Of a stretch of 64,000 nt of DNA, positions 1-64,000 are shown one piece after another (the stretch's first letter is position 1; each line of letters opens with the position of its first letter). Below the pieces are notes generated by a model, which made no database searches, was not told where the DNA came from, and saw only the letters and a list, made by a program, of their open reading frames with translations. The position numbers and the translations under genes are program-made. Source of the stretch: an uncultured Gemmatimonadales bacterium (GTDB taxonomy: Bacteria; Gemmatimonadota; Gemmatimonadetes; Gemmatimonadales; GWC2-71-9); contig CAVVKJ010000014.1 of assembly GCA_963748815.1 (NCBI GenBank), positions 128,001 through 192,000 of the forward strand. The letters run 5' to 3'.

Positions 1-587
1 TTGCCGCGCTGCTGGCGGCCGCGCCCACCACGCCGAGACTCCACCGGGGCGCCGAGATCATGCTGGACCGCCCGCTCCCGGAGGCCGTCGCGACGCAGCG
101 GAGCGTCACGCTGAACGGCTCCCAGTACGTGCTGGTGGAGTTCACCCGGATGGTGACGTTCCAGACCGCGGCCGCGGCGCTCGCCCACGTGGTCGACATC
201 GGCCTCACGCCGGTGCTCGCCCACCCCGAGCGCTATGCCTGCTGCACCCCGGAGACGGTCCGGCGCTGGCGCGCGCTCGGTGCGGTGATGCAGGTCGACG
301 GCACGACCCTGGCCTCCAGCCGCGGTCGCGGGGAGCGGGCCCGCGCGCTGGTGGCTGAGGGGCTCGCCGACATCCTGGCGGGCGACAACCACGGCGACGA
401 CCGCTCGCTGGCCACGGCCCGCGACTTCCTGCGGCGACACGACGGCGCGGTCCAGGCCGGCCTCCTCCTCGACGCCAACCCGGCGGCGATCCTGGCGGGC
501 GGTCCCCTCGAGGAAGTCCCGCCCCTTCCGCTGCGCACCGGTGTCCTGTCGCGGCTGCGAAACCTGCTCACGGAGAGCGACCAATGA
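1..587 (+). CDS. PHP-family tyrosine-protein phosphatase (CpsB/CapC-like), 5'-truncated by window
   Basis: Frame open from position 3 (RLHRGAEI); motifs YVLVEF, PVLAHPERY, AGDNHG. Confidence 0.8.
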   Translation, partial: AALLAAAPTTPRLHRGAEIMLDRPLPEAVATQRSVTLNGSQYVLVEFTRMVTFQTAAAALAHVVDIGLTPVLAHPERYACCTPETVRRWRALGAVMQVDGTTLASSRGRGERARALVAEGLADILAGDNHGDDRSLATARDFLRRHDGAVQAGLLLDANPAAILAGGPLEEVPPLPLRTGVLSRLRNLLTESDQ

Positions 588-1156
588 GCGACGCGCACAT
601 TGCGGCGGGCCTGCGCACTCTGGCCCGGCTCGCCGAAGCCACCACCGCGCTCGCCGGCGAGGCGCAGCGCATCGCGGAGACCTACGTCCGCACGCTGCGC
701 GGCGGGGGCACCATCTACTTTGCCGGGAACGGCGGAAGCGCCGCGGATGCGCAGCACCTCGCGACGGAATTCGTGGTGCGCTACGCGAAGAACCGCCGCC
801 CCCTCGCGGCGGTCGCCCTCACCACCGACACGTCGCTGCTGCTCGCCGCGGGCAACGATCTCGGCTTCGACCAGGTCTTCTCCCGGCAGGTCGAGGCGCT
901 CTGCCGCAAGGGCGACCTGCTCGTCCTGCACAGCACCAGCGGCGCCAGCCCCAACCTCCTGCGCGCCGCCGAGGCCGCCCGCGCCCAGGGGGTGCCGGTC
1001 GTGGCGTTCCTCGGCAAGGGCGGCGGAGCGCTGGCCGGTCTGGTGGACCAGTCGTTCATCGTCGCGGCGGACGAAACCAGCCACATCCAGGAGATCCACC
1101 TCGCGGTCGAACACCTGATCGTGGAAGTCGTGGAGCGGGAGCTGGACCTTGGCTGA
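584..1156 (+). CDS. gmhA: D-sedoheptulose 7-phosphate isomerase (SIS domain)
   Basis: GNGGSAADAQHLATE, GNDLGFDQVFSRQV, STSGASPN, HIQEIH; ATGA overlap with upstream gene. Confidence 0.93.
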   Translation: MSDAHIAAGLRTLARLAEATTALAGEAQRIAETYVRTLRGGGTIYFAGNGGSAADAQHLATEFVVRYAKNRRPLAAVALTTDTSLLLAAGNDLGFDQVFSRQVEALCRKGDLLVLHSTSGASPNLLRAAEAARAQGVPVVAFLGKGGGALAGLVDQSFIVAADETSHIQEIHLAVEHLIVEVVERELDLG

Positions 1157-1913
1157 CGCGCTGGCGTTTCCGTCGGGCACCGTCGCGCTGGTCACGGGAG
1201 GCTCGCGCGGCATCGGCCGGGCCACCGCGCTCCTGCTCGCCCGTCTCGGCGCCGACGTGGGCGTCACCTGGCACACTCGGAAGTCCGACGCGGAAGCCGT
1301 CACCCGCGACGTCCGCGGCATGGGCCGGAAGGCGTTCGCGGCCGGCGGCGATCTCGCCGATCCGGCCGTGGTCGAGCGCGTCTTCCGGGAATTCAAGGCG
1401 TGCTTCGGCCGGCTCGATTACTTCGTCGCCAACGCCGGGGTGTGGCCGGTGGCGGACGTCGCCCTGCGCGACATGGACGAGGCCAGGTGGCGGTCAGTCC
1501 TTGCCGCCAACCTCGACGCGGTGTTCCTCACGACCCGCGCCGCGCTTCGCCTGATGGGGCCCGGCGGGCGCATCGTCCTGGTGGGCAGCACGGCGGGCCA
1601 GCGGGGCGAGGGATTTCACGCCGACTACGCCGCGAGCAAGGGCGCGCTGATCTCGCTGACGAAGTCCCTCGCCGTGGAGTGTGCGCCCGGCATCACCGTC
1701 AACTGCGTGGCCCCCGGGTGGGTGGACACCGAAATGGCGGCGGAACCGTACGCGGCGGGCGGCCGGGCCCGGATCGAACAGGGTATTCCCATCGGCCGCG
1801 TGGCAAGCGCGAATGACATCGCCGGTCCCATCGCCTTCCTCCTCAGTGACCTGGCCCGGCATATCACGGGCGAAGTCCTGAATGTGAATGGCGGGAGCGT
1901 ACTGTGCGGGTAG
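1149..1913 (+). CDS. SDR-family oxidoreductase (FabG-like)
   Basis: TGGSRGIG, ANAG, YAASK, NCVAPGWVDT, ITGEVLNVNGG. Confidence 0.9.
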   Translation: MADALAFPSGTVALVTGGSRGIGRATALLLARLGADVGVTWHTRKSDAEAVTRDVRGMGRKAFAAGGDLADPAVVERVFREFKACFGRLDYFVANAGVWPVADVALRDMDEARWRSVLAANLDAVFLTTRAALRLMGPGGRIVLVGSTAGQRGEGFHADYAASKGALISLTKSLAVECAPGITVNCVAPGWVDTEMAAEPYAAGGRARIEQGIPIGRVASANDIAGPIAFLLSDLARHITGEVLNVNGGSVLCG

Positions 1914-1926
1914 CGCAGGGCGCGGC

Positions 1927-2889
1927 GTGATCCACCTGCTCTTTACCGGCGGCACCATCTCAATGCGCCAGTCCGCCGAGGCGGGCGGGGCGGTGCCCGC
2001 GCTCGATGGGGCGGCGCTGGTCGGGCTGGCGCCCGGGCTCGCCGCTGTCGGTCCGCTCACGGTAGAGGACTGGGGCCGGTTTCCCGCGTCTCACATGGGA
2101 CTCGACCGGCTCTGGGCGCTCCGCAACCGCATCGCCGAGGTCGCCGCTGCCGGCTCGGTCCGGGGCATCGTCGTCACCCACGGTACCGATACACTCGAGG
2201 AAACCGCCTATCTGCTGGCTCGCACGCTCGACCCGGCCATTCCCGTGGTCATCACCGGCGCCATGCGGACCTCCGAGGAGGAGGAGTGGGACGGGCGCCG
2301 CAACCTGGTGGACAGCGCCCGGGTGGCCGCGTCGGCGGAGAGCCGGGGGCGGGGGACGATGGTCGTGTTACATGGCACCGTCCTGAGCGGGCTTGAAGCG
2401 GTGAAGACCGACGCCGGTGAAGTGGACACCTTTCGCGCGCCCCGCGCGGCTCCACTCGGGATCGTGGCGGGCGGCTCGGTCCGGTACGCCAGCGGCGGCC
2501 GCCCGGCGGCGCCCCTGCCAGTGTTCCCCAGTGCGCTCACCGCGCGCATCGCGATGGTGACGGCGGTGGTCGGCGACCGGGGCGCATTGGTGGACGCCGC
2601 GCGGGACGCCCACGACGGGCTGGTGCTGGTCGCCTTCGGCCGCGGCAACATGCCCCCGGCGCTCGCCGCCGCCGCGCAGCGCTGGCTGGACGCGGGAAAG
2701 CCGGTGGTGCTGGCGTCCCGCTGCTTTACCGGCGAAGTGCTCCCGATCTACGCCTTCGAGGGCGGCGGTGCGCGGCTCCTGCAGGCCGGCGCCATCGCGG
2801 CGGGGCCCCGCGCACCCTCGCAGGCGTGGATGGAACTGGTGGTGAGCGCGTCCGCCGGCGTGCCGTTCGCGGCCGGAATGGAGGCCTGA
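1927..2889 (+). CDS. L-asparaginase/glutaminase (class 1)
   Basis: TGGTISM and HGTDTLEETA catalytic motifs; GTG start at 1927 inferred. Confidence 0.88.
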   Translation: MIHLLFTGGTISMRQSAEAGGAVPALDGAALVGLAPGLAAVGPLTVEDWGRFPASHMGLDRLWALRNRIAEVAAAGSVRGIVVTHGTDTLEETAYLLARTLDPAIPVVITGAMRTSEEEEWDGRRNLVDSARVAASAESRGRGTMVVLHGTVLSGLEAVKTDAGEVDTFRAPRAAPLGIVAGGSVRYASGGRPAAPLPVFPSALTARIAMVTAVVGDRGALVDAARDAHDGLVLVAFGRGNMPPALAAAAQRWLDAGKPVVLASRCFTGEVLPIYAFEGGGARLLQAGAIAAGPRAPSQAWMELVVSASAGVPFAAGMEA

Positions 2890-2890
2890 C

Positions 2891-4081
2891 GTGGAGCTTC
2901 CCGCGCGAATTCTCATTCCCGAGGAAGTGGTCGCGATCGCGCGCCGGCTGGAGGACGCGGGCCACGAGACGTGGTGCGTCGGCGGCGCCGTGCGTGACAC
3001 GCTGCTGGGCGACGAACAGAAGGACTTCGACCTCGCCACCTCGGCACGGCCCGAACAGGTGCAGGCGCTCTTCCGGCATACCGTCGCGGTCGGCGTGAAG
3101 TACGGGACGGTGGGGGTGTTCGACAGCGCGCGCGTATTGCACGAGGTGACGACCTTCCGGCACGACGTGCGGACCGACGGCCGGCATGCGGAGGTGGCCT
3201 ACGGTGTCTCGCTCGACGAAGACCTCGCGCGCCGGGACTTCACCGTCAATGCCGTCGCCTATCATCCGCTCCGTGGCGAGTGGCGCGATCCGTTCGGCGG
3301 GGTGGACGATCTCGAACGCCGACGGCTCCGCGCCGTCGGCGATCCCGCCGCGCGCTTCCGCGAGGACTACCTCCGCGTGCTCCGCGCGCTGCGCTTCGCC
3401 GCGCGTCTCGATTTCGCCATCGAGCCGGAGACCTGGGAGGCAGCCTGCGCCGCCGCGAGCGGACTCGACCAGTTGTCGGCCGAGCGGGTCCGCGACGAAT
3501 GGTTCAAGGGATTGCGCACGACCCGGTCGCTGCGGCGACTCATCTCGCTCTGGCGGAAGTCGGGCGCCGCGGGAGTCTGGCTTCCCCATCTCTGGTCGGC
3601 CGAGGAACTGGAAGCGTGGACGGGCGACGACGCCCCCGCCCGGCGCGATCCGGTGGTGCTGACGGCGCTCTGCTGCCACGAGCCGGTCGCAGCGCTCAGC
3701 CGATTACGGGTGTCGAACGCCGAGCTGGCCCGAGCCGCCGCGCTGGTGGCGGGTCCGATCGAACCGGCGGGCATGACGACGCGCGACGTGCGCCGGTGGC
3801 TCGCCGCGGTCGATGACGCCGCCGACGACCTCGCCGAGCTCTGGACCCTGCGCCGCGCCCTCCCGTTCCCGTGGGCGGCGGAGGTCGCGGCGGTGCGGGG
3901 GACTGGCGCCGCCCTGCGGCGCGGCGATCTCGCCGTGTCGGGGCAGGACCTCATGGCCGCCGGGGTCCCGGCGGGGCCCGCCATCGGGCAGGTGCTGGAG
4001 CGGCTGCTGGCCCTGGTGGTGGACGACCCGACGCTGAACGAGCGCGACGCGTTGCTCGCGCGCGCCAAGGAGATTGTGTGA
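2891..4081 (+). CDS. cca: CCA tRNA nucleotidyltransferase (class II, no HD domain)
   Basis: VGGAVRD..KDFDLAT, EVTTFR, DLARRDFTVNA, RFREDYLRVLRALRF, SAERVRDE. Confidence 0.85.
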   Translation: MELPARILIPEEVVAIARRLEDAGHETWCVGGAVRDTLLGDEQKDFDLATSARPEQVQALFRHTVAVGVKYGTVGVFDSARVLHEVTTFRHDVRTDGRHAEVAYGVSLDEDLARRDFTVNAVAYHPLRGEWRDPFGGVDDLERRRLRAVGDPAARFREDYLRVLRALRFAARLDFAIEPETWEAACAAASGLDQLSAERVRDEWFKGLRTTRSLRRLISLWRKSGAAGVWLPHLWSAEELEAWTGDDAPARRDPVVLTALCCHEPVAALSRLRVSNAELARAAALVAGPIEPAGMTTRDVRRWLAAVDDAADDLAELWTLRRALPFPWAAEVAAVRGTGAALRRGDLAVSGQDLMAAGVPAGPAIGQVLERLLALVVDDPTLNERDALLARAKEIV

Positions 4082-4797
4082 ACCCTGTCGTCCTCGGCCT
4101 CCTGGCGGCCGCCGGCAACGTCATCGGCGCCGTGGTCGTGGTGCGCCACCTGCAGCGTGGCCTTCAATTCATCGAGGGGCTGATCGCGTTCGGTGCCGGC
4201 TTCATGCTGGCCGTCGTCCTCGTGGGCGTCCTGCCGGAGGTGTTTCACAGCGGTGCGCTTCTGCCGGGGGTCTTCGTCTTCGCGGGCTATTTCGGCGTGC
4301 ACCTCTCGCAGCACGTCTTCACCCAGCATTTCCATTACGGCGTCGAGACCCACCGGGTGGGCGCGAAGGCCGGCTTCAGCGCGCTCGTCGGGCTCTCCAT
4401 CCACAGTCTCTTCGACGGTGTCGCAATCGCGGCCGGCATCCTGGTCTCCCCCCAGCTCGGTGTCCTGCTCTTTCTCGCCGTCTTCCTGCACAAGCTCCCC
4501 GAGGGCGTCACCATCGCGAGCCTGGTGATGGCGGGAGGGCAGGGCGCCCGCCGCGCCATCGGCGCCGCCGCGGTGCTGGGCCTGGCGACCGTGCTGGGCG
4601 TGCTCCTCACCGATTGGGCCGCCCCCCTTGCCGAGCGCGGACTGGCCTTGGCGGCTGGCGTGACGCTCTACGTGGCGGCCTCCGATCTCGTCCCGGAATT
4701 CCAGGCGAAGCGCGGCTGGGGCACGGCATTGCCGTTCTTCGGCGGCGCGGCGGCGTTCTTCCTGACGCACGCGTTGCTTGAGCGCTGGGTCGGGTAA
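4078..4797 (+). CDS. ZIP-family metal transporter
   Basis: Multi-TM protein; HSLFDG and LHKLPEG motifs; GTGA overlap start. Confidence 0.88.
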   Translation: MNPVVLGLLAAAGNVIGAVVVVRHLQRGLQFIEGLIAFGAGFMLAVVLVGVLPEVFHSGALLPGVFVFAGYFGVHLSQHVFTQHFHYGVETHRVGAKAGFSALVGLSIHSLFDGVAIAAGILVSPQLGVLLFLAVFLHKLPEGVTIASLVMAGGQGARRAIGAAAVLGLATVLGVLLTDWAAPLAERGLALAAGVTLYVAASDLVPEFQAKRGWGTALPFFGGAAAFFLTHALLERWVG

Positions 4798-6172
4798 GGC
4801 CACCGGCGTGAACGAACCCTCCCTGTTCGCGCCCGCGGCGCCGCTCGCGGCCCGCCTCCGTCCGCGGACCCTCGACGAAGTCGTCGGCCAGGCCCACCTG
4901 CTGGCACCGGGCCACGCCCTGGGCGACGCCATTCGCCGCGGCGACGTCGGCAGCGTCATTCTCTGGGGCCCTCCCGGCTCGGGGAAGACGACCCTGGCGC
5001 GGGTCATCGCGAAGCACACCGAACGCGAATTCGTCACCTTCAGCGCCGTGACCGAAGGGGTGCAGCGCGTCCGGGAGATTCTCCGGGAGGCGGAGGACCG
5101 CCGCCGTCTCGGCCGCGAGACCATCTTCTTCTGCGACGAGATCCACCGGTTCAATCGCGGCCAGCAGGACGCCTTCCTGCCGGCGGTCGAGTCGGGCCTC
5201 ATCACCCTGATCGGGGCCACGACCGAGAATCCGAGCTTCGAGCTCAACGCCGCCCTCCTCTCGCGATCCCGCGTCTACGTGCTCGAGCCGCTGGGGGAGG
5301 ACGACCTCGCCTCCCTGCTTCGCCGCGCCCTCGAGGATCGTGATCGAGGCCTCGGCGCGATGGAGCTCCGGGTCTCGGACGATGCGATCGCCTTCCTGGC
5401 CACCGCCGCGGACGGCGACGCGCGCCGCGCGCTCACCGCGCTCGAGGCGGCGTCGCAGCAGGTCGGGCTCGGCGGCGACGTCAGCCGGGAGGTGGCGGCC
5501 GATGTCTTTGCCCGGCGGCTGCCGGCCTATGACAAGTCGGGTGAGGGGCATTACAACCTCATTTCCGCGCTGCACAAGTCCATCCGCGGCAGTGACCCCC
5601 AGGGAGCGCTCTACTGGCTCGCGCGGATGATCGAGGGGGGCGAGGCCCCGCTCTACCTGGCGCGCCGGATGGTGCGCATGGCAGTCGAGGACATCGGGCT
5701 CGCCGATCCGCAGGCGCTCACGATCGCGCTCGCCGCCAAGGACGCCTTCGACTTCCTCGGGGCGCCGGAGGGCGAGCTCGCGCTGGCCGAGGCGGCGGTC
5801 TACCTCGCCACGGCACCGAAGTCGAACCGGGTGTACGCCGCGTGGGGCGCGGCGCGGGAGGCGGCACGGCGGACGCCAGCCGCCCCGGTGCCGCTGCACC
5901 TGCGGAACGCGGTCACCGGGCTGATGAAGGAGATCGGATACGGGGCGGGGTACCGGTACGCGCACGATGCGCCGACCGCCTACATTGCGCAGGAGTACCT
6001 GCCCGACGGACTGACCGGCGAGCAGTTCTACGAGCCGGGTCCCATGGGGCTGGAGAAGCGGATCGCGGAGAGGATGGCGTGGTGGCGGCGGCAGGGGGAC
6101 GAGGCGGGGAAGCGGGGAAGCGGGGAAGTGGGGCAAGTGGAACCTGCGAACACACCAACAAGGGAATGCTGA
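4778..6172 (+). CDS. rarA: Replication-associated recombination protein A (RarA/MgsA AAA+ ATPase); start may be GTG 4808
   Basis: PLAARLRP, GPPGSGKTT, DEIHRFN, ATTENPSF, ISALHKSIRGSD, APKSN, VPLHLRNA, GYRYAHD. Confidence 0.93.
   Translation: MSAGSGKATGVNEPSLFAPAAPLAARLRPRTLDEVVGQAHLLAPGHALGDAIRRGDVGSVILWGPPGSGKTTLARVIAKHTEREFVTFSAVTEGVQRVREILREAEDRRRLGRETIFFCDEIHRFNRGQQDAFLPAVESGLITLIGATTENPSFELNAALLSRSRVYVLEPLGEDDLASLLRRALEDRDRGLGAMELRVSDDAIAFLATAADGDARRALTALEAASQQVGLGGDVSREVAADVFARRLPAYDKSGEGHYNLISALHKSIRGSDPQGALYWLARMIEGGEAPLYLARRMVRMAVEDIGLADPQALTIALAAKDAFDFLGAPEGELALAEAAVYLATAPKSNRVYAAWGAAREAARRTPAAPVPLHLRNAVTGLMKEIGYGAGYRYAHDAPTAYIAQEYLPDGLTGEQFYEPGPMGLEKRIAERMAWWRRQGDEAGKRGSGEVGQVEPANTPTREC
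6103..6140 (+). repeat. Tandem octamer (GCGGGGAA) x3 plus degenerate copies in the rarA 3' tail
   Basis: ggcggggaagcggggaagcggggaagtggggcaagtgg read directly. Confidence 0.75.
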
Positions 6173-6175
6173 CAC

Positions 6176-7492
6176 ATTCGAGACCTCATCAACATCCAGC
6201 CGCCGGCCGAACGGGCCATTCTCGTCGCCGCCCCCCGGAAGGGGTCCGCCGACGTGACGGCCATGCAGGAGCATCTCGACGAATTGGCCCGGCTGGTGGA
6301 CACGGCGGGCGCGGAGGTCGTCGGGCAACTCACGCAGCAGCTGGAGTCGCCGCATCCCGGCACCCTGATCGGGGAAGGGAAGGTGGAGGAGCTGGCGGCG
6401 CTCGTCCTCTCGAGCGGGGCCACTCTCGTCATCTTCGACGACGAGCTCTCCCCGATGCAGGGCGCCAACCTCGAGCGGGAGCTCAAGGTGCGGGTCATGG
6501 ACCGCGCCGAGGTCATTCTCGACATCTTCTCGACGCGGGCGCGGAGCCACGAGGCCAAGCTCCAGGTCGAACTGGCGCAGCTCGAGTACCTGCTTCCCCG
6601 GCTCCGGCGGATGTGGACCCACCTGTCGCGCATCCGGGGCGGCATCGGCCTGCGGGGCCCGGGCGAAACCCAGCTCGAGACCGACCGTCGGATGATCCGG
6701 CACAAGATCCAGTGGCTCAAGGGCAAGCTGCGGGACGTCGAGCGCCATCGGGAAACGATCCGCGCCGGCCGGACGCCGATGCTCAGCGTCAGCCTGGTGG
6801 GCTACACCAATGCCGGCAAGTCCAGCGTGCTGCGCGGCCTGTCGGGGCAGCACGAAATCGTGGTCGAGGACCGGCTCTTCGCCACGCTCGACACGCTGAC
6901 CCGCGAGGTCGACCTGGGCGAGGGCTACCGCGCCCGAGTCACCGACACCGTCGGGTTCATCCGGAAATTGCCCCACCACCTGGTGGCGAGCTTCCGCGCG
7001 ACGCTCGAGGAGGCCCGTTCCGCCGACGTGCTCCTCCACGTCGTGGACGCGAGCCACGCCGGTTGGGAGGAGCAGATGGACGTGGTCGAGCAAGTGCTCG
7101 CGGAACTCGGGCTGCAGGATCGGCCGGTGCTGCCGGTGTTCAACAAGATCGACCGGCTGGCGGATGCGGTGGAGTTCGGGCGGCGGGTCTCGGCGGTGTT
7201 CCCGGGGGCGGTGCTCACCACCACGATGCGCACGGACGGGCTGAACAGCCTGCGGAACGCCCTGCGGGAGCGCGAGCAGGACCTCCGTCCCCCCGTGTGG
7301 CTGCGGCTTCCGCTGACCGCCGGCGCCCAGGTGGCGGCGCTCTACCGGCTGGGCGAGGTGATGGAGCGCCGCGATGCCGAGACCGGCGTCGAGCTGCGGG
7401 TCCGGCTCCCGCCCGCGGAAGTCGACCGCCTGCGCCACGACGGGGTGGAGGTCCTCGGCGATCGCGTGGCGGACACGCCCTCCGTCGGCTAA
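6176..7492 (+). CDS. hflX: Ribosome-splitting GTPase HflX; start uncertain (ATT 6176 proposed, first canonical codon GTG 6254)
   Basis: ILDIF..RA, EAKLQVELAQLEY, GPGETQLETDRR, GYTNAGKS, LFATLD, DTVGFI, NKID; N-terminal ERAILV lies upstream of 6254. Confidence 0.92.
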   Translation: MRDLINIQPPAERAILVAAPRKGSADVTAMQEHLDELARLVDTAGAEVVGQLTQQLESPHPGTLIGEGKVEELAALVLSSGATLVIFDDELSPMQGANLERELKVRVMDRAEVILDIFSTRARSHEAKLQVELAQLEYLLPRLRRMWTHLSRIRGGIGLRGPGETQLETDRRMIRHKIQWLKGKLRDVERHRETIRAGRTPMLSVSLVGYTNAGKSSVLRGLSGQHEIVVEDRLFATLDTLTREVDLGEGYRARVTDTVGFIRKLPHHLVASFRATLEEARSADVLLHVVDASHAGWEEQMDVVEQVLAELGLQDRPVLPVFNKIDRLADAVEFGRRVSAVFPGAVLTTTMRTDGLNSLRNALREREQDLRPPVWLRLPLTAGAQVAALYRLGEVMERRDAETGVELRVRLPPAEVDRLRHDGVEVLGDRVADTPSVG

Positions 7493-7522
7493 GATACGGT
7501 CACCCTCAACCCTTCGGCGACC

Positions 7523-8584
7523 ATGCCTCCTGCGCGCGAGCCCATCACGAACCGGAAGATCCGCTTTGCCCTCGTCGGCTGCGGACGCATCGCCGAGAAG
7601 CACATCGAGGCGATCGCCAAGCACTCGGCGCATGCGGAACTCGTGGCCGTGTGCGACACTGACCCGGCGGCGCTGGAGCGCGCGGTAACGGCCACCGGTG
7701 CCACGGGGTTTCGCTCCCTGACCGAACTGCTCGCGGGATCCAGCGCGGACGCCGTCATCGTGGCCACGCCGAGCGGGCTGCACGCCTCGCAGACGATCGA
7801 GGTGGCCGAGGCGGGGCGCCATGTCGTGACCGAGAAGCCAATGGCCACCCGCTGGTCCGATGGACAGGAAATGGTCCGCGCCTGCGACGACGCGGGGGTC
7901 CGGCTCTTCGTGGTGAAGCAGAACCGGCGGAATGCCACGGTCCAGCTCCTCAAGCGGGCGGTCGAGCAGCAGCGGTTCGGGCAGATCTACATGGTCAACG
8001 TGAACGTCTTCTGGAACCGGCCCCAGGCGTATTACGACAGCGCGCGGTGGCGCGGCACCTGGGAGTTCGACGGCGGCGCGTTCATGAACCAGGCCAGCCA
8101 CTACGTCGACCTGCTCGACTGGCTCGTGGGCCCGGTGGAATGCGTGCACGCATTCACCGCCACCCTCGCCCGCCGCATCGAGGTCGAGGACACCGGGGTG
8201 GCCAACATCCGGTGGCGGTCGGGCGCCCTCGGTTCCATCAACGTGACGATGCTGACGTATCCCAAGAACCTTGAGGGGTCGATCACGATCATCGGGGAAC
8301 GGGGGACGGCCCGGGTGGGCGGTGTGGCCGTCAACGCCATCGAGCACTGGGAGTTTGCGGACAGTTCCCCCGACGACGCCACCGCGGCCGATGCCAGCTA
8401 CCAGACGACGTCCGTCTATGGCTTCGGGCATTCGGCGTACTACGAGAATGTCATCGCGACCCTGCGGGGCACCGCCGAGGCGGAGACCGATGGTCGTGAG
8501 GGGCTGCGGTCGCTCGAGTTGTTGATTGGATTGTATCTGTCGGCCCGCGACGGGCAGCCGGTGCACCTGCCGCTGGAATATTAG
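7523..8584 (+). CDS. Gfo/Idh/MocA oxidoreductase, WlbA/WbpB-like UDP-GlcNAcA 3-dehydrogenase
   Basis: GCGRIA, TPSGLH, EKPMA, VKQNRRN, WRGTWEFDGGAFMNQASHYVDLL, SVYGFGH. Confidence 0.85.
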   Translation: MPPAREPITNRKIRFALVGCGRIAEKHIEAIAKHSAHAELVAVCDTDPAALERAVTATGATGFRSLTELLAGSSADAVIVATPSGLHASQTIEVAEAGRHVVTEKPMATRWSDGQEMVRACDDAGVRLFVVKQNRRNATVQLLKRAVEQQRFGQIYMVNVNVFWNRPQAYYDSARWRGTWEFDGGAFMNQASHYVDLLDWLVGPVECVHAFTATLARRIEVEDTGVANIRWRSGALGSINVTMLTYPKNLEGSITIIGERGTARVGGVAVNAIEHWEFADSSPDDATAADASYQTTSVYGFGHSAYYENVIATLRGTAEAETDGREGLRSLELLIGLYLSARDGQPVHLPLEY

Positions 8585-9729
8585 GGACGGCGGCTGAAGC
8601 CGCCGCTCGGCCGCTGCTCGGCCGCCCCTCCACGCACCGTCTCCCAAAACGCCAGCGTCTTCCGGGCGACGGCATCGTCCACATACTCCGAAATCACCCG
8701 CCGCCGACCCTCGGACGCCAGCCGTTCCCGGAGTTCCGTATCCTCGAGGAGCCGCGCCAGCGCCTCCGTCAGTCCGTCGGGATGCCCGTCGTTGAACACC
8801 AGCCCCGCCTTCCCCACCGATTCCGGCAGCGCTCCCGAATCGCTCACCACCACCGCCACGCCGTGGCTCATCGCCTCGAGCACCTGCGTCGGGTAGGTCT
8901 CGACCCATTCGGGGCTCGTGCGGGACGGAGCGACGAGGCAGTCGATCCGCGGCCAGAAGTTGACGAGCTCGCCCCGCGGGATCCCGCCGAGCCAGGTGAT
9001 GCGGGACGCGATGCCGGTGCGCTCGGCGAGCGCCTCGAGCCGTTCCTGGTCGGGCCCGGTCCCGGCGACCGTCAAGGTCCACGCGCCATAGAGCCTGACG
9101 CAGGCACGGAGCAGGACGTCGAGTCCCTTTTCCGGCACCAGGCGGCCGACGAATCCGATGGCCAGCGAGGGGTGATGTTCGGCGGTCAGGGCGGCGGGCA
9201 CCGGGAGCCCGAGTTGAGGGATCGAGGCGCCCACCAGCCCGGGATACTCCGCCCGGACCAGCCCGGTCGCCTTCGCGTTGGCCCCGACGATGGCGGCGGC
9301 GCGGGAGAGCGCGCGCCGCCGGCGCAGCCGCGCCAGCAGCCGGTGGGACTGCGGCAGGCTCGCGTTGGTGAAGGCCACGGCCGGGATGCGGAGCTGCCGC
9401 GCGAGGCGCATCACGACATCCGCGACCGGTGTCGACGGCTCCTCCTCCACCTGGATGATGTCGGGACGGAAGTCGGTCAGCAGCCGTCGAAGGGCGCTCG
9501 TGCGCCAGGTGCCGGGGCTGCCGTTCGCCTGCCGGCCGCCGGTGGGGACGGGAACGATCCGGACGCCATTTTCCTCCGAAAACGGAATCTCAACCGGGTC
9601 GGTGCTGCCGGGTGGAGTCCATCGAGCGGGGACGGCGACGGCCAGCGCAACGCCCTGGCCGGCGAGGGCGTGGAGTTTGCCGCGGGCCGCGGGATCGGCA
9701 TAGGCATGGGAGAGGATGATGGCGCGCAC
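8581..9729 (-). CDS. Glycosyltransferase family 4
   Basis: GFVGRLVPEKGLD, EAMSHGVAVVVSDSGALPE; GTG start at 9729 inferred. Confidence 0.85.
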   Translation of the reverse strand: MRAIILSHAYADPAARGKLHALAGQGVALAVAVPARWTPPGSTDPVEIPFSEENGVRIVPVPTGGRQANGSPGTWRTSALRRLLTDFRPDIIQVEEEPSTPVADVVMRLARQLRIPAVAFTNASLPQSHRLLARLRRRRALSRAAAIVGANAKATGLVRAEYPGLVGASIPQLGLPVPAALTAEHHPSLAIGFVGRLVPEKGLDVLLRACVRLYGAWTLTVAGTGPDQERLEALAERTGIASRITWLGGIPRGELVNFWPRIDCLVAPSRTSPEWVETYPTQVLEAMSHGVAVVVSDSGALPESVGKAGLVFNDGHPDGLTEALARLLEDTELRERLASEGRRRVISEYVDDAVARKTLAFWETVRGGAAEQRPSGGFSRRP

Positions 9730-9744
9730 GGAGGGAAAGATGGT

Positions 9745-9760
9745 TGTGACCCCGGTCACA
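9745..9760. promoter_or_regulatory. CRP/FNR-family-type operator TGTGA-N6-TCACA between divergent glycosyltransferases
   Basis: TGTGACCCCGGTCACA, exact match to the CRP consensus, in a 76-bp divergent intergenic region. Confidence 0.55.
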
Positions 9761-9805
9761 TCCAAGCCCGGGAGATTCTCCTCCCGGGCAGATGTATATT
9801 AGAGC

Positions 9806-10885
9806 ATGCGCATCCTTCACCTTTCCCGTTACTACTGGCCCCGGTCGGGGGGGCGTGAGCGCGTCGTCGAGGACCTGGCCGAAGGGGCGGCGGCGCTGGG
9901 GCACGAAGTCGAGGTGGTGGCGGTCCAGAGTCCATCCCGAGGCGACCGGCGAGGGCGTCACCAGTCGCGGGTGACGCGCGTGTTTTCGTTCGGGACGCTC
10001 GGCTCGCAGGATTTCGCGCCGGGATACCTGGCGGCGGCGTGGCACCGGGCGGACATCATCCACGTCCACCATCCCCACACGCTGGCCGACGTAGCGGTCA
10101 TGCTGCGTGCACGCCGGACCCCTTTGGTCGTCACCCAGCATGCCGACCAGCGCCGCAGCCCGCAGCGGTTGGCCTCCCGCATCACGCTGAAGCGCGCCAA
10201 GGCCATCGTGGTTCCGAGCCGTGCGCACATCGCCTTGTGCCAGGAGCTCGAGGGACTTGAGTCGAAGGTGGAGGTCATTCCCTTCGGCATCGACGAGTCG
10301 CGCTGGGCCGAGGTGCCGCCGGCGCCGGAAACCGGCCCGATCCGGGCGCTGTTCATCGGCCGCCTGGCCCGGTACAAGGGGGTGGACATCCTCCTCCGGG
10401 CGCTGGAACGGCTGCCCGAGCTGCGTCTCGATATCGTCGGGACCGGCCCCGAGGCGCCGATGCTGCGCACCCTGGCGCAGGCGCTCGCGGTGACGGACCG
10501 GGTCCGCTGGTACGGTGAATATCCCGACGAGGATATTCCGCGGCGGATGGCGGAGGCCCATTTTCTCGTGCTGCCGTCGGTGACGTCGGAGGAGATGTTC
10601 GGGCTGGTGGCGGTCGAGGCGATGGCGGCGGGCCGACCGGTTATCACGACCGACTTGCCCAGCGGGGTGAGGGAGGTTAATTCTCACGGCCATACGGGGT
10701 TGGTGGTTCCCCTGCGGGACCCGGAGGCGCTGGCCCAGGCCATGTCCGCGCTCGCAGCCGACCCGGCCCTGCGGATCCAGATGGGGGCCGCTGGCCGCGC
10801 GGCGGTCGCTGCCCGGTTCACCCGCATGCAGATGGCAACGGCACACATCGCGCTCTATGAGCGCATCCTGGCGGCCCGGCGGTAG
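9806..10885 (+). CDS. Glycosyltransferase family 4
   Basis: MRILHLSRYYWP..GGRE, FIGRLARYKG, EMFGLVAVEAMAAGRPVI. Confidence 0.9.
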   Translation: MRILHLSRYYWPRSGGRERVVEDLAEGAAALGHEVEVVAVQSPSRGDRRGRHQSRVTRVFSFGTLGSQDFAPGYLAAAWHRADIIHVHHPHTLADVAVMLRARRTPLVVTQHADQRRSPQRLASRITLKRAKAIVVPSRAHIALCQELEGLESKVEVIPFGIDESRWAEVPPAPETGPIRALFIGRLARYKGVDILLRALERLPELRLDIVGTGPEAPMLRTLAQALAVTDRVRWYGEYPDEDIPRRMAEAHFLVLPSVTSEEMFGLVAVEAMAAGRPVITTDLPSGVREVNSHGHTGLVVPLRDPEALAQAMSALAADPALRIQMGAAGRAAVAARFTRMQMATAHIALYERILAARR

Positions 10886-10922
10886 CCGGATGCCGTTTCT
10901 TCACCCTTCGGAGGCATCACTG

Positions 10923-11594
10923 ATGTCGGTCACTCGCTCTGCCGCCGCGCTCGCGGCGCTCGCCGGATTGGCGCTCTTCGCGACGCCCGCCCAGGCACAG
11001 TACTCGGAGACCTCGGCGTGGATCACGCCGTTCGCCGGCGCGTACTTCGGCGGCTCGTTCACGCCGACGTCCAACATCTACGGCGTCACCAAGCTGGACG
11101 TCGGGACTGCCTTCACCTTCGGCGCCCGCCTCGGCTACAAGTTCAATCCGTCCATCGGCCTGGTGTTCGAGTATGCGCACGCCGACCCGAGCATGACGAT
11201 CAAGTGCGGCACGCTGGGCGCGGACTCGATCTGTAACCAGAGCCTCGACCTGAGCTCCAACATCTACGAAGCCACCTTCAACTTCTACTTCGGCAGCACG
11301 CCGCAGGCGCAGGGCTACATCGCCATCGGTGGCGGCGCCGCCAGCATGGGCGCAAGCACGACGATCAACGGGTCAACAGTGGAGGGCAGCTCGACCCAGT
11401 TCAGCACGGTCTTCGCCCTCGGCGGGACCAAGATGTTCAACGAAAAGGTCGGCATGACCCTCGACGGCCGCTATCGCTGGGTGAACGTCGACGGCGCTGA
11501 TTCCTACTACTGCTACTACTACTGCTACGCCTACGACACCTCGTGGTACGGCAGCGGGGAAATCACCCTCGGCGTCAAGTACCAGTTCAAGTAG
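10923..11594 (+). CDS. Outer-membrane beta-barrel protein (8-strand type) with signal peptide
   Basis: GGAGG SD; signal ending AQA-Q; alternating amphipathic strands; C-terminal LGVKYQFK. Confidence 0.75.
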   Translation: MSVTRSAAALAALAGLALFATPAQAQYSETSAWITPFAGAYFGGSFTPTSNIYGVTKLDVGTAFTFGARLGYKFNPSIGLVFEYAHADPSMTIKCGTLGADSICNQSLDLSSNIYEATFNFYFGSTPQAQGYIAIGGGAASMGASTTINGSTVEGSSTQFSTVFALGGTKMFNEKVGMTLDGRYRWVNVDGADSYYCYYYCYAYDTSWYGSGEITLGVKYQFK

Positions 11595-11606
11595 GCCTGG
11601 GCCAAC

Positions 11607-11683
11607 GGGCCCTTAGCTCAGGTGGTTAGAGCAGCGGACTCATAATCCGTAGGTCCCTGGTTCGAATCCAGGAGGGCCCACCA
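11607..11683 (+). tRNA. tRNA-Ile2 (anticodon CAT, lysidine type), CCA encoded
   Basis: GGGCCCT/AGGGCCC acceptor stem, anticodon loop CTCATAA, GGTTCGAATCC T-arm; closely resembles enterobacterial tRNA-Ile2. Confidence 0.9.
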
Positions 11684-11704
11684 CTAGGGCGGGGACTGAG
11701 AGTG

Positions 11705-11755
11705 AAGGACTGAGGACTGAGAGGGCGATCCCTCGACGTCCTCAGTCCTTTTCTC
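11705..11755 (+). terminator. Heptamer-built hairpin/terminator downstream of tRNA-Ile2
   Basis: AAGGACTGAGGAC (11705-11717) pairs with GTCCTCAGTCCTT (11738-11750); inner GAGGG/CCCTC stem; followed by T-rich tract. Confidence 0.6.
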
Positions 11756-11973
11756 TTGGCTCAGTCCTCAGTGCTCACCTCCCCTCCGGATGCCTTCACC
11801 ACACCCTCACATGCTTTTCACCCCCCGCCACCTAGCTTGGCTCGTGCAGGCAAGATTGTCAGCCTTTGGCTGGCGCCCCGAGGAGGTTCCGGTATGGCAG
11901 CAGCAGTGAGGCGGCATGCTGCCAAGGGTTCTCGTCGGCACTCAACCTCCTCTTGATCGAATTGGAGCACTTC

Positions 11974-12975
11974 ATGTTGGATGGAAACGTCCATAAGGCT
12001 GTGACTATTGCTGCGGCCGTGTTGTCAATTCTTGGGGTCGGCTGCTCCCAAGACACGGTGGTGGAACCGATCACCGGAGCGGCGACCGTCTCGGCGAGCG
12101 GCCAAGAGGGGCAAGTCGTCCTTGAACCTATGTGCAAACTCGGATGTATGGATGTAGACCCGGACCCGGAGTCCCCGGGTGTCTTTCTTGGTAGCGGGGT
12201 AACTGACGAAGTGTGCTTCACCTCAGCTCAGACTGACAACGATGCGGACGGACTCTCCACCTTCTGCGAGAACAATCTCGCCATGGCGTTCGCGCCGGAG
12301 CTTCGGTACGCCTACGGCGACGAAGTAGGGCGCGAGCCATATTGGGCTGCTCGCCCTGGTTCCGGTGGAACCGTGGTCATCGCATACCTCATCGGCTATT
12401 ATCGGGATGCGGGAAGTAGTGCCGGGGTCTGCAACCTGCCTCCGCCTCTATACGACCCTTCGTGCGACGGACACAATGGCGACTCCGAAACCATCCTTCT
12501 CGAAGTCTACTATGACTCGGATACACACCACTGGATTCTGAGTCAGGCTACTTACTCCCAACACGAGAGCTACGGGATCTATTCCACCTCCTCAGGATCA
12601 GGGTTTAATTACCCCTACATGCTTGACTATCCAGGCCACCCTGGTGCCTACCCTAGGAGCTATGTGTCTGAGGGGAAGCACGCCAACTATTCTTCCGAGA
12701 TCGAATGTGAGGCTGGGGGAGGCTTCGCTGCTGATACTTGTGCTGGAGTAGACACTTCAGAGCGGCTCATTGTGAGCGGGGCATATAACGTCGGCAGCCA
12801 TTCTGTACACCTGATTGACTGCGTCGGCAGCCGTGATTGGCACTATATCTACTACGGGAGTGGGCGTCTGGAGTGCTACTGGACGACTTCCAATTTCCGA
12901 GGATGGATTCCCACGTTCGTAGGTGGTGCGGAATCGAGCCCCTATCACAACCGCCTCATCTATGGGGGATTCTAG
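11974..12975 (+). CDS. Cys-rich lipoprotein of unknown function (islet cargo; possible distant Vps62/NPP1-like fold)
   Basis: GGAG SD; lipobox LGVG-C; 10 further Cys; GHNGDSE, YSQH and YVSEGKHANY motifs. Confidence 0.7.
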   Translation: MLDGNVHKAVTIAAAVLSILGVGCSQDTVVEPITGAATVSASGQEGQVVLEPMCKLGCMDVDPDPESPGVFLGSGVTDEVCFTSAQTDNDADGLSTFCENNLAMAFAPELRYAYGDEVGREPYWAARPGSGGTVVIAYLIGYYRDAGSSAGVCNLPPPLYDPSCDGHNGDSETILLEVYYDSDTHHWILSQATYSQHESYGIYSTSSGSGFNYPYMLDYPGHPGAYPRSYVSEGKHANYSSEIECEAGGGFAADTCAGVDTSERLIVSGAYNVGSHSVHLIDCVGSRDWHYIYYGSGRLECYWTTSNFRGWIPTFVGGAESSPYHNRLIYGGF

Positions 12976-13337
12976 TGTTGGCCCGAGCGTTCCTTGGCCT
13001 CGCTTTGTGCAGCGTCCTCGCTGCTGGAACGGCTGAGGCGCAATCGGGCTCGCTCACAGCCGCGAGCCCTGTCTGGTCCGTCTCTCGCCCCACAGCGCAG
13101 CACCGTGTTCCCGAAATGAGGATGTCGGGGACCAGCAAGAGCTACTGGTTTGAAGGGTTGATTGTCGGTGGGGTCGTATTCGGCGCGATGGGGGCAGCAA
13201 TCGCGAGCTCAAACTGTTCCAATTCTGAACTGGCTGATTCCGGGAGCTGCGTGGACAACACCCTACTTGGCGCCTTGGTTGGCGCTGCGATTGGTGCGGC
13301 TCCAGGGGCGTTGATCGGCGGGCTATTCCGGAAATAA
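12975..13337 (+). CDS. Small secreted/membrane glycine-zipper protein (islet cargo)
   Basis: GTG overlapping upstream TAG; signal ending AEA-Q; two GxxxG-rich helices flanking a Cys pair; stop 6 nt before the att repeat. Confidence 0.65.
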   Translation: MLARAFLGLALCSVLAAGTAEAQSGSLTAASPVWSVSRPTAQHRVPEMRMSGTSKSYWFEGLIVGGVVFGAMGAAIASSNCSNSELADSGSCVDNTLLGALVGAAIGAAPGALIGGLFRK

Positions 13338-13343
13338 GGCGAC

Positions 13344-13388
13344 CTCATAATCCGTAGGTCCCTGATTCGAATCCAGGAGGGCCCACCA
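13344..13388 (+). repeat. Duplicated 3' portion of tRNA-Ile2 (att-like direct repeat)
   Basis: CTCATAATCCGTAGGTCCCTGATTCGAATCCAGGAGGGCCCACCA; begins exactly at the anticodon loop; G>A change in the T-stem. Confidence 0.92.
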
Positions 13389-13410
13389 ACGGGATGAGGA
13401 CTGAGAGCAG

Positions 13411-13461
13411 AGGACTGAGGGCCGAGGGGGCCCCCCCCCGAGGCCATCAGTCCTTTATCTT
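13411..13461 (+). terminator. Second heptamer-built hairpin downstream of the duplicated tRNA 3' end
   Basis: AGGACTGA-G-GGCC...GGCC-A-TCAGTCCT followed by TTATCTT. Confidence 0.55.
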
Positions 13462-13470
13462 GCTTGGTCC

Positions 13471-13540
13471 TCAGTCCTCAGTCCTCAGTCCTCAGTCCTC
13501 AGTCCTCAGTCCTCAGTCCTCAGTCCTCAGTCCTCAGTCC
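13471..13540 (+). repeat. Perfect tandem heptamer (TCAGTCC) x10
   Basis: 70 nt counted directly. Confidence 0.97.
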
Positions 13541-13617
13541 GCCCCCCTTTCGGCCCCCCGCGGACCGCAGTATCCTGCAGATTGGTTCTTTCGCCATATC
13601 CATCGAGGAGTCCTCCC

Positions 13618-14451
13618 ATGACGAAGCGCACTATCAGGCTGCTGATGGCCCTGCTGACCATCTCGGCCATTCCCGCGACGCTGACCGCCCAGGAAACCGT
13701 CAAGGTGGACGGCGTCATCGTGGCGCGCTCCGGCGCCGAAATGATCGTCCATCCGCAGGGCGCCACCGGGAATACCACCGTCACCCTCTCGAACGACACC
13801 AAGGTCGAGGTGAAGGGCGGGCCGCTCGGGGTCAAGAAGTCCTCGATGGGCCCCGCCACCCTGATTCCCGGCCTCAAGGTCGAGGTGCAGGGCACCCCGG
13901 GCGCCCACGGGGGCGTCGCGGCGACCAAGGTGGAATTCAGCTCGGGCGACCTCAAGACCGCCAACGAGATCCAGGCCGGGGTGAACCCGACGGCCGAGCT
14001 GGCGGACTCCAATGCGGCGGGGCTGGCGGAAAACAAGGCGGAGACCGACTCGCTCAGCAAGCGGTTCGGGCAGTTGGGTGACTACGACGTCATCGCGCAG
14101 GACACGGTGTATTTCGGGGTGAACAGCTCGGTGATCTATCCGGCCGGACAGCAGACGCTCAAGGCGTTCGCGGCCAAGGCGCAGGGGATGGCGTCCTATA
14201 ACATCCTGGTGGCGGGGTATACCGACGCCTCGGGCAACGCGGAATACAACCAGCAGCTCAGCGAGCGGCGGGCCCAGGCCGTCATCGAGTACCTCGAGCA
14301 GAAGGCGGACATCCCGTTGTACCTCGTGCTCGCGCCGGCGGCGATGGGCTTTTCGCACCCGGCGGCTTCCAACGAGACCCAGGAGGGCGCGGCCAAGAAC
14401 CGTCGCGTGGTGGCGTCCATCGTGGTCAACCGCGGCATCACCGGACAATAG
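13618..14451 (+). CDS. OmpA-family peptidoglycan-binding protein with N-terminal beta-rich (DUF5666-like) domain
   Basis: GAGGAG SD; signal peptide; VYFGVNS, GYTDASG..YNQQLSERRAQAV, KNRRV. Confidence 0.88.
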   Translation: MTKRTIRLLMALLTISAIPATLTAQETVKVDGVIVARSGAEMIVHPQGATGNTTVTLSNDTKVEVKGGPLGVKKSSMGPATLIPGLKVEVQGTPGAHGGVAATKVEFSSGDLKTANEIQAGVNPTAELADSNAAGLAENKAETDSLSKRFGQLGDYDVIAQDTVYFGVNSSVIYPAGQQTLKAFAAKAQGMASYNILVAGYTDASGNAEYNQQLSERRAQAVIEYLEQKADIPLYLVLAPAAMGFSHPAASNETQEGAAKNRRVVASIVVNRGITGQ

Positions 14452-14463
14452 GAAGGCGAGACG

Positions 14464-14664
14464 ATGAGTAGACGGATCGTGGCGGCCTCGGCCGCGATGG
14501 CCGGCACCGTGCTGGCCATCGGCACCGTTTCCACGCCGCTGCCATCCGGCTGCACCACCAAGCCTGCCAGCGGGGTCGAGTACTACCAGTGCGGACCGAA
14601 CTGGTATCGCTCGGCGTTCCAGGGAAACACCCTCGTCTACGTGACCACCGAGGCGCCGAGCTGA
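14464..14664 (+). CDS. Small protein, DUF6515-like (LPxGC...YYQCG..WY)
   Basis: GGAAGG SD; LPSGCTT..GVEYYQCGPNWY..GNTLVYV pattern. Confidence 0.55.
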   Translation: MSRRIVAASAAMAGTVLAIGTVSTPLPSGCTTKPASGVEYYQCGPNWYRSAFQGNTLVYVTTEAPS

Positions 14665-14683
14665 CCGGCCAGGGCCGCCGCGC

Positions 14684-15004
14684 ATGACAGGAGAGCGCCT
14701 CTCGGGCAGGCGGCTCGCGCTGGCATTTGCCATCGCGGCGGTGTCCGATGCGCTCTCGTTCGCGCTGGCACTTGCGCCGCCGCTGCAATGGGCGGCCGAT
14801 GCCGGGACGGCGCTGCTGTTGTTCGCGATGCTGGGCTGGCAGTGGGTCCTGCTTCCGGGGCTCATCGTCGAGGCGATCCCTGGCCTGGCCGTCTTCCCTT
14901 TCTGGGTGCTGGTCGTGGGGGCGGTGGCGACGTGGGGACGGGTGCGGCCGCCGGCCAGCCGGACCCTCCCGCGCGAGGGCGGGGGCCAGACGCCCGAGCA
15001 GTAA
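14684..15004 (+). CDS. Small integral membrane protein
   Basis: Hydrophobic; LLPGLIVEAIPGLAVFPFW. Confidence 0.6.
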   Translation: MTGERLSGRRLALAFAIAAVSDALSFALALAPPLQWAADAGTALLLFAMLGWQWVLLPGLIVEAIPGLAVFPFWVLVVGAVATWGRVRPPASRTLPREGGGQTPEQ

Positions 15005-15150
15005 CAAGGCCCTGCGCCCGCTCCCCCGCCGATGCCGCGGGCGGCCGGCTCCATCCCATTGGCGCATTCCGATCAGGCGCGTAGCTTAGGTAGCATGCCA
15101 CGTTCGTGCGATCCGCGATTCTCTCCCTCCCTCGTATTCTGAGTTCCCTC

Positions 15151-16779
15151 ATGACCGATCGTCGAGACTTCCTGAAGGCCGCCGGCGTCACCGCCGCGGC
15201 CCTCGCCTCGGACGGCCTCCTCCGGGGCGCCTTCGCGTCCCCGTCGGCCGCCGCACCGTCGTCCACCGTCGGGCCGACCATGGACCCGGCCACGAGGGAT
15301 CTCCTCATGGAGGCGCTCAACGCCGCGAAACGGGCCGGTGCCAGCTACGCCGACGTCCGCATCGGGCGGCAGCGCAGCAGCTTCATCAGCACGCGGGAAG
15401 ACCACATTCAGTTTTCCGCGGAAAACGACACGCTGGGCGCCGGGGTGCGGGCGCTGGTGGACGGCACCTGGGGCTTTGCCGCGACCAAGACCCTCAACAA
15501 GGAGGGGGTGGCGGGTGCGGCCCGTGAGGCGGTGGCCATTGCCAAGGCGGATCGGATCGCCCGCGGCCAGCCGGTCGAGCTCTGGCCGTCGCCGTCGTAT
15601 CCCGATGTCAGCTGGCAAAGCGTCTATGAAATCGACCCCTTCACCATCTCCCTCGAGGAGAAGGTCGACCTGCTGCTTCGGGCCAACGCCGAGGCGATGA
15701 AGGTGCCCAACGTCAAGTTCGCCTCCAGCTCCATCTCGATGGTGAAGGATGAGCGGAACTACGCCAACACCGACGGGTCGGTCATTGCGCAGCAGTTCTT
15801 CCGAATCGCGCCGAACCTCACGGCCACGGCCGTGGCCCCGGACCGCTCCGATTTCCAGTCGCGGTCCTCGCAGGTTCCGCCGGCGAGCCGCGGATGGGAG
15901 TATGTGCTGTCCGCCGACCTGGTCGGCAATGCCCAGCAGTGGGGCGAGGAGGCGGCGCAGAAGCTGACCGCCAAGCCGGTGGAGGTCGGCCGGTACGACC
16001 TGATCCTGCATCCGACGCACCTCTGGCTCACCATCCACGAATCGATCGGGCACCCGACCGAGCTCGACCGCGCGATGGGCTACGAGGCCAACTACGCCGG
16101 CACCAGCTTCGTGGCGCCGCCCAAGTCGGTGCTCGGCAAGCTCAAGTATGGCCCGGAGTTCATGAACATCCAGGGCGACCGGTCGCAGGAGGGCGGACTG
16201 GCCACCATCGGCTGGGACGACGAGGGGGTCAAGCCGAACGACTTCCTGATCATCAAGCACGGTGTCATGAACGACTACCAGACCACCCGCGAGCAGGCCG
16301 GCTGGCTCAAGTGGTGGTACGACGAGCAGGGTATCCCGACCCGCTCGCACGGCTGTTCCTACGCCCAGAACTGGGGCAGCGTCCAGTTCCAGCGGATGCC
16401 CAATATTTCACTCCTGCCCGGGGCCGACGAGCGTTCCTGGGAGGACATCATCGCCGCCACCGACCGGGGCATCGCCATCATGGGCGACGGGTCGTTCTCC
16501 ATCGACCAGCAGCGCTACAACGCCCAGTTCGGCGGCCAGGTGTTCTACGAGGTCCGGGGCGGCAAGATTGTCGGCATGATGAAGGACGTCGCCTACCAGA
16601 TCCGCACGCCGGATTTCTGGAACTCGATGGACATGATCGGCGGGAAGTCGAGCTACATGCTGGGTGGCGCCCTGAACGACGGGAAGGGACAGCCCGGGCA
16701 GAGCAACGCAGTGAGCCATGGCTGTGTGCCCGCTCGCTTCCGGCAGGTGAACGTGATCAACACCGGGAGGACGGCATGA
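15151..16779 (+). CDS. tldD: TldD-family metalloprotease with Tat signal
   Basis: DRRDFLK twin-arginine signal; HESIGH zinc motif; WDDEG, QRMPN, C-terminal SHGC. Confidence 0.9.
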   Translation: MTDRRDFLKAAGVTAAALASDGLLRGAFASPSAAAPSSTVGPTMDPATRDLLMEALNAAKRAGASYADVRIGRQRSSFISTREDHIQFSAENDTLGAGVRALVDGTWGFAATKTLNKEGVAGAAREAVAIAKADRIARGQPVELWPSPSYPDVSWQSVYEIDPFTISLEEKVDLLLRANAEAMKVPNVKFASSSISMVKDERNYANTDGSVIAQQFFRIAPNLTATAVAPDRSDFQSRSSQVPPASRGWEYVLSADLVGNAQQWGEEAAQKLTAKPVEVGRYDLILHPTHLWLTIHESIGHPTELDRAMGYEANYAGTSFVAPPKSVLGKLKYGPEFMNIQGDRSQEGGLATIGWDDEGVKPNDFLIIKHGVMNDYQTTREQAGWLKWWYDEQGIPTRSHGCSYAQNWGSVQFQRMPNISLLPGADERSWEDIIAATDRGIAIMGDGSFSIDQQRYNAQFGGQVFYEVRGGKIVGMMKDVAYQIRTPDFWNSMDMIGGKSSYMLGGALNDGKGQPGQSNAVSHGCVPARFRQVNVINTGRTA

Positions 16780-18115
16780 GCGACGTCGTGATGTCTCGCG
16801 CGGACGCCCAGGCGCTCCTGGAGCGCGTCATGGGCTTTTCGAAGGCCGAGCGGGTCCAGGTGAGCCTCAACAGCTTCCGCACGGCGAACACCCGGTTTGC
16901 GGCCAACCAGCTCTCCACGGCAGGCACGGTGGACGACGCCGGCGTCTCGATCCAGAGCTGGTATGGCTCCAAGCACGCCGCGGCCCGCACCAACGACCTG
17001 TCGGACGCGTCGCTGCGCGCGGCGGTGGCGCTGTCGGAGGCGCAGGCCCGCCTCGCCCCCGAGGACCCGGAAGACATGCCGCTGCTCGGACCCCAGACCT
17101 ACGTCCCCGTCATGTCCTGGTTCGATTCCACTGCGGAGCTTACCGCCGGGGGCCGCGCGCAGGCGGCGCTGACGGCCCTCGAGGTGACCCGCGCGTCGCG
17201 CGACCTGCTCGCCTCGGGATTCCTCGAGACCAGGGCCAGCGCCACGGCCCTGGCGAACAGCGCCGGGCTCTTTGCGTATGATCGCACCACGTCGGCCAAC
17301 TACACGTTGACCGTGCGGACCACCGATGGCACCGGCTCCGGTTGGGCGGGAGCCGACAACCCCGACTGGTCGAAGCTGGATTTCCGTTCGGTGAGCACCA
17401 GGGCCATCGACAAGGCGCGCGCCTCCCGCGATCCGGTGGCCATCGAGCCGGGCCGCTACACCGCCATCCTGGAGCCGCAGGCCGTCGGCGACCTGACCCA
17501 GCTCATGCTCTTCGCCCTGTCGGCCCGTTCGGCGGACGAGGGCCGGAGTCCCTTCGCGAAGGAGGGCGGCGGCAACAAGATCGGCGAGAAGATTCTCGAC
17601 GAGCGCATCAGCATGATCTCCGATCCGCAGGATCCCATCCTGCTGGCCCGACCCTTCGACGGCGAGGGGCTGCCGCTCGGCCGCCAGGTGTGGGTCGAGA
17701 ACGGGGTGCTGAAGGCGCTGAACTACTCCCGCTACTGGGCCAAGAAGTCCGGGAATACGCCCACCGGCGGCCCGAGTTCCTGCCTGGTGCCCGGTGGCAC
17801 CACCTCGGTGGACGAGATGATCGCCCAGACGGAGCGTGGCGTGCTGTTGACCCGGCTCTGGTACCTGCGGCAGGTGGATCCGCGCACGATCCTGTACACT
17901 GGGCTCACGCGGGACGGCACCTTCCTGATCGAGAACGGGAAGATCAGCAAGGCGATCCGGAACTTCCGGTTCAACGAGTCGCCGCTGTTCATGCTCAACA
18001 AGGTGGACGCGATGGGGCCGGCCCAGCGACTGGCCGGCACCGAATCGGGAGGCGACGTCGCGATGCCCGCCCTCAAGGTGCGCGACTTCAACTTCACGAG
18101 CCTGTCGGAGGCCGT

Positions 18116-18119
<4 letters not shown>
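16776..18119 (+). CDS. TldE/PmbA-family protein
   Basis: TRFAAN, PGRYTAILEPQAV, PFDGEG, TGLTRDGTFLIENG, NFRFNES; ATGA overlap; no HExxxH. Confidence 0.88.
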
Positions 18120-19105
<986 letters not shown>

Positions 19106-19106
19106 G

Positions 19107-19985
19107 GTGCCGGCATCGAGCCTCCGAAGCTACGGCCCCCTCCTCGACGCGTTGGCCGGCCTCTCCTGGCCCGCGCGGCGTCCGGTCGGCGCCGGCGCCG
19201 CCGGGAGCCACCCCTCCCGGCTCCGCGGGATGGCTGCCGACTTCACCGAGTATCGCCCCTATCGCTTCGGCGATGATCCGCGGCGGCTGGACTGGAAGCT
19301 CCTGGCCCGGACCGATCGCGCCTACCTCCGTCTGACCGACGACAACGCCACGCGCTCCACCCTCATCCTGGTCGATGGGTCGGCCTCGCTCGCCTTCCCA
19401 TCGGACACCCTTTCCAAATGGACGCAGGCCTGCCGCCTCGCGGTGGGGCTCGCCTCCGTGGCGCGCAACGACGGCGATCCGGCAGGGTTGGTCGTCTCGC
19501 ACGAGCGCCGCCCTGTTCGCCTGGTCCCGCGGGCCCGGTCCGGCGCCATTCCGGAAATGGCGCGGGCGCTCCAGGCCCTCACGCCGGAGGGTTCCGCGCG
19601 CCTGGGCCCCGCGCTGGAACAGGTGCGCGCCGGCTGGCGGCTGGTGCTGATCTCCGATTTCCTGGGTGACGAGGTGGAGCTGCTTCCGCTGGTGCGGCAA
19701 CGCATCGTGGCCGGGGCGGAAGTCTTCGCCGTGCAGATCGTTGCGGACGAGGAGCTGCAGCCCCCGGAGGCCACCCGCCTCGCGGTGGATCCGGAACGCC
19801 CTGCGGTCCGGCATGTGCTGCAGGCCGGTGTGCACCGCGAGTACGCCGAACGCTTTGCCGCCTGGCGCGCCACGCTGCGGAGCGAGTGGCGGCACGCGGG
19901 CGCGGAATTCACCGAGGTGCGCGCCGAGGAGGATTCCGCCCGCGCCATCCGGCGGATCGTGGCCGGTGCGGAGGGCTCGCCGTGA
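19107..19985 (+). CDS. DUF58 (VWA-related) protein
   Basis: GSHPSRLRG, DFTEYRPYRFGDDPRRLDWK, ILVDGSAS, VLISDF. Confidence 0.88.
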   Translation: MPASSLRSYGPLLDALAGLSWPARRPVGAGAAGSHPSRLRGMAADFTEYRPYRFGDDPRRLDWKLLARTDRAYLRLTDDNATRSTLILVDGSASLAFPSDTLSKWTQACRLAVGLASVARNDGDPAGLVVSHERRPVRLVPRARSGAIPEMARALQALTPEGSARLGPALEQVRAGWRLVLISDFLGDEVELLPLVRQRIVAGAEVFAVQIVADEELQPPEATRLAVDPERPAVRHVLQAGVHREYAERFAAWRATLRSEWRHAGAEFTEVRAEEDSARAIRRIVAGAEGSP

Positions 19986-21214
19986 CGTTCGCGGCCCCGC
20001 TCTGGCTGGCCGGCGCCGGTCTCGTCGCCGCCGTGGTGGTCGGGCTGCATCTGCTTGCCCGCCGGTCGCCGCGCCCCTACCTCTTTCCTACCGCCCGCTT
20101 CATTCCCGACCGGCCGGCGAGCGCTCCCGCGCCTGCCGCCCGGCCGATGGATCTGCTCCTGCTTCTGCTGCGTGTCGCGGTCGTGCTCCTGCTGGGCGCG
20201 GCCTTCGCCCGTCCGCACACGGCCCCGCCACGCCAAACCCGCACCATCGTGGCGCTCGACCGTTCGCGGTCGGCGGCAACCGAACTGGACACGGGCGCAG
20301 TTGCCATCGTGCGCGGCGCGGACATTGTCCTCGTGTTCGACAGCATCGCCACCACGCGCGAGGCGGGCGGGGAACTGCCGTCCGCGAATCAGGGCCGAGG
20401 TTCGCTCTCCGCCGCGCTCCTCGCGGCGATGCGCGCCGCGCCGCGGCTGGCCTCCTCGGGCGACTCGATCGAGCTCGTCCTCATGTCGCCCTTTGCGGTG
20501 GAGGAATGGGACGAGGCGACGGTCGACATTCGGCGGTCGTGGCCCGGGCGCATCCGCCTGGTGCCCGTCGCTGGCGCGGTGAGGTCCGCGGTCGAGGGGG
20601 ACGGCCTCCGTGCCGCCGCCGACGATCCGATCGTGGCCACCGTGGCGCTCCTGGGGGACCGCCTCCCCCCGGGGACCCGCCTCGTCCGGACGATGGTGAC
20701 CGCCGCCGACTCCGACTGGGCGGCATCGGGGGGAACGCTGGTGTACTGGCCGGCGAGCGACTCGATCTGGCCGTCCATGGAAGGCTCCGCCAACGGCGTG
20801 GTCGCAGGCAACCACGCCGTGGTCGCCCCCTTCGGGCGCCGCTCGATGCCGCTCCCGGGGCGCGTCGTTGCCCGCTGGGCCGATGGTGCACCCGCGGCGA
20901 GTGAGCGGGTGCTTGGCGCCGGTTGCGAACGCGACGTCGCCATTCCCATCCCTGCGGCGGGTGACATCGCCCTCCGACCGAGCCTCCGGCGCCTCGTGCG
21001 CCAGCTGAGCGGGGCGTGCGGCGGACCGCGAGGGGACGAGGTGGTATCGCCCGAGCAGCTCGACAGCCTGCGCGGCACTGGCGCCTTGCTCGCGTCCTCG
21101 TCCATTCGCGCCGGGGAGGGGCGGCGGGCGCCCGCCACTGCCGTGCTGCTGTTCGCCGCCGCGGCGCTGCTGCTGGTCGAGCCGCTCCTCCGCCGCGATC
21201 GGGCGGCGCCATGA
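19982..21214 (+). CDS. BatA N-terminal domain membrane protein with degenerate VWA
   Basis: MTFAAPLWL..GLHLL..FPTARF..LLLLRV..AFARP; LDRSRS; C-terminal TM. Confidence 0.8.
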   Translation: MTFAAPLWLAGAGLVAAVVVGLHLLARRSPRPYLFPTARFIPDRPASAPAPAARPMDLLLLLLRVAVVLLLGAAFARPHTAPPRQTRTIVALDRSRSAATELDTGAVAIVRGADIVLVFDSIATTREAGGELPSANQGRGSLSAALLAAMRAAPRLASSGDSIELVLMSPFAVEEWDEATVDIRRSWPGRIRLVPVAGAVRSAVEGDGLRAAADDPIVATVALLGDRLPPGTRLVRTMVTAADSDWAASGGTLVYWPASDSIWPSMEGSANGVVAGNHAVVAPFGRRSMPLPGRVVARWADGAPAASERVLGAGCERDVAIPIPAAGDIALRPSLRRLVRQLSGACGGPRGDEVVSPEQLDSLRGTGALLASSSIRAGEGRRAPATAVLLFAAAALLLVEPLLRRDRAAP

Positions 21215-23253
21215 CGGCCGAACGGCGGGTGCGCCGGGCCAGATTGGCGCTGTCTGCCGCAGTGCTGCTCGCGGCCGTCGGGTGGGCCGTCACGGTGGCC
21301 GGTGGACTCATTCTCCTCGTCGGCGTGGCCGACCTGACGGTGGGACTGTCGCGAGGACTGCGCCAGGGACTCGGAGTCGCGAGCCTCCTGCTCGGCGCAG
21401 TCGTCGCCCTCGCCGCGCTCTGGCGCAATCGGGACTGCACCTCCCTCCCCGCCGTCGCGCTCTGGCTCGAGGAACGCGCGCCGTCGATGCGCTACGCGCT
21501 CGTCACCCTGATCGAGGGTCGCCATCCAGCCGAGGCGTCGAAGCTGGAAGAAATCGTCGCGGCCACGGGATGGGAGCGCCCTTTCCGCCAGCGCCTCCTG
21601 CGGGCACTGGCACCACCGGTGCTCACCGGCGCCCTGATCCTCGCGGCGCTCGCCGCCCTGCCTCGCGCGGTCTTCGAGCGGATCTCGGCGCCGGCCCCCG
21701 GCGACGTGTTCCGTCAGCCGGTGCCCGGTCCCGAGGCCGACGATCTGCTGCGACCAATCGTCGTCACCCTCACGCCCCCGACGTATTCCCGGCTGGAGCC
21801 GCAGACGCTCGAGGATCCCGAGTCGATCGCCGGGCTCGCCGGCACCAGGATCACCGTGACCGGTCGCGGGCAGGCGACGAGCATCACCGCCACCTTCGGT
21901 TCCCGAGCGATCCGCCCGGACGGAACCGGCGACCGGTGGGAGGTCGGCTTCGGGTTGCCCGATTCCGCCAGCGTCTTGCGGCTCGCTGCCGGAACTCACA
22001 CGCGCCTGCTGGTGGTCGAGGGCCGGCCGGACTCGCTGCCCGTGGTGCGGCTCGTCGCCCCCGCCCGGGACACCGTGTGGCAGGCGTCTGGCGGGGCGCT
22101 CCCGCTCCGGGCGATGGTGCACGACGACTACGGCCTGGCGGAGGGGTGGTTTGAGTACGTGGTGAGCACCGGTGCGGGGGAGCGCTTCACCTTCCGGACC
22201 GGGATCGTTGGGCGGCGGACCTTCGACGGCGTGCGGGATGGAAGCCTGGACGCGACGCTCCCGCTCGATGCGCTGCACCTGCTGCCCGGGGAGGTGATGC
22301 ACCTCCGCGCGGTGGCGCGGGACCGGAATGTCGTCACCGGCCCTGGCACCGGCTTCTCCGACACGCGCACGGTGCGCGTGCCGAGTCGCGGTGAGGGTGA
22401 CTCGGTGTCGGTGTACGCCGCAGCGCCGGCCGACGCCGACTCGTCGCTCCTCAGTGAGCGGATGCTGATCATGCTGACCGAGGCGCTGGAGGCGCGGCGT
22501 CCCGGGCTGGGGCGGGAGGTGGTGCTCCGGGAGTCGCGCGCCATCGGCCGGGACCAGGCCGCGCTGCGACGCCAGGTGGCGAGTGTCATCTTCCAGCGAT
22601 TCGGCGGCGAGGCGAGCGCGGAAGAATCGGCGGACGAGGCGCGGGGCGCATTGAGCCCGGACGAGCTGCTGGCCGCGGCGGAGCGGGCGACGGAACAGAA
22701 CGGCGAGGCGCTGGACTTCGCGGAGGACGAGACGCCGGTCGTGGCGGTCAGCCGGCCGCTCCTCGAGGCGTACAACGCGATGTGGGCGGCCGGCCGCGAA
22801 CTCGATCAGGGCCAACCGGGTCGGGCGCTGCCACCGATGCGGGAGGCGCTGGCGGCCATCCTCCGTGCTCGCGCCGCCGAGCGGATCTACCTGCGCGGGC
22901 GTCCGCCCGTGGCCGTCGTGGACCTGGCGCGGGTGCGATTGACCGGGGCGCTGACCGACGTGCGGCCCGCACCGGCGAGCGCGGAGCCGTTCGACGCGAC
23001 CACCGCCGCCGCGCTGCTGGCGCGGTTCACCCGGGCGGTGGGTGCGCTGCCCGACGCGGCCGCGACCGACTCCCTGGCGCTCCTCCGGATCGATGCGCTC
23101 CGCGCGGCGCCTGAATTTGCCGCCGCGCTTGGTCGTGCGGTCGACGTGCTCCATTCCGGTCGAGACGCGACCGACGCCCTCCTGCTCGCCCGGCGCGCTC
23201 TCGCCGAGCCGAGCGCGGCGGTGCAGCGGTTACCGGCGTGGGGGCTGCCATGA
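21211..23253 (+). CDS. Large membrane protein (DUF4175-like): TM helices, Ig-like PDxxP/DDYGL segment, helical C-terminus
   Basis: TPPTYS, PDSLPVVRL, HDDYGL, AVARDRN, AYNAMW..ALPP. Confidence 0.7.
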   Translation: MTAERRVRRARLALSAAVLLAAVGWAVTVAGGLILLVGVADLTVGLSRGLRQGLGVASLLLGAVVALAALWRNRDCTSLPAVALWLEERAPSMRYALVTLIEGRHPAEASKLEEIVAATGWERPFRQRLLRALAPPVLTGALILAALAALPRAVFERISAPAPGDVFRQPVPGPEADDLLRPIVVTLTPPTYSRLEPQTLEDPESIAGLAGTRITVTGRGQATSITATFGSRAIRPDGTGDRWEVGFGLPDSASVLRLAAGTHTRLLVVEGRPDSLPVVRLVAPARDTVWQASGGALPLRAMVHDDYGLAEGWFEYVVSTGAGERFTFRTGIVGRRTFDGVRDGSLDATLPLDALHLLPGEVMHLRAVARDRNVVTGPGTGFSDTRTVRVPSRGEGDSVSVYAAAPADADSSLLSERMLIMLTEALEARRPGLGREVVLRESRAIGRDQAALRRQVASVIFQRFGGEASAEESADEARGALSPDELLAAAERATEQNGEALDFAEDETPVVAVSRPLLEAYNAMWAAGRELDQGQPGRALPPMREALAAILRARAAERIYLRGRPPVAVVDLARVRLTGALTDVRPAPASAEPFDATTAAALLARFTRAVGALPDAAATDSLALLRIDALRAAPEFAAALGRAVDVLHSGRDATDALLLARRALAEPSAAVQRLPAWGLP

Positions 23254-23861
23254 GCGAATTCGTCTTCGCCACCGCGCAGTACGAATCAGGCGACTGGGAC
23301 TCCGCGCCCCTCCTGCCGGCCAACATCATTGACTCGCTGGCCCGCTACACCTCGCTGGCGCTGGCGCCGCAGGGGGTGGTGGTGCCGCTCGCATCGAGTG
23401 AGCTCTTCCGCTATCCGCTGGTGTACCTCACCGGGCACCTGCCTCTCCGGTTCAGCGAGCAGGAGCGGCGCAACCTGCGCGCCTTCGTGGACCGGGGTGG
23501 CATGCTCTTCGTGGACGACCACAACCACGACATCGACGGGGTGTTTCACCAGACGGCGACGGAGGAGATCGGCCGGACCGTCGGCCCGCTGGTTGAATTG
23601 CCCAACGATCACCCCCTTTACTCGGCGTATTTCCAGTTTCCGGACGGACCGCCGGCCACCAGCCAGGAGCTGAACGGCTGGGGAGACAACCTGGTGCACC
23701 CCCACCTGCTGGCGGTCCAGCGCGGCGGCCGGATCGCGGTGCTCTACAGCAGCAAGGATTACAGCTCGGAGTGGGACTACCACGCCGAGACCAAGCGATT
23801 CTACTCGGTGGACAACACACGGTTCGCGGTCAACGTGGTGGTGTATGCGCTTACCCGCTGA
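23250..23861 (+). CDS. DUF4159 domain protein
   Basis: YESGDWD, YPLVYLTGH, GGMLFVDD, LPNDHPLY, KDYSSEW, FAVNVVVYALT. Confidence 0.85.
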   Translation: MSEFVFATAQYESGDWDSAPLLPANIIDSLARYTSLALAPQGVVVPLASSELFRYPLVYLTGHLPLRFSEQERRNLRAFVDRGGMLFVDDHNHDIDGVFHQTATEEIGRTVGPLVELPNDHPLYSAYFQFPDGPPATSQELNGWGDNLVHPHLLAVQRGGRIAVLYSSKDYSSEWDYHAETKRFYSVDNTRFAVNVVVYALTR

Positions 23862-25119
23862 TCGACGGAGCCTGGAGTGGGCGCTGCGGGCCGGCGCCCT
23901 GGTGGCGCTGGGGTGGTTGATGGTGCTCGCCTTGCAGCCGGCGCAGCCCGCCGGGCGGGCGGCGGTGGACGTCGCCGACTGGGAAACCGCCCGTGCCGAC
24001 TGGGCCTGGTATCCGCGGGCGGATTCGCTGGTGTTCGCGCTGGACGCCGCGCCTGTTCCCTTCGTCCGGGACTGGCTGGTGGCGCTCCGGCGGTCGGGCA
24101 CCACGGTGATGTGGGAAAATGGTGGGATCCCGGCGATCGCCCTGGAGGTCGAGCCGAGGCGAGACCCGGCCGGTGGCGTGCTGGTGCGGATCTCGGGTCC
24201 ACGGGGCGCAATGGTTCCGCTTGCCGACGAGGTCGGCGTGCTCGACACGCTTGCGGTTGGCGCCGAGGGAGGTGCGACGGTGCGGCTGCCCCCGGTGGTG
24301 GGGCCTGTGAGTGCATCGATTGGCGGGACGGCGGCGTCGAGAGGTGGCGACACCTCCACCGCCATCCGCCGACTTCTCCTGCTGGGGTCGGCGGGATGGG
24401 AGGCGCGGTTCATTGCGGCGGCGCTGGAGGAGCGGGGGTGGATCGTGGACGCGCGGTATGCCGTGGCACCCGGCATCGACGTGTTGCAGGGCAATCCGCT
24501 TCCGCTCGACACGGCCTCCCACGCGGCGGTGATCGTGCTCGACTCGAGCGCCGACCGATACGCCGGCCAGGTGGCGGGGTTCGTGCGGTCGGGGGGCGGC
24601 CTGGTGCTGGCGGGTGACGTCGGCGCGTCGTTCCGGCGGTTGGCGCCGGGGGTGGGGGGCGGGCCGGTGCGACATGCCGCCGCGATCACCTTCGAACAGG
24701 GCGACCCGCGCCGCGCGCTCTCCTATGTCGAGATCCAGTCCCTGGCTCCCGATGCGGTGACACTGGAGTCCCGGGATGGGGGCGCGGTCGTCGCGGCGCG
24801 GCGGGTGGGTGCCGGCCGAGTCGTCCAGGTGGGCTACCGCGAGAGCTGGCGCTGGCGAATGCAGGGCGGGGAAGGGTCGGTGGCGGCGCACCGATCCTGG
24901 TGGGCCGACCTGGTGGCCGGCGTGGCGTACGCGCCCGCCGCCCCGGACCAGCCGGGGGAGCCCGCACCGTTGGCGAGTCTTGTCGAGGCGATCGGGCCGG
25001 CCACCACGCTGCCCCCCGCACAGACCCCGCCCTTGCCCCTCTACCCGTGGCTGGTGGCGGTGCTGGGCCTCGGTCTGCTGCTTGAGTGGTCGTCGAGGAG
25101 GTTGCGGGGGGCGCGGTAG
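23845..25119 (+). CDS. Membrane protein of MoxR cluster (GATase-like segment, WRWR motif, C-terminal TM)
   Basis: GWEARF, GGGLVL, GAGRVVQVG..ESWRWRM, LLLEWSSRRLRG. Confidence 0.7.
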   Translation: MRLPADRRSLEWALRAGALVALGWLMVLALQPAQPAGRAAVDVADWETARADWAWYPRADSLVFALDAAPVPFVRDWLVALRRSGTTVMWENGGIPAIALEVEPRRDPAGGVLVRISGPRGAMVPLADEVGVLDTLAVGAEGGATVRLPPVVGPVSASIGGTAASRGGDTSTAIRRLLLLGSAGWEARFIAAALEERGWIVDARYAVAPGIDVLQGNPLPLDTASHAAVIVLDSSADRYAGQVAGFVRSGGGLVLAGDVGASFRRLAPGVGGGPVRHAAAITFEQGDPRRALSYVEIQSLAPDAVTLESRDGGAVVAARRVGAGRVVQVGYRESWRWRMQGGEGSVAAHRSWWADLVAGVAYAPAAPDQPGEPAPLASLVEAIGPATTLPPAQTPPLPLYPWLVAVLGLGLLLEWSSRRLRGAR

Positions 25120-25269
25120 GGCTGGCTGCCTTCCCGGAGTTGTCTGCGAGATGTAGACTGGATCGAGGGGGGTGGGTCTCTGCGCTCGGCTTCACGTTGG
25201 CCGTTGCGAGGTAGTCGTCGATTTGCGACAGCCCATCGCTCCCCCTCAACTCGGAGTAGACGCGCCGCC

Positions 25270-25830
25270 GTGGGCAATCTGACCTTCAGCATCAACGTCA
25301 CCCTCGACGGGTGCGTCGACCACCGGGTGGGTATCGCGGACGAGGAGACGCACGCTCTCTTCACCCGCCTCATGGACGAGAGCGGGGCGATGCTCTGGGG
25401 CCGCGTCACGTACGAGATGATGGAAAGCTACTGGCCGGCGGTCGCCCGTGGCGACGAGGAGGTGCCGCCAGCGCTGCGCGAGTGGGCGGTCAAACTCGAG
25501 GCGAAGCCGAAGTACGTCGTGTCGTCGACGCGAGCGAACTTCCCGTGGACCAACAGCCACCACATCGCCGGCGACCTGCGCACGGGCGTGCAGAAGCTGA
25601 AGGACGCGACCCCGGCCGGCATCCTCCTCGGCAGCGGCAGGCTCGCGACCGAGCTGGACCGGCTCGATCTGATCGACGAGTACAAGTTCCTTGTCCACCC
25701 CCGGATCGCCGGCCACGGCCCGACCCTGTACCAGGGCGGACTGCCCAGCACGCGACAACTCGCACTCGTCTCGGCGGCGCCGCTCCGCAGCGGCGCGGTC
25801 GCGCTGCACTACCGACGCGCGCGCGGCTAG
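25270..25830 (+). CDS. Dihydrofolate-reductase-like (RibD C-terminal) protein
   Basis: NVTLDG, LWGRVTYEMM..YWP, KYVVSST, GSGRLA, DLIDEY..HPRIAGHG. Confidence 0.88.
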   Translation: MGNLTFSINVTLDGCVDHRVGIADEETHALFTRLMDESGAMLWGRVTYEMMESYWPAVARGDEEVPPALREWAVKLEAKPKYVVSSTRANFPWTNSHHIAGDLRTGVQKLKDATPAGILLGSGRLATELDRLDLIDEYKFLVHPRIAGHGPTLYQGGLPSTRQLALVSAAPLRSGAVALHYRRARG

Positions 25831-25958
25831 CGACCGGCTGGAGCATGCGCTCGCGAGCCCCCTCCCAGCGGAGGCGCCAGGGGGGGCTGGTGGACGGGGA
25901 GTGCTCTCGCTGCGTGTCCTGTGTGTCGATTACCGTCATCCGCCTGGGAGAAGATCCC

Positions 25959-26354
25959 ATGGGTGCACAGTCCCCGAGGACCCATTTCGCAACGGCCACC
26001 GCCCTGGTACTGACCGGGCTGTGCGCCGGCACGGGCTGTGGTCTCTCGCCGGAGAATTGTACCGCCGACTTTCGCTATGGACTCACCGTGCAGGTGCGCG
26101 ATTCCGTCACAGGGGCTCCTGCCGGTCATGATGCCCTCGTGATCGCCCGGGACGGCGCGTATGCCGATACCCTTTCGTCCTTCCCCTTCAGCTCGGATTC
26201 GGTAACGTTTGTGGGGGCGGGGGAGCGGCCGGGCCGGTATGTGGTCACCGTCTCGAAGCCAGGTTATCAACTCTGGGTTCGCGATGGGGTGGAGGTCGGA
26301 GAGGATGGCTGCCACGTCCAGCAGGTCGCCATTACCGCGTTGCTCCAGCAGTAG
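25959..26354 (+). CDS. Small lipoprotein with carboxypeptidase-regulatory-like domain
   Basis: GGGAG SD; signal/lipobox; VRDSVTG, ERPGRYVVTVSKPGY, DGCHV. Confidence 0.7.
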   Translation: MGAQSPRTHFATATALVLTGLCAGTGCGLSPENCTADFRYGLTVQVRDSVTGAPAGHDALVIARDGAYADTLSSFPFSSDSVTFVGAGERPGRYVVTVSKPGYQLWVRDGVEVGEDGCHVQQVAITALLQQ

Positions 26355-26446
26355 CGCCGGACGGTTCAGGCTCGCTCGAGCTGTGCCGTCAGCCAGGGGC
26401 AATCAGGGGAGCCGCGCCACGCCGGCGCCCCATTGGGCGATGGGCC

Positions 26447-26535
26447 GCCTGTTCAGCACTTGCATCAGGCGAGTGCGCCCGCCAAGGGCGGCGAACGCCC
26501 TCGCCCCTGATGCGCGGTTCGTTCGTTCGTTCGGC
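26447..26535 (+). mobile_element. Degenerate attC-like site
   Basis: Imperfect hairpin GCATCAGGCGAG...CTCGCCCCTGATGC, then CGCGGTTC and R'-like GTTCGGC with expanded (GTTC)4; R'' degenerate. Confidence 0.35.
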
Positions 26536-26598
26536 CGCGCCACCGCCAAGACATCCGCCCTCCCATCCAACGAGGCTGTTGGCGCACTGGAGTCGACC

Positions 26599-27351
26599 AT
26601 GCCGATCGAGATTGGGCGCATTGAGGCGATCTTCCGCTATCCGGTGAAGTCCATGCGCGGCGAACGACGTGAGACCGCGACACTGGGCTGGCACGGCCTC
26701 GACGGGGACAGACGGCTGGCTTTTCGGCGGATCAACGACACCAGCGCCTTCCCCTGGCTGACGGCGGGCAAGCTTCCGAGTCTACTGCTCTATGCGCCTC
26801 ACCGTGACGGCGATGGTGCGGAAGCCGATCTGCCCACGCATGTCCGCACGCCGAGCGGCACCGAGATGGCCGTCTTCGGCGAAGCCCTGGCCACAGAGGT
26901 CGGCGGCCTCCATGGCGCACCTGTCCACATGATGCAGCTCAAGCATGGAATCTTTGATGAAGCCAGTGTCTCCGTAATCACCCCGGACACGGTTGACGAG
27001 ATCGCACGACTCTCCGGACGGCCTGCGGACATGCGACGGTTTCGCCCAAACATCGTGGTGCGCCCCGCGCGCTCGGTGCCATTCCAGGAGGATGCGTGGG
27101 TTGGCGGCGTCCTCTCCTTCGGAGAGGGCGGCGAAGGTCCCGCCATCTGTGTCACAACACGAGATGTGCGCTGCTCGATGGTCAACCTCGATCCCGACTC
27201 GGCACAGTCTGCACCGGAAGTCCTCCGGACAATCGTTCGGGTGACTCAGAACAACGCGGGCGTCTACGGCACCGTCACTCGCATCGGCGGACTGGCAGTC
27301 GGACAGCCTGTCCTCCTCCATGCTGGCGCCCGGAAAGGGCGCACGACCTGA
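26599..27351 (+). CDS. MOSC domain protein
   Basis: RYPVKSMRGE, GDRR, RRFRPNI, RCSMVNLDP, GVYGTV. Confidence 0.9.
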   Translation: MPIEIGRIEAIFRYPVKSMRGERRETATLGWHGLDGDRRLAFRRINDTSAFPWLTAGKLPSLLLYAPHRDGDGAEADLPTHVRTPSGTEMAVFGEALATEVGGLHGAPVHMMQLKHGIFDEASVSVITPDTVDEIARLSGRPADMRRFRPNIVVRPARSVPFQEDAWVGGVLSFGEGGEGPAICVTTRDVRCSMVNLDPDSAQSAPEVLRTIVRVTQNNAGVYGTVTRIGGLAVGQPVLLHAGARKGRTT

Positions 27352-27406
27352 CCCGCGCGTCCAGCTGCCGCGAGTGCCGTCGCCGCTGATGCCCCATTCG
27401 CTAGAC
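27346..27406 (+). mobile_element. Degenerate attC-like site (61 bp)
   Basis: ACCTGAC-N5-CGTCCAGC...GCTGATG-N8-GCTAGAC; L'' has one extra base relative to L'; MOSC stop codon lies within R''. Confidence 0.45.
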
Positions 27407-27434
27407 CGACATTCAGAAATGTGAGCGAGAAGAG

Positions 27435-28073
27435 ATGAGCAAGGTCTTTGTGAACATCGGACTGAGTCTCGACGGGTACATGGCGCCGGAAGGGATGGCC
27501 ATCGAGCATTGGGATCGACCCGAGTACAAGAACTGGGGCGCCAAGTGGGGCGCGCTGATGGGCTGGGTCCTCAAACAGCAATATTTCCGCGAGAACCTGA
27601 AGTTCGGCCCGGGAGGAGAGACCGGCCCGGTCAACGATATGCTCCGTCACACGATGGAGCGCAGCGGCGCGAGCATCATGGGCAAGCGAATGTTTGACGC
27701 AGGCGAGCGCAGCTGGCCCGAGGAAGCGCCGTTTCACACTCCGGTGTACGTGCTCACCCACGAGAAGCGCGAGCCATGGGTCCGGCCGGGCGGGACGACG
27801 TTCTATTTCGTCAACGATGGGACAGCGAGTGCCCTGGAGACCGCCCGGAAGTCGGCCGGCGGGCGGGACGTCCGCATCTCGGGCGGAGCGGATGTGATTC
27901 AGCAGTACTTGAACATGGGTGTCGTCGATGAACTGGAAATTGCCCTGGCGCCGGTGCTATTTGGCAGTGGAAGACGCCTCTTCGAGAACCTGCACGAGGC
28001 CGTGCCGCAGTTCCGGATCGACCAGGTGCTCAATACGCCGGATGCGACACACCTGCGCTATGTGCGTGCGTAG
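27435..28073 (+). CDS. Dihydrofolate-reductase-like (RibD C-terminal) protein
   Basis: SLDGY, IMGKRMF, PFHTPVYVLTH, GGADVIQQYL, PVLFGSGRRLF. Confidence 0.9.
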   Translation: MSKVFVNIGLSLDGYMAPEGMAIEHWDRPEYKNWGAKWGALMGWVLKQQYFRENLKFGPGGETGPVNDMLRHTMERSGASIMGKRMFDAGERSWPEEAPFHTPVYVLTHEKREPWVRPGGTTFYFVNDGTASALETARKSAGGRDVRISGGADVIQQYLNMGVVDELEIALAPVLFGSGRRLFENLHEAVPQFRIDQVLNTPDATHLRYVRA

Positions 28074-28151
28074 AGGCGGCTGAACACCACGTGGGAGGTG
28101 AGGTGTTTCCCCCCTCCACCTCCTCCAGCAGCATGGAAGGAGCATTCCACC

Positions 28152-28814
28152 ATGCAGGACACCTGGTCCCGTGTCGATCGCTACGCGGGGGATCTTCTCT
28201 TCCCGGCCGACACGATCCTGGAGGCCGCGCTCGAGGCGTCTACTGCCGCGGGGTTGCCTGCGATTGCCGTCTCCCCCGCCCAGGGCCAGTTCCTCGCGCT
28301 GCTGGTGCAGGCGCTCGGCGCCCGCCGCGTGCTGGAGCTGGGGACGCTCGGTGGATACAGCACGATCTGGATGGGACGCGCCCTTCCGCCTGGCGGCCAT
28401 CTCCTCACCCTCGAACTCGACCCCGCGCATGCGGCCGTCGCCAAGGCCAATCTGGCGCGGGCGGGGCTGGCCGATGTCGTCACCGTGCGGGTCGGGCCGG
28501 CCGCCGAGACGCTCCGCCAGCTCGCCAGGGTTGGCGAAGCGCCCTTTGATCTTGTCTTCATCGATGCCGACAAGACGGGGTATCCTGACTACCTCGAACT
28601 GATTCTTCCCCTTGTCCAAAGGGGGAGCCTCATCATCGCCGACAATGTGGTGCGGGGTGGCGCCATCACGGATGCAAGCAGTACGGACCCGAATGTCCAG
28701 GCCGTCCGCCGATATCTCGAAATGGTGGCGGCGCACCCCCGCCTCAGCGCCACGGTGCTCCAGACGGTGGGGAGCAAGGGGTACGACGGACTGGCGCTTG
28801 CCGTCGTGCTCTAG
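28152..28814 (+). CDS. O-methyltransferase (COMT/caffeoyl-CoA type)
   Basis: AAGGAG SD; LELGTLGGYS, FIDADK, IADNVVRGG, KGYDG. Confidence 0.92.
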   Translation: MQDTWSRVDRYAGDLLFPADTILEAALEASTAAGLPAIAVSPAQGQFLALLVQALGARRVLELGTLGGYSTIWMGRALPPGGHLLTLELDPAHAAVAKANLARAGLADVVTVRVGPAAETLRQLARVGEAPFDLVFIDADKTGYPDYLELILPLVQRGSLIIADNVVRGGAITDASSTDPNVQAVRRYLEMVAAHPRLSATVLQTVGSKGYDGLALAVVL

Positions 28815-28853
28815 GTCGCGCGTCGGCCATATCGGTTGGAGTGACGGCGGGCG

Positions 28854-29615
28854 TCAATCGGGCGGCCGGAGGACGAGGTTTCGGAAATCGCCGACCGAAG
28901 TCCCGTGCACAAAGTACCCGACGCCGCCGGAACGATGCGAGGAGGGATTGATCACCGAGAGCACCGGGGTCTCGTTCCGGTCCAGGTAGACCACGACCGC
29001 CGCCCCGCGCACCCGCACCCGAACGTGGATCCACGCGGTGGGGTCGAGCGAAGGCGGGACCGCCTGCTCGAAGCCCCCGGGCGCCTCGGTTCGCAAGCGG
29101 TCCCACGGATACGCGGGGGACGAGACGAACTGCACGGCGTGGGCTCGGCGCGCGGAGTCCGCCGCCCGGAAATTGAAGGGGCGGAGGTAGACCGCATCGA
29201 AGCTGGTGTCGCTGGTAATGTGAAACGCGATGCCCACGAAGCTGTGCCCCGGGATGTCCCGGCCGCGGACGTCGAATTCGATGTCACCGTCGGTGAACGC
29301 CAGCGCCGGAGACCAGACCAGCCCGACGGTATCCGGCTCCCCGACGATCGCCAGGTACTCGCCTCCACCATCGCGCTGGATGTCGATCGTCCGGCTGAAC
29401 AGCCGCCACCCCCCAGGGGGCGCTTCGGCGCCGGCGAGGCTGACTGGCAGGGTGCCTTGCGCGCTCCCACTGGCGGGCAGGAGGACCGAAGCGAACGCGC
29501 CAAGGATGAACTGAGCCACGACCAGCGGTGGGAGCGCCTGGACTCGCGTGGTGGACTCCTGCGTGCGGAGACGGACGACGGCGGCCGTTGGTATCCGGAC
29601 GTCGACCGACGGCAA
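28854..29615 (-). CDS. Secreted DUF1080-like (concanavalin-fold) protein; start uncertain
   Basis: FTDGDIEFDVRG, FVGIAFH, YLRPFNF, WIHVRVRV, GGVG..GDFRNL. Confidence 0.65.
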   Translation of the reverse strand: MPSVDVRIPTAAVVRLRTQESTTRVQALPPLVVAQFILGAFASVLLPASGSAQGTLPVSLAGAEAPPGGWRLFSRTIDIQRDGGGEYLAIVGEPDTVGLVWSPALAFTDGDIEFDVRGRDIPGHSFVGIAFHITSDTSFDAVYLRPFNFRAADSARRAHAVQFVSSPAYPWDRLRTEAPGGFEQAVPPSLDPTAWIHVRVRVRGAAVVVYLDRNETPVLSVINPSSHRSGGVGYFVHGTSVGDFRNLVLRPPD

Positions 29616-29698
29616 GAGGTTTCGTCTGCCGCCGAGGGCCGGGAGACGAAATCGCGGGCTGACGCATCTACCTCGAAATTCTCTCCCGGAGCCGATTC

Positions 29699-30859
29699 GT
29701 GAACTGCGTACCCTCCCGAGCCAGTGCCGCCCTGGTGCTCACCCTCCTGGCAGGGTGTGGCGGCGATCGCCCTGATGCCGGCGGAACCACGATCGTCGAC
29801 TCCGCCGGGGTCGAACTGGCCGTCGCGGCCGCCGTCGACCAGCCCCTGGGGTGGACGCTGACCGAACGCTTCCGTCTCGGTGGGGCCGACGACGGACCGG
29901 GCAGCTTCACGTCGGCGAGCATGTGGAACACTGGTACTGACCGGGAAGGCAGGATCTACGTGCTCGATGGTCAGCAGTTCCGGGTGGAGGTGTTCGCGCC
30001 TTCCGGGGAGCACCTTCGCTTTCTCGGTCGGAAGGGGGGCGGGCCGGGGGAAATTGAGTTTCCCATCTCGCTCTTCGTCAGCCCGGCCGGGGTGGCCCAG
30101 GTCTTCGACGCCGGAAAGCTGGCGCTCGTGCGCTGGGACGCCAACGGTGAGCTGTTGCCGCCAATCTCCCTGCAGGGAAGCGCCCCCCGGTTTCCCATCG
30201 CCTATGGGGACACGCTGATTCTCGGCCTGAACGAGGGGGCTGACACCCTGAGGACCACCCGGCTGGTGACCATCGTGGGCGGCGACACCACGACCATCAC
30301 GTCGTTCACGACGCCGACCGGCGCGATGGCCGAGTTCTCCTGCGTGAGTTTCGTCCAACCGCCGGTGTTCTCACCCACCCTGCAGTGGACCACGAATGGG
30401 CGTGCGGTGGCCACGACCCGCCAGGCGTCCTATCAGGTGGACGTGTACGACGGCGCCAGTCTGGTCCGGAGCATCCGGCGGTCAATTCCCTCGAGGCCGA
30501 CGTCGGTAGACGACGTGAAGCGCCTCTATCCGAACGGGATGGAAGTGCATTTCGGCGGTGGGAGAGGATGCACGATTCCCGCGCACGAGATCATGGAAAA
30601 GCAGGGAGTCGCCCCCATGGTGCCACAAATCCGCTCGCTGCGATTCGACCCCCAGGACCGATTGTGGGTGGAGCGGTACACCTTCGCCGATGAGCCCGCG
30701 CTGGTCGACCTGTTTGACGCGAGTGGCCACTACCTCGGCTCGCTGTCCGGCAAGGGCCCCCCGGTCGGGTTCATCGGCACCGACGTGATCCTGTTCGCCC
30801 AGGAAGACGAGGATACCGGTGTGCGGCAGGTCGTGGCGTACCAGGTCACCGGCGGGTAA
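29699..30859 (+). CDS. 6-bladed beta-propeller lipoprotein
   Basis: Lipobox LAG-C; DSAGVE; GRIYVLD, GRKGGGPGE, DRLWVER, DLFDASGHYLG. Confidence 0.8.
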   Translation: MNCVPSRASAALVLTLLAGCGGDRPDAGGTTIVDSAGVELAVAAAVDQPLGWTLTERFRLGGADDGPGSFTSASMWNTGTDREGRIYVLDGQQFRVEVFAPSGEHLRFLGRKGGGPGEIEFPISLFVSPAGVAQVFDAGKLALVRWDANGELLPPISLQGSAPRFPIAYGDTLILGLNEGADTLRTTRLVTIVGGDTTTITSFTTPTGAMAEFSCVSFVQPPVFSPTLQWTTNGRAVATTRQASYQVDVYDGASLVRSIRRSIPSRPTSVDDVKRLYPNGMEVHFGGGRGCTIPAHEIMEKQGVAPMVPQIRSLRFDPQDRLWVERYTFADEPALVDLFDASGHYLGSLSGKGPPVGFIGTDVILFAQEDEDTGVRQVVAYQVTGG

Positions 30860-30892
30860 CACCGGCGGCTCCCGGCTTCCCAGGTGTGGGAA

Positions 30893-30941
30893 ACACGACA
30901 CCCCGCGCAAGCCGGCTGGCTGGGCGGGGTGCTTGTCGTGT
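30893..30941. terminator. Hairpin downstream (minus strand) of the duplicated tRNA-Val 3' end
   Basis: ACACGACA-CCCCGC...GCGGGG-TGCT-TGTCGTGT inverted repeats. Confidence 0.6.
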
Positions 30942-30944
30942 GCA

Positions 30945-30963
30945 ATGGGCGATGAGGGCTCGA
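30945..30963 (-). repeat. Duplicated 3' end of tRNA-Val(CAC) (att-like repeat)
   Basis: ATGGGCGATGAGGGCTCGA versus ATGGGCGATGAGGGGCTCGA at 31731-31750 (one G deleted). Confidence 0.8.
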
Positions 30964-31074
30964 CGAAAAGCGCCCTGGGCATCGATAGGCGGGCGTACCG
31001 AGTGTCTATCGCATGGACGCCGTGTCGGGGCCGGAGGGTCCGGGTCCGCCCGGAGGATTCGCGGTGTGCTTGAG

Positions 31075-31655
31075 GGCCCGAGTTCCCCGTGCAACTGACC
31101 GTTCCAAACGGGTTCCCTGCCGATGCTGGTGCCGCTCTTGGTCGAAGGCAACGACGCACCGTCCGTCCGGGGAGCGCGTGACCGTCGCGGCGGCGGACCA
31201 GGCCGTCGTGGTGGCGCTCAGGAAGGTGACCGTCACCTCGTCGGAGGCGCGGAAAGCCCAGCTCCTCGATATCACTGGTGTAGCTGTTGCTGTCCGCGTA
31301 GAAGTTGTCTTCGGCGTAGGCGAGCCTGTCCAGGTCGTCGTGCGCTCGGTACATCCGGTGCTTCGCCCGGCCCTCGGACCCCATCGCCAAGGGATGGCTG
31401 CGTAGGCCGTTGATCCCAGCGCGACAAGAATCGGCGACCAGGCCACGGCCAGGGACATAGGTGCTTCCGGCGCACGAACAGGACGACCGTGGCAGCGAGC
31501 CAGAGGATCACCACTCCGAGCGCAACGAGGGCCAGGGTGCCACCGGATCGGCCCGTGAAGAATATCACGCCACCGAACCCGAGGAACACAAACCCCCATA
31601 TGAGGGTGAGGAAGACTGCGACAGTGCCCAGCACCGCAATGACGGCTCGTTGCAT
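31075..31655 (-). pseudogene. Frameshifted membrane protein with pilin-like C-terminal domain; 3' end approximate
   Basis: GAGGAG SD and ATG 31655; TM segments, then DDLDRLAYAEDNFYADSNSY..LGF / RASDEVTVTFLSATTTAWSAAAT..RCVV / GTVSC spread over three frames (about 4 shifts). Confidence 0.6.
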
Positions 31656-31731
31656 GAGTTCTCCTCGGGGGTGACACGACGAACGCCCCGCTCAGTCCTC
31701 GAGGGCCAAGCGGGGCAAGTAGTTGCACTGA

Positions 31732-31805
31732 TGGGCGATGAGGGGCTCGAACCCCCGACCTCGCGCATGTGAGGCGCGCGCTCTAACCAGCTGAGCTAAT
31801 CGCCC
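31732..31805 (-). tRNA. tRNA-Val (anticodon CAC), CCA not encoded
   Basis: Reverse complement GGGCGATTAGCTCAGCTGGTTAGAGCGCGCGCCTCACATGCGCGAGGTCGGGGGTTCGAGCCCCTCATCGCCCA, followed by TCA. Confidence 0.95.
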
Positions 31806-31822
31806 GGTGTTTCGGGAGCGGG

Positions 31823-31852
31823 AGTCTAACGGGGGCCGGCACGGTCGGGCAA
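31823..31852 (-). promoter_or_regulatory. Sigma70-type promoter for tRNA-Val
   Basis: TTGCCC-N18-TAGACT on the minus strand, 17 nt before the tRNA. Confidence 0.5.
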
Positions 31853-31864
31853 GTCCGGAAGCGG

Positions 31865-32905
31865 CTAAATCAACCCACCGCGCCGGAGCCGCCCGATCTG
31901 GTCGAAGCGCTCGTCGTGCATCGCCAGCACCTCCTCCGGCGAGACCGTGGCCACCCCCGACTTCCCGACCTCGATCCCCGCCGCGATGTTCGCCAGCTGC
32001 GCCGCCTCCCGCACCGTGGCCCCCGCCGCCAGGCACGTCCCCACCCACGCCGTCACCGTGTCACCGGCTCCCGAGACGTCGTACACCTCCCGCGCCAGCG
32101 AGGGGAGATGGATCGTCTTCTTGTCCTTCGTGACCAGCACCATCCCGTCGGCGCCAAGGGTCAGGAGCAAATTGTCCACCTTGAGTCGGCCCAGCGCCTC
32201 CGGCAGCGCATCCCGGTGCTCGAGGTCCACCGCCGCACCGAGGGCCGCCTCCATCTCCCGCCGGTTCGGCTTGAAGACGGTGGCGCCGGCATAGTCGAAG
32301 AACTGGCGGAACTTCGGGTCCACCACGACCGGAATCCCCCGGGTCTTCGCGACATCCATCGCGGCGCGAATCAGCGCCGGCGCCAGCAACCCCTTGTTGT
32401 AGTCCTCCAGCAGGAGCGCATCGGCGTCGGCCAGCGCTTCCTCGACCTTGGCCCGCACCCGCTCCAGTTCCGCCCCCTCCAGCAGTCGATCGACCTCCTC
32501 GTCGATGCGCACCACCTGCTGGCCCCGGGCCAGCACCCGCGTCTTCGACGTCGTCGGCCGGCCGGCCGTGGTCTCCACAAAGGCGTCGGTGAGCTGCAAC
32601 GTCGCCATCTCGGCGCGGAGCGCCCGGCCGGTCGGGTCGTCACCCACCACGCCGACCAGCCGGCAGGTGGCCCCCATCGCCGCCACGTTGGCCGCGACGT
32701 TGGCGGCCCCACCGAGGGCGGCGCGATGCTCCCGGACACTGACCACCGGCACCGGCGCTTCAGGCGAAAGCCGTTCCGTGTCGCCAATCAGGTAGCGGTC
32801 GAGGATGAGGTCGCCGACCACGACGATGCGGCAGGAACCCATCCGCTCGATGAGCTTCAGGACGCGGTCGCGGGGCATCGGCGGGGGTGGGGAACTGGTG
32901 CGCAC
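31865..32905 (-). CDS. rfaE1: D-glycero-beta-D-manno-heptose-7-phosphate kinase (PfkB family, stand-alone domain)
   Basis: VVGDLILDRY, RLSPEAPVPV, GGAANVA, DYNKG, KPNRRE, DVSGAGDTV. Confidence 0.92.
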   Translation of the reverse strand: MRTSSPPPPMPRDRVLKLIERMGSCRIVVVGDLILDRYLIGDTERLSPEAPVPVVSVREHRAALGGAANVAANVAAMGATCRLVGVVGDDPTGRALRAEMATLQLTDAFVETTAGRPTTSKTRVLARGQQVVRIDEEVDRLLEGAELERVRAKVEEALADADALLLEDYNKGLLAPALIRAAMDVAKTRGIPVVVDPKFRQFFDYAGATVFKPNRREMEAALGAAVDLEHRDALPEALGRLKVDNLLLTLGADGMVLVTKDKKTIHLPSLAREVYDVSGAGDTVTAWVGTCLAAGATVREAAQLANIAAGIEVGKSGVATVSPEEVLAMHDERFDQIGRLRRGGLI

Positions 32906-33021
32906 GGCAGGTCCTCGGAATGGTGGGTGCTGGCAACCCCCGAAACGTGCTTTCAGGCCGGGAAAAGGGGAAGGGGAGCGTCCGACCCCGGCCGCGCCTC
33001 GCTCCGCTATCTTTGAGCCCT

Positions 33022-34074
33022 ATGGCAAGCAACCCCTTCCGCGTCGAATCGACTCGCGGCACCCTCGTCGAGTCGGTCCACGCCGTGTCGCTCGCCGTGA
33101 CGGACGCCGCGGGCACGCTCGTCGCATCGGCGGGAGACCCGGAGATGGTGACGTTCTGGCGCTCCGCCGCCAAGCCGTTCCAGGCGATGCCGATGGTCGC
33201 CGACGGGGCGGCGGACCACTTCGGGCTCGGCCCCGATGCCATTGCGCTCGCCTGTGCTTCCCACTCCAGCGAGCCGGAACAGGTCGACCTGGCGCGGCGG
33301 ATGCTCGCAGCCATCGGCTGCACCGAGGACGACCTGGCGTGCGGACCGCACGCCCCCCTCTCCACCGCCGTCCACGAGCTGGCCCTCCGTTCCGGCACCG
33401 TACTGACGCCCGCCTGGAGCAACTGCTCGGGGAAGCACAGCGGCATGCTGGCCCTCGCCCGTCACCACGGATGGCCGATCGAGGGCTACGAGCGGGCCGG
33501 CCATCCCGCGCAGGACCGCATCCTCGACGAGCTGGTCCGGTGGACCGGCGTCCCGCGCGGGTCGATCGCCCTCGGCGTGGATGGATGCACCACCGTCTGC
33601 TTCGGGATGCCGCTCAGCGCCATGGCGCTGGCCTACGCGCGGTTCGGCGTGAGCGACGAGCCCGCCGCCGTCCGCGTGCGGACGGCGATGCAGGCGCACC
33701 CCGAGCTCGTGGGCGGCACTCGCCGGCTCTGCACCGACCTGATGCGGGAGTCCAGCGGACGCATCGTCGCCAAAATCGGCGCCGAGGGGGTCTACAGCGC
33801 GGCCTGGCCTGAGTTGGGGCTCGGCTTGACCCTGAAGGTGGCGGACGGCGACATGCGAAGTGCGCAGGTGGCGCTTCTGGGTGCACTGTCGAGGCTGGCG
33901 AGGGCATTCAACGCGGAACTGCCGCTCGCGTCCCTCGCCTTGCACGCGGAACCGGTCATTCGCAATACGAAGAAGGAGCCGACCGGCGTGCTCCGCGCCG
34001 CCGGCGATCTGCGCGTTCATGCGCCCCTTGGCGTCCCGACGATGCCGACGACGAACAGCGTGCAGCTATCCTGA
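33022..34074 (+). CDS. Rhizobium-type (class 3, Asparaginase_II) L-asparaginase
   Basis: RGTLVESVH, RSAAKPFQA, CASHS, NCSGKH, DGC, KIGAEG, KVADG. Confidence 0.9.
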   Translation: MASNPFRVESTRGTLVESVHAVSLAVTDAAGTLVASAGDPEMVTFWRSAAKPFQAMPMVADGAADHFGLGPDAIALACASHSSEPEQVDLARRMLAAIGCTEDDLACGPHAPLSTAVHELALRSGTVLTPAWSNCSGKHSGMLALARHHGWPIEGYERAGHPAQDRILDELVRWTGVPRGSIALGVDGCTTVCFGMPLSAMALAYARFGVSDEPAAVRVRTAMQAHPELVGGTRRLCTDLMRESSGRIVAKIGAEGVYSAAWPELGLGLTLKVADGDMRSAQVALLGALSRLARAFNAELPLASLALHAEPVIRNTKKEPTGVLRAAGDLRVHAPLGVPTMPTTNSVQLS

Positions 34075-34716
34075 TGTCGAGCGACGCCCCGCTGGACGCC
34101 CCGACCGTTGGCCCTCCTTCGCCTCGCGGCCGCCGTCGCGGCGGGCGACGAGCCCGCGCTGGCGCGGAGTGCGGCGGAAGCGCTGGAGCTCCAGGTGGAT
34201 CCTGCCTGGATCGAGGAATTGCTGCTGCAGTCGATCCTGATGGTGGGGTACCCCCGGGCACTGGTGGCCTTCGCGACGTGGCGCCAGGTGAGCGGCACGT
34301 CCGCTCCCGCCTCGGATGCCGACGCCGAGTACGCTCGGCTCGCCGAGTGGGAGGTGCGCGGCGTGGCCACCTGTGAAACGGTGTACGGCGGCAACTACGC
34401 GAAGCTCCGCCGCAACGTGCGCGACCTGCACCCCGCGGTCGACCGCTGGATGCTGGTCGAAGGGTACGGCCGGACGCTGGGACGCCCGGGGCTGGACCTG
34501 CGCCGGCGGGAACTCTGTACGGTGGTGCAGACGGCGGTGCTTCGCACCCATCGGCAGCTGCATTCGCACCTGCGCGGGGCGCTGCACGGCGGTGCCACCG
34601 TCGGGCAGGTGGAATCGACCCTGGCAGTGGCGCGGCCGCTCGTTCCCGCCGTGGAGTGGGCCGAAATCGAGAGACTGTGGGTGGCGGTACGCGCCGGCTG
34701 GACGGAGGAGTCCTGA
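34074..34716 (+). CDS. Carboxymuconolactone decarboxylase (CMD/AhpD-like) protein; probable +1 frameshift near 34107
   Basis: ELLLQSILMVGYP, GYGRTLGRPGLD..RELC, QLHSHLRGALHGG; ATG 34074 joins the main frame if one base is removed. Confidence 0.78.
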
Positions 34717-35741
34717 TGTTCATTGATCGTGCAGTGGTGAAAATCATCGCGGGGACCGGCGGCTCCGGTGCCTCGTCCTTTGCGCGCTTCAAGTTCAAGC
34801 CGAAGGGGGGGCCGGACGGCGGCGACGGCGGGCACGGCGGCCACGTGTTCATTCGCGGCGACGCGAACCTCGCCACCCTCCTGGACTATCGCTACCGGAC
34901 CATCTGGAAGGCGGGACGCGGCGAGCACGGGAAGGGAAAGACCAAGACCGGCGCCTCCGCGGACGACATTTACATGCCGGTGCCGCCGGGCACCGTGGTG
35001 CGCGACGTCGAGACCGGCGAGGTGATCGCCGAAATCCTGCACGACGGCGACGTCTTTCGTGTGGCGCGCGGTGGCCGGGGCGGGCGGGGCAACGCGCGCT
35101 TCACCACGCCGACGCACCAGGCCCCGCGGGAATGGGAGCCGGGCGAGGAAGGGCAGGAGCGGGACGTCGAACTGGTGCTCAAGCTCATTGCCGATGTGGG
35201 GCTGGTGGGCGAACCGAACGCCGGCAAGTCCACCCTCCTCTCGGTGCTGAGCGCGGCGCGGCCCAAGATTGCCGACTACCCGTTTACCACGCTCGAGCCG
35301 AATCTCGGCGTGGTGCAACTCTCCGGCTCGCGGACCTTCGTCCTCGCCGATATTCCCGGCATCATCGAGGGAGCGCACGAAGGGAAGGGGCTGGGCCTCA
35401 AGTTCCTGCAGCACGTTGAGCGGACCCGCGTCCTCGCCTTCATGGTGCCGCTGGATGCGCCCGATGCGCAGGCCGTCTATGACCAGCTCCGCGCCGAGGT
35501 GCGCCAGTACTCGGCCACGCTCGCGGAGCGGCCCCATGTCCTCGTGCTCACCAAGCGGGACCTCCTCCCCGAGGGAGACGCCGTCCCCACGCTGGACGCC
35601 CCCGGCGCGGACCGGCAACTCACCATCTCGAGCGCATCCGGGACCGGCCTCGAGGAGTTGAAGGAATACCTTTTCAAGTTCGTGGCGGACGCCCGGGCCC
35701 TGGAGCCGCCGCCATCCGACGACGATTGGCCGCCGGAGTGA
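34716..35741 (+). CDS. obgE: GTPase ObgE
   Basis: MFID, GGPDGGDGGHGG, GEPNAGKSTL, YPFTTLEPNLG, DIPGIIEGA, TKRD. Confidence 0.96.
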   Translation: MFIDRAVVKIIAGTGGSGASSFARFKFKPKGGPDGGDGGHGGHVFIRGDANLATLLDYRYRTIWKAGRGEHGKGKTKTGASADDIYMPVPPGTVVRDVETGEVIAEILHDGDVFRVARGGRGGRGNARFTTPTHQAPREWEPGEEGQERDVELVLKLIADVGLVGEPNAGKSTLLSVLSAARPKIADYPFTTLEPNLGVVQLSGSRTFVLADIPGIIEGAHEGKGLGLKFLQHVERTRVLAFMVPLDAPDAQAVYDQLRAEVRQYSATLAERPHVLVLTKRDLLPEGDAVPTLDAPGADRQLTISSASGTGLEELKEYLFKFVADARALEPPPSDDDWPPE

Positions 35742-36862
35742 ATCGAGGGGAGGTATCCGGTCAGGAGCGCGCGGCGCAGGTGGCGCTCGCCCTGGTCAAC
35801 GGAATCGGGCACGCCCGACGCACCACCCTCCTCGATGCCTGCTCGACTGCCTACGGCGCCCTTTCGGCGCCGTTCGAGTTTTTGCGCGCCCTCCCCGGGA
35901 TTTCCAGCGCCTGCGCCACCGCCATCAAGGCCACCTCCGTCGCCCAGGGTGAGCGAGTCCTCAACGAGGTCGAGGCGCACGGCGGCGTCTGCCTCGTGCC
36001 GGCCGACGCGGTCTATCCCGGGATTCTCACGGACATTCCGGAGCCGCCGGGCGTGTTGTTCGCCCTCGGGCAACTGGAGTTGCTCGACCGACCGGCCGTC
36101 GCGATTGTCGGGAGCCGCAACCATTCCCCTTACGGCGCCGACGCCTGTCGCATCGTGGTGCAGTGCGCGGTTGAGCGCGGGCTCTGCGTCGTGAGCGGGA
36201 TGGCGCGCGGACTCGATGCGGTGGCGCACCTGGCGGCGCTCGATTTGGGGAGGGACACGATCGGCGTCCTCGGCAACGGGTTCGGGGTCATCTACCCCTC
36301 GGCCAACCGGGTGCTCTACGAGCGGATGCGGCGGGAGGGACTGCTGCTCACGGAGTTCCCGCCTGGCAACCGGCCGAACGCAGGGAGCTTCCAGCGTCGA
36401 AACCGGCTCATCAGCGGACTGGCGCGGGTCACTGTGGTGGTCGAGGCGGCGTCGGGGTCAGGGACACTGATCACGGTGGACGCCGCGCTCGCGCAGGGAC
36501 GAGATGTGATGGTGGTGCCCGGTTGCATCACCAGCCCCACCTCCGTCGGCACCAACCGACTCCTCCGCGACGGCGCCACCCCGTTCCTCGAGCCGACGGA
36601 CCTGTGGGCGCTGTATCCGGAGCTGGGTCCTGCGCGCTCCGCCGGGGCCGCGCCCGCGCCTCCGGTCGAGCCTCCGCCCTCGTTGCCCCTCACCTCGTTC
36701 GAACGCCGGGTGTTTCAGACGCTGGACCGCACCCCGCGGCACCTCGATGCACTCATCGAGGTGGTCGGCGCTCCGGCGGCGGACCTCCTGCCGGCGCTCT
36801 CCGCCCTTGAGATGCACGGGGTCGTTCGTCAGGAGGCGGGGCGACGCTTTCTCCGCGCCTGA
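35738..36862 (+). CDS. dprA: DNA-processing protein DprA
   Basis: AIVGSR, VSGMARGLD, RNRLISGL, VVVEA..SGTLIT, C-terminal winged helix. Confidence 0.94.
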   Translation: MNRGEVSGQERAAQVALALVNGIGHARRTTLLDACSTAYGALSAPFEFLRALPGISSACATAIKATSVAQGERVLNEVEAHGGVCLVPADAVYPGILTDIPEPPGVLFALGQLELLDRPAVAIVGSRNHSPYGADACRIVVQCAVERGLCVVSGMARGLDAVAHLAALDLGRDTIGVLGNGFGVIYPSANRVLYERMRREGLLLTEFPPGNRPNAGSFQRRNRLISGLARVTVVVEAASGSGTLITVDAALAQGRDVMVVPGCITSPTSVGTNRLLRDGATPFLEPTDLWALYPELGPARSAGAAPAPPVEPPPSLPLTSFERRVFQTLDRTPRHLDALIEVVGAPAADLLPALSALEMHGVVRQEAGRRFLRA

Positions 36863-36899
36863 CTTTCTTCCACTCGCGCCGGGCTGTACCCTTCCTGCC

Positions 36900-38000
36900 G
36901 TGAACCTCTATATCCACGTTCCGTTCTGCGCCCGCCGATGCAGCTACTGCGATTTCTCGATCGCGGTCCGGAAGCGCGTTCCCTCTCGCCGCTTCGCCGA
37001 GGCGGTGCTGACCGAGTGGCGCGGCGTCCAGGACGACCCGGGATGGGACGCATCGCCGGAGCTTCAGACGGTGTACTTCGGGGGAGGCACCCCGTCACAC
37101 CTCGAACCCGCGGACCTGGCCGCCATCCTCGACGGGCTGCGCGCCGATCGTCGCCTGGCCGCCGACGCCGAGGTGACGCTCGAAGCGAATCCCGACGATG
37201 TCACCCCGGAGGCGGCCGCGTCCTGGCGGGCGGGCGGCATCGCCCGGGTGTCCCTCGGCGTGCAGTCCTTTGCCCCCGGGGTGCTGGCCTGGATGCACCG
37301 GACCCATACGGCCGACCAGGCGCGCGCTGCCGTGCGGACGCTGCGCGGCGCGGGGTTCGCCGACCTGTCGCTGGACCTCATCTATGGGCTCCCTCCCGAG
37401 GCCCCGCGGAATTGGGAGGCCGACCTCGACGAGGCCTTTTCCCTCCAGCCCGACCACCTCTCCTGCTACGGATTGACGATCGAGGCGCACACGCCGCTCG
37501 GGCGCTGGGCCGCCAGGGGCCAGGCGACGCCGGTCGACGAGACGCGGTACGCGGAAGAGTTCCTCCAGTTGAGTCAGGCGCTGGGTGACCGGGGGTGGGA
37601 GCACTACGAGGTCTCGAACGCTTCACGCCCGGGGCACCGGGCGCGGCACAACAGCGGGTACTGGGACGGCACCCCCTATCTCGGCCTCGGTCCCTCGGCG
37701 CACAGCAGTACGGATGGCGAGCGGCGCTGGAACATCCGGGAGTACGCGGCGTGGGACGCCGCGATTCGCGCGGGGGAAGCAACGATTGCCGGGAGGGAAC
37801 GCCTCTCCGCCGACCAGCTGCGCCTCGAGGCGCTCTACCTTGGGCTTCGCACTTCGGCCGGGGCGCCGGCCGGCCTGGTCGCGACCGGGTTGCGGGATCG
37901 CTGGGAAGCCTCGGGGTGGGCAGTCACGTCGGAGGGGCAACTCCGCCTCACCGCCGAGGGGTGGCTGCGGCTCGACGCGTTGGTGGCCGACGCCGCCTGA
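36900..38000 (+). CDS. hemW: Radical SAM heme chaperone HemW
   Basis: LYIHVPFCARRCSYCDF, GGGTPS, EANP, YEVSN..HNSGYW; located upstream of hrcA. Confidence 0.9.
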   Translation: MNLYIHVPFCARRCSYCDFSIAVRKRVPSRRFAEAVLTEWRGVQDDPGWDASPELQTVYFGGGTPSHLEPADLAAILDGLRADRRLAADAEVTLEANPDDVTPEAAASWRAGGIARVSLGVQSFAPGVLAWMHRTHTADQARAAVRTLRGAGFADLSLDLIYGLPPEAPRNWEADLDEAFSLQPDHLSCYGLTIEAHTPLGRWAARGQATPVDETRYAEEFLQLSQALGDRGWEHYEVSNASRPGHRARHNSGYWDGTPYLGLGPSAHSSTDGERRWNIREYAAWDAAIRAGEATIAGRERLSADQLRLEALYLGLRTSAGAPAGLVATGLRDRWEASGWAVTSEGQLRLTAEGWLRLDALVADAA

Positions 38001-38013
38001 TTAGATTCCCCCC

Positions 38014-39048
38014 ATGGCTTCCGCCGAACACCTCACCTCCCGCCAGCTCCACGTCCTCGAGGCGGTCATCCAGACCTATATCGAGACGGCGGAGCCCGCC
38101 GGCAGCCGGACCGTGTCCCAGCGGTTCGGCCTCGGCGTGTCGTCGGCGACGGTCCGGAACATCATGAGCGAACTCGAGGACCAGGGGCTGCTCTATCACC
38201 CGCACACCTCGGCGGGCCGCATCCCGACCGACCTCGCCTACCGGGTGTACGTCGACAGCCTCATGCAGCTGTCGCCTCCGAGTGACGAGGCGCGCCAGAC
38301 GCTCCAGGCGGAACTCCCCGGCTCTCGCAACGCCATGGACCAGCTCCTCCGCCGCACGGCGCAGGTGCTGGGCGTGCTCACCCAGGAACTGGGTGTGGCG
38401 GTCGCCCCGGCGTTCAATCACATCGTGCTGGAGCGGCTCGAGCTGGTCCAGGTGTCGAGCGAGCGCATCCTGATGGTGCTCACCCTGCGAAGCGGCGCCG
38501 TCCGGACGGTCTTTGTCGAAGTGCGGGGGAACATCGCCAAGGCGGCGCTGGAGCGGGTCACGCAGGTGCTGAACGAGCGCCTGGCGGGGCTGACGGTCGA
38601 GGAAATCCGCGTGTCGCTGGCCGAACGGCTGCGCGATGCCACGATGGAGCCGGACAGCCACGAGCTGCTGAACATCTTCCTCGCCGAGCGGGACGAGATC
38701 TTCGACCTCTCCGGGGAGGGACGCGAGGTGGTGCTCGGCGGCGCGGAGTTGCTGGCCGACCAGCCCGAGTTCGCCTCGAACTCGAAGATGCGCGACCTGC
38801 TGCACCTGACCCAGCGCCGCGACCTGCTGCGGACGGCGCTCCAGACCCGGGGCGAAGGACTGACCATCACCATCGGCGGCGAGAACCTCGATCCCCGCCT
38901 CAACGATTTCACGCTGGTCACCGCCTCCTACCGCGCCGGCGAACTGCGCGGCGTCATCGGGGTCCTCGGGCCGACCCGGATGCCCTACGACAAGATCATC
39001 GGGCTGGTCGAACACACGAGCCAGCTCGTCGAAGGATTGCTGACGTGA
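38014..39048 (+). CDS. hrcA: Heat-inducible transcription repressor HrcA
   Basis: SSATVRNIM, HPHTSAGRIPT, GPTRMPY. Confidence 0.96.
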   Translation: MASAEHLTSRQLHVLEAVIQTYIETAEPAGSRTVSQRFGLGVSSATVRNIMSELEDQGLLYHPHTSAGRIPTDLAYRVYVDSLMQLSPPSDEARQTLQAELPGSRNAMDQLLRRTAQVLGVLTQELGVAVAPAFNHIVLERLELVQVSSERILMVLTLRSGAVRTVFVEVRGNIAKAALERVTQVLNERLAGLTVEEIRVSLAERLRDATMEPDSHELLNIFLAERDEIFDLSGEGREVVLGGAELLADQPEFASNSKMRDLLHLTQRRDLLRTALQTRGEGLTITIGGENLDPRLNDFTLVTASYRAGELRGVIGVLGPTRMPYDKIIGLVEHTSQLVEGLLT

Positions 39049-40178
39049 GCGATTTCTATTCGTTGCTGGGCGTCGAACGCGGCGCGACCGAAGAAGACAT
39101 CAAGAAGGCCTACCGCAAGCAGGCGATGGAGCTGCATCCCGACCGCAACTCGGCGCACGACGCCGAGAGCCGGTTCAAGGAGGTCACCGAGGCGTACGAA
39201 GTGCTCCGGGACCCCCAGAAGCGCGCGGCCTACGACCGCTACGGCAAGGCGGGGCTGGGTCGGGGTGGCGGCGGGTTCGAGTACCACCATGTGGACCTGA
39301 CCGAGGCGCTGAACATCTTCATGCGCGACTTCGGCGGCCTCGGCGGATTCGAGTCCCTCTTCGGCGGCGGAGGCGGACGCGCCGCGGCGGAAGCCCGGCG
39401 CGGGCAGGACATCCGGGTTACGGTGAAGATGACGCTCGCCGAGGTGGCCACCGGCGTCAAGCGGACCATCAAGCTCAAGACCCTCGATGCCTGCGAGCAT
39501 TGCGAGGGCACCGGCGCGCAGAAGGGAACCCACGCGGCGGCCTGCAGCACCTGTGGCGGAGCCGGTGAGGTCCGCCGGGCCGCCCGCAGCGTGTTCGGGC
39601 AATTCGTCCAGGTGGCGGCATGCCCCACCTGCGGAGGGGAGGGGACGGTCATCCGTACCCCGTGCGAGGTGTGTCGCGGCGAAGGACGCATCCGGGCCGA
39701 ACGCACCGTCCAGGCGGAGATTCCCGCCGGCGTGTCCACGAACAACTATCTCACGATGCGCGGCCAGGGGGCGTCCGGCCCCCGCAATGGCGGCAAGGGC
39801 GACCTCCTCCTCCTGATCGAAGTCGAGGAAGACGACCGCTTCGAGCGGCAGGGCGAGCACCTCGCCACCGACCTCCCGCTGTCGTTCTCCCAGGCGGCCC
39901 TCGGCGGAACCTTTCCCGTCCCGACGCCGTGGGGCGAAGAGGAGGCCGTCGTCCCCTCCGGGACGCAGACCGCGACCGTGCTCCGCCTGAAGGGCAAAGG
40001 GCTGCCGCGCCTCGGGCAGTCGGGACGCGGCGACCTGCATATCCGCATCAACGTCTGGACACCGGAGCGATTGAACTCGGAGCAGGAGCGGCTCTTTCGG
40101 GAACTCGCTGAGCACGAGGGCGATCCCCCCGGACACGGCAAGGGCTTCTGGTCCCGCATTCGCGAGGCGCTCGGCTGA
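39045..40178 (+). CDS. dnaJ: Chaperone DnaJ
   Basis: J-domain HPD; four CxxCxGxG repeats. Confidence 0.96.
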   Translation: MSDFYSLLGVERGATEEDIKKAYRKQAMELHPDRNSAHDAESRFKEVTEAYEVLRDPQKRAAYDRYGKAGLGRGGGGFEYHHVDLTEALNIFMRDFGGLGGFESLFGGGGGRAAAEARRGQDIRVTVKMTLAEVATGVKRTIKLKTLDACEHCEGTGAQKGTHAAACSTCGGAGEVRRAARSVFGQFVQVAACPTCGGEGTVIRTPCEVCRGEGRIRAERTVQAEIPAGVSTNNYLTMRGQGASGPRNGGKGDLLLLIEVEEDDRFERQGEHLATDLPLSFSQAALGGTFPVPTPWGEEEAVVPSGTQTATVLRLKGKGLPRLGQSGRGDLHIRINVWTPERLNSEQERLFRELAEHEGDPPGHGKGFWSRIREALG

Positions 40179-41017
40179 TGGGATGGTGGGCCGTAGACGT
40201 CTCTCCGTCGGGGCCCTCCACCGGGAACGCGCTGGCGGCGTGGCTGGTCGCCCGCACCGGCCAGGCCATCGAGGAGCGGGACGACGGCACCCTCGTCACC
40301 TTTGCCGAGGACGAGCCCGCGGCCCGTGCGCTGGTGGAGGCTATCGGCGGGAGTCCGGATGGGTCGGCGACTGCTCGCATCCGGCCGCTCGACGTCGTGG
40401 ACTGGTCCACCCGCTGGCGCGACGGGCTTGCCCCGCGCCGGTTCGGCCGGCTGATCGTGGCGCCGTCGTGGACCGACGCGAACGCCGGCGCCGGCGACGT
40501 GGTGGTGGTGATCGACCCCGAAATGGCCTTCGGCACCGGTGAGCATGGCTCCACTCGCGCTGCGCTGACCTTGCTGGAACGCCATCTTTCGCCTGGGCAG
40601 TCGGTGCTCGACCTCGGCAGCGGCAGCGGCATCCTCTCCATCGCGGCGATCCGGCTTGGTGCATCTCGCGCGACCGGCATCGAAATCGACGACGAGGCCA
40701 ACGTGGTGGCCGCCCGAAACGCCGAGCAGAACGGCGTGGCCGCCACCTGCACATTCCTCGACGGCGACGCCGCCCTCCTCGCGCCGCTCCTCGGTCCCGT
40801 GGATCTGCTGCTCTCCAATATTCTCCGCTCCGTCAACGTGACCCTCCTGCCCGCGATCCGGGACGCGCTGTCTCCCGGCGGTCTCGCCATCTTCTCGGGG
40901 ATGGAGGAGGCCGAGGCGCCGCTGTTTCGCCCGGTGCTCACGGCGGCCGGCTTCGAGATCGGGGACGAGGTACTCGACGCGGCGTGGTGGGCGGTGTCGG
41001 CTCGGCGGGGTCGATGA
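40178..41017 (+). CDS. prmA: Ribosomal protein L11 methyltransferase
   Basis: IDPEMAFGTGEHGST, LDLGSGSGILSIAA. Confidence 0.92.
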   Translation: MGWWAVDVSPSGPSTGNALAAWLVARTGQAIEERDDGTLVTFAEDEPAARALVEAIGGSPDGSATARIRPLDVVDWSTRWRDGLAPRRFGRLIVAPSWTDANAGAGDVVVVIDPEMAFGTGEHGSTRAALTLLERHLSPGQSVLDLGSGSGILSIAAIRLGASRATGIEIDDEANVVAARNAEQNGVAATCTFLDGDAALLAPLLGPVDLLLSNILRSVNVTLLPAIRDALSPGGLAIFSGMEEAEAPLFRPVLTAAGFEIGDEVLDAAWWAVSARRGR

Positions 41018-41724
41018 ACGTACTCGTCCCGGTGGGTTCGCTGGAGACGGGGGCGCGGATCGCGCTCGACGCGCTCGAGGTGCACCATCTCCGGGTGCGC
41101 CGAGCTGCGGCGGGGGAGAGTGTTCGCCTCCTGGATGGCGCGGGTGGGGTTGGGGACGGGGTCCTGGAGCTCGGGAAGAAGGGTGCTGTGGCGGTGGTCG
41201 GCGAGGTGCGGACGGAGCGGGCGCCGGTGCCGCTGGTCCTGGCCATCGGGGCGGGGGAGCGGGACCGGTTCGCCTGGGTGGTGGAGAAGGCCGCTGAGCT
41301 TGGCGTGACGGAAATTGTCCCGCTGGAGACCGAGCACACCCGCGGGGTCGCCTCGCGCATCCGCAGCGCGCAGGTCGAGCGGTTCCGTCGCCGGACGCTG
41401 GAGGCGATCAAGCAGTGCGGGGCGACGTGGGCGCCCCAGGTCCGCGAGCCGGTGCCGCTGGAGGAGTTTGCCGCCGAGCCCAGAGGGGGCGTCCGGTGGC
41501 TGGCCGCCCTCGAGGGCAGCGTGCCGCCGGCGGCGGTCGGCGTCGAGCCGGTGACGATTGCCATCGGCCCCGAAGGGGGATTCACTCGCGAGGAGCGGTG
41601 GGCGCTCGAGGCCGCCGGGTTCGCGCCGGTCCGATTCGGCGACCACATCCTGAGATTTGAAACCGCCGCCCTGGCCGGGGCGGTCTATACCAGCATCGCG
41701 CGAAAGCGAGGGCTCGATGGCTGA
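41014..41724 (+). CDS. rsmE: 16S rRNA m3U1498 methyltransferase
   Basis: EKAAELGV, EAIKQC, IGPEGGF, ILRFETAA. Confidence 0.92.
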   Translation: MNVLVPVGSLETGARIALDALEVHHLRVRRAAAGESVRLLDGAGGVGDGVLELGKKGAVAVVGEVRTERAPVPLVLAIGAGERDRFAWVVEKAAELGVTEIVPLETEHTRGVASRIRSAQVERFRRRTLEAIKQCGATWAPQVREPVPLEEFAAEPRGGVRWLAALEGSVPPAAVGVEPVTIAIGPEGGFTREERWALEAAGFAPVRFGDHILRFETAALAGAVYTSIARKRGLDG

Positions 41725-42064
41725 CTGCATCTTCTGCCGGATCGCCGGGGGAGAGATCCCCGCCCAGGTCGTCGGCCGGACCGAGGAGGTGGTCGCCTTT
41801 CGCGACCTCAACCCCCAGGCTCCCGTCCACGTGCTCGTGATACCGGTCCGGCACCACACCGCCGCCCGGGATGCAAAGGGGCCGGAGGGGGAACGGCTTC
41901 TCGGGCGGCTGCTGGCGTTCGCTGCGGAGACGGCAACCTCTCTCGGCCTCGATGCCGGGGGCTACCGGGTCGTGACCAACACCGGCAAGGACGGCGGCCA
42001 GAGCGTGGACCATCTGCACCTGCACATCCTCGGGGGCCGCCCCCTCGGCTGGCCTCCGGGATAG
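41717..42064 (+). CDS. Histidine-triad (HIT) nucleotide-binding protein
   Basis: DCIFCRI, QSVDHLHLHILGGR, WPPG. Confidence 0.93.
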   Translation: MADCIFCRIAGGEIPAQVVGRTEEVVAFRDLNPQAPVHVLVIPVRHHTAARDAKGPEGERLLGRLLAFAAETATSLGLDAGGYRVVTNTGKDGGQSVDHLHLHILGGRPLGWPPG

Positions 42065-42072
42065 GGGGCCCC

Positions 42073-42143
42073 CAGTCCTCAGTCCTCCTTTCCCCTTCCT
42101 CCTTCCGCCCCTCCAAGTCCCAAGTCCCTTTCTCCTTCCTCCG
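42073..42143 (+). repeat. Degenerate 7-nt-periodic pyrimidine tract (CAGTCCT x2, CAAGTCC x2, CCTTCCT-like units)
   Basis: Read directly; includes the heptamer seen at 11.7 and 13.5 kb. Confidence 0.6.
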
Positions 42144-42146
42144 CTC

Positions 42147-42175
42147 TTGCCCCCCGCCCGATCCCCGTCTATGTT
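42147..42175 (+). promoter_or_regulatory. Sigma70-type promoter for rpsU
   Basis: TTGCCC-N17-TATGTT. Confidence 0.55.
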
Positions 42176-42230
42176 TAATGACTGCATAACATTACCGCCC
42201 TGACACGGGCTGGAGAGGGGTGATTTGCTG

Positions 42231-42428
42231 ATGTCCGAAGTCGTCATTCACGATGACGAAAGCTTCGAGCGGGCGCTGAAGCGCTTCAAGAAGAAGTGTG
42301 AAAAGGCCGGGATCCTCTCCGACCTGCGCAAGCACCGCCACTACGAGAAGCCGAGCGAGAAGCGGAAGCGGAAGATGAACGCCGCCGCGCGCAAGGTTCG
42401 CCGTGGGCCCCGGAAGCCGCGTGTCTAA
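42231..42428 (+). CDS. rpsU: 30S ribosomal protein S21
   Basis: [24 protein letters not shown]. Confidence 0.96.
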
Positions 42429-42861
42429 TCTGGCAGACGACCTGCACGCCGCGCTGACGGCGGCTCGCAAGTCCAAGAACAAGGACCGTACCCAGCTTCT
42501 GGGGACGGTCCTTGCCGCTCTCAAGAACCGGGAGCTGGAGCAGCAACGCGCCCCGACCGACGAGGACGCGATCGAGGTGCTGCAGAAGGGCGTCAAGATG
42601 CGACGCGAATCGGTGGAGCAGTACGTGAAGGGCGGTCGCGAGGACCTGGCCGCGCAGGAACGCGCCGAAATCAAGATCATCGAGGAGTTCCTTCCGCCAG
42701 CCGCCGACCCCGAGGAGATCCGCCTGGCGGTGCGCGCCGCCATCGCCGATGGAGCAGCCGATATCGGCAAGGTGATGGGGCGAGTCGTCCCGCAGTTCAA
42801 GGGGCGCGCCGACGGCAAGCTCATCCAACAGATCGTCCGAACGGAGCTCTCGCTGGGATGA
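42421..42861 (+). CDS. GatB/YqeY domain protein
   Basis: [33 protein letters not shown]. Confidence 0.92.
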
Positions 42862-45303
42862 TGGCAACCGAACCGGTCGAACAGAGCCACGGGGTGCAGG
42901 CGTTCACGGACGCCGGCACCCCGTCCTCTTTGCCGGGGGGGGCCATCGACGCCGCGCTGGACACGCTCGAATTTGCCCGCGCACTCGACGCCGTCGCGGG
43001 GTGTGCCGCCGGGCCCCTCGGCGCTGCACGCGTTCGCGCCCGCCGCCCGACCAGCGACCTCCGGTGGATCCGGCGCGAGCTCGAGGGCGTGGAGGAGCTG
43101 GCCGTCCTCTGCCGACGAGATACGCCAGTCATCGTCGAGCCCGCCCCGGAGGCTGGCGCCGCGCTGGCGCGGCTCCGGGTCGAGGGGAGCGTGCTCGACG
43201 GCGTCGAGCTGGTGCGGGTCCGGTCGCTCCTCCGTGCCTGCCGGTTGAACGCCGCCGAACTCCGCCGCGTGGCGGAGGAAGCGCCCCTCGCGGCGTCGCT
43301 GGCCGTCCCGGTTCCCGACAAGGCGCTCGACCGCCGGCTCGAAGCGGCGCTCGACGACGACGGCCAGCTGCTCGACGGGGCGAGCCCCGCTCTCGCCGCC
43401 GCCCGCCGCGAAGTCCAATCGGCCCGGGCCCGCCTGATCAAGAAGCTCGAGACCATTTTGCGCGCGGCCGAGGGCGCCGGCGACGCCGGCGTGACCGTGC
43501 GCGGCGGCCGCTACGTGATTCCGGTTCGTCGCGACGACCGCCAGCGCCCCGCCGGCATCGTGCACGACGAGTCGGCGAGCCACGGCACGCTCTTCCTCGA
43601 ACCGACCGCGGCGATCGAGCTCGGCAACGCGCTCCGCGAGGCGGAGTCGGCGGAGGACCGGGAGCGGATTCGGGTCCTCCGCGACCTGACCGGCATGCTC
43701 CGGCCCTCCTGGGCGGAACTCCGCGACGGCGCCGAGATGTGCGTGCGGCTGGACGAACTCGCGGCGCGGGCGAGATACGCCGCCGTGGCGGAGGGGTTCC
43801 GGCCGGAAATGCTGCCGGCGCCATCCGCCCTCTCCATCGTGAACGGACGGCATCCCCTCCTCCTCGCCGCCGGTGAGACGGTCATCCCCTTCGACCTCGC
43901 GCTCGACGCCACCGAGCGCACCCTGGTCGTCAGCGGGCCCAACACCGGCGGCAAGACGGTGCTCCTCAAGGCGGTGGGGCTGATCGGCGCGCTGGCGCAG
44001 AGCGGGATCATCCCGCCGGTCGGCGCCGGAAGCCAGTTGCCGGTGTTCACGCGATTCTTCGCCGACATCGGGGACCACCAGTCGCTGGCCGCGAATCTCT
44101 CGACCTTTTCCGCCCACCTCGCGGCGCTCCGGCAGATCCTGACCGACGCCGACTCGGCCACCCTCGTGCTGCTCGACGAGATCGGCAGCGGCACCGATCC
44201 GGCCGAGGGGGCGGCGCTGGCCGCTGCCGCGCTGCTCTCGCTGACCCGCCGCGGCGCGACGACGCTCGCCACCACGCACCTCGGTGCGCTGAAGACGCTT
44301 CCCGAGCGGGACACCGGGATCGTGAACGCCTCGCTCCAGTTCGACGCCGAGACGATTCGCCCCACCTACCGGTTTGAGAAGGGCGTGCCGGGTCGGTCGT
44401 ACGGGCTGGCCATCGCGAAGCGGCTGGGGATCGACCCGGCGGTGCTCGCGGAGGCCGAGGCCGACGTCCCGCGCGCGGCGCGCACCCTCGACGCCCTGCT
44501 GGCCGATGCGGAGCGGCGGGCGCGCGCCCTGGAAGCCGGGGAGGCCGCCCTCGCGGCCCGCGATGCGGAGAGTGAATTGCGGGCGGCCCGCCTGGCGGCG
44601 GAGCTGGAGGCGGTCGAGGCTCGCGACACCGCGTTGCGGCGCCGTGAGCGCGACGCCGAACGCCGGGCCCGGGAGCAGGCGCGCGCTCACCTGCTCGACG
44701 CGCGGCAGCTGGTGGAGCAGGCGCTGGGGACCGCGCGGGCAGCCGTGGACGACGCGGCGGCGCGCGACGCGCGGCGGCTGGTCGAGGAGGGAATTGCCGC
44801 CGGCGCGCGGGCGATCGCGGAAGACCGACGAGGACATCCGCCTCGAGGGGGCGGGCGTCGTCGTGGGGGCCCGCGTGCGCACCGCGGCCGCCGGCGTCGG
44901 CCAGGTGGTGGAGCTGCGGGGCGACGGTCGCGCGGTGGTGATGGTGGGCGGCCTGCGCGTGGTGGTGGACACCCGGCAGCTCGAGGTGCTCCAGGGCACG
45001 GCGGCCAGGCCGGCGGCCCAGGACCCGGTCCGGACCCATCACGCCCCCGCCATCGAGGCGCCGATGGAGATCGACCTGCGCGGGATGACGGGAGACGAGG
45101 CGGAGGTGGCGACGCTGGCGGCGCTCGACGCCGCGGTGCTCGCGGACCGCCCCTACCTCCGGATCATCCACGGCAAGGGCACCGGCGTGGTGCGCTCGCG
45201 CGTGCAGCAGCTGCTGAGCCGGGATGCCCGGGTGCAGAGCCACGGCTTCGCCCCGTCCAACCAGGGCGGCACCGGCGCCACCGTGGCGGAGCTCAAGCCG
45301 TGA
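42858..45303 (+). CDS. mutS2: MutS2 with C-terminal Smr domain; +1 frameshift near 44821
   Basis: GIVHDESASHGTLF, SGPNTGGKT, DIGDHQS..LSTFSAH, DEIGSGTDP..G, TTH; Smr motifs IDLRGM..IIHGKGTG continue in the +1 frame to TGA 45303. Confidence 0.9.
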
Positions 45304-47078
45304 GCATCCCCGACGACGTGATCGAACAGGTGCGCGACACCGCGGACATCGTGTCGATCGTCGGCGATTCGGTGGACCTGAAGCGCACCGGTTCCGACTA
45401 CCGCGGTCCCTGCCCGTTTCACGGCGGCACGCACCGCAACATGGCCGTCATCCCGAAGAAGGGGATGTTCTACTGCTACGTCTGCCACGAGGCGGGCGAC
45501 GTCTTCACCTTCTTCATGAAGCGGTTCGGGATGGACTACCCGACGGCGGTGCGCGAGGTGGCGCGGAAGGTCGGCATCGTCATTCCCGAGCGGAGCGAGC
45601 GCCAGGGCCCCGACCCCAACGAGCCGCTCTATTCCGCGGCGGCGGTGGCGCACGACTGGTTTGCGCGGCAGCTGCGCGAGTCGCCCGAGGCCGAGGGGGC
45701 GCGCACGTACCTCGGGGAGCGCGGCATCCCGATGGAGATCGCCGCCGAACTCGGGCTGGGATTCGCGCCTCGCCGCACCGAGTTCCAGGCGGCCATGGCC
45801 GAGCTCGGCGTCAAGGACGACGCGCTCGTGGCGGCGGGACTCGTGGTCCGGCGCGAGGACGGCAGCATCGGCCCGCGATTCCGGAGCCGGCTCCTCTTTC
45901 CGATCCACGACCTCCGCGGCCGCGTGGTGGCCTTCGGTGGGCGGCTGCTCGGCCCCGGCGAACCGAAGTACCTGAACTCGCCCGAGACGCCGATTTTCCA
46001 CAAGGGGCGATCGCTCTACAACCTGCACTTCGCGCGAAACGCCATCCGCCGCGAGGAGAGCGCGCTGGTGGTCGAGGGGTATTTCGACGTGCTCCGGCTG
46101 GTCCAGGCGGGCTTCGAACACGTGGTGGCCCCGCTCGGCACCGCGCTCACCGGCGACCAGGCCGAATTGCTCAAGCGCTACACCAAGACGGTTACGCTGC
46201 TCTACGACAGCGATCCGGCCGGGCTCCGGGCCACCTTCCGGGCCGGTGACGAATTGTTGCGCCACGACGTGCGGGTCAGGGTTGCGACGCTGCCGGCGGG
46301 TGAGGACCCCGACACGCTCGTGCAGAAGGGCGGGGCGGCGGCGCTCCAGGCGGTGCTGGACGACGCGGTGGACGTGCTCGAGCGGAAGATCCAGATCCTC
46401 GAACGGAAGGGATGGTTCGAGGGGGTGGAGCACCGGCGCGAGGCGCTCGACCGCCTGCTGCCGACCATTCGCGCGGCGAGCAACGCCATCACCCGGGAGC
46501 TCTACCTCGGCCGGGTCGCGGAGCGCTCCGGCGTCAGCAAGGAGGTCCTCCTCACGGAGGTCGAGTCGATGCGAGTCCACCGGCCCGCCCCATCGTCGCC
46601 GCCGGGACCCCGCCCGGGGGCGCCGGTCCGCCCGACGCTGCGGAAGGGGCGGATGGGCGGCGTCGCGGAGCTCGAACTGCTGCGCGTGCTCGCGGCGAGC
46701 GACGCCTATCGGGCCCGGGCCGCGCAGGAAGTGCGGCGTGAGTGGTTCGAGGTGCCGCTGCACCTCGAGCTGTTCGACGCGCTCACCGCGGCGGCGGAGG
46801 TGGCGGCCGCCGACCTGCCCGCCCGGCTCTCGCCGCCCGCGCTCGAGCTCTGGAGCGACTTGCGGGAGGGGGGCGATGCGCTGACGGAGGCCGTCCTCGA
46901 CGATCATTACGCCAGCGCGTCGGAGGCGCTGGAGTTCCGGCCCCTCTGGCGCGAATACCAGAAGTTGACCGACCCGTCCGAGAAATTGCAGCGGAAAAAG
47001 GAGCTCGACGCGAAGTACGCCCGCGCGCTCCGGAAGGCGATGCATTGGCAGAACCCACGGCCCCGGTCGCCGCAGTAG
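45300..47078 (+). CDS. dnaG: DNA primase
   Basis: GTGA overlap; CPFH..CYVC zinc finger; KYLNSPET; VEGYFD; YDSDPAG; DPD. Confidence 0.95.
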   Translation: MSIPDDVIEQVRDTADIVSIVGDSVDLKRTGSDYRGPCPFHGGTHRNMAVIPKKGMFYCYVCHEAGDVFTFFMKRFGMDYPTAVREVARKVGIVIPERSERQGPDPNEPLYSAAAVAHDWFARQLRESPEAEGARTYLGERGIPMEIAAELGLGFAPRRTEFQAAMAELGVKDDALVAAGLVVRREDGSIGPRFRSRLLFPIHDLRGRVVAFGGRLLGPGEPKYLNSPETPIFHKGRSLYNLHFARNAIRREESALVVEGYFDVLRLVQAGFEHVVAPLGTALTGDQAELLKRYTKTVTLLYDSDPAGLRATFRAGDELLRHDVRVRVATLPAGEDPDTLVQKGGAAALQAVLDDAVDVLERKIQILERKGWFEGVEHRREALDRLLPTIRAASNAITRELYLGRVAERSGVSKEVLLTEVESMRVHRPAPSSPPGPRPGAPVRPTLRKGRMGGVAELELLRVLAASDAYRARAAQEVRREWFEVPLHLELFDALTAAAEVAAADLPARLSPPALELWSDLREGGDALTEAVLDDHYASASEALEFRPLWREYQKLTDPSEKLQRKKELDAKYARALRKAMHWQNPRPRSPQ

Positions 47079-47113
47079 CGGCACCAGGGCCCCGACTCAG
47101 CGAGGAAGACAGG

Positions 47114-47824
47114 ATGACTCCAGATCTTGAAAAGTTGCTCGACCTGCAGGCCAAGGACCTGACGTTGCTCGAGGTGGACCAGCGGCTCGATGCGGTGCTC
47201 GAGGAAGAGCAGGCACTCGACGAGGCCGTCCGGGCCGCCGAAGCCCAGATTGGGACGGCGCAGCGCAGCGTGGCCGAGTCGATCCGGCGGCGGATCGAGG
47301 TGGAGGGCCGGGTCGAGACGTACCGCAAGCTGCAGGAGGGGCGCCGGAAGCGGATCGAGGTGTCGCGCCCCGGGAAGGACACCGCCGCGCTGATGGCCGA
47401 GCTGGATCTCTCCCGCCAGGTGCTGGCGCGCGAGGAGTCCGACTGGTTCCGCGCGCAGGAGGCGGTGCAGGCGCAGGAGGCGCGGGTGGCCGAGGCGGAG
47501 GCGCAGGTCGAGGCGCTCCGGGCAGAGCAGGTCGAGCCGCGCGAGGCGCTGGCGGCGCGACGCAGTGAGCTGGAGTCTGAGCGGGCCGTGGCGCTGGAGG
47601 CGCGGGACACGAGCGCCGCGGCGGTCGCGAAGCCGTTGCGGTCGCGCTACGAGCGCCTCCGGGGCTCCCGGGCCCCGGTGGCGGTGGTCGCGCTGGCCGG
47701 CGATGCCTGCGGCGCCTGCTACACTGCGGTGCCGATGAACCGCCGCGCGCAAATGCGCATGACCGGCGTCGTCGACGGCTGCGAAGGGTGCGGCGTCATG
47801 CTGTATTTCGTCGAAACCTCCTGA
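47114..47824 (+). CDS. Coiled-coil protein with C4 zinc ribbon (DUF164/CT398-like)
   Basis: LLDLQAKD; long coiled coil; CGAC...CEGC. Confidence 0.85.
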   Translation: MTPDLEKLLDLQAKDLTLLEVDQRLDAVLEEEQALDEAVRAAEAQIGTAQRSVAESIRRRIEVEGRVETYRKLQEGRRKRIEVSRPGKDTAALMAELDLSRQVLAREESDWFRAQEAVQAQEARVAEAEAQVEALRAEQVEPREALAARRSELESERAVALEARDTSAAAVAKPLRSRYERLRGSRAPVAVVALAGDACGACYTAVPMNRRAQMRMTGVVDGCEGCGVMLYFVETS

Positions 47825-47837
47825 CCCGGCGCGCCTG

Positions 47838-49571
47838 ATGGTCTCGTCCGCCGCGCCGCGGCCGGTCCGGCTGGTGGTGGCCCCGCCACCGGATGACGCC
47901 CGGCTGTCGGAACTCGCCGCGGCGCTCTCGGTGCCCCGTCCCCTCGCGGCGCTGTTGCTGCAGCGCGGCTTCGAGGACGTCGAGTCGGCGCGCCGCTTCC
48001 TCCGGCCCGCGCTCGACCAGTTGGGCGACCCGCACCAGCTCGGCGGGATGGTCGCGGCCGTTCGGGCCATCGAGACCGCGGTGCGGGCCGGCCAGGTCAT
48101 CCTGGTCCACGGCGACTACGACGTCGACGGACAGTGCGCCACGGCGCTGCTGACCCGCGCGCTCCGGCTGGCGGGCGCGACCGTCGAGCCCTTCGTCCCG
48201 CATCGCATGCGGGACGGCTATGACTTTCGTGACGCCGGGCTGGCGCGCGCGCGCGAGGTCGGCGCCGGGCTGATCGTGACCTGCGACTGCGGCATCACCG
48301 CGGTCGAGACGGTGCGGGCCGCGCGGGCGGAAGGGTTCGAGGTCGTGGTCACCGACCACCACCTCCCCGGGGATGCGCTCCCGCCGGCCACCGCCATCGT
48401 CGATCCGCAGCTGGACGGCGCCGATTCCCCCTATGCCATGCTCTGCGGCACCGGCGTGGCGTTCAAGCTGGTGCAGGCGCTGGTGCCCGCGCTCGGGCTT
48501 CCCCCCAACCTGCCGCTTCACCTCCTCGACCTCGTCGCGCTCGCCACCGTGGCCGATGTGGTCCCACTGCAGGGCGAGAACCGCATCCTGGTCCAGCAGG
48601 GGCTCAAGGTGCTCAACCACAGTCGTTGGGCCGGCCTGCGGGCGTTGATCCGTTCGGCCGACCTCGAGGGCAAGTCCCTCCGGGCGGGGCAGCTCGGGTT
48701 CGTCCTCGGTCCACGGTTGAACGCCGTCGGCCGCATCGGCGACGCCAAGGACGGCCTGCGACTCCTCTTGACGGACGACGACGTCGAGGCGGGACGACTC
48801 GCCACGCAGCTGGAGCGCCAGAACACCGAGCGGCAGGTGCTCGACCAGTCGATCCTGGAAGAGGCGATCGCGCAGGTCGAGGCGACGGTCCAGTTGGAGT
48901 CGGACTGCGCCATCGTGCTCTCCGCCGAGGGGTGGCACCCCGGTGTGATCGGAATCGTCGCCTCGCGGCTGGTGGAGCGGTTCGGCCGGCCGGCGTTCAT
49001 GGTGGCGTTCGACGCGGACCACCCAACGGTGGGGAAGGGGAGCGGCCGCAGCATCTCGCGCTTTCACCTGCGTGACGCGCTGGTCGCCTGTGACGACCTG
49101 CTGGAGCGCTACGGCGGGCATCGGATGGCGGCCGGACTGACGATTCACCGGGACCGGTTCGAGGCGTTCCGCGAACGGTTCGTGGCCGAGGCCAACCGAC
49201 TGCTTCGTCCGGACGACCTCGTCCCGGAACAGCGGGTGGACGTGGTCCTCGGCCTGGACGAGACGACCGCCGAACTCGAGTCGCTCTGCCAGTACCTGGA
49301 GCCGTGCGGGATGGGGAACCCCGGGCCGGTATTCGCGGTGCGCGGCGTGCGGCTCGATGGCGCGCGCGAAGTCGGCAAGGGGCACTTGAAGGGGACCTTG
49401 CGGGCCGGCGCCGCCGCGCTCGACGCCATCGGCTTCGGCATGCTGGACCGCGCGCCGGGCGCGACGGAGTCGGTCGACGTGGCGTTCAAGCTCGAGACCA
49501 ACAGCTACCGGGGCCGCGATTCGCTGCAGGCGCGGATGCTGGCGATCGTGGCCGCAACGGACGCGACGTAG
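47838..49571 (+). CDS. recJ: ssDNA exonuclease RecJ
   Basis: HGDYDVDG, TCDCG, TDHH, PRLNAVGR, GSGRS, GGH..AAG. Confidence 0.96.
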   Translation: MVSSAAPRPVRLVVAPPPDDARLSELAAALSVPRPLAALLLQRGFEDVESARRFLRPALDQLGDPHQLGGMVAAVRAIETAVRAGQVILVHGDYDVDGQCATALLTRALRLAGATVEPFVPHRMRDGYDFRDAGLARAREVGAGLIVTCDCGITAVETVRAARAEGFEVVVTDHHLPGDALPPATAIVDPQLDGADSPYAMLCGTGVAFKLVQALVPALGLPPNLPLHLLDLVALATVADVVPLQGENRILVQQGLKVLNHSRWAGLRALIRSADLEGKSLRAGQLGFVLGPRLNAVGRIGDAKDGLRLLLTDDDVEAGRLATQLERQNTERQVLDQSILEEAIAQVEATVQLESDCAIVLSAEGWHPGVIGIVASRLVERFGRPAFMVAFDADHPTVGKGSGRSISRFHLRDALVACDDLLERYGGHRMAAGLTIHRDRFEAFRERFVAEANRLLRPDDLVPEQRVDVVLGLDETTAELESLCQYLEPCGMGNPGPVFAVRGVRLDGAREVGKGHLKGTLRAGAAALDAIGFGMLDRAPGATESVDVAFKLETNSYRGRDSLQARMLAIVAATDAT

Positions 49572-50086
49572 TGCGGATCGTGGCGGGCGAGTTCGGCGGG
49601 CGCCGCCTGGTCATGCCCAGGGACGCCCGGGTCCGACCCACCGCCGACCGGGTCCGCGAGGCGTGGATGAACATCCTCGGCCCCGCGCTTCCCGGCGCGC
49701 GGGTGCTCGATCTCTTCGCGGGCAGCGGCGCCCTGGGACTCGAGGCGCTGTCGCGCGGGGCGACGCACGCGGAATTTGTCGAGCTCGGGGCCCCCTCCAT
49801 CAAGGCGCTGGGCGCCAACATCGCCGCGCTGGGGGTCGAGGCGCGGTGCCGGGTCCACAAGGGCGACGCCATGCGGTTCGCGGAGACCCTCGCGCCGCAC
49901 GCCTTCGACCTGGCGTTCGCCGACCCCCCGTACGACCACGACGCGGCGGCCCGCCTGGTGGCGCTCTTCCGCCAGACGCCCTTTGCCCGCATTCTTTCGG
50001 TGGAACACCGCGCCTCGCTGGCGCTGCCCGGCGACGACTCCCGCCGCTACGGCGACACGGCCCTCACCTTCTGCTACGCGCCATGA
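49571..50086 (+). CDS. rsmD: 16S rRNA m2G966 methyltransferase
   Basis: RIVAG, RPTADRVRE, LDLFAGSGALGLEALSRGA, DPPY. Confidence 0.94.
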   Translation: MRIVAGEFGGRRLVMPRDARVRPTADRVREAWMNILGPALPGARVLDLFAGSGALGLEALSRGATHAEFVELGAPSIKALGANIAALGVEARCRVHKGDAMRFAETLAPHAFDLAFADPPYDHDAAARLVALFRQTPFARILSVEHRASLALPGDDSRRYGDTALTFCYAP

Positions 50087-50565
50087 CCCGAATCGCGATC
50101 TACCCAGGTTCGTTCGACCCGCTGACCCGCGGCCACGAAGACCTCATCCGTCGGAGCCTGCTCCTGTCGGACCGGCTCATCGTGGCGGTGGCGGTCAACG
50201 TCGCGAAGCAGCCGCTCTTCACCGTCGAGGAGCGGATGGCGATGCTGCGCACCGCCGTCGGCGAGGATCCGCGGATCGAGTTCGTGGCGTTCGAGGGGCT
50301 GCTCGCCGACTTCGCCCGGCGGGTGGGGGCGTCCGTCGTGGTGCGCGGTCTCCGGGCGGTCAGTGACTTCGAGTACGAGTTCCAGATGGCCCTGATGAAC
50401 CGGCAGCTCCATCCCGCCCTCGAGACGGTGTTCCTCGTGCCGGCGCTCGACCTGACCTACCTGAGCTCCAGCCTGGTGCGCGAGGTCGCCCGGTTCGGCG
50501 GCGACATCTCCGCGCTCGTGCACCCGGCGGTCGCGGAGGCGCTCCGGGCGCGCTTCGCGAAGTGA
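50083..50565 (+). CDS. coaD: Phosphopantetheine adenylyltransferase
   Basis: [32 protein letters not shown]. Confidence 0.96.
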
Positions 50566-51494
50566 GCGTGCGCGCGGACGTGCTGGCGCGGGCGCGCGCC
50601 CGGGGCGCCCGCGTCGTGCTGCCGGAGGGGAACGACCCGCGCGTGCTCGCCGCCGCACGACGACTCCGGGCGGAGGGCATCGCCGAGCCGATCGTCCTGG
50701 GGCCGGGGCAGCTGGAGCCGGCCGGCGATCCCCGGCTCGGCGCCGTCGCCGACCTGCTCCGCGCCCGCCGCCCGGACAAGGTCCGGGACGGGCTCCACGC
50801 CCTCGATCTGGCCGCGGATCCGGTGCGCTTCGGCGCCGGCCTCGTGGCGCTCGGTGAGGCCGATGCCTGTGTGGCGGGGGTGGCGCATCCGACGGCCGAT
50901 GTCCTGCGGGCCGCGCTCTGGGCCATCGGGCTGGCGCCGGGATTCCCCCTGCTGAGTTCCGCGTTCTACCTGCTCTTTCCCGACGACCGGGTCCTGACCT
51001 TCACCGATTGCGCGGTGGTGCCGAACCCCGATGCGGAGGAACTGGCGCACATCGCGCTGGCGGCCGTCGGCGACCGGCGGCGCCTCTTCGGCGACGCACC
51101 CCGGGTGGCGTTCCTCAGCTACAGCACGCACGGGAGCGCGGCGGGGTCATCGGTCGAGCTGGTGCGCGCCGCGGTGGCCCGCTTTCGCGAACTCGCGCCC
51201 GGCGTCCCCGCCGACGGCGACCTCCAGGCCGATGCGGCGCTGGTGCCGGAGATCGCGGCCGGCAAGGCGCCCGGCTCGCCGGTGGGTGGACGGGCCAACG
51301 TGCTCGTCTTCCCGAATCTCGACGCCGGCAACATCGCCTACAAGCTGGTGCAGCGCCTCGCCGGCGCCGTGGCGCTCGGGCCGATGCTCCAGGGACTGGC
51401 CCGCCCGATGGCGGACTTGTCGCGCGGGGCGACCAGCGATGATATTGTCGAGGTGGCCGCACTTGCGGTCCTGCAGGCTGAGCCAGGTTCCTGA
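50562..51494 (+). CDS. pta: Phosphate acetyl/butyryltransferase (PTA_PTB)
   Basis: [49 protein letters not shown]. Confidence 0.9.
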
Positions 51495-51509
51495 GGGAGG
51501 GAGTCGTTC

Positions 51510-51845
51510 ATGGCGTTCACCACGTCCAAGCATTCGACCGGAGTCCTGGTCGTCGAAGTCGAAGGCCAGCTCATCGTCGGCAACCGGCAGGAGCTGAAGG
51601 CCACCATCCAGCAGGCGCTCGACAACGGCGAGCGCAAACTGCTGGTCGACTTCGCCAAGACCGGCTACATCGACTCGTCGGGGCTCGGCGCGCTGGTCTC
51701 GATCTCGAAGAAGGTCCGCGAGCAGGGCGGGGAACTCCGCCTCAGCGGCCTCAATGAAGACCTCCGCTCGCTCTTCGAGCTGACCAAGCTCGACACCCTG
51801 TTCGCGATCGCCGACGACTCGGCGCAGGCCCTCGCCGGCTTCTGA
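51510..51845 (+). CDS. STAS-domain anti-sigma-factor antagonist
   Basis: YIDSSGLGALV; GAGGGAG SD. Confidence 0.93.
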   Translation: MAFTTSKHSTGVLVVEVEGQLIVGNRQELKATIQQALDNGERKLLVDFAKTGYIDSSGLGALVSISKKVREQGGELRLSGLNEDLRSLFELTKLDTLFAIADDSAQALAGF

Positions 51846-51852
51846 TCCGCCC

Positions 51853-52317
51853 GTGACCGCGCCGCTCCGCCTCTGCGTCCGCCGCGCCGACCGGCCCCAT
51901 CCCACCGGAATCGCCGTGGAAATTGCCCTCCGCATCCCGAGCGACGTCGCGCTGATCGAAGAAGTGGTCGAGCTGGTGGCGCGACACTGCTTCGCGGGGT
52001 GGACGCCGTCGCGGCGCATGCACTTCCGGTTCCGCGTGGCGCTCTCCGAGGCGCTCGCCAACGCCATCGTCTACGGCAACGGGCAGGAGCCCGCGCTGTG
52101 CGTCGAGGTGAAGGCGGAGTGCCTCCCCGATGCGGTCCACGTCCACGTGACCGACGAGGGACCCGGCTTCGACCCCGCCTCTGTCCGCGATCCCGTCATG
52201 CCCGACGACCTCGAGCTGCCGTGCGGACGCGGCCTCTTCCTGATTCGCAACCTGATGGACGACGTGCGATTCACTCCCCCGGGGAATTCCATCTGCATGA
52301 CCCTGCGCCGCACGTAG
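51853..52317 (+). CDS. RsbW/SpoIIAB-like anti-sigma factor/Ser kinase; start may be GTG 51916
   Basis: EALANAIVYGN, DEGPGFD, GRGLFLI. Confidence 0.88.
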   Translation: MTAPLRLCVRRADRPHPTGIAVEIALRIPSDVALIEEVVELVARHCFAGWTPSRRMHFRFRVALSEALANAIVYGNGQEPALCVEVKAECLPDAVHVHVTDEGPGFDPASVRDPVMPDDLELPCGRGLFLIRNLMDDVRFTPPGNSICMTLRRT

Positions 52318-53880
52318 AGCGGGTCGGCCCCGTCCTCGAGGCGCTCGCTGGCCTCGTCGGCGGGCGGCTCCGCGCCTGGCGGTTCGACGGGCGCCGCGTT
52401 CGTGTGGTCGGGGGCGAGGATCCCGGCTGGTCGCCCGTGGTTCCGCGGGCGCCCGGCCTGGTCGCCCACGCCCACCGGCGTCGCCTGGTTCGACGCCGTG
52501 CCCGGCGTCGAAGGGGTCTGGTTCACGCTGGAGGACCTGTCGGAGGCCGACGCGCAGGCCGCGGCCGAGCGGCTTCGGCCGGTGCTGGGCACCCTGTTCC
52601 ACACCGAGCGACGCGCCATCGAGATGGGCGCCGAGCTCGCCAACCGGTATGAGGAGATCGACCTCCTCTACAGCATCAGCGAAATCCTCGGCCAGACGAT
52701 CCACCTCGAAGAGGCGGCGCGGACCATCCTCCGGGAGGTCAGTGCCGTCGTCGCCGCCCGCCGCTCGTCCATCATGGTCTACGATGAAACCCTCGGCCGG
52801 CTCCGGGTCGTGGCCACCCGGGGGTTCCCGTCGCCCACCGAGGCGACCGTCCCGCCGACCGACCCCGAGTCGGTCGCGGCCCGCGCGTTCCGCGAGCGAC
52901 GGCTGGTCGAGAATCCCCCGGGAGCCGACGGCGTCGGCGGGCCGCGCGGCTACCGGGGCGGCGCCTATCTCTCCGTGCCGATCATCTACGCCGCGCCGGG
53001 CGGGGCCTCGCGCTGCGTCGGCGTCATCAACCTCACCGACCGCCTGGGCGCCGACGCCTTCGAGCCGGGACACCGCAAGCTCGTCACCGCCGTCGCCAAC
53101 CAGGTCGGTGCCGCCGTCGAGAACGCCCGGCTCGTCGTCCGCGACCTCCAGCAGCAGCGGCTGCGGCGCGAACTGGAACTGGCGCACGACCTCCAGCTCA
53201 AGCTGATGCCGTCGCCCGCGGAACTCGCCGGCGACGCCGAGGTGGCGGCGCGCTGCCTCCCGGCGGAATCGGTCGGCGGCGACTTCTACACCTTCAACCG
53301 CTTCGGGCGCGGCCGGGTCGGCGTGATGCTCGGCGACGTCTCCTCGCACGGCTTCGGGGCGGCGCTCGTGATGGCGATGGTCATCGCGGCCGCGGGCATT
53401 CACGCCGGCGGTTCCGCGACGCCCGACGAGACGCTCGAGCGCCTCCTCGACAGCATCGAGGAGGACCTGGCGAGCACCGAGATGTACCTCACGGTGTTCT
53501 ACGGCGTGCTCGATCCCCGCGCCGCCCAGCTCTCGTATGCCAGCGCGGGCCACCCGCACGCCTGGCGCATTCCCGCCACGGGGGCGGCCGAGCGCCTCGA
53601 GGCCACCGCGCCGCCCCTCGGCCTCGCCGCACGGGGGAACATCGAGTTGCGGCAGGTGCCCTGGGCCATGCACTCCGACCTGCTCTGCCTCTGCACCGAC
53701 GGCCTCCTCGACGCGCGCGATCCGGAGGGGGAGGCGTTCGGCGAGGCCCGGCTCCTGGCAGGGATCGAGGCGCGGCGCGACCTCCCCCCCGAGGAGATGG
53801 TCGCCGCGCTGATCGCCGAGGTGAGCGCGTTCGCGCCGCATCCCGCGGACGACATCACCCTCCTGATCCTGCGGATCTGA
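52293..53880 (+). CDS. GAF + SpoIIE (PP2C) phosphatase; start uncertain, probable +1 frameshift near 52463
   Basis: GAF region; VGGDFY, GDVSSHG, SAGHP, TDGL, DDITL; N-terminal coding-like sequence lies in the adjacent frame. Confidence 0.85.
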
Positions 53881-53883
53881 TCG

Positions 53884-54681
53884 GTGTCGAGACCGAAGCG
53901 CCGGCTGGGTCAGCATTTCCTGCACGACCCCCGCATCCTGAACCGGCTCGCCGAGGCGATCGGCGCCACGCCGGCCGATACCGTCCTCGAAATCGGGCCG
54001 GGGCCCGGCGGACTCACCGAGGCGCTGCTCCAGTATGCGGGGCGGGTGGTGGCCATCGAGAAGGACGCCGAGATCCTTCCGGCGCTCCGGCTCCGGGTGC
54101 CCGGCGCCACGGTGATCGAGGGAGACGCGCTGGACATGGACTGGACGGCGCTGGTGGGTGGTCCGGGGGGGCTGGTCACCGGCAACATTCCCTACAACAT
54201 CACCTCGCTGCTCCTCGACAAGGCGTTGACGCCGCCACGCCCCCGCCGGATCGTCTTCCTGGTGCAGAAAGAGGTGGCGCTCCGGGTGGGTGCGGCGCCG
54301 GGCACGAAGGACTACGGTGCGCTCACCGTCGGCATCCAGGCGGTGGCGACGACCGCCGTGCTGTTCACCGTGCCGGCGGGCGCCTTCCATCCGGCGCCGA
54401 AGGTGGACAGCGCGGCGCTCCGGCTGGAGCCGCTGGCGAGCCCGCTCGTCGCCGACGACCAGGTGCGGAGTTTTCGCTCGGCCGTGGTCGGTCTCTTCAG
54501 CTTCCGCCGAAAGCAACTGTTGCGCGCCGTTCGGGAGCTGACGGGGTGGGACGCCGCGGCGGCCTCCCGCGTGGTGGAGGGTGCGGAGCTGGTGCCGACG
54601 GTCCGGCCGGAAATGCTCTCGCCGGCGGAGTTTCTCCGGCTGCACGCGCGACTCGTTGACGGTGGGTGGCGACCTGACTAG
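53884..54681 (+). CDS. rsmA: 16S rRNA dimethyladenosine transferase
   Basis: LGQHFL, EIGPGPG, GNIPYNIT, QKEVA, FHPAPKVDS. Confidence 0.95.
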   Translation: MSRPKRRLGQHFLHDPRILNRLAEAIGATPADTVLEIGPGPGGLTEALLQYAGRVVAIEKDAEILPALRLRVPGATVIEGDALDMDWTALVGGPGGLVTGNIPYNITSLLLDKALTPPRPRRIVFLVQKEVALRVGAAPGTKDYGALTVGIQAVATTAVLFTVPAGAFHPAPKVDSAALRLEPLASPLVADDQVRSFRSAVVGLFSFRRKQLLRAVRELTGWDAAAASRVVEGAELVPTVRPEMLSPAEFLRLHARLVDGGWRPD

Positions 54682-54683
54682 CT

Positions 54684-54701
54684 TTGTGAAACATTTCACA
54701 A
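54684..54701. promoter_or_regulatory. Rex operator
   Basis: TTGTGAA-ACAT-TTCACAA, perfect consensus, 10 nt upstream of the rex ATG. Confidence 0.9.
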
Positions 54702-54711
54702 TGCTAGGTTC

Positions 54712-55335
54712 ATGCGGAAAATCGCCGATAGCACCGTCCGACGACTCTCGCTCTACCTCCGATTCCTGGAGGAGTTCGAGGGGCAGGGCATCGAAACCAT
54801 CAGTTCCGGGGCGCTCGCCGGTCGCGGGGGGACCACGTCCGCGCAGGTGCGGAAGGACCTCTCCTTCTTCGGGTCGTTCGGCAAGCGCGGACTCGGGTAT
54901 TCCGTCCCGGAACTGGTGCAGGCGCTCCGTCAGATTCTCGGGCTCACGCGGCACTACCGCGTGGCGTTGATCGGCGCCGGGAAGATCGGGAGCGCCCTGG
55001 TGCAGAATCGCGGGTTCCGGCGGCGCGGCTTCGATTTCGTGGCGATCTTCGACCGCGACCCCGCCAAGATCGGGCAGACCCTCGGCGGCGTGCGCGTCGA
55101 GGACGTCGGGCATCTCGAGGCCAGCCTGGCCCGCAGTCCCGCCGACATTGCCGTCCTCGTCACCCCGCCCGAAGTCGCGCAGTCGGTGGCGGACCGTCTC
55201 GTCGGGCTCGGCATCAAGTCCATCCTCAATTTCGCCCCGCTCCAGCTCGCGGTGCCCGCCGATGTGACGGTCAAGACCGTCAACCTCGCGCTCGAGCTCG
55301 AGGCCCTGGCCTACCACCTGGCGAACCCGAACTAG
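54712..55335 (+). CDS. rex: Redox-sensing transcriptional repressor Rex
   Basis: RRLSLY, QVRKDLSFFG..GKRGLGY, GAGKIG, ILNFAP. Confidence 0.96.
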   Translation: MRKIADSTVRRLSLYLRFLEEFEGQGIETISSGALAGRGGTTSAQVRKDLSFFGSFGKRGLGYSVPELVQALRQILGLTRHYRVALIGAGKIGSALVQNRGFRRRGFDFVAIFDRDPAKIGQTLGGVRVEDVGHLEASLARSPADIAVLVTPPEVAQSVADRLVGLGIKSILNFAPLQLAVPADVTVKTVNLALELEALAYHLANPN

Positions 55336-56112
55336 GTGACCGGACTCACCGCCCATCCCGCCTCGACCCTGGCCGACCGCGCGCTGGCGTTGCTGGCGGC
55401 GGGACCGGCAGACGCGTCGGTGCTCGCGCGGGATGTCATGGGACTCGCCGCCGCGCCGCCGGCGGTGGCCGCCCGCCTGGCCGTCGCGCTCCTCGGCGCC
55501 GACCCGCGCGTCCGGCAGCTCGACGATGGCCGCTGGGCGCTGGCGGGGGGCGCGCACCAGTCCCCCGCGCTCGCGACCTGCACCTTCGCGGTGGTGGACG
55601 TCGAAACCACGGGGATGCGCGCCGCCGGGGACGACCGGATCACGGACATCGCCGTGGTCCTGGTGCAGGGTGACCGCACCGAGCTGGTCTTCGATTCGCT
55701 GATCAACCCCGGCTGCCCGATCTCGCCCCAGATTACCGCCCTCACCGGCATCGACGACGCGATGGTCGCGGGCGCGCCGACCTTCGACATGGCCGCGGAC
55801 GCGGTGCTCGCGGCGCTCGCCGGGCGGGTGTTCGTGGCGCACAACGTCCGCTTCGACTGGGGTTTCGTCGACGCTGAACTGCGCCGGAACCGCGGCCTCG
55901 CGCTCGATGGCCCCCGACTCTGCACCGTGAAGATGTCGCGCCGGCTCGTCCATGGCCTGACCTCCCACGCCCTCGATCACGTCACCGCGCACTTCAACCT
56001 CGACAACGGCGCCCGGCACCGGGCCGCGGGGGACGCGCTGGTGACGGCGGAGATCCTGCGGCGGCTGCTGGCGATGGCCATGGATCAGGGCGCCACAACA
56101 CTTGACGACTGA
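55336..56112 (+). CDS. DnaQ-like 3'-5' exonuclease (DEDDh) with N-terminal extension
   Basis: VDVETTG, VAHNVRFD, HRAAGDA. Confidence 0.88.
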   Translation: MTGLTAHPASTLADRALALLAAGPADASVLARDVMGLAAAPPAVAARLAVALLGADPRVRQLDDGRWALAGGAHQSPALATCTFAVVDVETTGMRAAGDDRITDIAVVLVQGDRTELVFDSLINPGCPISPQITALTGIDDAMVAGAPTFDMAADAVLAALAGRVFVAHNVRFDWGFVDAELRRNRGLALDGPRLCTVKMSRRLVHGLTSHALDHVTAHFNLDNGARHRAAGDALVTAEILRRLLAMAMDQGATTLDD

Positions 56113-56164
56113 TCTTGCAATTGCCGGCGGCGGAACGCGGGGACGCGCGGTGACAGCCGTTCTG

Positions 56165-56211
56165 CTGCCCGCTGCCCCGCTGCCTCGCTCCCCGCTTCCC
56201 CGCTTCCCCGC
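56165..56211 (+). repeat. Degenerate octamer tandem (CGCTKCCC)n, reverse complement of the 6.1-kb repeat
   Basis: ctgcccgctgccccgctgcctcgctccccgcttccccgcttccccgc. Confidence 0.7.
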
Positions 56212-56224
56212 CTATCTTTCATGC

Positions 56225-57130
56225 ATGCCCCTGACCCACTCCTTCTCCGTCGGCTCCCTCCGCTGCCACACCCTCGAGGCCGGCCTCCAGCGGCTCGACG
56301 GCGGCGCGATGTTCGGCGTCGTCCCCCGGACCCTCTGGACCCGGCGGATCGAGCCGGACGATCGCAACCGCATTCCGCTCGCCATGCGGTGCGTGCTGGT
56401 GGAGCACCCCGACGGGCTGGTGCTGATCGACACCGGGCTGGGGAACAAGGAGGAGAAGAAGTTCCTCGACATCTACGGCGTCGAGAACGCCGGCAAGCCG
56501 GGTCCCACCTGCCTCGAGGACGCGCTCCGCGAGCTCGGCCACCGGCCGCGGGACATCGCCTGGGTCATCAACACCCACCTGCACTTCGACCACGCCGGCG
56601 GCAACACGACGGCGGAGGCGGTGCCGGGCGGGGGCCGCGACGTGAAGCTCACCTTTCCCAAGGCGACGTACGTCGTGCAGCGCGGGGAGCTGGCGTTTGC
56701 GCGGCACACCAACGAGCGGACCCGGGCCAGCTACCTGCCGCCCAACTTCGAACCGGTGGACCGGGCGCGGAAGTGGAAGTTGATCGAGGGCGACACCGAG
56801 ATTCTTCCCGGAATCGCCGCCCGGGTCACCCCGGGGCACGTGCCGTGGCACCAGTCCATCGTCCTCCATTCACAGGGGGAGACCGCCCTCTTCCTGGGGG
56901 ACCTGGTCCCGACCGCCGCCCACCTTCCCCTGCCCTGGATCATGGGGTACGACCTGGAGCCCCTCCGGACCCTCGAGTCGAAGCGGGGCATCCTGGGCGA
57001 GGCGGTGGCCGGGGCGTGGCGGCTGATTTTCGAGCACGACCCGGTGATCGCGATGGGCCGGGCGGTGAAGGGGGCGGCCGGGGCCGACCTCGCCGACGAG
57101 GTGCGGGCCCCCACGTGGAGCCCCGCTTGA
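56225..57130 (+). CDS. MBL-fold metallo-hydrolase (YtnP-like)
   Basis: LDGGAMFGVVP, THLHFDHAGG, RASY, TPGH, MGYDLEP, FEHD. Confidence 0.9.
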   Translation: MPLTHSFSVGSLRCHTLEAGLQRLDGGAMFGVVPRTLWTRRIEPDDRNRIPLAMRCVLVEHPDGLVLIDTGLGNKEEKKFLDIYGVENAGKPGPTCLEDALRELGHRPRDIAWVINTHLHFDHAGGNTTAEAVPGGGRDVKLTFPKATYVVQRGELAFARHTNERTRASYLPPNFEPVDRARKWKLIEGDTEILPGIAARVTPGHVPWHQSIVLHSQGETALFLGDLVPTAAHLPLPWIMGYDLEPLRTLESKRGILGEAVAGAWRLIFEHDPVIAMGRAVKGAAGADLADEVRAPTWSPA

Positions 57131-57155
57131 CATAATCGGCTGTCCCGTCTAGACT
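57127..57155 (+). promoter_or_regulatory. Sigma70 promoter of the infC operon
   Basis: TTGACA-N17-TAGACT. Confidence 0.85.
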
Positions 57156-57161
57156 TTGGGC

Positions 57162-57300
57162 ACTTGAAGCGGGGGAGGATCCCCCCACCCTGAGCCCGGC
57201 AGCGCGCCGGCGTGACCGGGTCCCGAGGTCGTCATCCGGCAGGATTCTTCAGCCGTGGCGCACGTGGACATCCGTCATCTCAGGATGTCCTTTTTCTTTT
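57162..57300 (+). promoter_or_regulatory. Structured 5' leader ending in an intrinsic terminator (candidate L20-leader-type attenuator)
   Basis: About 155-nt leader; GGACATCC-N9-GGATGTCC-TTTTTCTTTT at 57266-57300, just before the infC SD. Confidence 0.6.
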
Positions 57301-57319
57301 CCTGGCCGGAGGCGTTCCA

Positions 57320-57838
57320 CTGTCCACAGACCGCGACAAGCGCGTACGCGTCAACCGTCAGATCCGGATCAGTCCGGTGCGGGTCATCACGGCAGAGGGG
57401 GAGCAGCTGGGCGTGCTTCCGATCGAGGAGGCGCTCGCCGCCGCCCAGGATCGGGGTCTCGACCTGGTGGAAGTCGCACCGACCGCCCGGCCCCCGGTCG
57501 TCAAGATCATGGACTACGGGAAGTTCAAGTTCGAGGAAGCCAAGGCGGCGCGCGCGGCCAAGAAGAAGCAGCACGTGATTCAGCTGAAGGAAGTGAAGTA
57601 CCGGCCCGGCATCGACGACCACGACTTTGATTTCAAGACCCGCCACGCCCGCGAATTCCTGGGCGACGGCAACAAGGTGAAGGTCACGCTGATGTTCCGG
57701 GGCCGCCAACTGGCCCACATCGACCTGGGCCGCGCGGTGCTCGACCGGGTCATCGCCGCCCTGGCGGACGTCGGCAAGGTCGAAATGGATGCGAAGCTCG
57801 AAGGCCGCAACATGACGATGGTGATCGCGCCCAAGTAA
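57320..57838 (+). CDS. infC: Translation initiation factor IF-3 with non-canonical CTG start
   Basis: GGAGG 57308-57312, then CTG 57320; RVNRQI, LDLVEVAP, MDYGKFKF, KVKVTLMFRGR. Confidence 0.93.
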   Translation: MSTDRDKRVRVNRQIRISPVRVITAEGEQLGVLPIEEALAAAQDRGLDLVEVAPTARPPVVKIMDYGKFKFEEAKAARAAKKKQHVIQLKEVKYRPGIDDHDFDFKTRHAREFLGDGNKVKVTLMFRGRQLAHIDLGRAVLDRVIAALADVGKVEMDAKLEGRNMTMVIAPK

Positions 57839-57868
57839 CGGCGCATGATTTCGAAAGGGTAGCGCGTT

Positions 57869-58063
57869 ATGCCGAAGATGAAGACCAAGCGGGCCGCCAT
57901 GAAGCGGTTCAAGAAGACGGGGTCGGGGAAGCTCAAGCGCTTCCACGCCAACCACAGTCACATTCTGACCAAGAAGAGCCGGAAGCGGAAGAACAAGCTG
58001 AAGAAGGTGGCCTACGTGAGTTCGGCCGACTTCCCACGCGTCAGCCGCCTCCTCCAGGCGTAA
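57869..58063 (+). CDS. rpmI: 50S ribosomal protein L35
   Basis: [22 protein letters not shown]. Confidence 0.97.
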
Positions 58064-58073
58064 GGGAGATACC

Positions 58074-58457
58074 ATGCCTCGCGTAAAGAACGGTCCCGCG
58101 CATCACGCCCGGAAGAAGAAGATCATGAAGGCCGCCAAGGGTGGCTTTCAGTCGCGCAGCAAGCTGTACAAGGCCGCCAAGGAAAACGTCGAGCGCGGCC
58201 TGGCGTACGCCTACCGCGACCGGCGCAAGAAGAAGAGCGAGTTCCGCGCGCTCTGGATCACGCGCATCAACGCCGCGGCCCGGCAGCACGGCCTCAGCTA
58301 CAGCCGCTTCATGGACGCGCTCAAGCACGCCGGCGTCGAGGTGAACCGCAAGGTGCTCGCCGACCTGGCCGTCCGCGACGCCGACGCGTTTGCCGCCATC
58401 GCCGAGGTGGCGAAGGCGCACGTTGCCAAGGCCGAGGTGGCCAAGGCCGCCAGCTAA
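58074..58457 (+). CDS. rplT: 50S ribosomal protein L20
   Basis: [35 protein letters not shown]. Confidence 0.97.
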
Positions 58458-58484
58458 GCGCCGCGCTCCAGGGTTCGGTCGCGC

Positions 58485-58526
58485 GTGGGGCCGGTCGCCA
58501 TGCGCGTCCGGCCCCACTGCCGTTTT
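58485..58526 (+). terminator. Hairpin after rplT
   Basis: GTGGGGCCGG...CCGGCCCCAC followed by TGCCGTTTT. Confidence 0.55.
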
Positions 58527-58551
58527 CACTCCTGCTACCACCGGATTCGCA

Positions 58552-59616
58552 ATGGCCGAGTCCCACCCACAGTCGCTGCTGGACGCGCTCCGCCCCCGCC
58601 TCGCGGCGGTGCCGGAGCTCGACGCGGCCGCCCTCGAGGCGGAGCAGATTGCCGTGCTCGGACGGAAGAGCGGGGCGCTGACCGCCCTGCTCCGGTCGCT
58701 GGCGGCGCTGCCGCCCGAGGAGCGGAAGGCGGTCGGCGCGGCGGCCAACGAGCTCCGCCAGGCGTTCGAGGCGGCGTTCGACGCCCGGGCGGCGGCCCTC
58801 GCCACCGAGTCCGGCCCGGCGGCCGCCGGGCTCGACCTCACCATGCCGGGCCGCCGGCGCTGGGTCGGCGCGGAGCATCCCGTCACCAAGGTGGTGAACG
58901 AGATCTGCGAGATCTTCCACGGCCTCGGCTTCAATCGGGCCGTGGGCCCCGAGGCCGAAACCGAGTGGATGAACTTCGGCGCCCTGAACTTCCCCGCCGA
59001 CCACCCCGCGATGGACATGCACGACACCTTCTACCTCGACGTGGGGGGCGACGCCCGCCCCGGCGACGGGAAGGCGGTGCTCCTGCGCACCCACACCTCG
59101 CCGGTGCAGGTCCGCACGATGATGGGCGGCCCGCCGCCCTATCGCGTCGTCATCCCCGGCGTCGTCTATCGCAAGGACCCCTTCGACCCCTCCCACGCGC
59201 CGGTCTTCGCCCAGATCGAGGGGCTGGCGGTGGACGAGGGCATCTCCTTCGTCGACCTGAAGGGCACGCTGCTCCACTTCGCCCGGCAGTTCTTCTCGCC
59301 GAGCACCAAGGTGCGCTTCCGGCCGTCGTTCTTCCCGTTCACCGAACCGTCGGCCGAGATGGACGTCTCCTGCTACCTCTGCGGCGGGAGCGGCTGTTCC
59401 GCCTGCAAGGGCACCGGCTGGATGGAAATTCTCGGCTGCGGCATGGTGCACCCCACGGTGCTCGAGAACTGCGGCGTCGACGCCGAGCGGTACACCGGGT
59501 TCGCCTTCGGGATGGGCCCGCAGCGCATCGCCATGCAACGCTACGGCGTGCCCGACATCCGGCTCCTCTACGAGGGCGACATGCGCTTCCTCGGCCAGAT
59601 GGGACGGGCGCCGTGA
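58552..59616 (+). CDS. pheS: Phenylalanine-tRNA ligase alpha subunit
   Basis: HPAMDMHDTF, LRTHTSPVQ, FRPSFFPFTEPS, GCGMVHP, GFAFGMG. Confidence 0.97.
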   Translation: MAESHPQSLLDALRPRLAAVPELDAAALEAEQIAVLGRKSGALTALLRSLAALPPEERKAVGAAANELRQAFEAAFDARAAALATESGPAAAGLDLTMPGRRRWVGAEHPVTKVVNEICEIFHGLGFNRAVGPEAETEWMNFGALNFPADHPAMDMHDTFYLDVGGDARPGDGKAVLLRTHTSPVQVRTMMGGPPPYRVVIPGVVYRKDPFDPSHAPVFAQIEGLAVDEGISFVDLKGTLLHFARQFFSPSTKVRFRPSFFPFTEPSAEMDVSCYLCGGSGCSACKGTGWMEILGCGMVHPTVLENCGVDAERYTGFAFGMGPQRIAMQRYGVPDIRLLYEGDMRFLGQMGRAP

Positions 59617-61988
59617 ACATCTCCCGCCGCTGGCTCGAGGCGTTTCTTCGCCGCCCCCTGGAGTCCTCCGACGTGGCGAGCCGGCTGGCGGCGCTCGGCG
59701 CCACGGTGGACGCCATCGAGGAATTGCATCCCGGGCTCGGACAGGTCGTGGTCGGGCTGGTCCGGGAGGCGCGTATGCATCCCAACGCCGACCGACTCCG
59801 CCTCTGCGAGGTGGACGATGGCAGCGGCACCACGCGACACGTGGTCTGCGGCGCGCCGAACGTTGCGGCGGGAAAGAAGTATCCGTTTGCCCCTGTGGGG
59901 TCCACGCTGCCCGGGGGGCTGACCCTCGAGAGGCGGAAGATTCGCGGCGAAGTGTCCGAGGGAATGCTCTGCTCCGCCCGCGAACTCGGTCTCGGCCAGG
60001 AACACGACGGCATCCTCGAGCTCGCCACCGACGCCGCCCCGGGCACGCCATTCCTCGAGGTGCTCGACCTCGCCGACGACCGGCTGATTGTCGATGTCAC
60101 CCCCAACCGTCCCGACCTGCTGGGCCACAAGGGCGTCGCCCGGGAGCTGGCCTTCTCGTTCGGCACCACCTTCCGGCTGCCGGCCGTCCCCGGCTCCGAC
60201 GGCCCGACCATGCCGACTCCGATCCGCGCCGGCGCGGAGGCGACCACGGGCGGCGTGCGCGTCGCCATCGAGGATGCGGTGGGGTGCCCGCGCTTCCTCG
60301 CCGCCGTGCTTCGCGGCGTGCGCGTCGGCCCGTCGCCGGAGTGGCTCCGCGCCCGGGTCGAGGCAATCGGCATGCGGTCGATCAACAACGTGGTCGACGC
60401 CACCAACTGCGTCATGTTCGAGCTCAACCAGCCGATGCACGCGTACGACGTCGCCCGGCTCAAGGGGCCCGCCGTCATCGCGCGGCGCGCGCGGAGCGGC
60501 GAACGCCTCACCACGCTGGACGGCACCGATCGGGCGCTGGCCCCGTCGATGACGGTCATCGCCGACGCCGACGGCGCCATCGGCGTGGCGGGCGTCATGG
60601 GCGGCGCCGATTCAGAGGTCTCGCCGGAGACGACCGATCTCTTCCTCGAGTGCGCCTACTTCGCGCCGCAGGGCGTCCGGGCCACCCGGCGGCAGTTGGG
60701 TCTGAGCAGCGAGGCCTCCTACCGCTTCGAGCGGGGCGTAGACCTGTGGAACGGCCCCGAAGTCCTTCGCCGCGCGGTCGAACTCATTCAGGCCACCGCA
60801 GGCGGCGCGCTGGACGGCGAGCCGGTGGATCTCTTCCCGCAGGTCGTGCATCCACCGAGGATCTTCCTCCGCCCCGCGCGGGTCGCCCAGGTGCTCGGTG
60901 TGGACGTGCCGTGGGACGCCATCGAGCGCTATCTCGTGGCGATCGGCGCCACGGTGGTGTCGAAGCCGGAAGACGGGCGCATCGCGGTCGACGTGCCGGG
61001 ATGGCGGCCCGATCTTGTGGCGGAAATCGATCTCGTGGAGGAAGTGGCCCGCCTGCACGGGTACGACAACTTCCCGACCGAACTCCGGCCGTTCCGGGTC
61101 GGCGACCTGCCGAACGCCCCGTCGGAGGAGGCGGACGCCTCCATCCGGCGCGGCCTCGTGGCCGAGGGGCTCTTCGAGGTCCAGACGCTCCCGCTCGGGC
61201 CGGAAGATGGTGGCGAGAGCGTGCGCCTCCTGAACCCCCTCTCCGCGGAGGAGGGGTTCATGCGGACCCGCCTCCTCCCCGGCCTGATCCGGCTGGTCGA
61301 GGGAAACTGGGCGGCGCACACCCGGGACGTCCGACTCTTCGAACTGGGCACAGTCTTCTTCCGTGCGGAGGCCGGGGCTCCCCCGCGGGAAGAGCGGCGG
61401 GTGGCGGGTGTCGTGACCGGCGCCCGGGAGCCGGCGCACTGGAGCGGGGCGGGGAAATCGGCCGACGCGGACCACTGGGATCTGCGGGCTCTCTTCGAAG
61501 CGGCGGTGGCTCTGGCGTATCCAGGTGCGGCGGTGCAAGTTGAAGGGGGCGAGTGGGTTGCCACGGTGAGTGGGGGCCAGATCGTGGGCCGGGCCAGGGC
61601 GCTGGAGGCCGATGCCCCGCCGTGGGCGGCCCCGGTGCTCGGATTCGAAGTGCGGATCGACGCGACGCCCAGGACGACGCCCCTGTTTGTGCCCCTGCCG
61701 GTCAATCCAGCGGTGACCCGCGACCTCTCCCTGCTGGTTCCTGCGGGGGTCACGGCGATGGAACTCGGCGACGCGATCCGCCAGGCGGCGGGCCGCTTGA
61801 TCGAGGCGGTGGTGGTGCTCGACGAATATCGGGGTTCGGGTGTGGCCGCCGGCCACCGCGGCCTGGCGTTCCGGCTTCGGTACCGGGCCCCCGACCGCAC
61901 GCTGCGTGACCAGGAGGTGGATGCCTCGGTCACCAAGGTTCTCAAGGTCCTCCGGGAGCGGCATGGCATCGAACTACGAGCGTCCTGA
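59613..61988 (+). CDS. pheT: Phenylalanine-tRNA ligase beta subunit
   Basis: HPNADRL, CGAPNV, SEGMLCS, TPNRPD, INNVVDATN, RFERGVD, DRTLRD. Confidence 0.97.
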   Translation: MNISRRWLEAFLRRPLESSDVASRLAALGATVDAIEELHPGLGQVVVGLVREARMHPNADRLRLCEVDDGSGTTRHVVCGAPNVAAGKKYPFAPVGSTLPGGLTLERRKIRGEVSEGMLCSARELGLGQEHDGILELATDAAPGTPFLEVLDLADDRLIVDVTPNRPDLLGHKGVARELAFSFGTTFRLPAVPGSDGPTMPTPIRAGAEATTGGVRVAIEDAVGCPRFLAAVLRGVRVGPSPEWLRARVEAIGMRSINNVVDATNCVMFELNQPMHAYDVARLKGPAVIARRARSGERLTTLDGTDRALAPSMTVIADADGAIGVAGVMGGADSEVSPETTDLFLECAYFAPQGVRATRRQLGLSSEASYRFERGVDLWNGPEVLRRAVELIQATAGGALDGEPVDLFPQVVHPPRIFLRPARVAQVLGVDVPWDAIERYLVAIGATVVSKPEDGRIAVDVPGWRPDLVAEIDLVEEVARLHGYDNFPTELRPFRVGDLPNAPSEEADASIRRGLVAEGLFEVQTLPLGPEDGGESVRLLNPLSAEEGFMRTRLLPGLIRLVEGNWAAHTRDVRLFELGTVFFRAEAGAPPREERRVAGVVTGAREPAHWSGAGKSADADHWDLRALFEAAVALAYPGAAVQVEGGEWVATVSGGQIVGRARALEADAPPWAAPVLGFEVRIDATPRTTPLFVPLPVNPAVTRDLSLLVPAGVTAMELGDAIRQAAGRLIEAVVVLDEYRGSGVAAGHRGLAFRLRYRAPDRTLRDQEVDASVTKVLKVLRERHGIELRAS

Positions 61989-62268
61989 CCTCGCGGCACT
62001 CGCCGAGCTGGAGCAGTTGCTCCGGCATCTCGGCGATGAGGTGGCGGGGTGGCGGCGCCGCACGCTGAAGGCGGAGGGCGAGCTCCAGGAGGCGCGGAGC
62101 CGCGGCGGCGTGCTCGCCGGGCCGGAGCTGTTGCAGGCCCGGCAGCGGGTCATCGAGCTCGAGGTCGAAAACCAGGCGCTCCGCCAGCGCATCGAGGGCG
62201 CGCGGGCGCGGCTGCAGTCGTTGTCGTCGCGCCTGGCATTCCTGGAGACCGAGGAGGGGGCCGCGTGA
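61963..62268 (+). CDS. Short coiled-coil protein (ZapB-like position)
   Basis: Heptad-rich ELEVENQALRQRIE; lies between pheT and zapA with overlaps. Confidence 0.7.
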   Translation: MASNYERPDLAALAELEQLLRHLGDEVAGWRRRTLKAEGELQEARSRGGVLAGPELLQARQRVIELEVENQALRQRIEGARARLQSLSSRLAFLETEEGAA

Positions 62269-62591
62269 GCACCAGCAAGCAGGCGGTGCAGGTGTTCATC
62301 GCCGGGGAGAGCTTCACGGTCCGGTCGGAACTGCCGCCCGAGTACACGCGGGAGGTGGCGGCGTATCTCGATACGGCGCTGCGGCACGTGAAGTCGACGA
62401 TGCCGAGCGTCGAGACGCACAAGGCGGCGATCCTCGCCGCGCTGCAAATCACCGATGAGTTGTTCCAGGCCCGCCGCGGGGACCGCGACGGCGCCGCACG
62501 CCTGCACGTCCTGCTCGACGAAGTCGCCCGACTCCTGCCGCCGAACAAGCGCGGCGGGCGCGCCGCCGGGATTCCAGCCCCGGCCGACTGA
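62265..62591 (+). CDS. zapA: Cell division protein ZapA
   Basis: VQVFIAGESFTVR, VAAYLD, AILAALQITDELF. Confidence 0.88.
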   Translation: MSTSKQAVQVFIAGESFTVRSELPPEYTREVAAYLDTALRHVKSTMPSVETHKAAILAALQITDELFQARRGDRDGAARLHVLLDEVARLLPPNKRGGRAAGIPAPAD

Positions 62592-62632
62592 AACCAACGC
62601 GTGGCGGTTCCGCCGCCGCGCTGGAGATACTC

Positions 62633-64000
62633 ATGTCCGACCTTCCACTGCTCCCCGTCCTCGGGGGAGCGCTCGCCGGCCTTGCCGTCGCCCTCCTCAT
62701 CGTCTTCATCGTTCAGCTTCGCCGCCGCGCCAGCGGGCGCGACGTCGTGGCGGCGTCGCGCGCGGAGGCCGCCGCGCTGGCGCGGGCGTCGAAGGCCGAC
62801 GCCGAGCAGCTGCTCCGCACCGCGCAGGCCGATGCGGCGCGGGTCGCCGCCGACGCCGACCGGGTCACCGCCGACGCGCGACGGTCCGCCGAGAGCGCGA
62901 AGGCGGACGCCATCCTCGCCGGCAAGCTGGAGACGCTGGCGCTGCGCGAGGAGGTCGAGAAGGAGACGCAATCCCGGCGTGAGGAATGGGCGCGCCAGGA
63001 CCGCCGCGCCGAGGAGCGGGAACGGACCCACGACCGCCGGCAGGAGCAGCTCGCGGCGCTGGAGGTGGCGCTCCAGACCCGCGACACCTCCCTGACCGCC
63101 CGCGAGCAGGCGGTGGCCGCGCGGGAGCGGGAGGTGGACGCGCTCAAGGCCGAGCAGGCCAGGCGACTGGAGCAGATTGCGGGACTGACGGCGCGACGAG
63201 GCGCGGCGCGAAGTGCTGCGGCAGGCGGAGGAGACGGCCCGCAGCGAGGCGGCGGCGCTGGTGCGCGACGTCAAGGAGCAGGCGAAGAAGGGCGCCGAGC
63301 GCGAGGCGCAGCGGATCGTGTCGATCGCCATCCAGCGGATCGCGCCGGATCACACCGCGACGACGACCGTCGCGGCGGTCACCCTCCCCTCGGACGAGAT
63401 GAAGGGGCGGATCATCGGGCGCGAGGGCCGCAACATCCGGGCGTTCGAGATGGCCACCGGGGTCGACGTGATCATCGACGACACCCCGGACACCGTGGTC
63501 ATTTCCTGTTTCGACCCGATTCGGCGGGAGGTGGGTCGGCGGGCGCTCGAGGCGCTGATCGCCGACGGGCGCATCCAGCCGGGACGGATCGAGGACATCG
63601 TCACCAAGGTGCGGGCTGAACTCGACGTGCAGCTCGTGGAGCTCGGCGAGCGGGCGGCGTTCGACACCGGCATCAGCGGCCTCCACCCGGAGCTCATCAA
63701 GCTGGTCGGGCCGGATGCGCTACCGGACCAGTTACGGCCAGAACATCCTGGAGCACTCGAAGGAAGTGGCGTGGCTCGCGGGGATCATGGCCGCCGAGCT
63801 CGGCGTCGACGTGAAGCTGGCCAAGCGCGGCGCCTTGCTGCACGACATCGGCAAGGTCCTGACGCACGACAGCGAGGGGACGCACGTGGAGCTCGGCGTC
63901 GAGGTGGCCCGCCGGTACGGCGAGAGCGCCGCCGTCATCGAGCTGCATCCACGCGCACCACGACGACGTCCCGCACGAGTCCACCGAATCGGTGCTGGTG
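62633..64000 (+). CDS. rny: Ribonuclease Y, runs off window end; +1 frameshifts near 63193, 63710 and 63942
   Basis: N-terminal TM and coiled coil; KH motif [33 protein letters not shown] motif LLHDIGK; AHH, in successive frames. Confidence 0.92.

Follow-up and report, generated by a model that had tools for sequence, protein, structure and literature searches.

The window analysed here, a stretch of 64,000 nt, contains two intact tRNA genes identified with ARAGORN: a tRNA(CAT) at 11607..11683 (+ strand) and a tRNA-Val(CAC) at 31732..31805 (- strand). By elimination among the three CAT tRNAs of the genome, and from its identity features, the first is probably tRNA-Ile2. A third ARAGORN call, a Pro tRNA at 52827-52902, lies within a protein gene and is probably false.

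tRNA-Ile2 and tRNA-Val face each other across a variable spacer in 12 genomes of the genus (g1). The spacer is 20,048 nt long in the window (11684..31731) and ranges from 216 to 20,531 nt in these genomes; comparison of relatives showed that it consists of shared and private blocks. Such variation in length between facing tRNAs indicates that the interval in its entirety is an additive island. In the called genes of the window, Pfam detected neither an integrase nor a transposase or phage family, bearing out the original prediction for the 64 kb, and a genome search with PF00589 yielded seven matches, none of them on the window's contig, C14.

Behind tRNA-Ile2, a genome search and comparison with relatives identified a 45-nt copy of the tRNA 3' end (13344..13388, + strand) that begins exactly at the anticodon loop: 44 of its 45 nt are identical to the gene (E 4.8e-17 against the genome), and it sits within a 118-nt repeat of 81% identity, spaced by 1,705 nt. 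In other genera of the family, too, the Ile2 tails begin at the anticodon loop; in G138, the two Ile2 matches proved to be two whole genes and were dropped as a tail case. Two cargo genes are located between the tRNA and its tail. Cargo 1 (11974..12975, + strand) encodes a 333-aa low-GC protein with no Pfam family and an N-terminus that appears lipobox-like by eye; cargo 2 (12975..13337, + strand; start codon inferred) encodes a membrane protein of about 120 aa with a glycine-zipper-like C-terminus, the Pfam match for which (E 1.6e-4) is under the family cut-off. In five relatives the OmpA-family gene that follows the unit (13618..14451, + strand) is found directly behind a single Ile2 hairpin, which represents the empty state.

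The unit at tRNA-Val ends in a tail of 18 nt (30946..30963, - strand), located 786 nt from the gene, which begins in the T loop and aligns with the last 19 nt of tRNA-Val with a 1-nt deletion. The window contains two copies of its 14-nt exact core, whereas 100 shuffles gave 0.00 copies on average, and the relative G001 carries the same tail at 19 of 19 nt. The duplicated 3' ends that had been predicted for both tRNAs are therefore real. The Val tail is probably what remains of a 45-nt one that was split within the T loop. The cargo of this unit (31006..31655, - strand) is a membrane protein of about 216 aa with no Pfam family, presumably pilin-like by resemblance; the gene is frameshifted in the window and intact in G001 and G002. 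As predicted, the cargo is co-oriented with its tRNA at both sites.

The number of Val units next to the flanking gene for a 386-aa beta-propeller-like protein (29699..30859, + strand; Pfam, relatives and read contigs) was found to be 0, 1 or 2. G001 carries two tandem integrase-less units where the window has one, an empty Val site is visible in one contig of run X2, and four different distal backgrounds all have the Val cargo in first place behind the tRNA. The prediction of discrete units was upheld in that they are discrete, variable among relatives and stackable; the tandem of G001 shows accretion only. The search for empty sites was successful at tRNA-Val; for Ile2, the joint 11726-13511 (runs X1 and X4), which has a 21-nt side within heptamer repeats, was not accepted as an empty site. 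The depth of the Val unit was 0 at positions 31080, 31131 and 31251 in runs X1, X2 and X4, which by itself is no evidence. A duplication inside tRNA-Val of G012 may be an assembly slip and was left out of the count.

Four hairpins accompany the two units. Hairpin 1 of the Ile2 unit (11684..11775, + strand) is terminator-like and built of GGACTGAG/CTCAGTCC heptamer repeats, and hairpin 2 (13389..13540, + strand), also a run of heptamer repeats, resembles the lone hairpin behind tRNA-Ile2 in relatives lacking the unit. The two are 75% alike, but hairpin 1 is closer, at 83%, to the tmRNA hairpin of the genome; the heptamer family is genome-wide, with 35 clusters of two or more motifs among 80. 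At tRNA-Val, a distal hairpin with a CCCCGC/GCGGGG stem (30875..30945, - strand), which in G001 stands behind the last tail, and a tRNA-proximal hairpin (31685..31731, - strand) were found. The predicted spacing of the ACACGAC motif was confirmed: the motif lies 52 nt from the repeat end where it starts at 30893 and 57 nt where it starts at 31674. The Val hairpins are only 64% alike over 70 nt, random 70-mers of the window reaching 63 at the 95th percentile and 67 at most, and their mutual homology, marginal or no better than background, was dropped. In fold tests the proximal Val hairpin, taken over 72 nt, did no better than shuffles (z -1.16, with 22 of 200 shuffles as good), and the other three folded better than shuffles (z -3.2 to -5.6). 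Rfam searches of nine loci, covering both units, returned no RNA family other than tRNA at the gathering score.

Integrating islands can bring a replacement terminator. The hairpin behind tRNA-Val recurs at integrase islands behind tRNAs for Ile, Arg, Pro and Gly, and its origin as a host-cognate structure was rejected. The reading of the hairpins as host-style cognate terminators mostly fails, since the Val hairpin is an integrase-island end and the Ile2 hairpins belong to the genome-wide heptamer family.

The correspondence at tRNA-Val was established with a model of the tRNA-proximal end of a tyrosine-integrase island family, built solely from eight tRNA ends abutting an integrase gene (one Val, two Ile-GAT, two Arg, two Pro and one Gly). 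The model matched the hairpin behind tRNA-Val in the window (E 4.7e-5 genome-wide); the match is confined to model positions 6-48 and stops short of the GGTGTCC repeat pair that follows the hairpin in intact islands. These repeats, putative arm sites by position and repeat form, are absent at both ends of the window's Val unit, and a model of the distal arm gave no match in the genome of the window (G000). In the Ile2 unit the tail begins 6 nt past the cargo stop, leaving no room for an arm.

At the same tRNA-Val, the relative G004 carries a full 7.5-kb island with an integrase gene and a 45-nt tail. Its tRNA-proximal end is shared with the window's Val unit, and its cargo is different. The island encodes the integrase, AAA_25 and YqaJ, and no relaxase or conjugation gene was detected by Pfam in the eight ORFs scanned. 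The original prediction had regarded full integrase-bearing islands in relatives, from which the units are simple deletion remnants, as evidence against itself; this applies in part, as such an island does occur at tRNA-Val in G004, with cargo that is not the same. The relatives form a decay series at this site: the whole island in G004; both island ends around one small gene in G005, a unit of 711 nt with no integrase and one proximal repeat left; the proximal end alone in G003 and G016; and the hairpin alone in G000, G001, G002, G014 and G007. At tRNA-Ile2, islands of G116 and of the unpublished genome G223 contain integrase genes. No arms of the G004 type were found in viral contigs.

The region of the Ile2 unit is part of a near-identical tract common to G000 and G001 (11499..13886), which differs by four substitutions and one 14-nt repeat indel, compared with 85-88% identity for the flanking genes. 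The tract runs about 500 nt beyond the Ile2 tail, into ompA. The latest transfer of the unit thus passed the tail boundary, an indication of homologous recombination. At its left edge the tract is uninformative, since G006, a genome with no such unit, shows 99% conservation there as well. Genes for ComEC and DprA are present, which mark a capacity for competence, not its use.

The cargo relatives were analyzed for linkage to tRNAs. Those of cargo 1 are patchily distributed and show no tRNA linkage, and at 13 non-self loci with Ile2-cargo relatives the flanks covered, at most 1.5 kb per side, contain no tRNA. An atlas search with the Val cargo retrieved hypothetical clusters only; the leads for cargo 1 (Vps62-related, 0.91; NPP1-like, 0.88) were weak, with recognition under threshold. 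The description of the cargo as surface proteins was based on hydrophobic or lipobox-like N-termini seen by eye and on the sub-threshold glycine-zipper match. The surface-variation role proposed earlier is not sustained: related units carry arsenic, methyltransferase, kinase and peptidase genes as cargo.

In streptococci, site-specific accretion involves CIMEs (cis-mobilizable elements), which are decayed, measure 1.2-13 kb, lack an integrase, carry cargo and are bounded by att sites at gene 3' ends, including that of tRNA-Lys. CIMEs are defined by retained attL and attR and by descent from ICEs or IMEs, and they occur alone or in tandem and are very common, 303 genomes being cited as holding 215 of them at a single tRNA (PMC5704250; PMC7563491). 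Integrase-less remnants at tRNA 3' ends are accordingly of an ordinary, known and abundant kind. Like CIMEs, the window units have no integrase and no transfer genes (Pfam on cargo and called genes; PF00589 genome search). Unlike CIMEs, they keep of their att sites the cores but not the arms; the G005 unit retains both attL and attR ends. As to descent from an ICE or IME, the G004 sister island has integrase, AAA_25 and YqaJ genes and showed no relaxase in the eight ORFs scanned, and an intact island with the window cargo was not found.

We consider it fairly likely that the two units are CIME-like decayed remnants of tyrosine-integrase islands, held in an additive island between converging tRNAs; the fallback of the original prediction, eroded remnants of larger islands, is the best fit. 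An island would have entered at the tRNA, rebuilt the gene with its own 3' part and pushed the host 3' part to its far end, an established mechanism that is evident in the sister islands. It would carry a terminator-like hairpin just behind the tRNA, as seen at tRNA-Val and as presumed for Ile2. Loss of the integrase gene and of the arm-like repeats, by a putative deletion, would leave hairpin, one or two cargo genes and tail. The remnant may now spread between species mainly by homologous recombination, with the tRNA and neighbour genes as anchors, as the tract suggests for Ile2 and as may also apply to Val. The pattern of units suggests that they are gained and lost as blocks by tail recombination, which could be due to the integrase of an incoming island or to the short repeats themselves.

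Several observations count against the remnant reading. A repeat of 19 nt is short for RecA, and the exact tail-to-tail differences (0, 1 and 2 units) are as site-specific recombination would give; the constant first place of the Val cargo on four distal backgrounds also counts here. The Ile2 hairpins, of the host-repeat type, could be tied to no integrase family in our searches, and no integrase-bearing island with either cargo was found.

That the units are instead non-autonomous cassettes, which never had or no longer need an integrase of their own and which an enzyme from another locus excises and inserts to give an integron-like array at tRNAs, seems unlikely. The 0, 1 and 2 units with clean tail junctions on one Val flank are consistent with such cassettes, as are the 711-nt G005 unit and the Val cargo, which is 94-95% alike across four species compared with 85-92% for the flanking gene. 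In G001, a relative of the G004 integrase (76%) lies at a different tRNA, and the elongator-Met island of G000, which shares an anticodon-loop heptamer with Ile2, has an integrase gene. However, the protein of G000 closest to the G004 integrase is only 33-34% identical, and mobilisation in trans, as proposed originally, is opposed by the absence from both units of the arm-like repeats required by such integrases and by an Ile2 transfer that ignores the tail boundary. The proposed check for circle junctions gave none among the 15 of 30 joints listed from read contigs, which cannot show absence.

A better case for the in-trans idea than the window units is provided by a sister genus (g17). Its tRNA-Ile2 is followed by arrays in which as many as six integrase-less units, with conserved predicted arms, are stacked: six junctions in 6.9 kb in G433 and five in 7.7 kb in G180. 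The distal arm-like repeats, 74-94% alike, each precede another small cargo. In G032 and G221 the arsenic unit comes first, and in G433 it is distal; these positions are explained by plain accretion, and order shuffling was dropped. A cognate integrase for these arms was found neither in genome contigs (five stretches matched, all g17), nor in viral contigs (no matches), nor in the metagenome (two short matching contigs, both without integrase), nor by protein search of five genomes. It is possible, if doubtful, that Gemmatimonadales have mini-elements of 0.7-3 kb, integrase-less and with both island ends, which are stacked at tRNAs by an integrase encoded elsewhere, as an integron-like gene capture. 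The g17 arrays and the G005 unit would then be the best examples, and the two window units would count as retired members, their arms having been lost. Like integrons, the g17 arrays consist of small integrase-less units with repeated junctions, genus g1 having two units at most. Unlike integrons, the units end in tRNA cores, and the IntI-like gene of G000 (78% to that of G008) lies on contig C8, the window on C14.

For the Ile2 unit an origin with no integrase island at all is quite improbable: foreign DNA would have been captured by recombination, with homology supplied by the 3' half of the tRNA and by the terminator with its many repeats, and tail and host terminator would have been duplicated. 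The membership of both Ile2 hairpins in the host heptamer family and the lack of an arm remnant agree with such a capture, as does the occurrence of the same two-gene module between ordinary genes, for example in G008, with a HIT gene on one side and rpsU on the other. It would not favour a duplication that starts exactly at the anticodon loop, and it leaves the Val hairpin unexplained. Assembly artefacts or chance matches, suggested by frameshifts typical of long-read errors and by the short Val tail, can practically be dismissed, as both units recur in G001, chance fails for the Ile2 tail and the Val core, and short-read contigs of two runs span the Ile2 junctions with 0 differences, which refutes an artefact there.

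Returning to the decayed-remnant reading, the units were compared with other known islands. In the additive flexible genomic islands of Alteromonas, a conserved tRNA is the cassette target, and length at a fixed place differs widely from one relative to the next (PMC4119200). The spacer is similar in that its tRNA anchor is fixed and the presence or absence of cassettes sets its length; it differs in that two converging tRNAs share one spacer, the units measure 0.8-1.7 kb and only 216 nt remain in the empty state. Tycheposon islands of Prochlorococcus shift older elements from the tRNA by successive integrations, leaving partial tRNAs and degenerate remnants, and encode an integrase and often replication genes (10.1101/2020.12.28.424599); the window units have neither integrase nor replication modules.

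No description of a tRNA-anchored integron analogue in Gemmatimonadota came up among the entries listed in the literature search. If the arm-intact arrays of g17 moved in trans, they would constitute a testable analogue of this kind. At tRNA-Val, a clear decay series of one integrase family is seen at one place, and the Ile2 tract records the very recent move of a remnant from one species to another and makes its route visible. Islander marks tDNA islands by a restored tRNA and a displaced 3' fragment, recognises tandem arrays, and requires an integrase and at least 2 kb (PMC4383910). The window units have the tDNA and the displaced fragment in the same orientation; at 1,705 and 786 nt and with no integrase, both would be rejected, and such remnants are discarded by design by integrase-dependent island finders.

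The genome G000 (3.16 Mb, 86% complete) carries in this window (C14:128001-192000) two tRNA genes that face each other: tRNA(CAT), probably tRNA-Ile2 (11607-11683, forward strand), and tRNA-Val(CAC) (31732-31805, reverse strand). The duplicated tRNA 3' ends, or tails, reported in the original prediction were borne out. The Ile2 tail (13344-13388) agrees with its template, 1,705 nt away, at 44 of 45 nt (E 4.8e-17), and its start falls precisely at the anticodon loop; the Val tail (30946-30963) equals the last 19 nt of tRNA-Val minus one deletion, has an exact 14-nt core not expected by chance and is intact in G001, a genome of the same genus. The spacings of 52 and 57 nt given for the Val side were correct and, as had been said, the 64-kb window yielded no match to an integrase, transposase or phage family. 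The observation is real and was partly misread: instead of surface-gene cassettes mobilised in trans with a cognate host hairpin, the units are probably what is left of integrase islands and spread by homologous recombination.

The hairpin homology claimed at both tRNAs is weaker than stated: the Ile2 pair is 75% alike and the Val pair 64%, where random sequence reaches 63 at the 95th percentile. The first Ile2 hairpin is 83% alike both to the tmRNA hairpin and to the single Ile2 hairpin of the relative G016, and the G000 genome contains 80 clusters of the heptamer motif, 35 of them with at least two copies.

At the same tRNA-Val, the relative G004 carries a 7.5-kb island that has a 45-nt tail and encodes a tyrosine integrase whose gene and the tRNA gene converge. 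Relatives of this integrase were found in 43 of 201 family genomes (E 1e-25 or better), and a tRNA gene adjoins 18 of the 20 relative loci listed. Eight such islands (one at Val, two each at Ile-GAT, Arg and Pro, one at Gly) start with a hairpin and then a GGTGTCC repeat pair, a second copy of which lies about 120 nt ahead of the tail. Position and form suggest that these pairs are putative arm-type sites which the integrase would bind; according to PMC2951348, assembly of the recombination complex requires arm binding. Seven of the eight islands have a hairpin of the CCCCGC type seen in the window. A model of the eight proximal ends matched the window over the hairpin only (positions 6-48, E 4.7e-5), and the distal-arm model gave no match in G000. 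The Val hairpin is thus not a cognate host copy, since the same island family's hairpin stands at Val, Ile-GAT, Arg, Pro and Gly tRNAs; the Val unit probably derives from this integrase family.

Across genomes the tRNA-Val site shows every stage of decay: the whole island in G004; both ends, enclosing a single 64-aa gene, in G005; the proximal end alone in G003 and G016; the hairpin alone in the window. Within the genus, the G005 unit (L012:1263-1973; 711 nt, no integrase) makes the strongest individual candidate for a non-autonomous element. Short Val tails start in the T loop and, because the longer tails of G005 and G008 are split there by a 20-43-nt insert, the window's Val tail is probably what remains of a 45-nt one. 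A GC-rich insert of 20-45 nt recurs at this T-loop position in displaced Val, Ile-GAT, Pro and Ile2 tails (window 30964-30980; loci L012, L023, L083, L106, L028 and L116), with no Rfam match.

The units are separate blocks. In G001 the 0.8-kb Val unit of the window is followed by a 10.7-kb unit without an integrase among its nine called genes, and the window equals G001 without the 10.7-kb unit, tail to tail. One empty site was seen at tRNA-Val: in a single contig of run X2, with a 62-nt loose end, the distal hairpin runs straight into the intact tRNA. Copies of the Val cargo gene in G000, G001, G002 and G014 are 94-95% alike, versus 85-92% for the gene that flanks it; a further copy, in G376, a genome of another family, is 86-90% like these. 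The G376 copy (L067, L081) is a gene in transit between two capture systems: it lies in reverse orientation amid attC-like motifs, beside a transposase-like ORF, with no tail and with half of the island hairpin, the 3' arm, kept. No integrase-bearing island with the Val cargo was found in 301 genomes of the order. In the window this gene is split over three frames; sequence errors and recent decay are both possible, because three of the indels read differently in X3 contigs.

The interval between the facing tRNAs is variable. Twelve genomes of the genus have both tRNAs on one piece, and their spacers measure 216, 216, 1,495, 2,298, 3,046, 4,250, 5,221, 6,465, 7,563, 14,411, 20,048 and 20,531 nt. 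Among 15 Val loci examined, tails were found in G000, G001 (two), G002, G004, G005 and G008, and seven loci had none; G014 lacks the tail and keeps the second hairpin. The G012 locus, where an internal 26-nt duplication (L010:10573-10672), real or an assembly slip, breaks tRNA-Val, was set aside from this count. The Ile2 locus was obtained in 13 of 16 relatives, with a tail in G001 only; in five relatives the ompA gene directly follows a single hairpin. At 25270-28814 the window has small genes of the sort usual in integron cassettes (RibD-like, MOSC, O-methyltransferase) and an attC-like stretch (27354-27409) that G008 (L023) has twice; G008 also has an IntI-like gene 12 kb from tRNA-Val.

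That the window units are non-autonomous cassettes moved in trans seems doubtful. A better case is the sister genus g17, whose integrase-less arrays of 1-3-kb units behind tRNA-Ile2 (L118, L119, L129, L130, L133 and L134) closely approach the predicted architecture: six junctions in 6.9 kb in G433 (L118, L129; C224), five in 7.7 kb in G180 (L130; C428), and one each in G032, G129 and G221. Each junction comprises a roughly 120-nt distal arm that includes a pair of direct repeats, a tail that runs from the anticodon stem onward and, in most cases, a hairpin resembling the post-tRNA one; 12 arms compared were 74-94% alike (median 85). The unit order fits accretion, and mobility in trans is putative. 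No integrase gene was found inside the arrays, nor a cognate integrase for the arms in genome, viral or metagenome contigs or by protein search of five genomes. The cargo (DUF1330, YdhR, methyltransferase, arsenic operon, peptidase) does not agree with the surface proteins proposed.

Between G000 and G001 the upstream genes are 85-88% alike and the Ile2 unit 99.9%, which suggests that the unit moved recently together with its flank. The near-identical tract (11499-13886) overruns the tail by about 500 nt, which points to homologous replacement and not to att-exact insertion; its left edge is little informative because it is conserved anyway. ComEC and DprA genes are present. Within the family, tRNA-Ile2 is often targeted: of 221 genomes searched, 129 gave a match and 14 gave at least two, one of the 14 having two whole genes. 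Integrase genes were found in the Ile2 islands of G116 and of the unpublished G223; six queries found none in those of G183, G104, G189, G423, G017 or g17. From its boundary, the window's Ile2 unit may derive from such an integrase-bearing island. Capture without any island, an explanation for the Ile2 unit only, appears improbable. The cargo stop lies 6 nt ahead of the tail; relatives of the 333-aa cargo protein occur in 27 of 301 genomes, and among 13 other loci retrieved no tRNA lies in the flanks, which are 1.5 kb or less. An artefact is very improbable, the Ile2 junctions being spanned with 0 differences by contigs of X1 and X2, runs of one study that could include the source sample.

The window units are best read as a known kind, CIME-like remnants in an additive island. 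They work like CIMEs (PMC5704250, PMC7563491) but fall outside strict membership, their att arms not being intact; an additive island (PMC4119200) houses them, tycheposon islands (10.1101/2020.12.28.424599) hold similar remnants, and Islander (PMC4383910) would reject them at its integrase and 2-kb filters. No description of such units for this phylum was found in the literature covered, which excluded most subscription papers.

Two gene calls in the window are questionable: an ARAGORN tRNA-Pro (52827-52902) within a SpoIIE/GAF protein gene is probably false, and MutS2-like and DNA primase domains, separate genes in relatives, are joined in one ORF (42858-47078), possibly by sequence error. 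Elsewhere in G000, a third integrase-less unit (L026, C10:9562-11304; 1.66 kb) stands at tRNA-Leu(TAA) with a 49-nt tail, no hairpin copy and one beta-propeller gene, unmatched in 16 relatives at E 1e-10. A stretch of 21.5 kb (L028 and L029, C17:59732-81338) runs from tRNA-Ile(GAT) to a 20-nt tail followed by the same integrase-family hairpin, on a contig without a PF00589 match. A 41-nt copy of the tRNA-Pro 5' half (C10:421540-421580) lies about 1.75 kb upstream of tRNA-Pro(TGG). A 6.3-kb island at elongator tRNA-Met (L027, C10:636709-643265) encodes an integrase, an EcoRI-like nuclease and an adenine methyltransferase, and its 45-nt tail precedes two more short tails about 60 nt apart.
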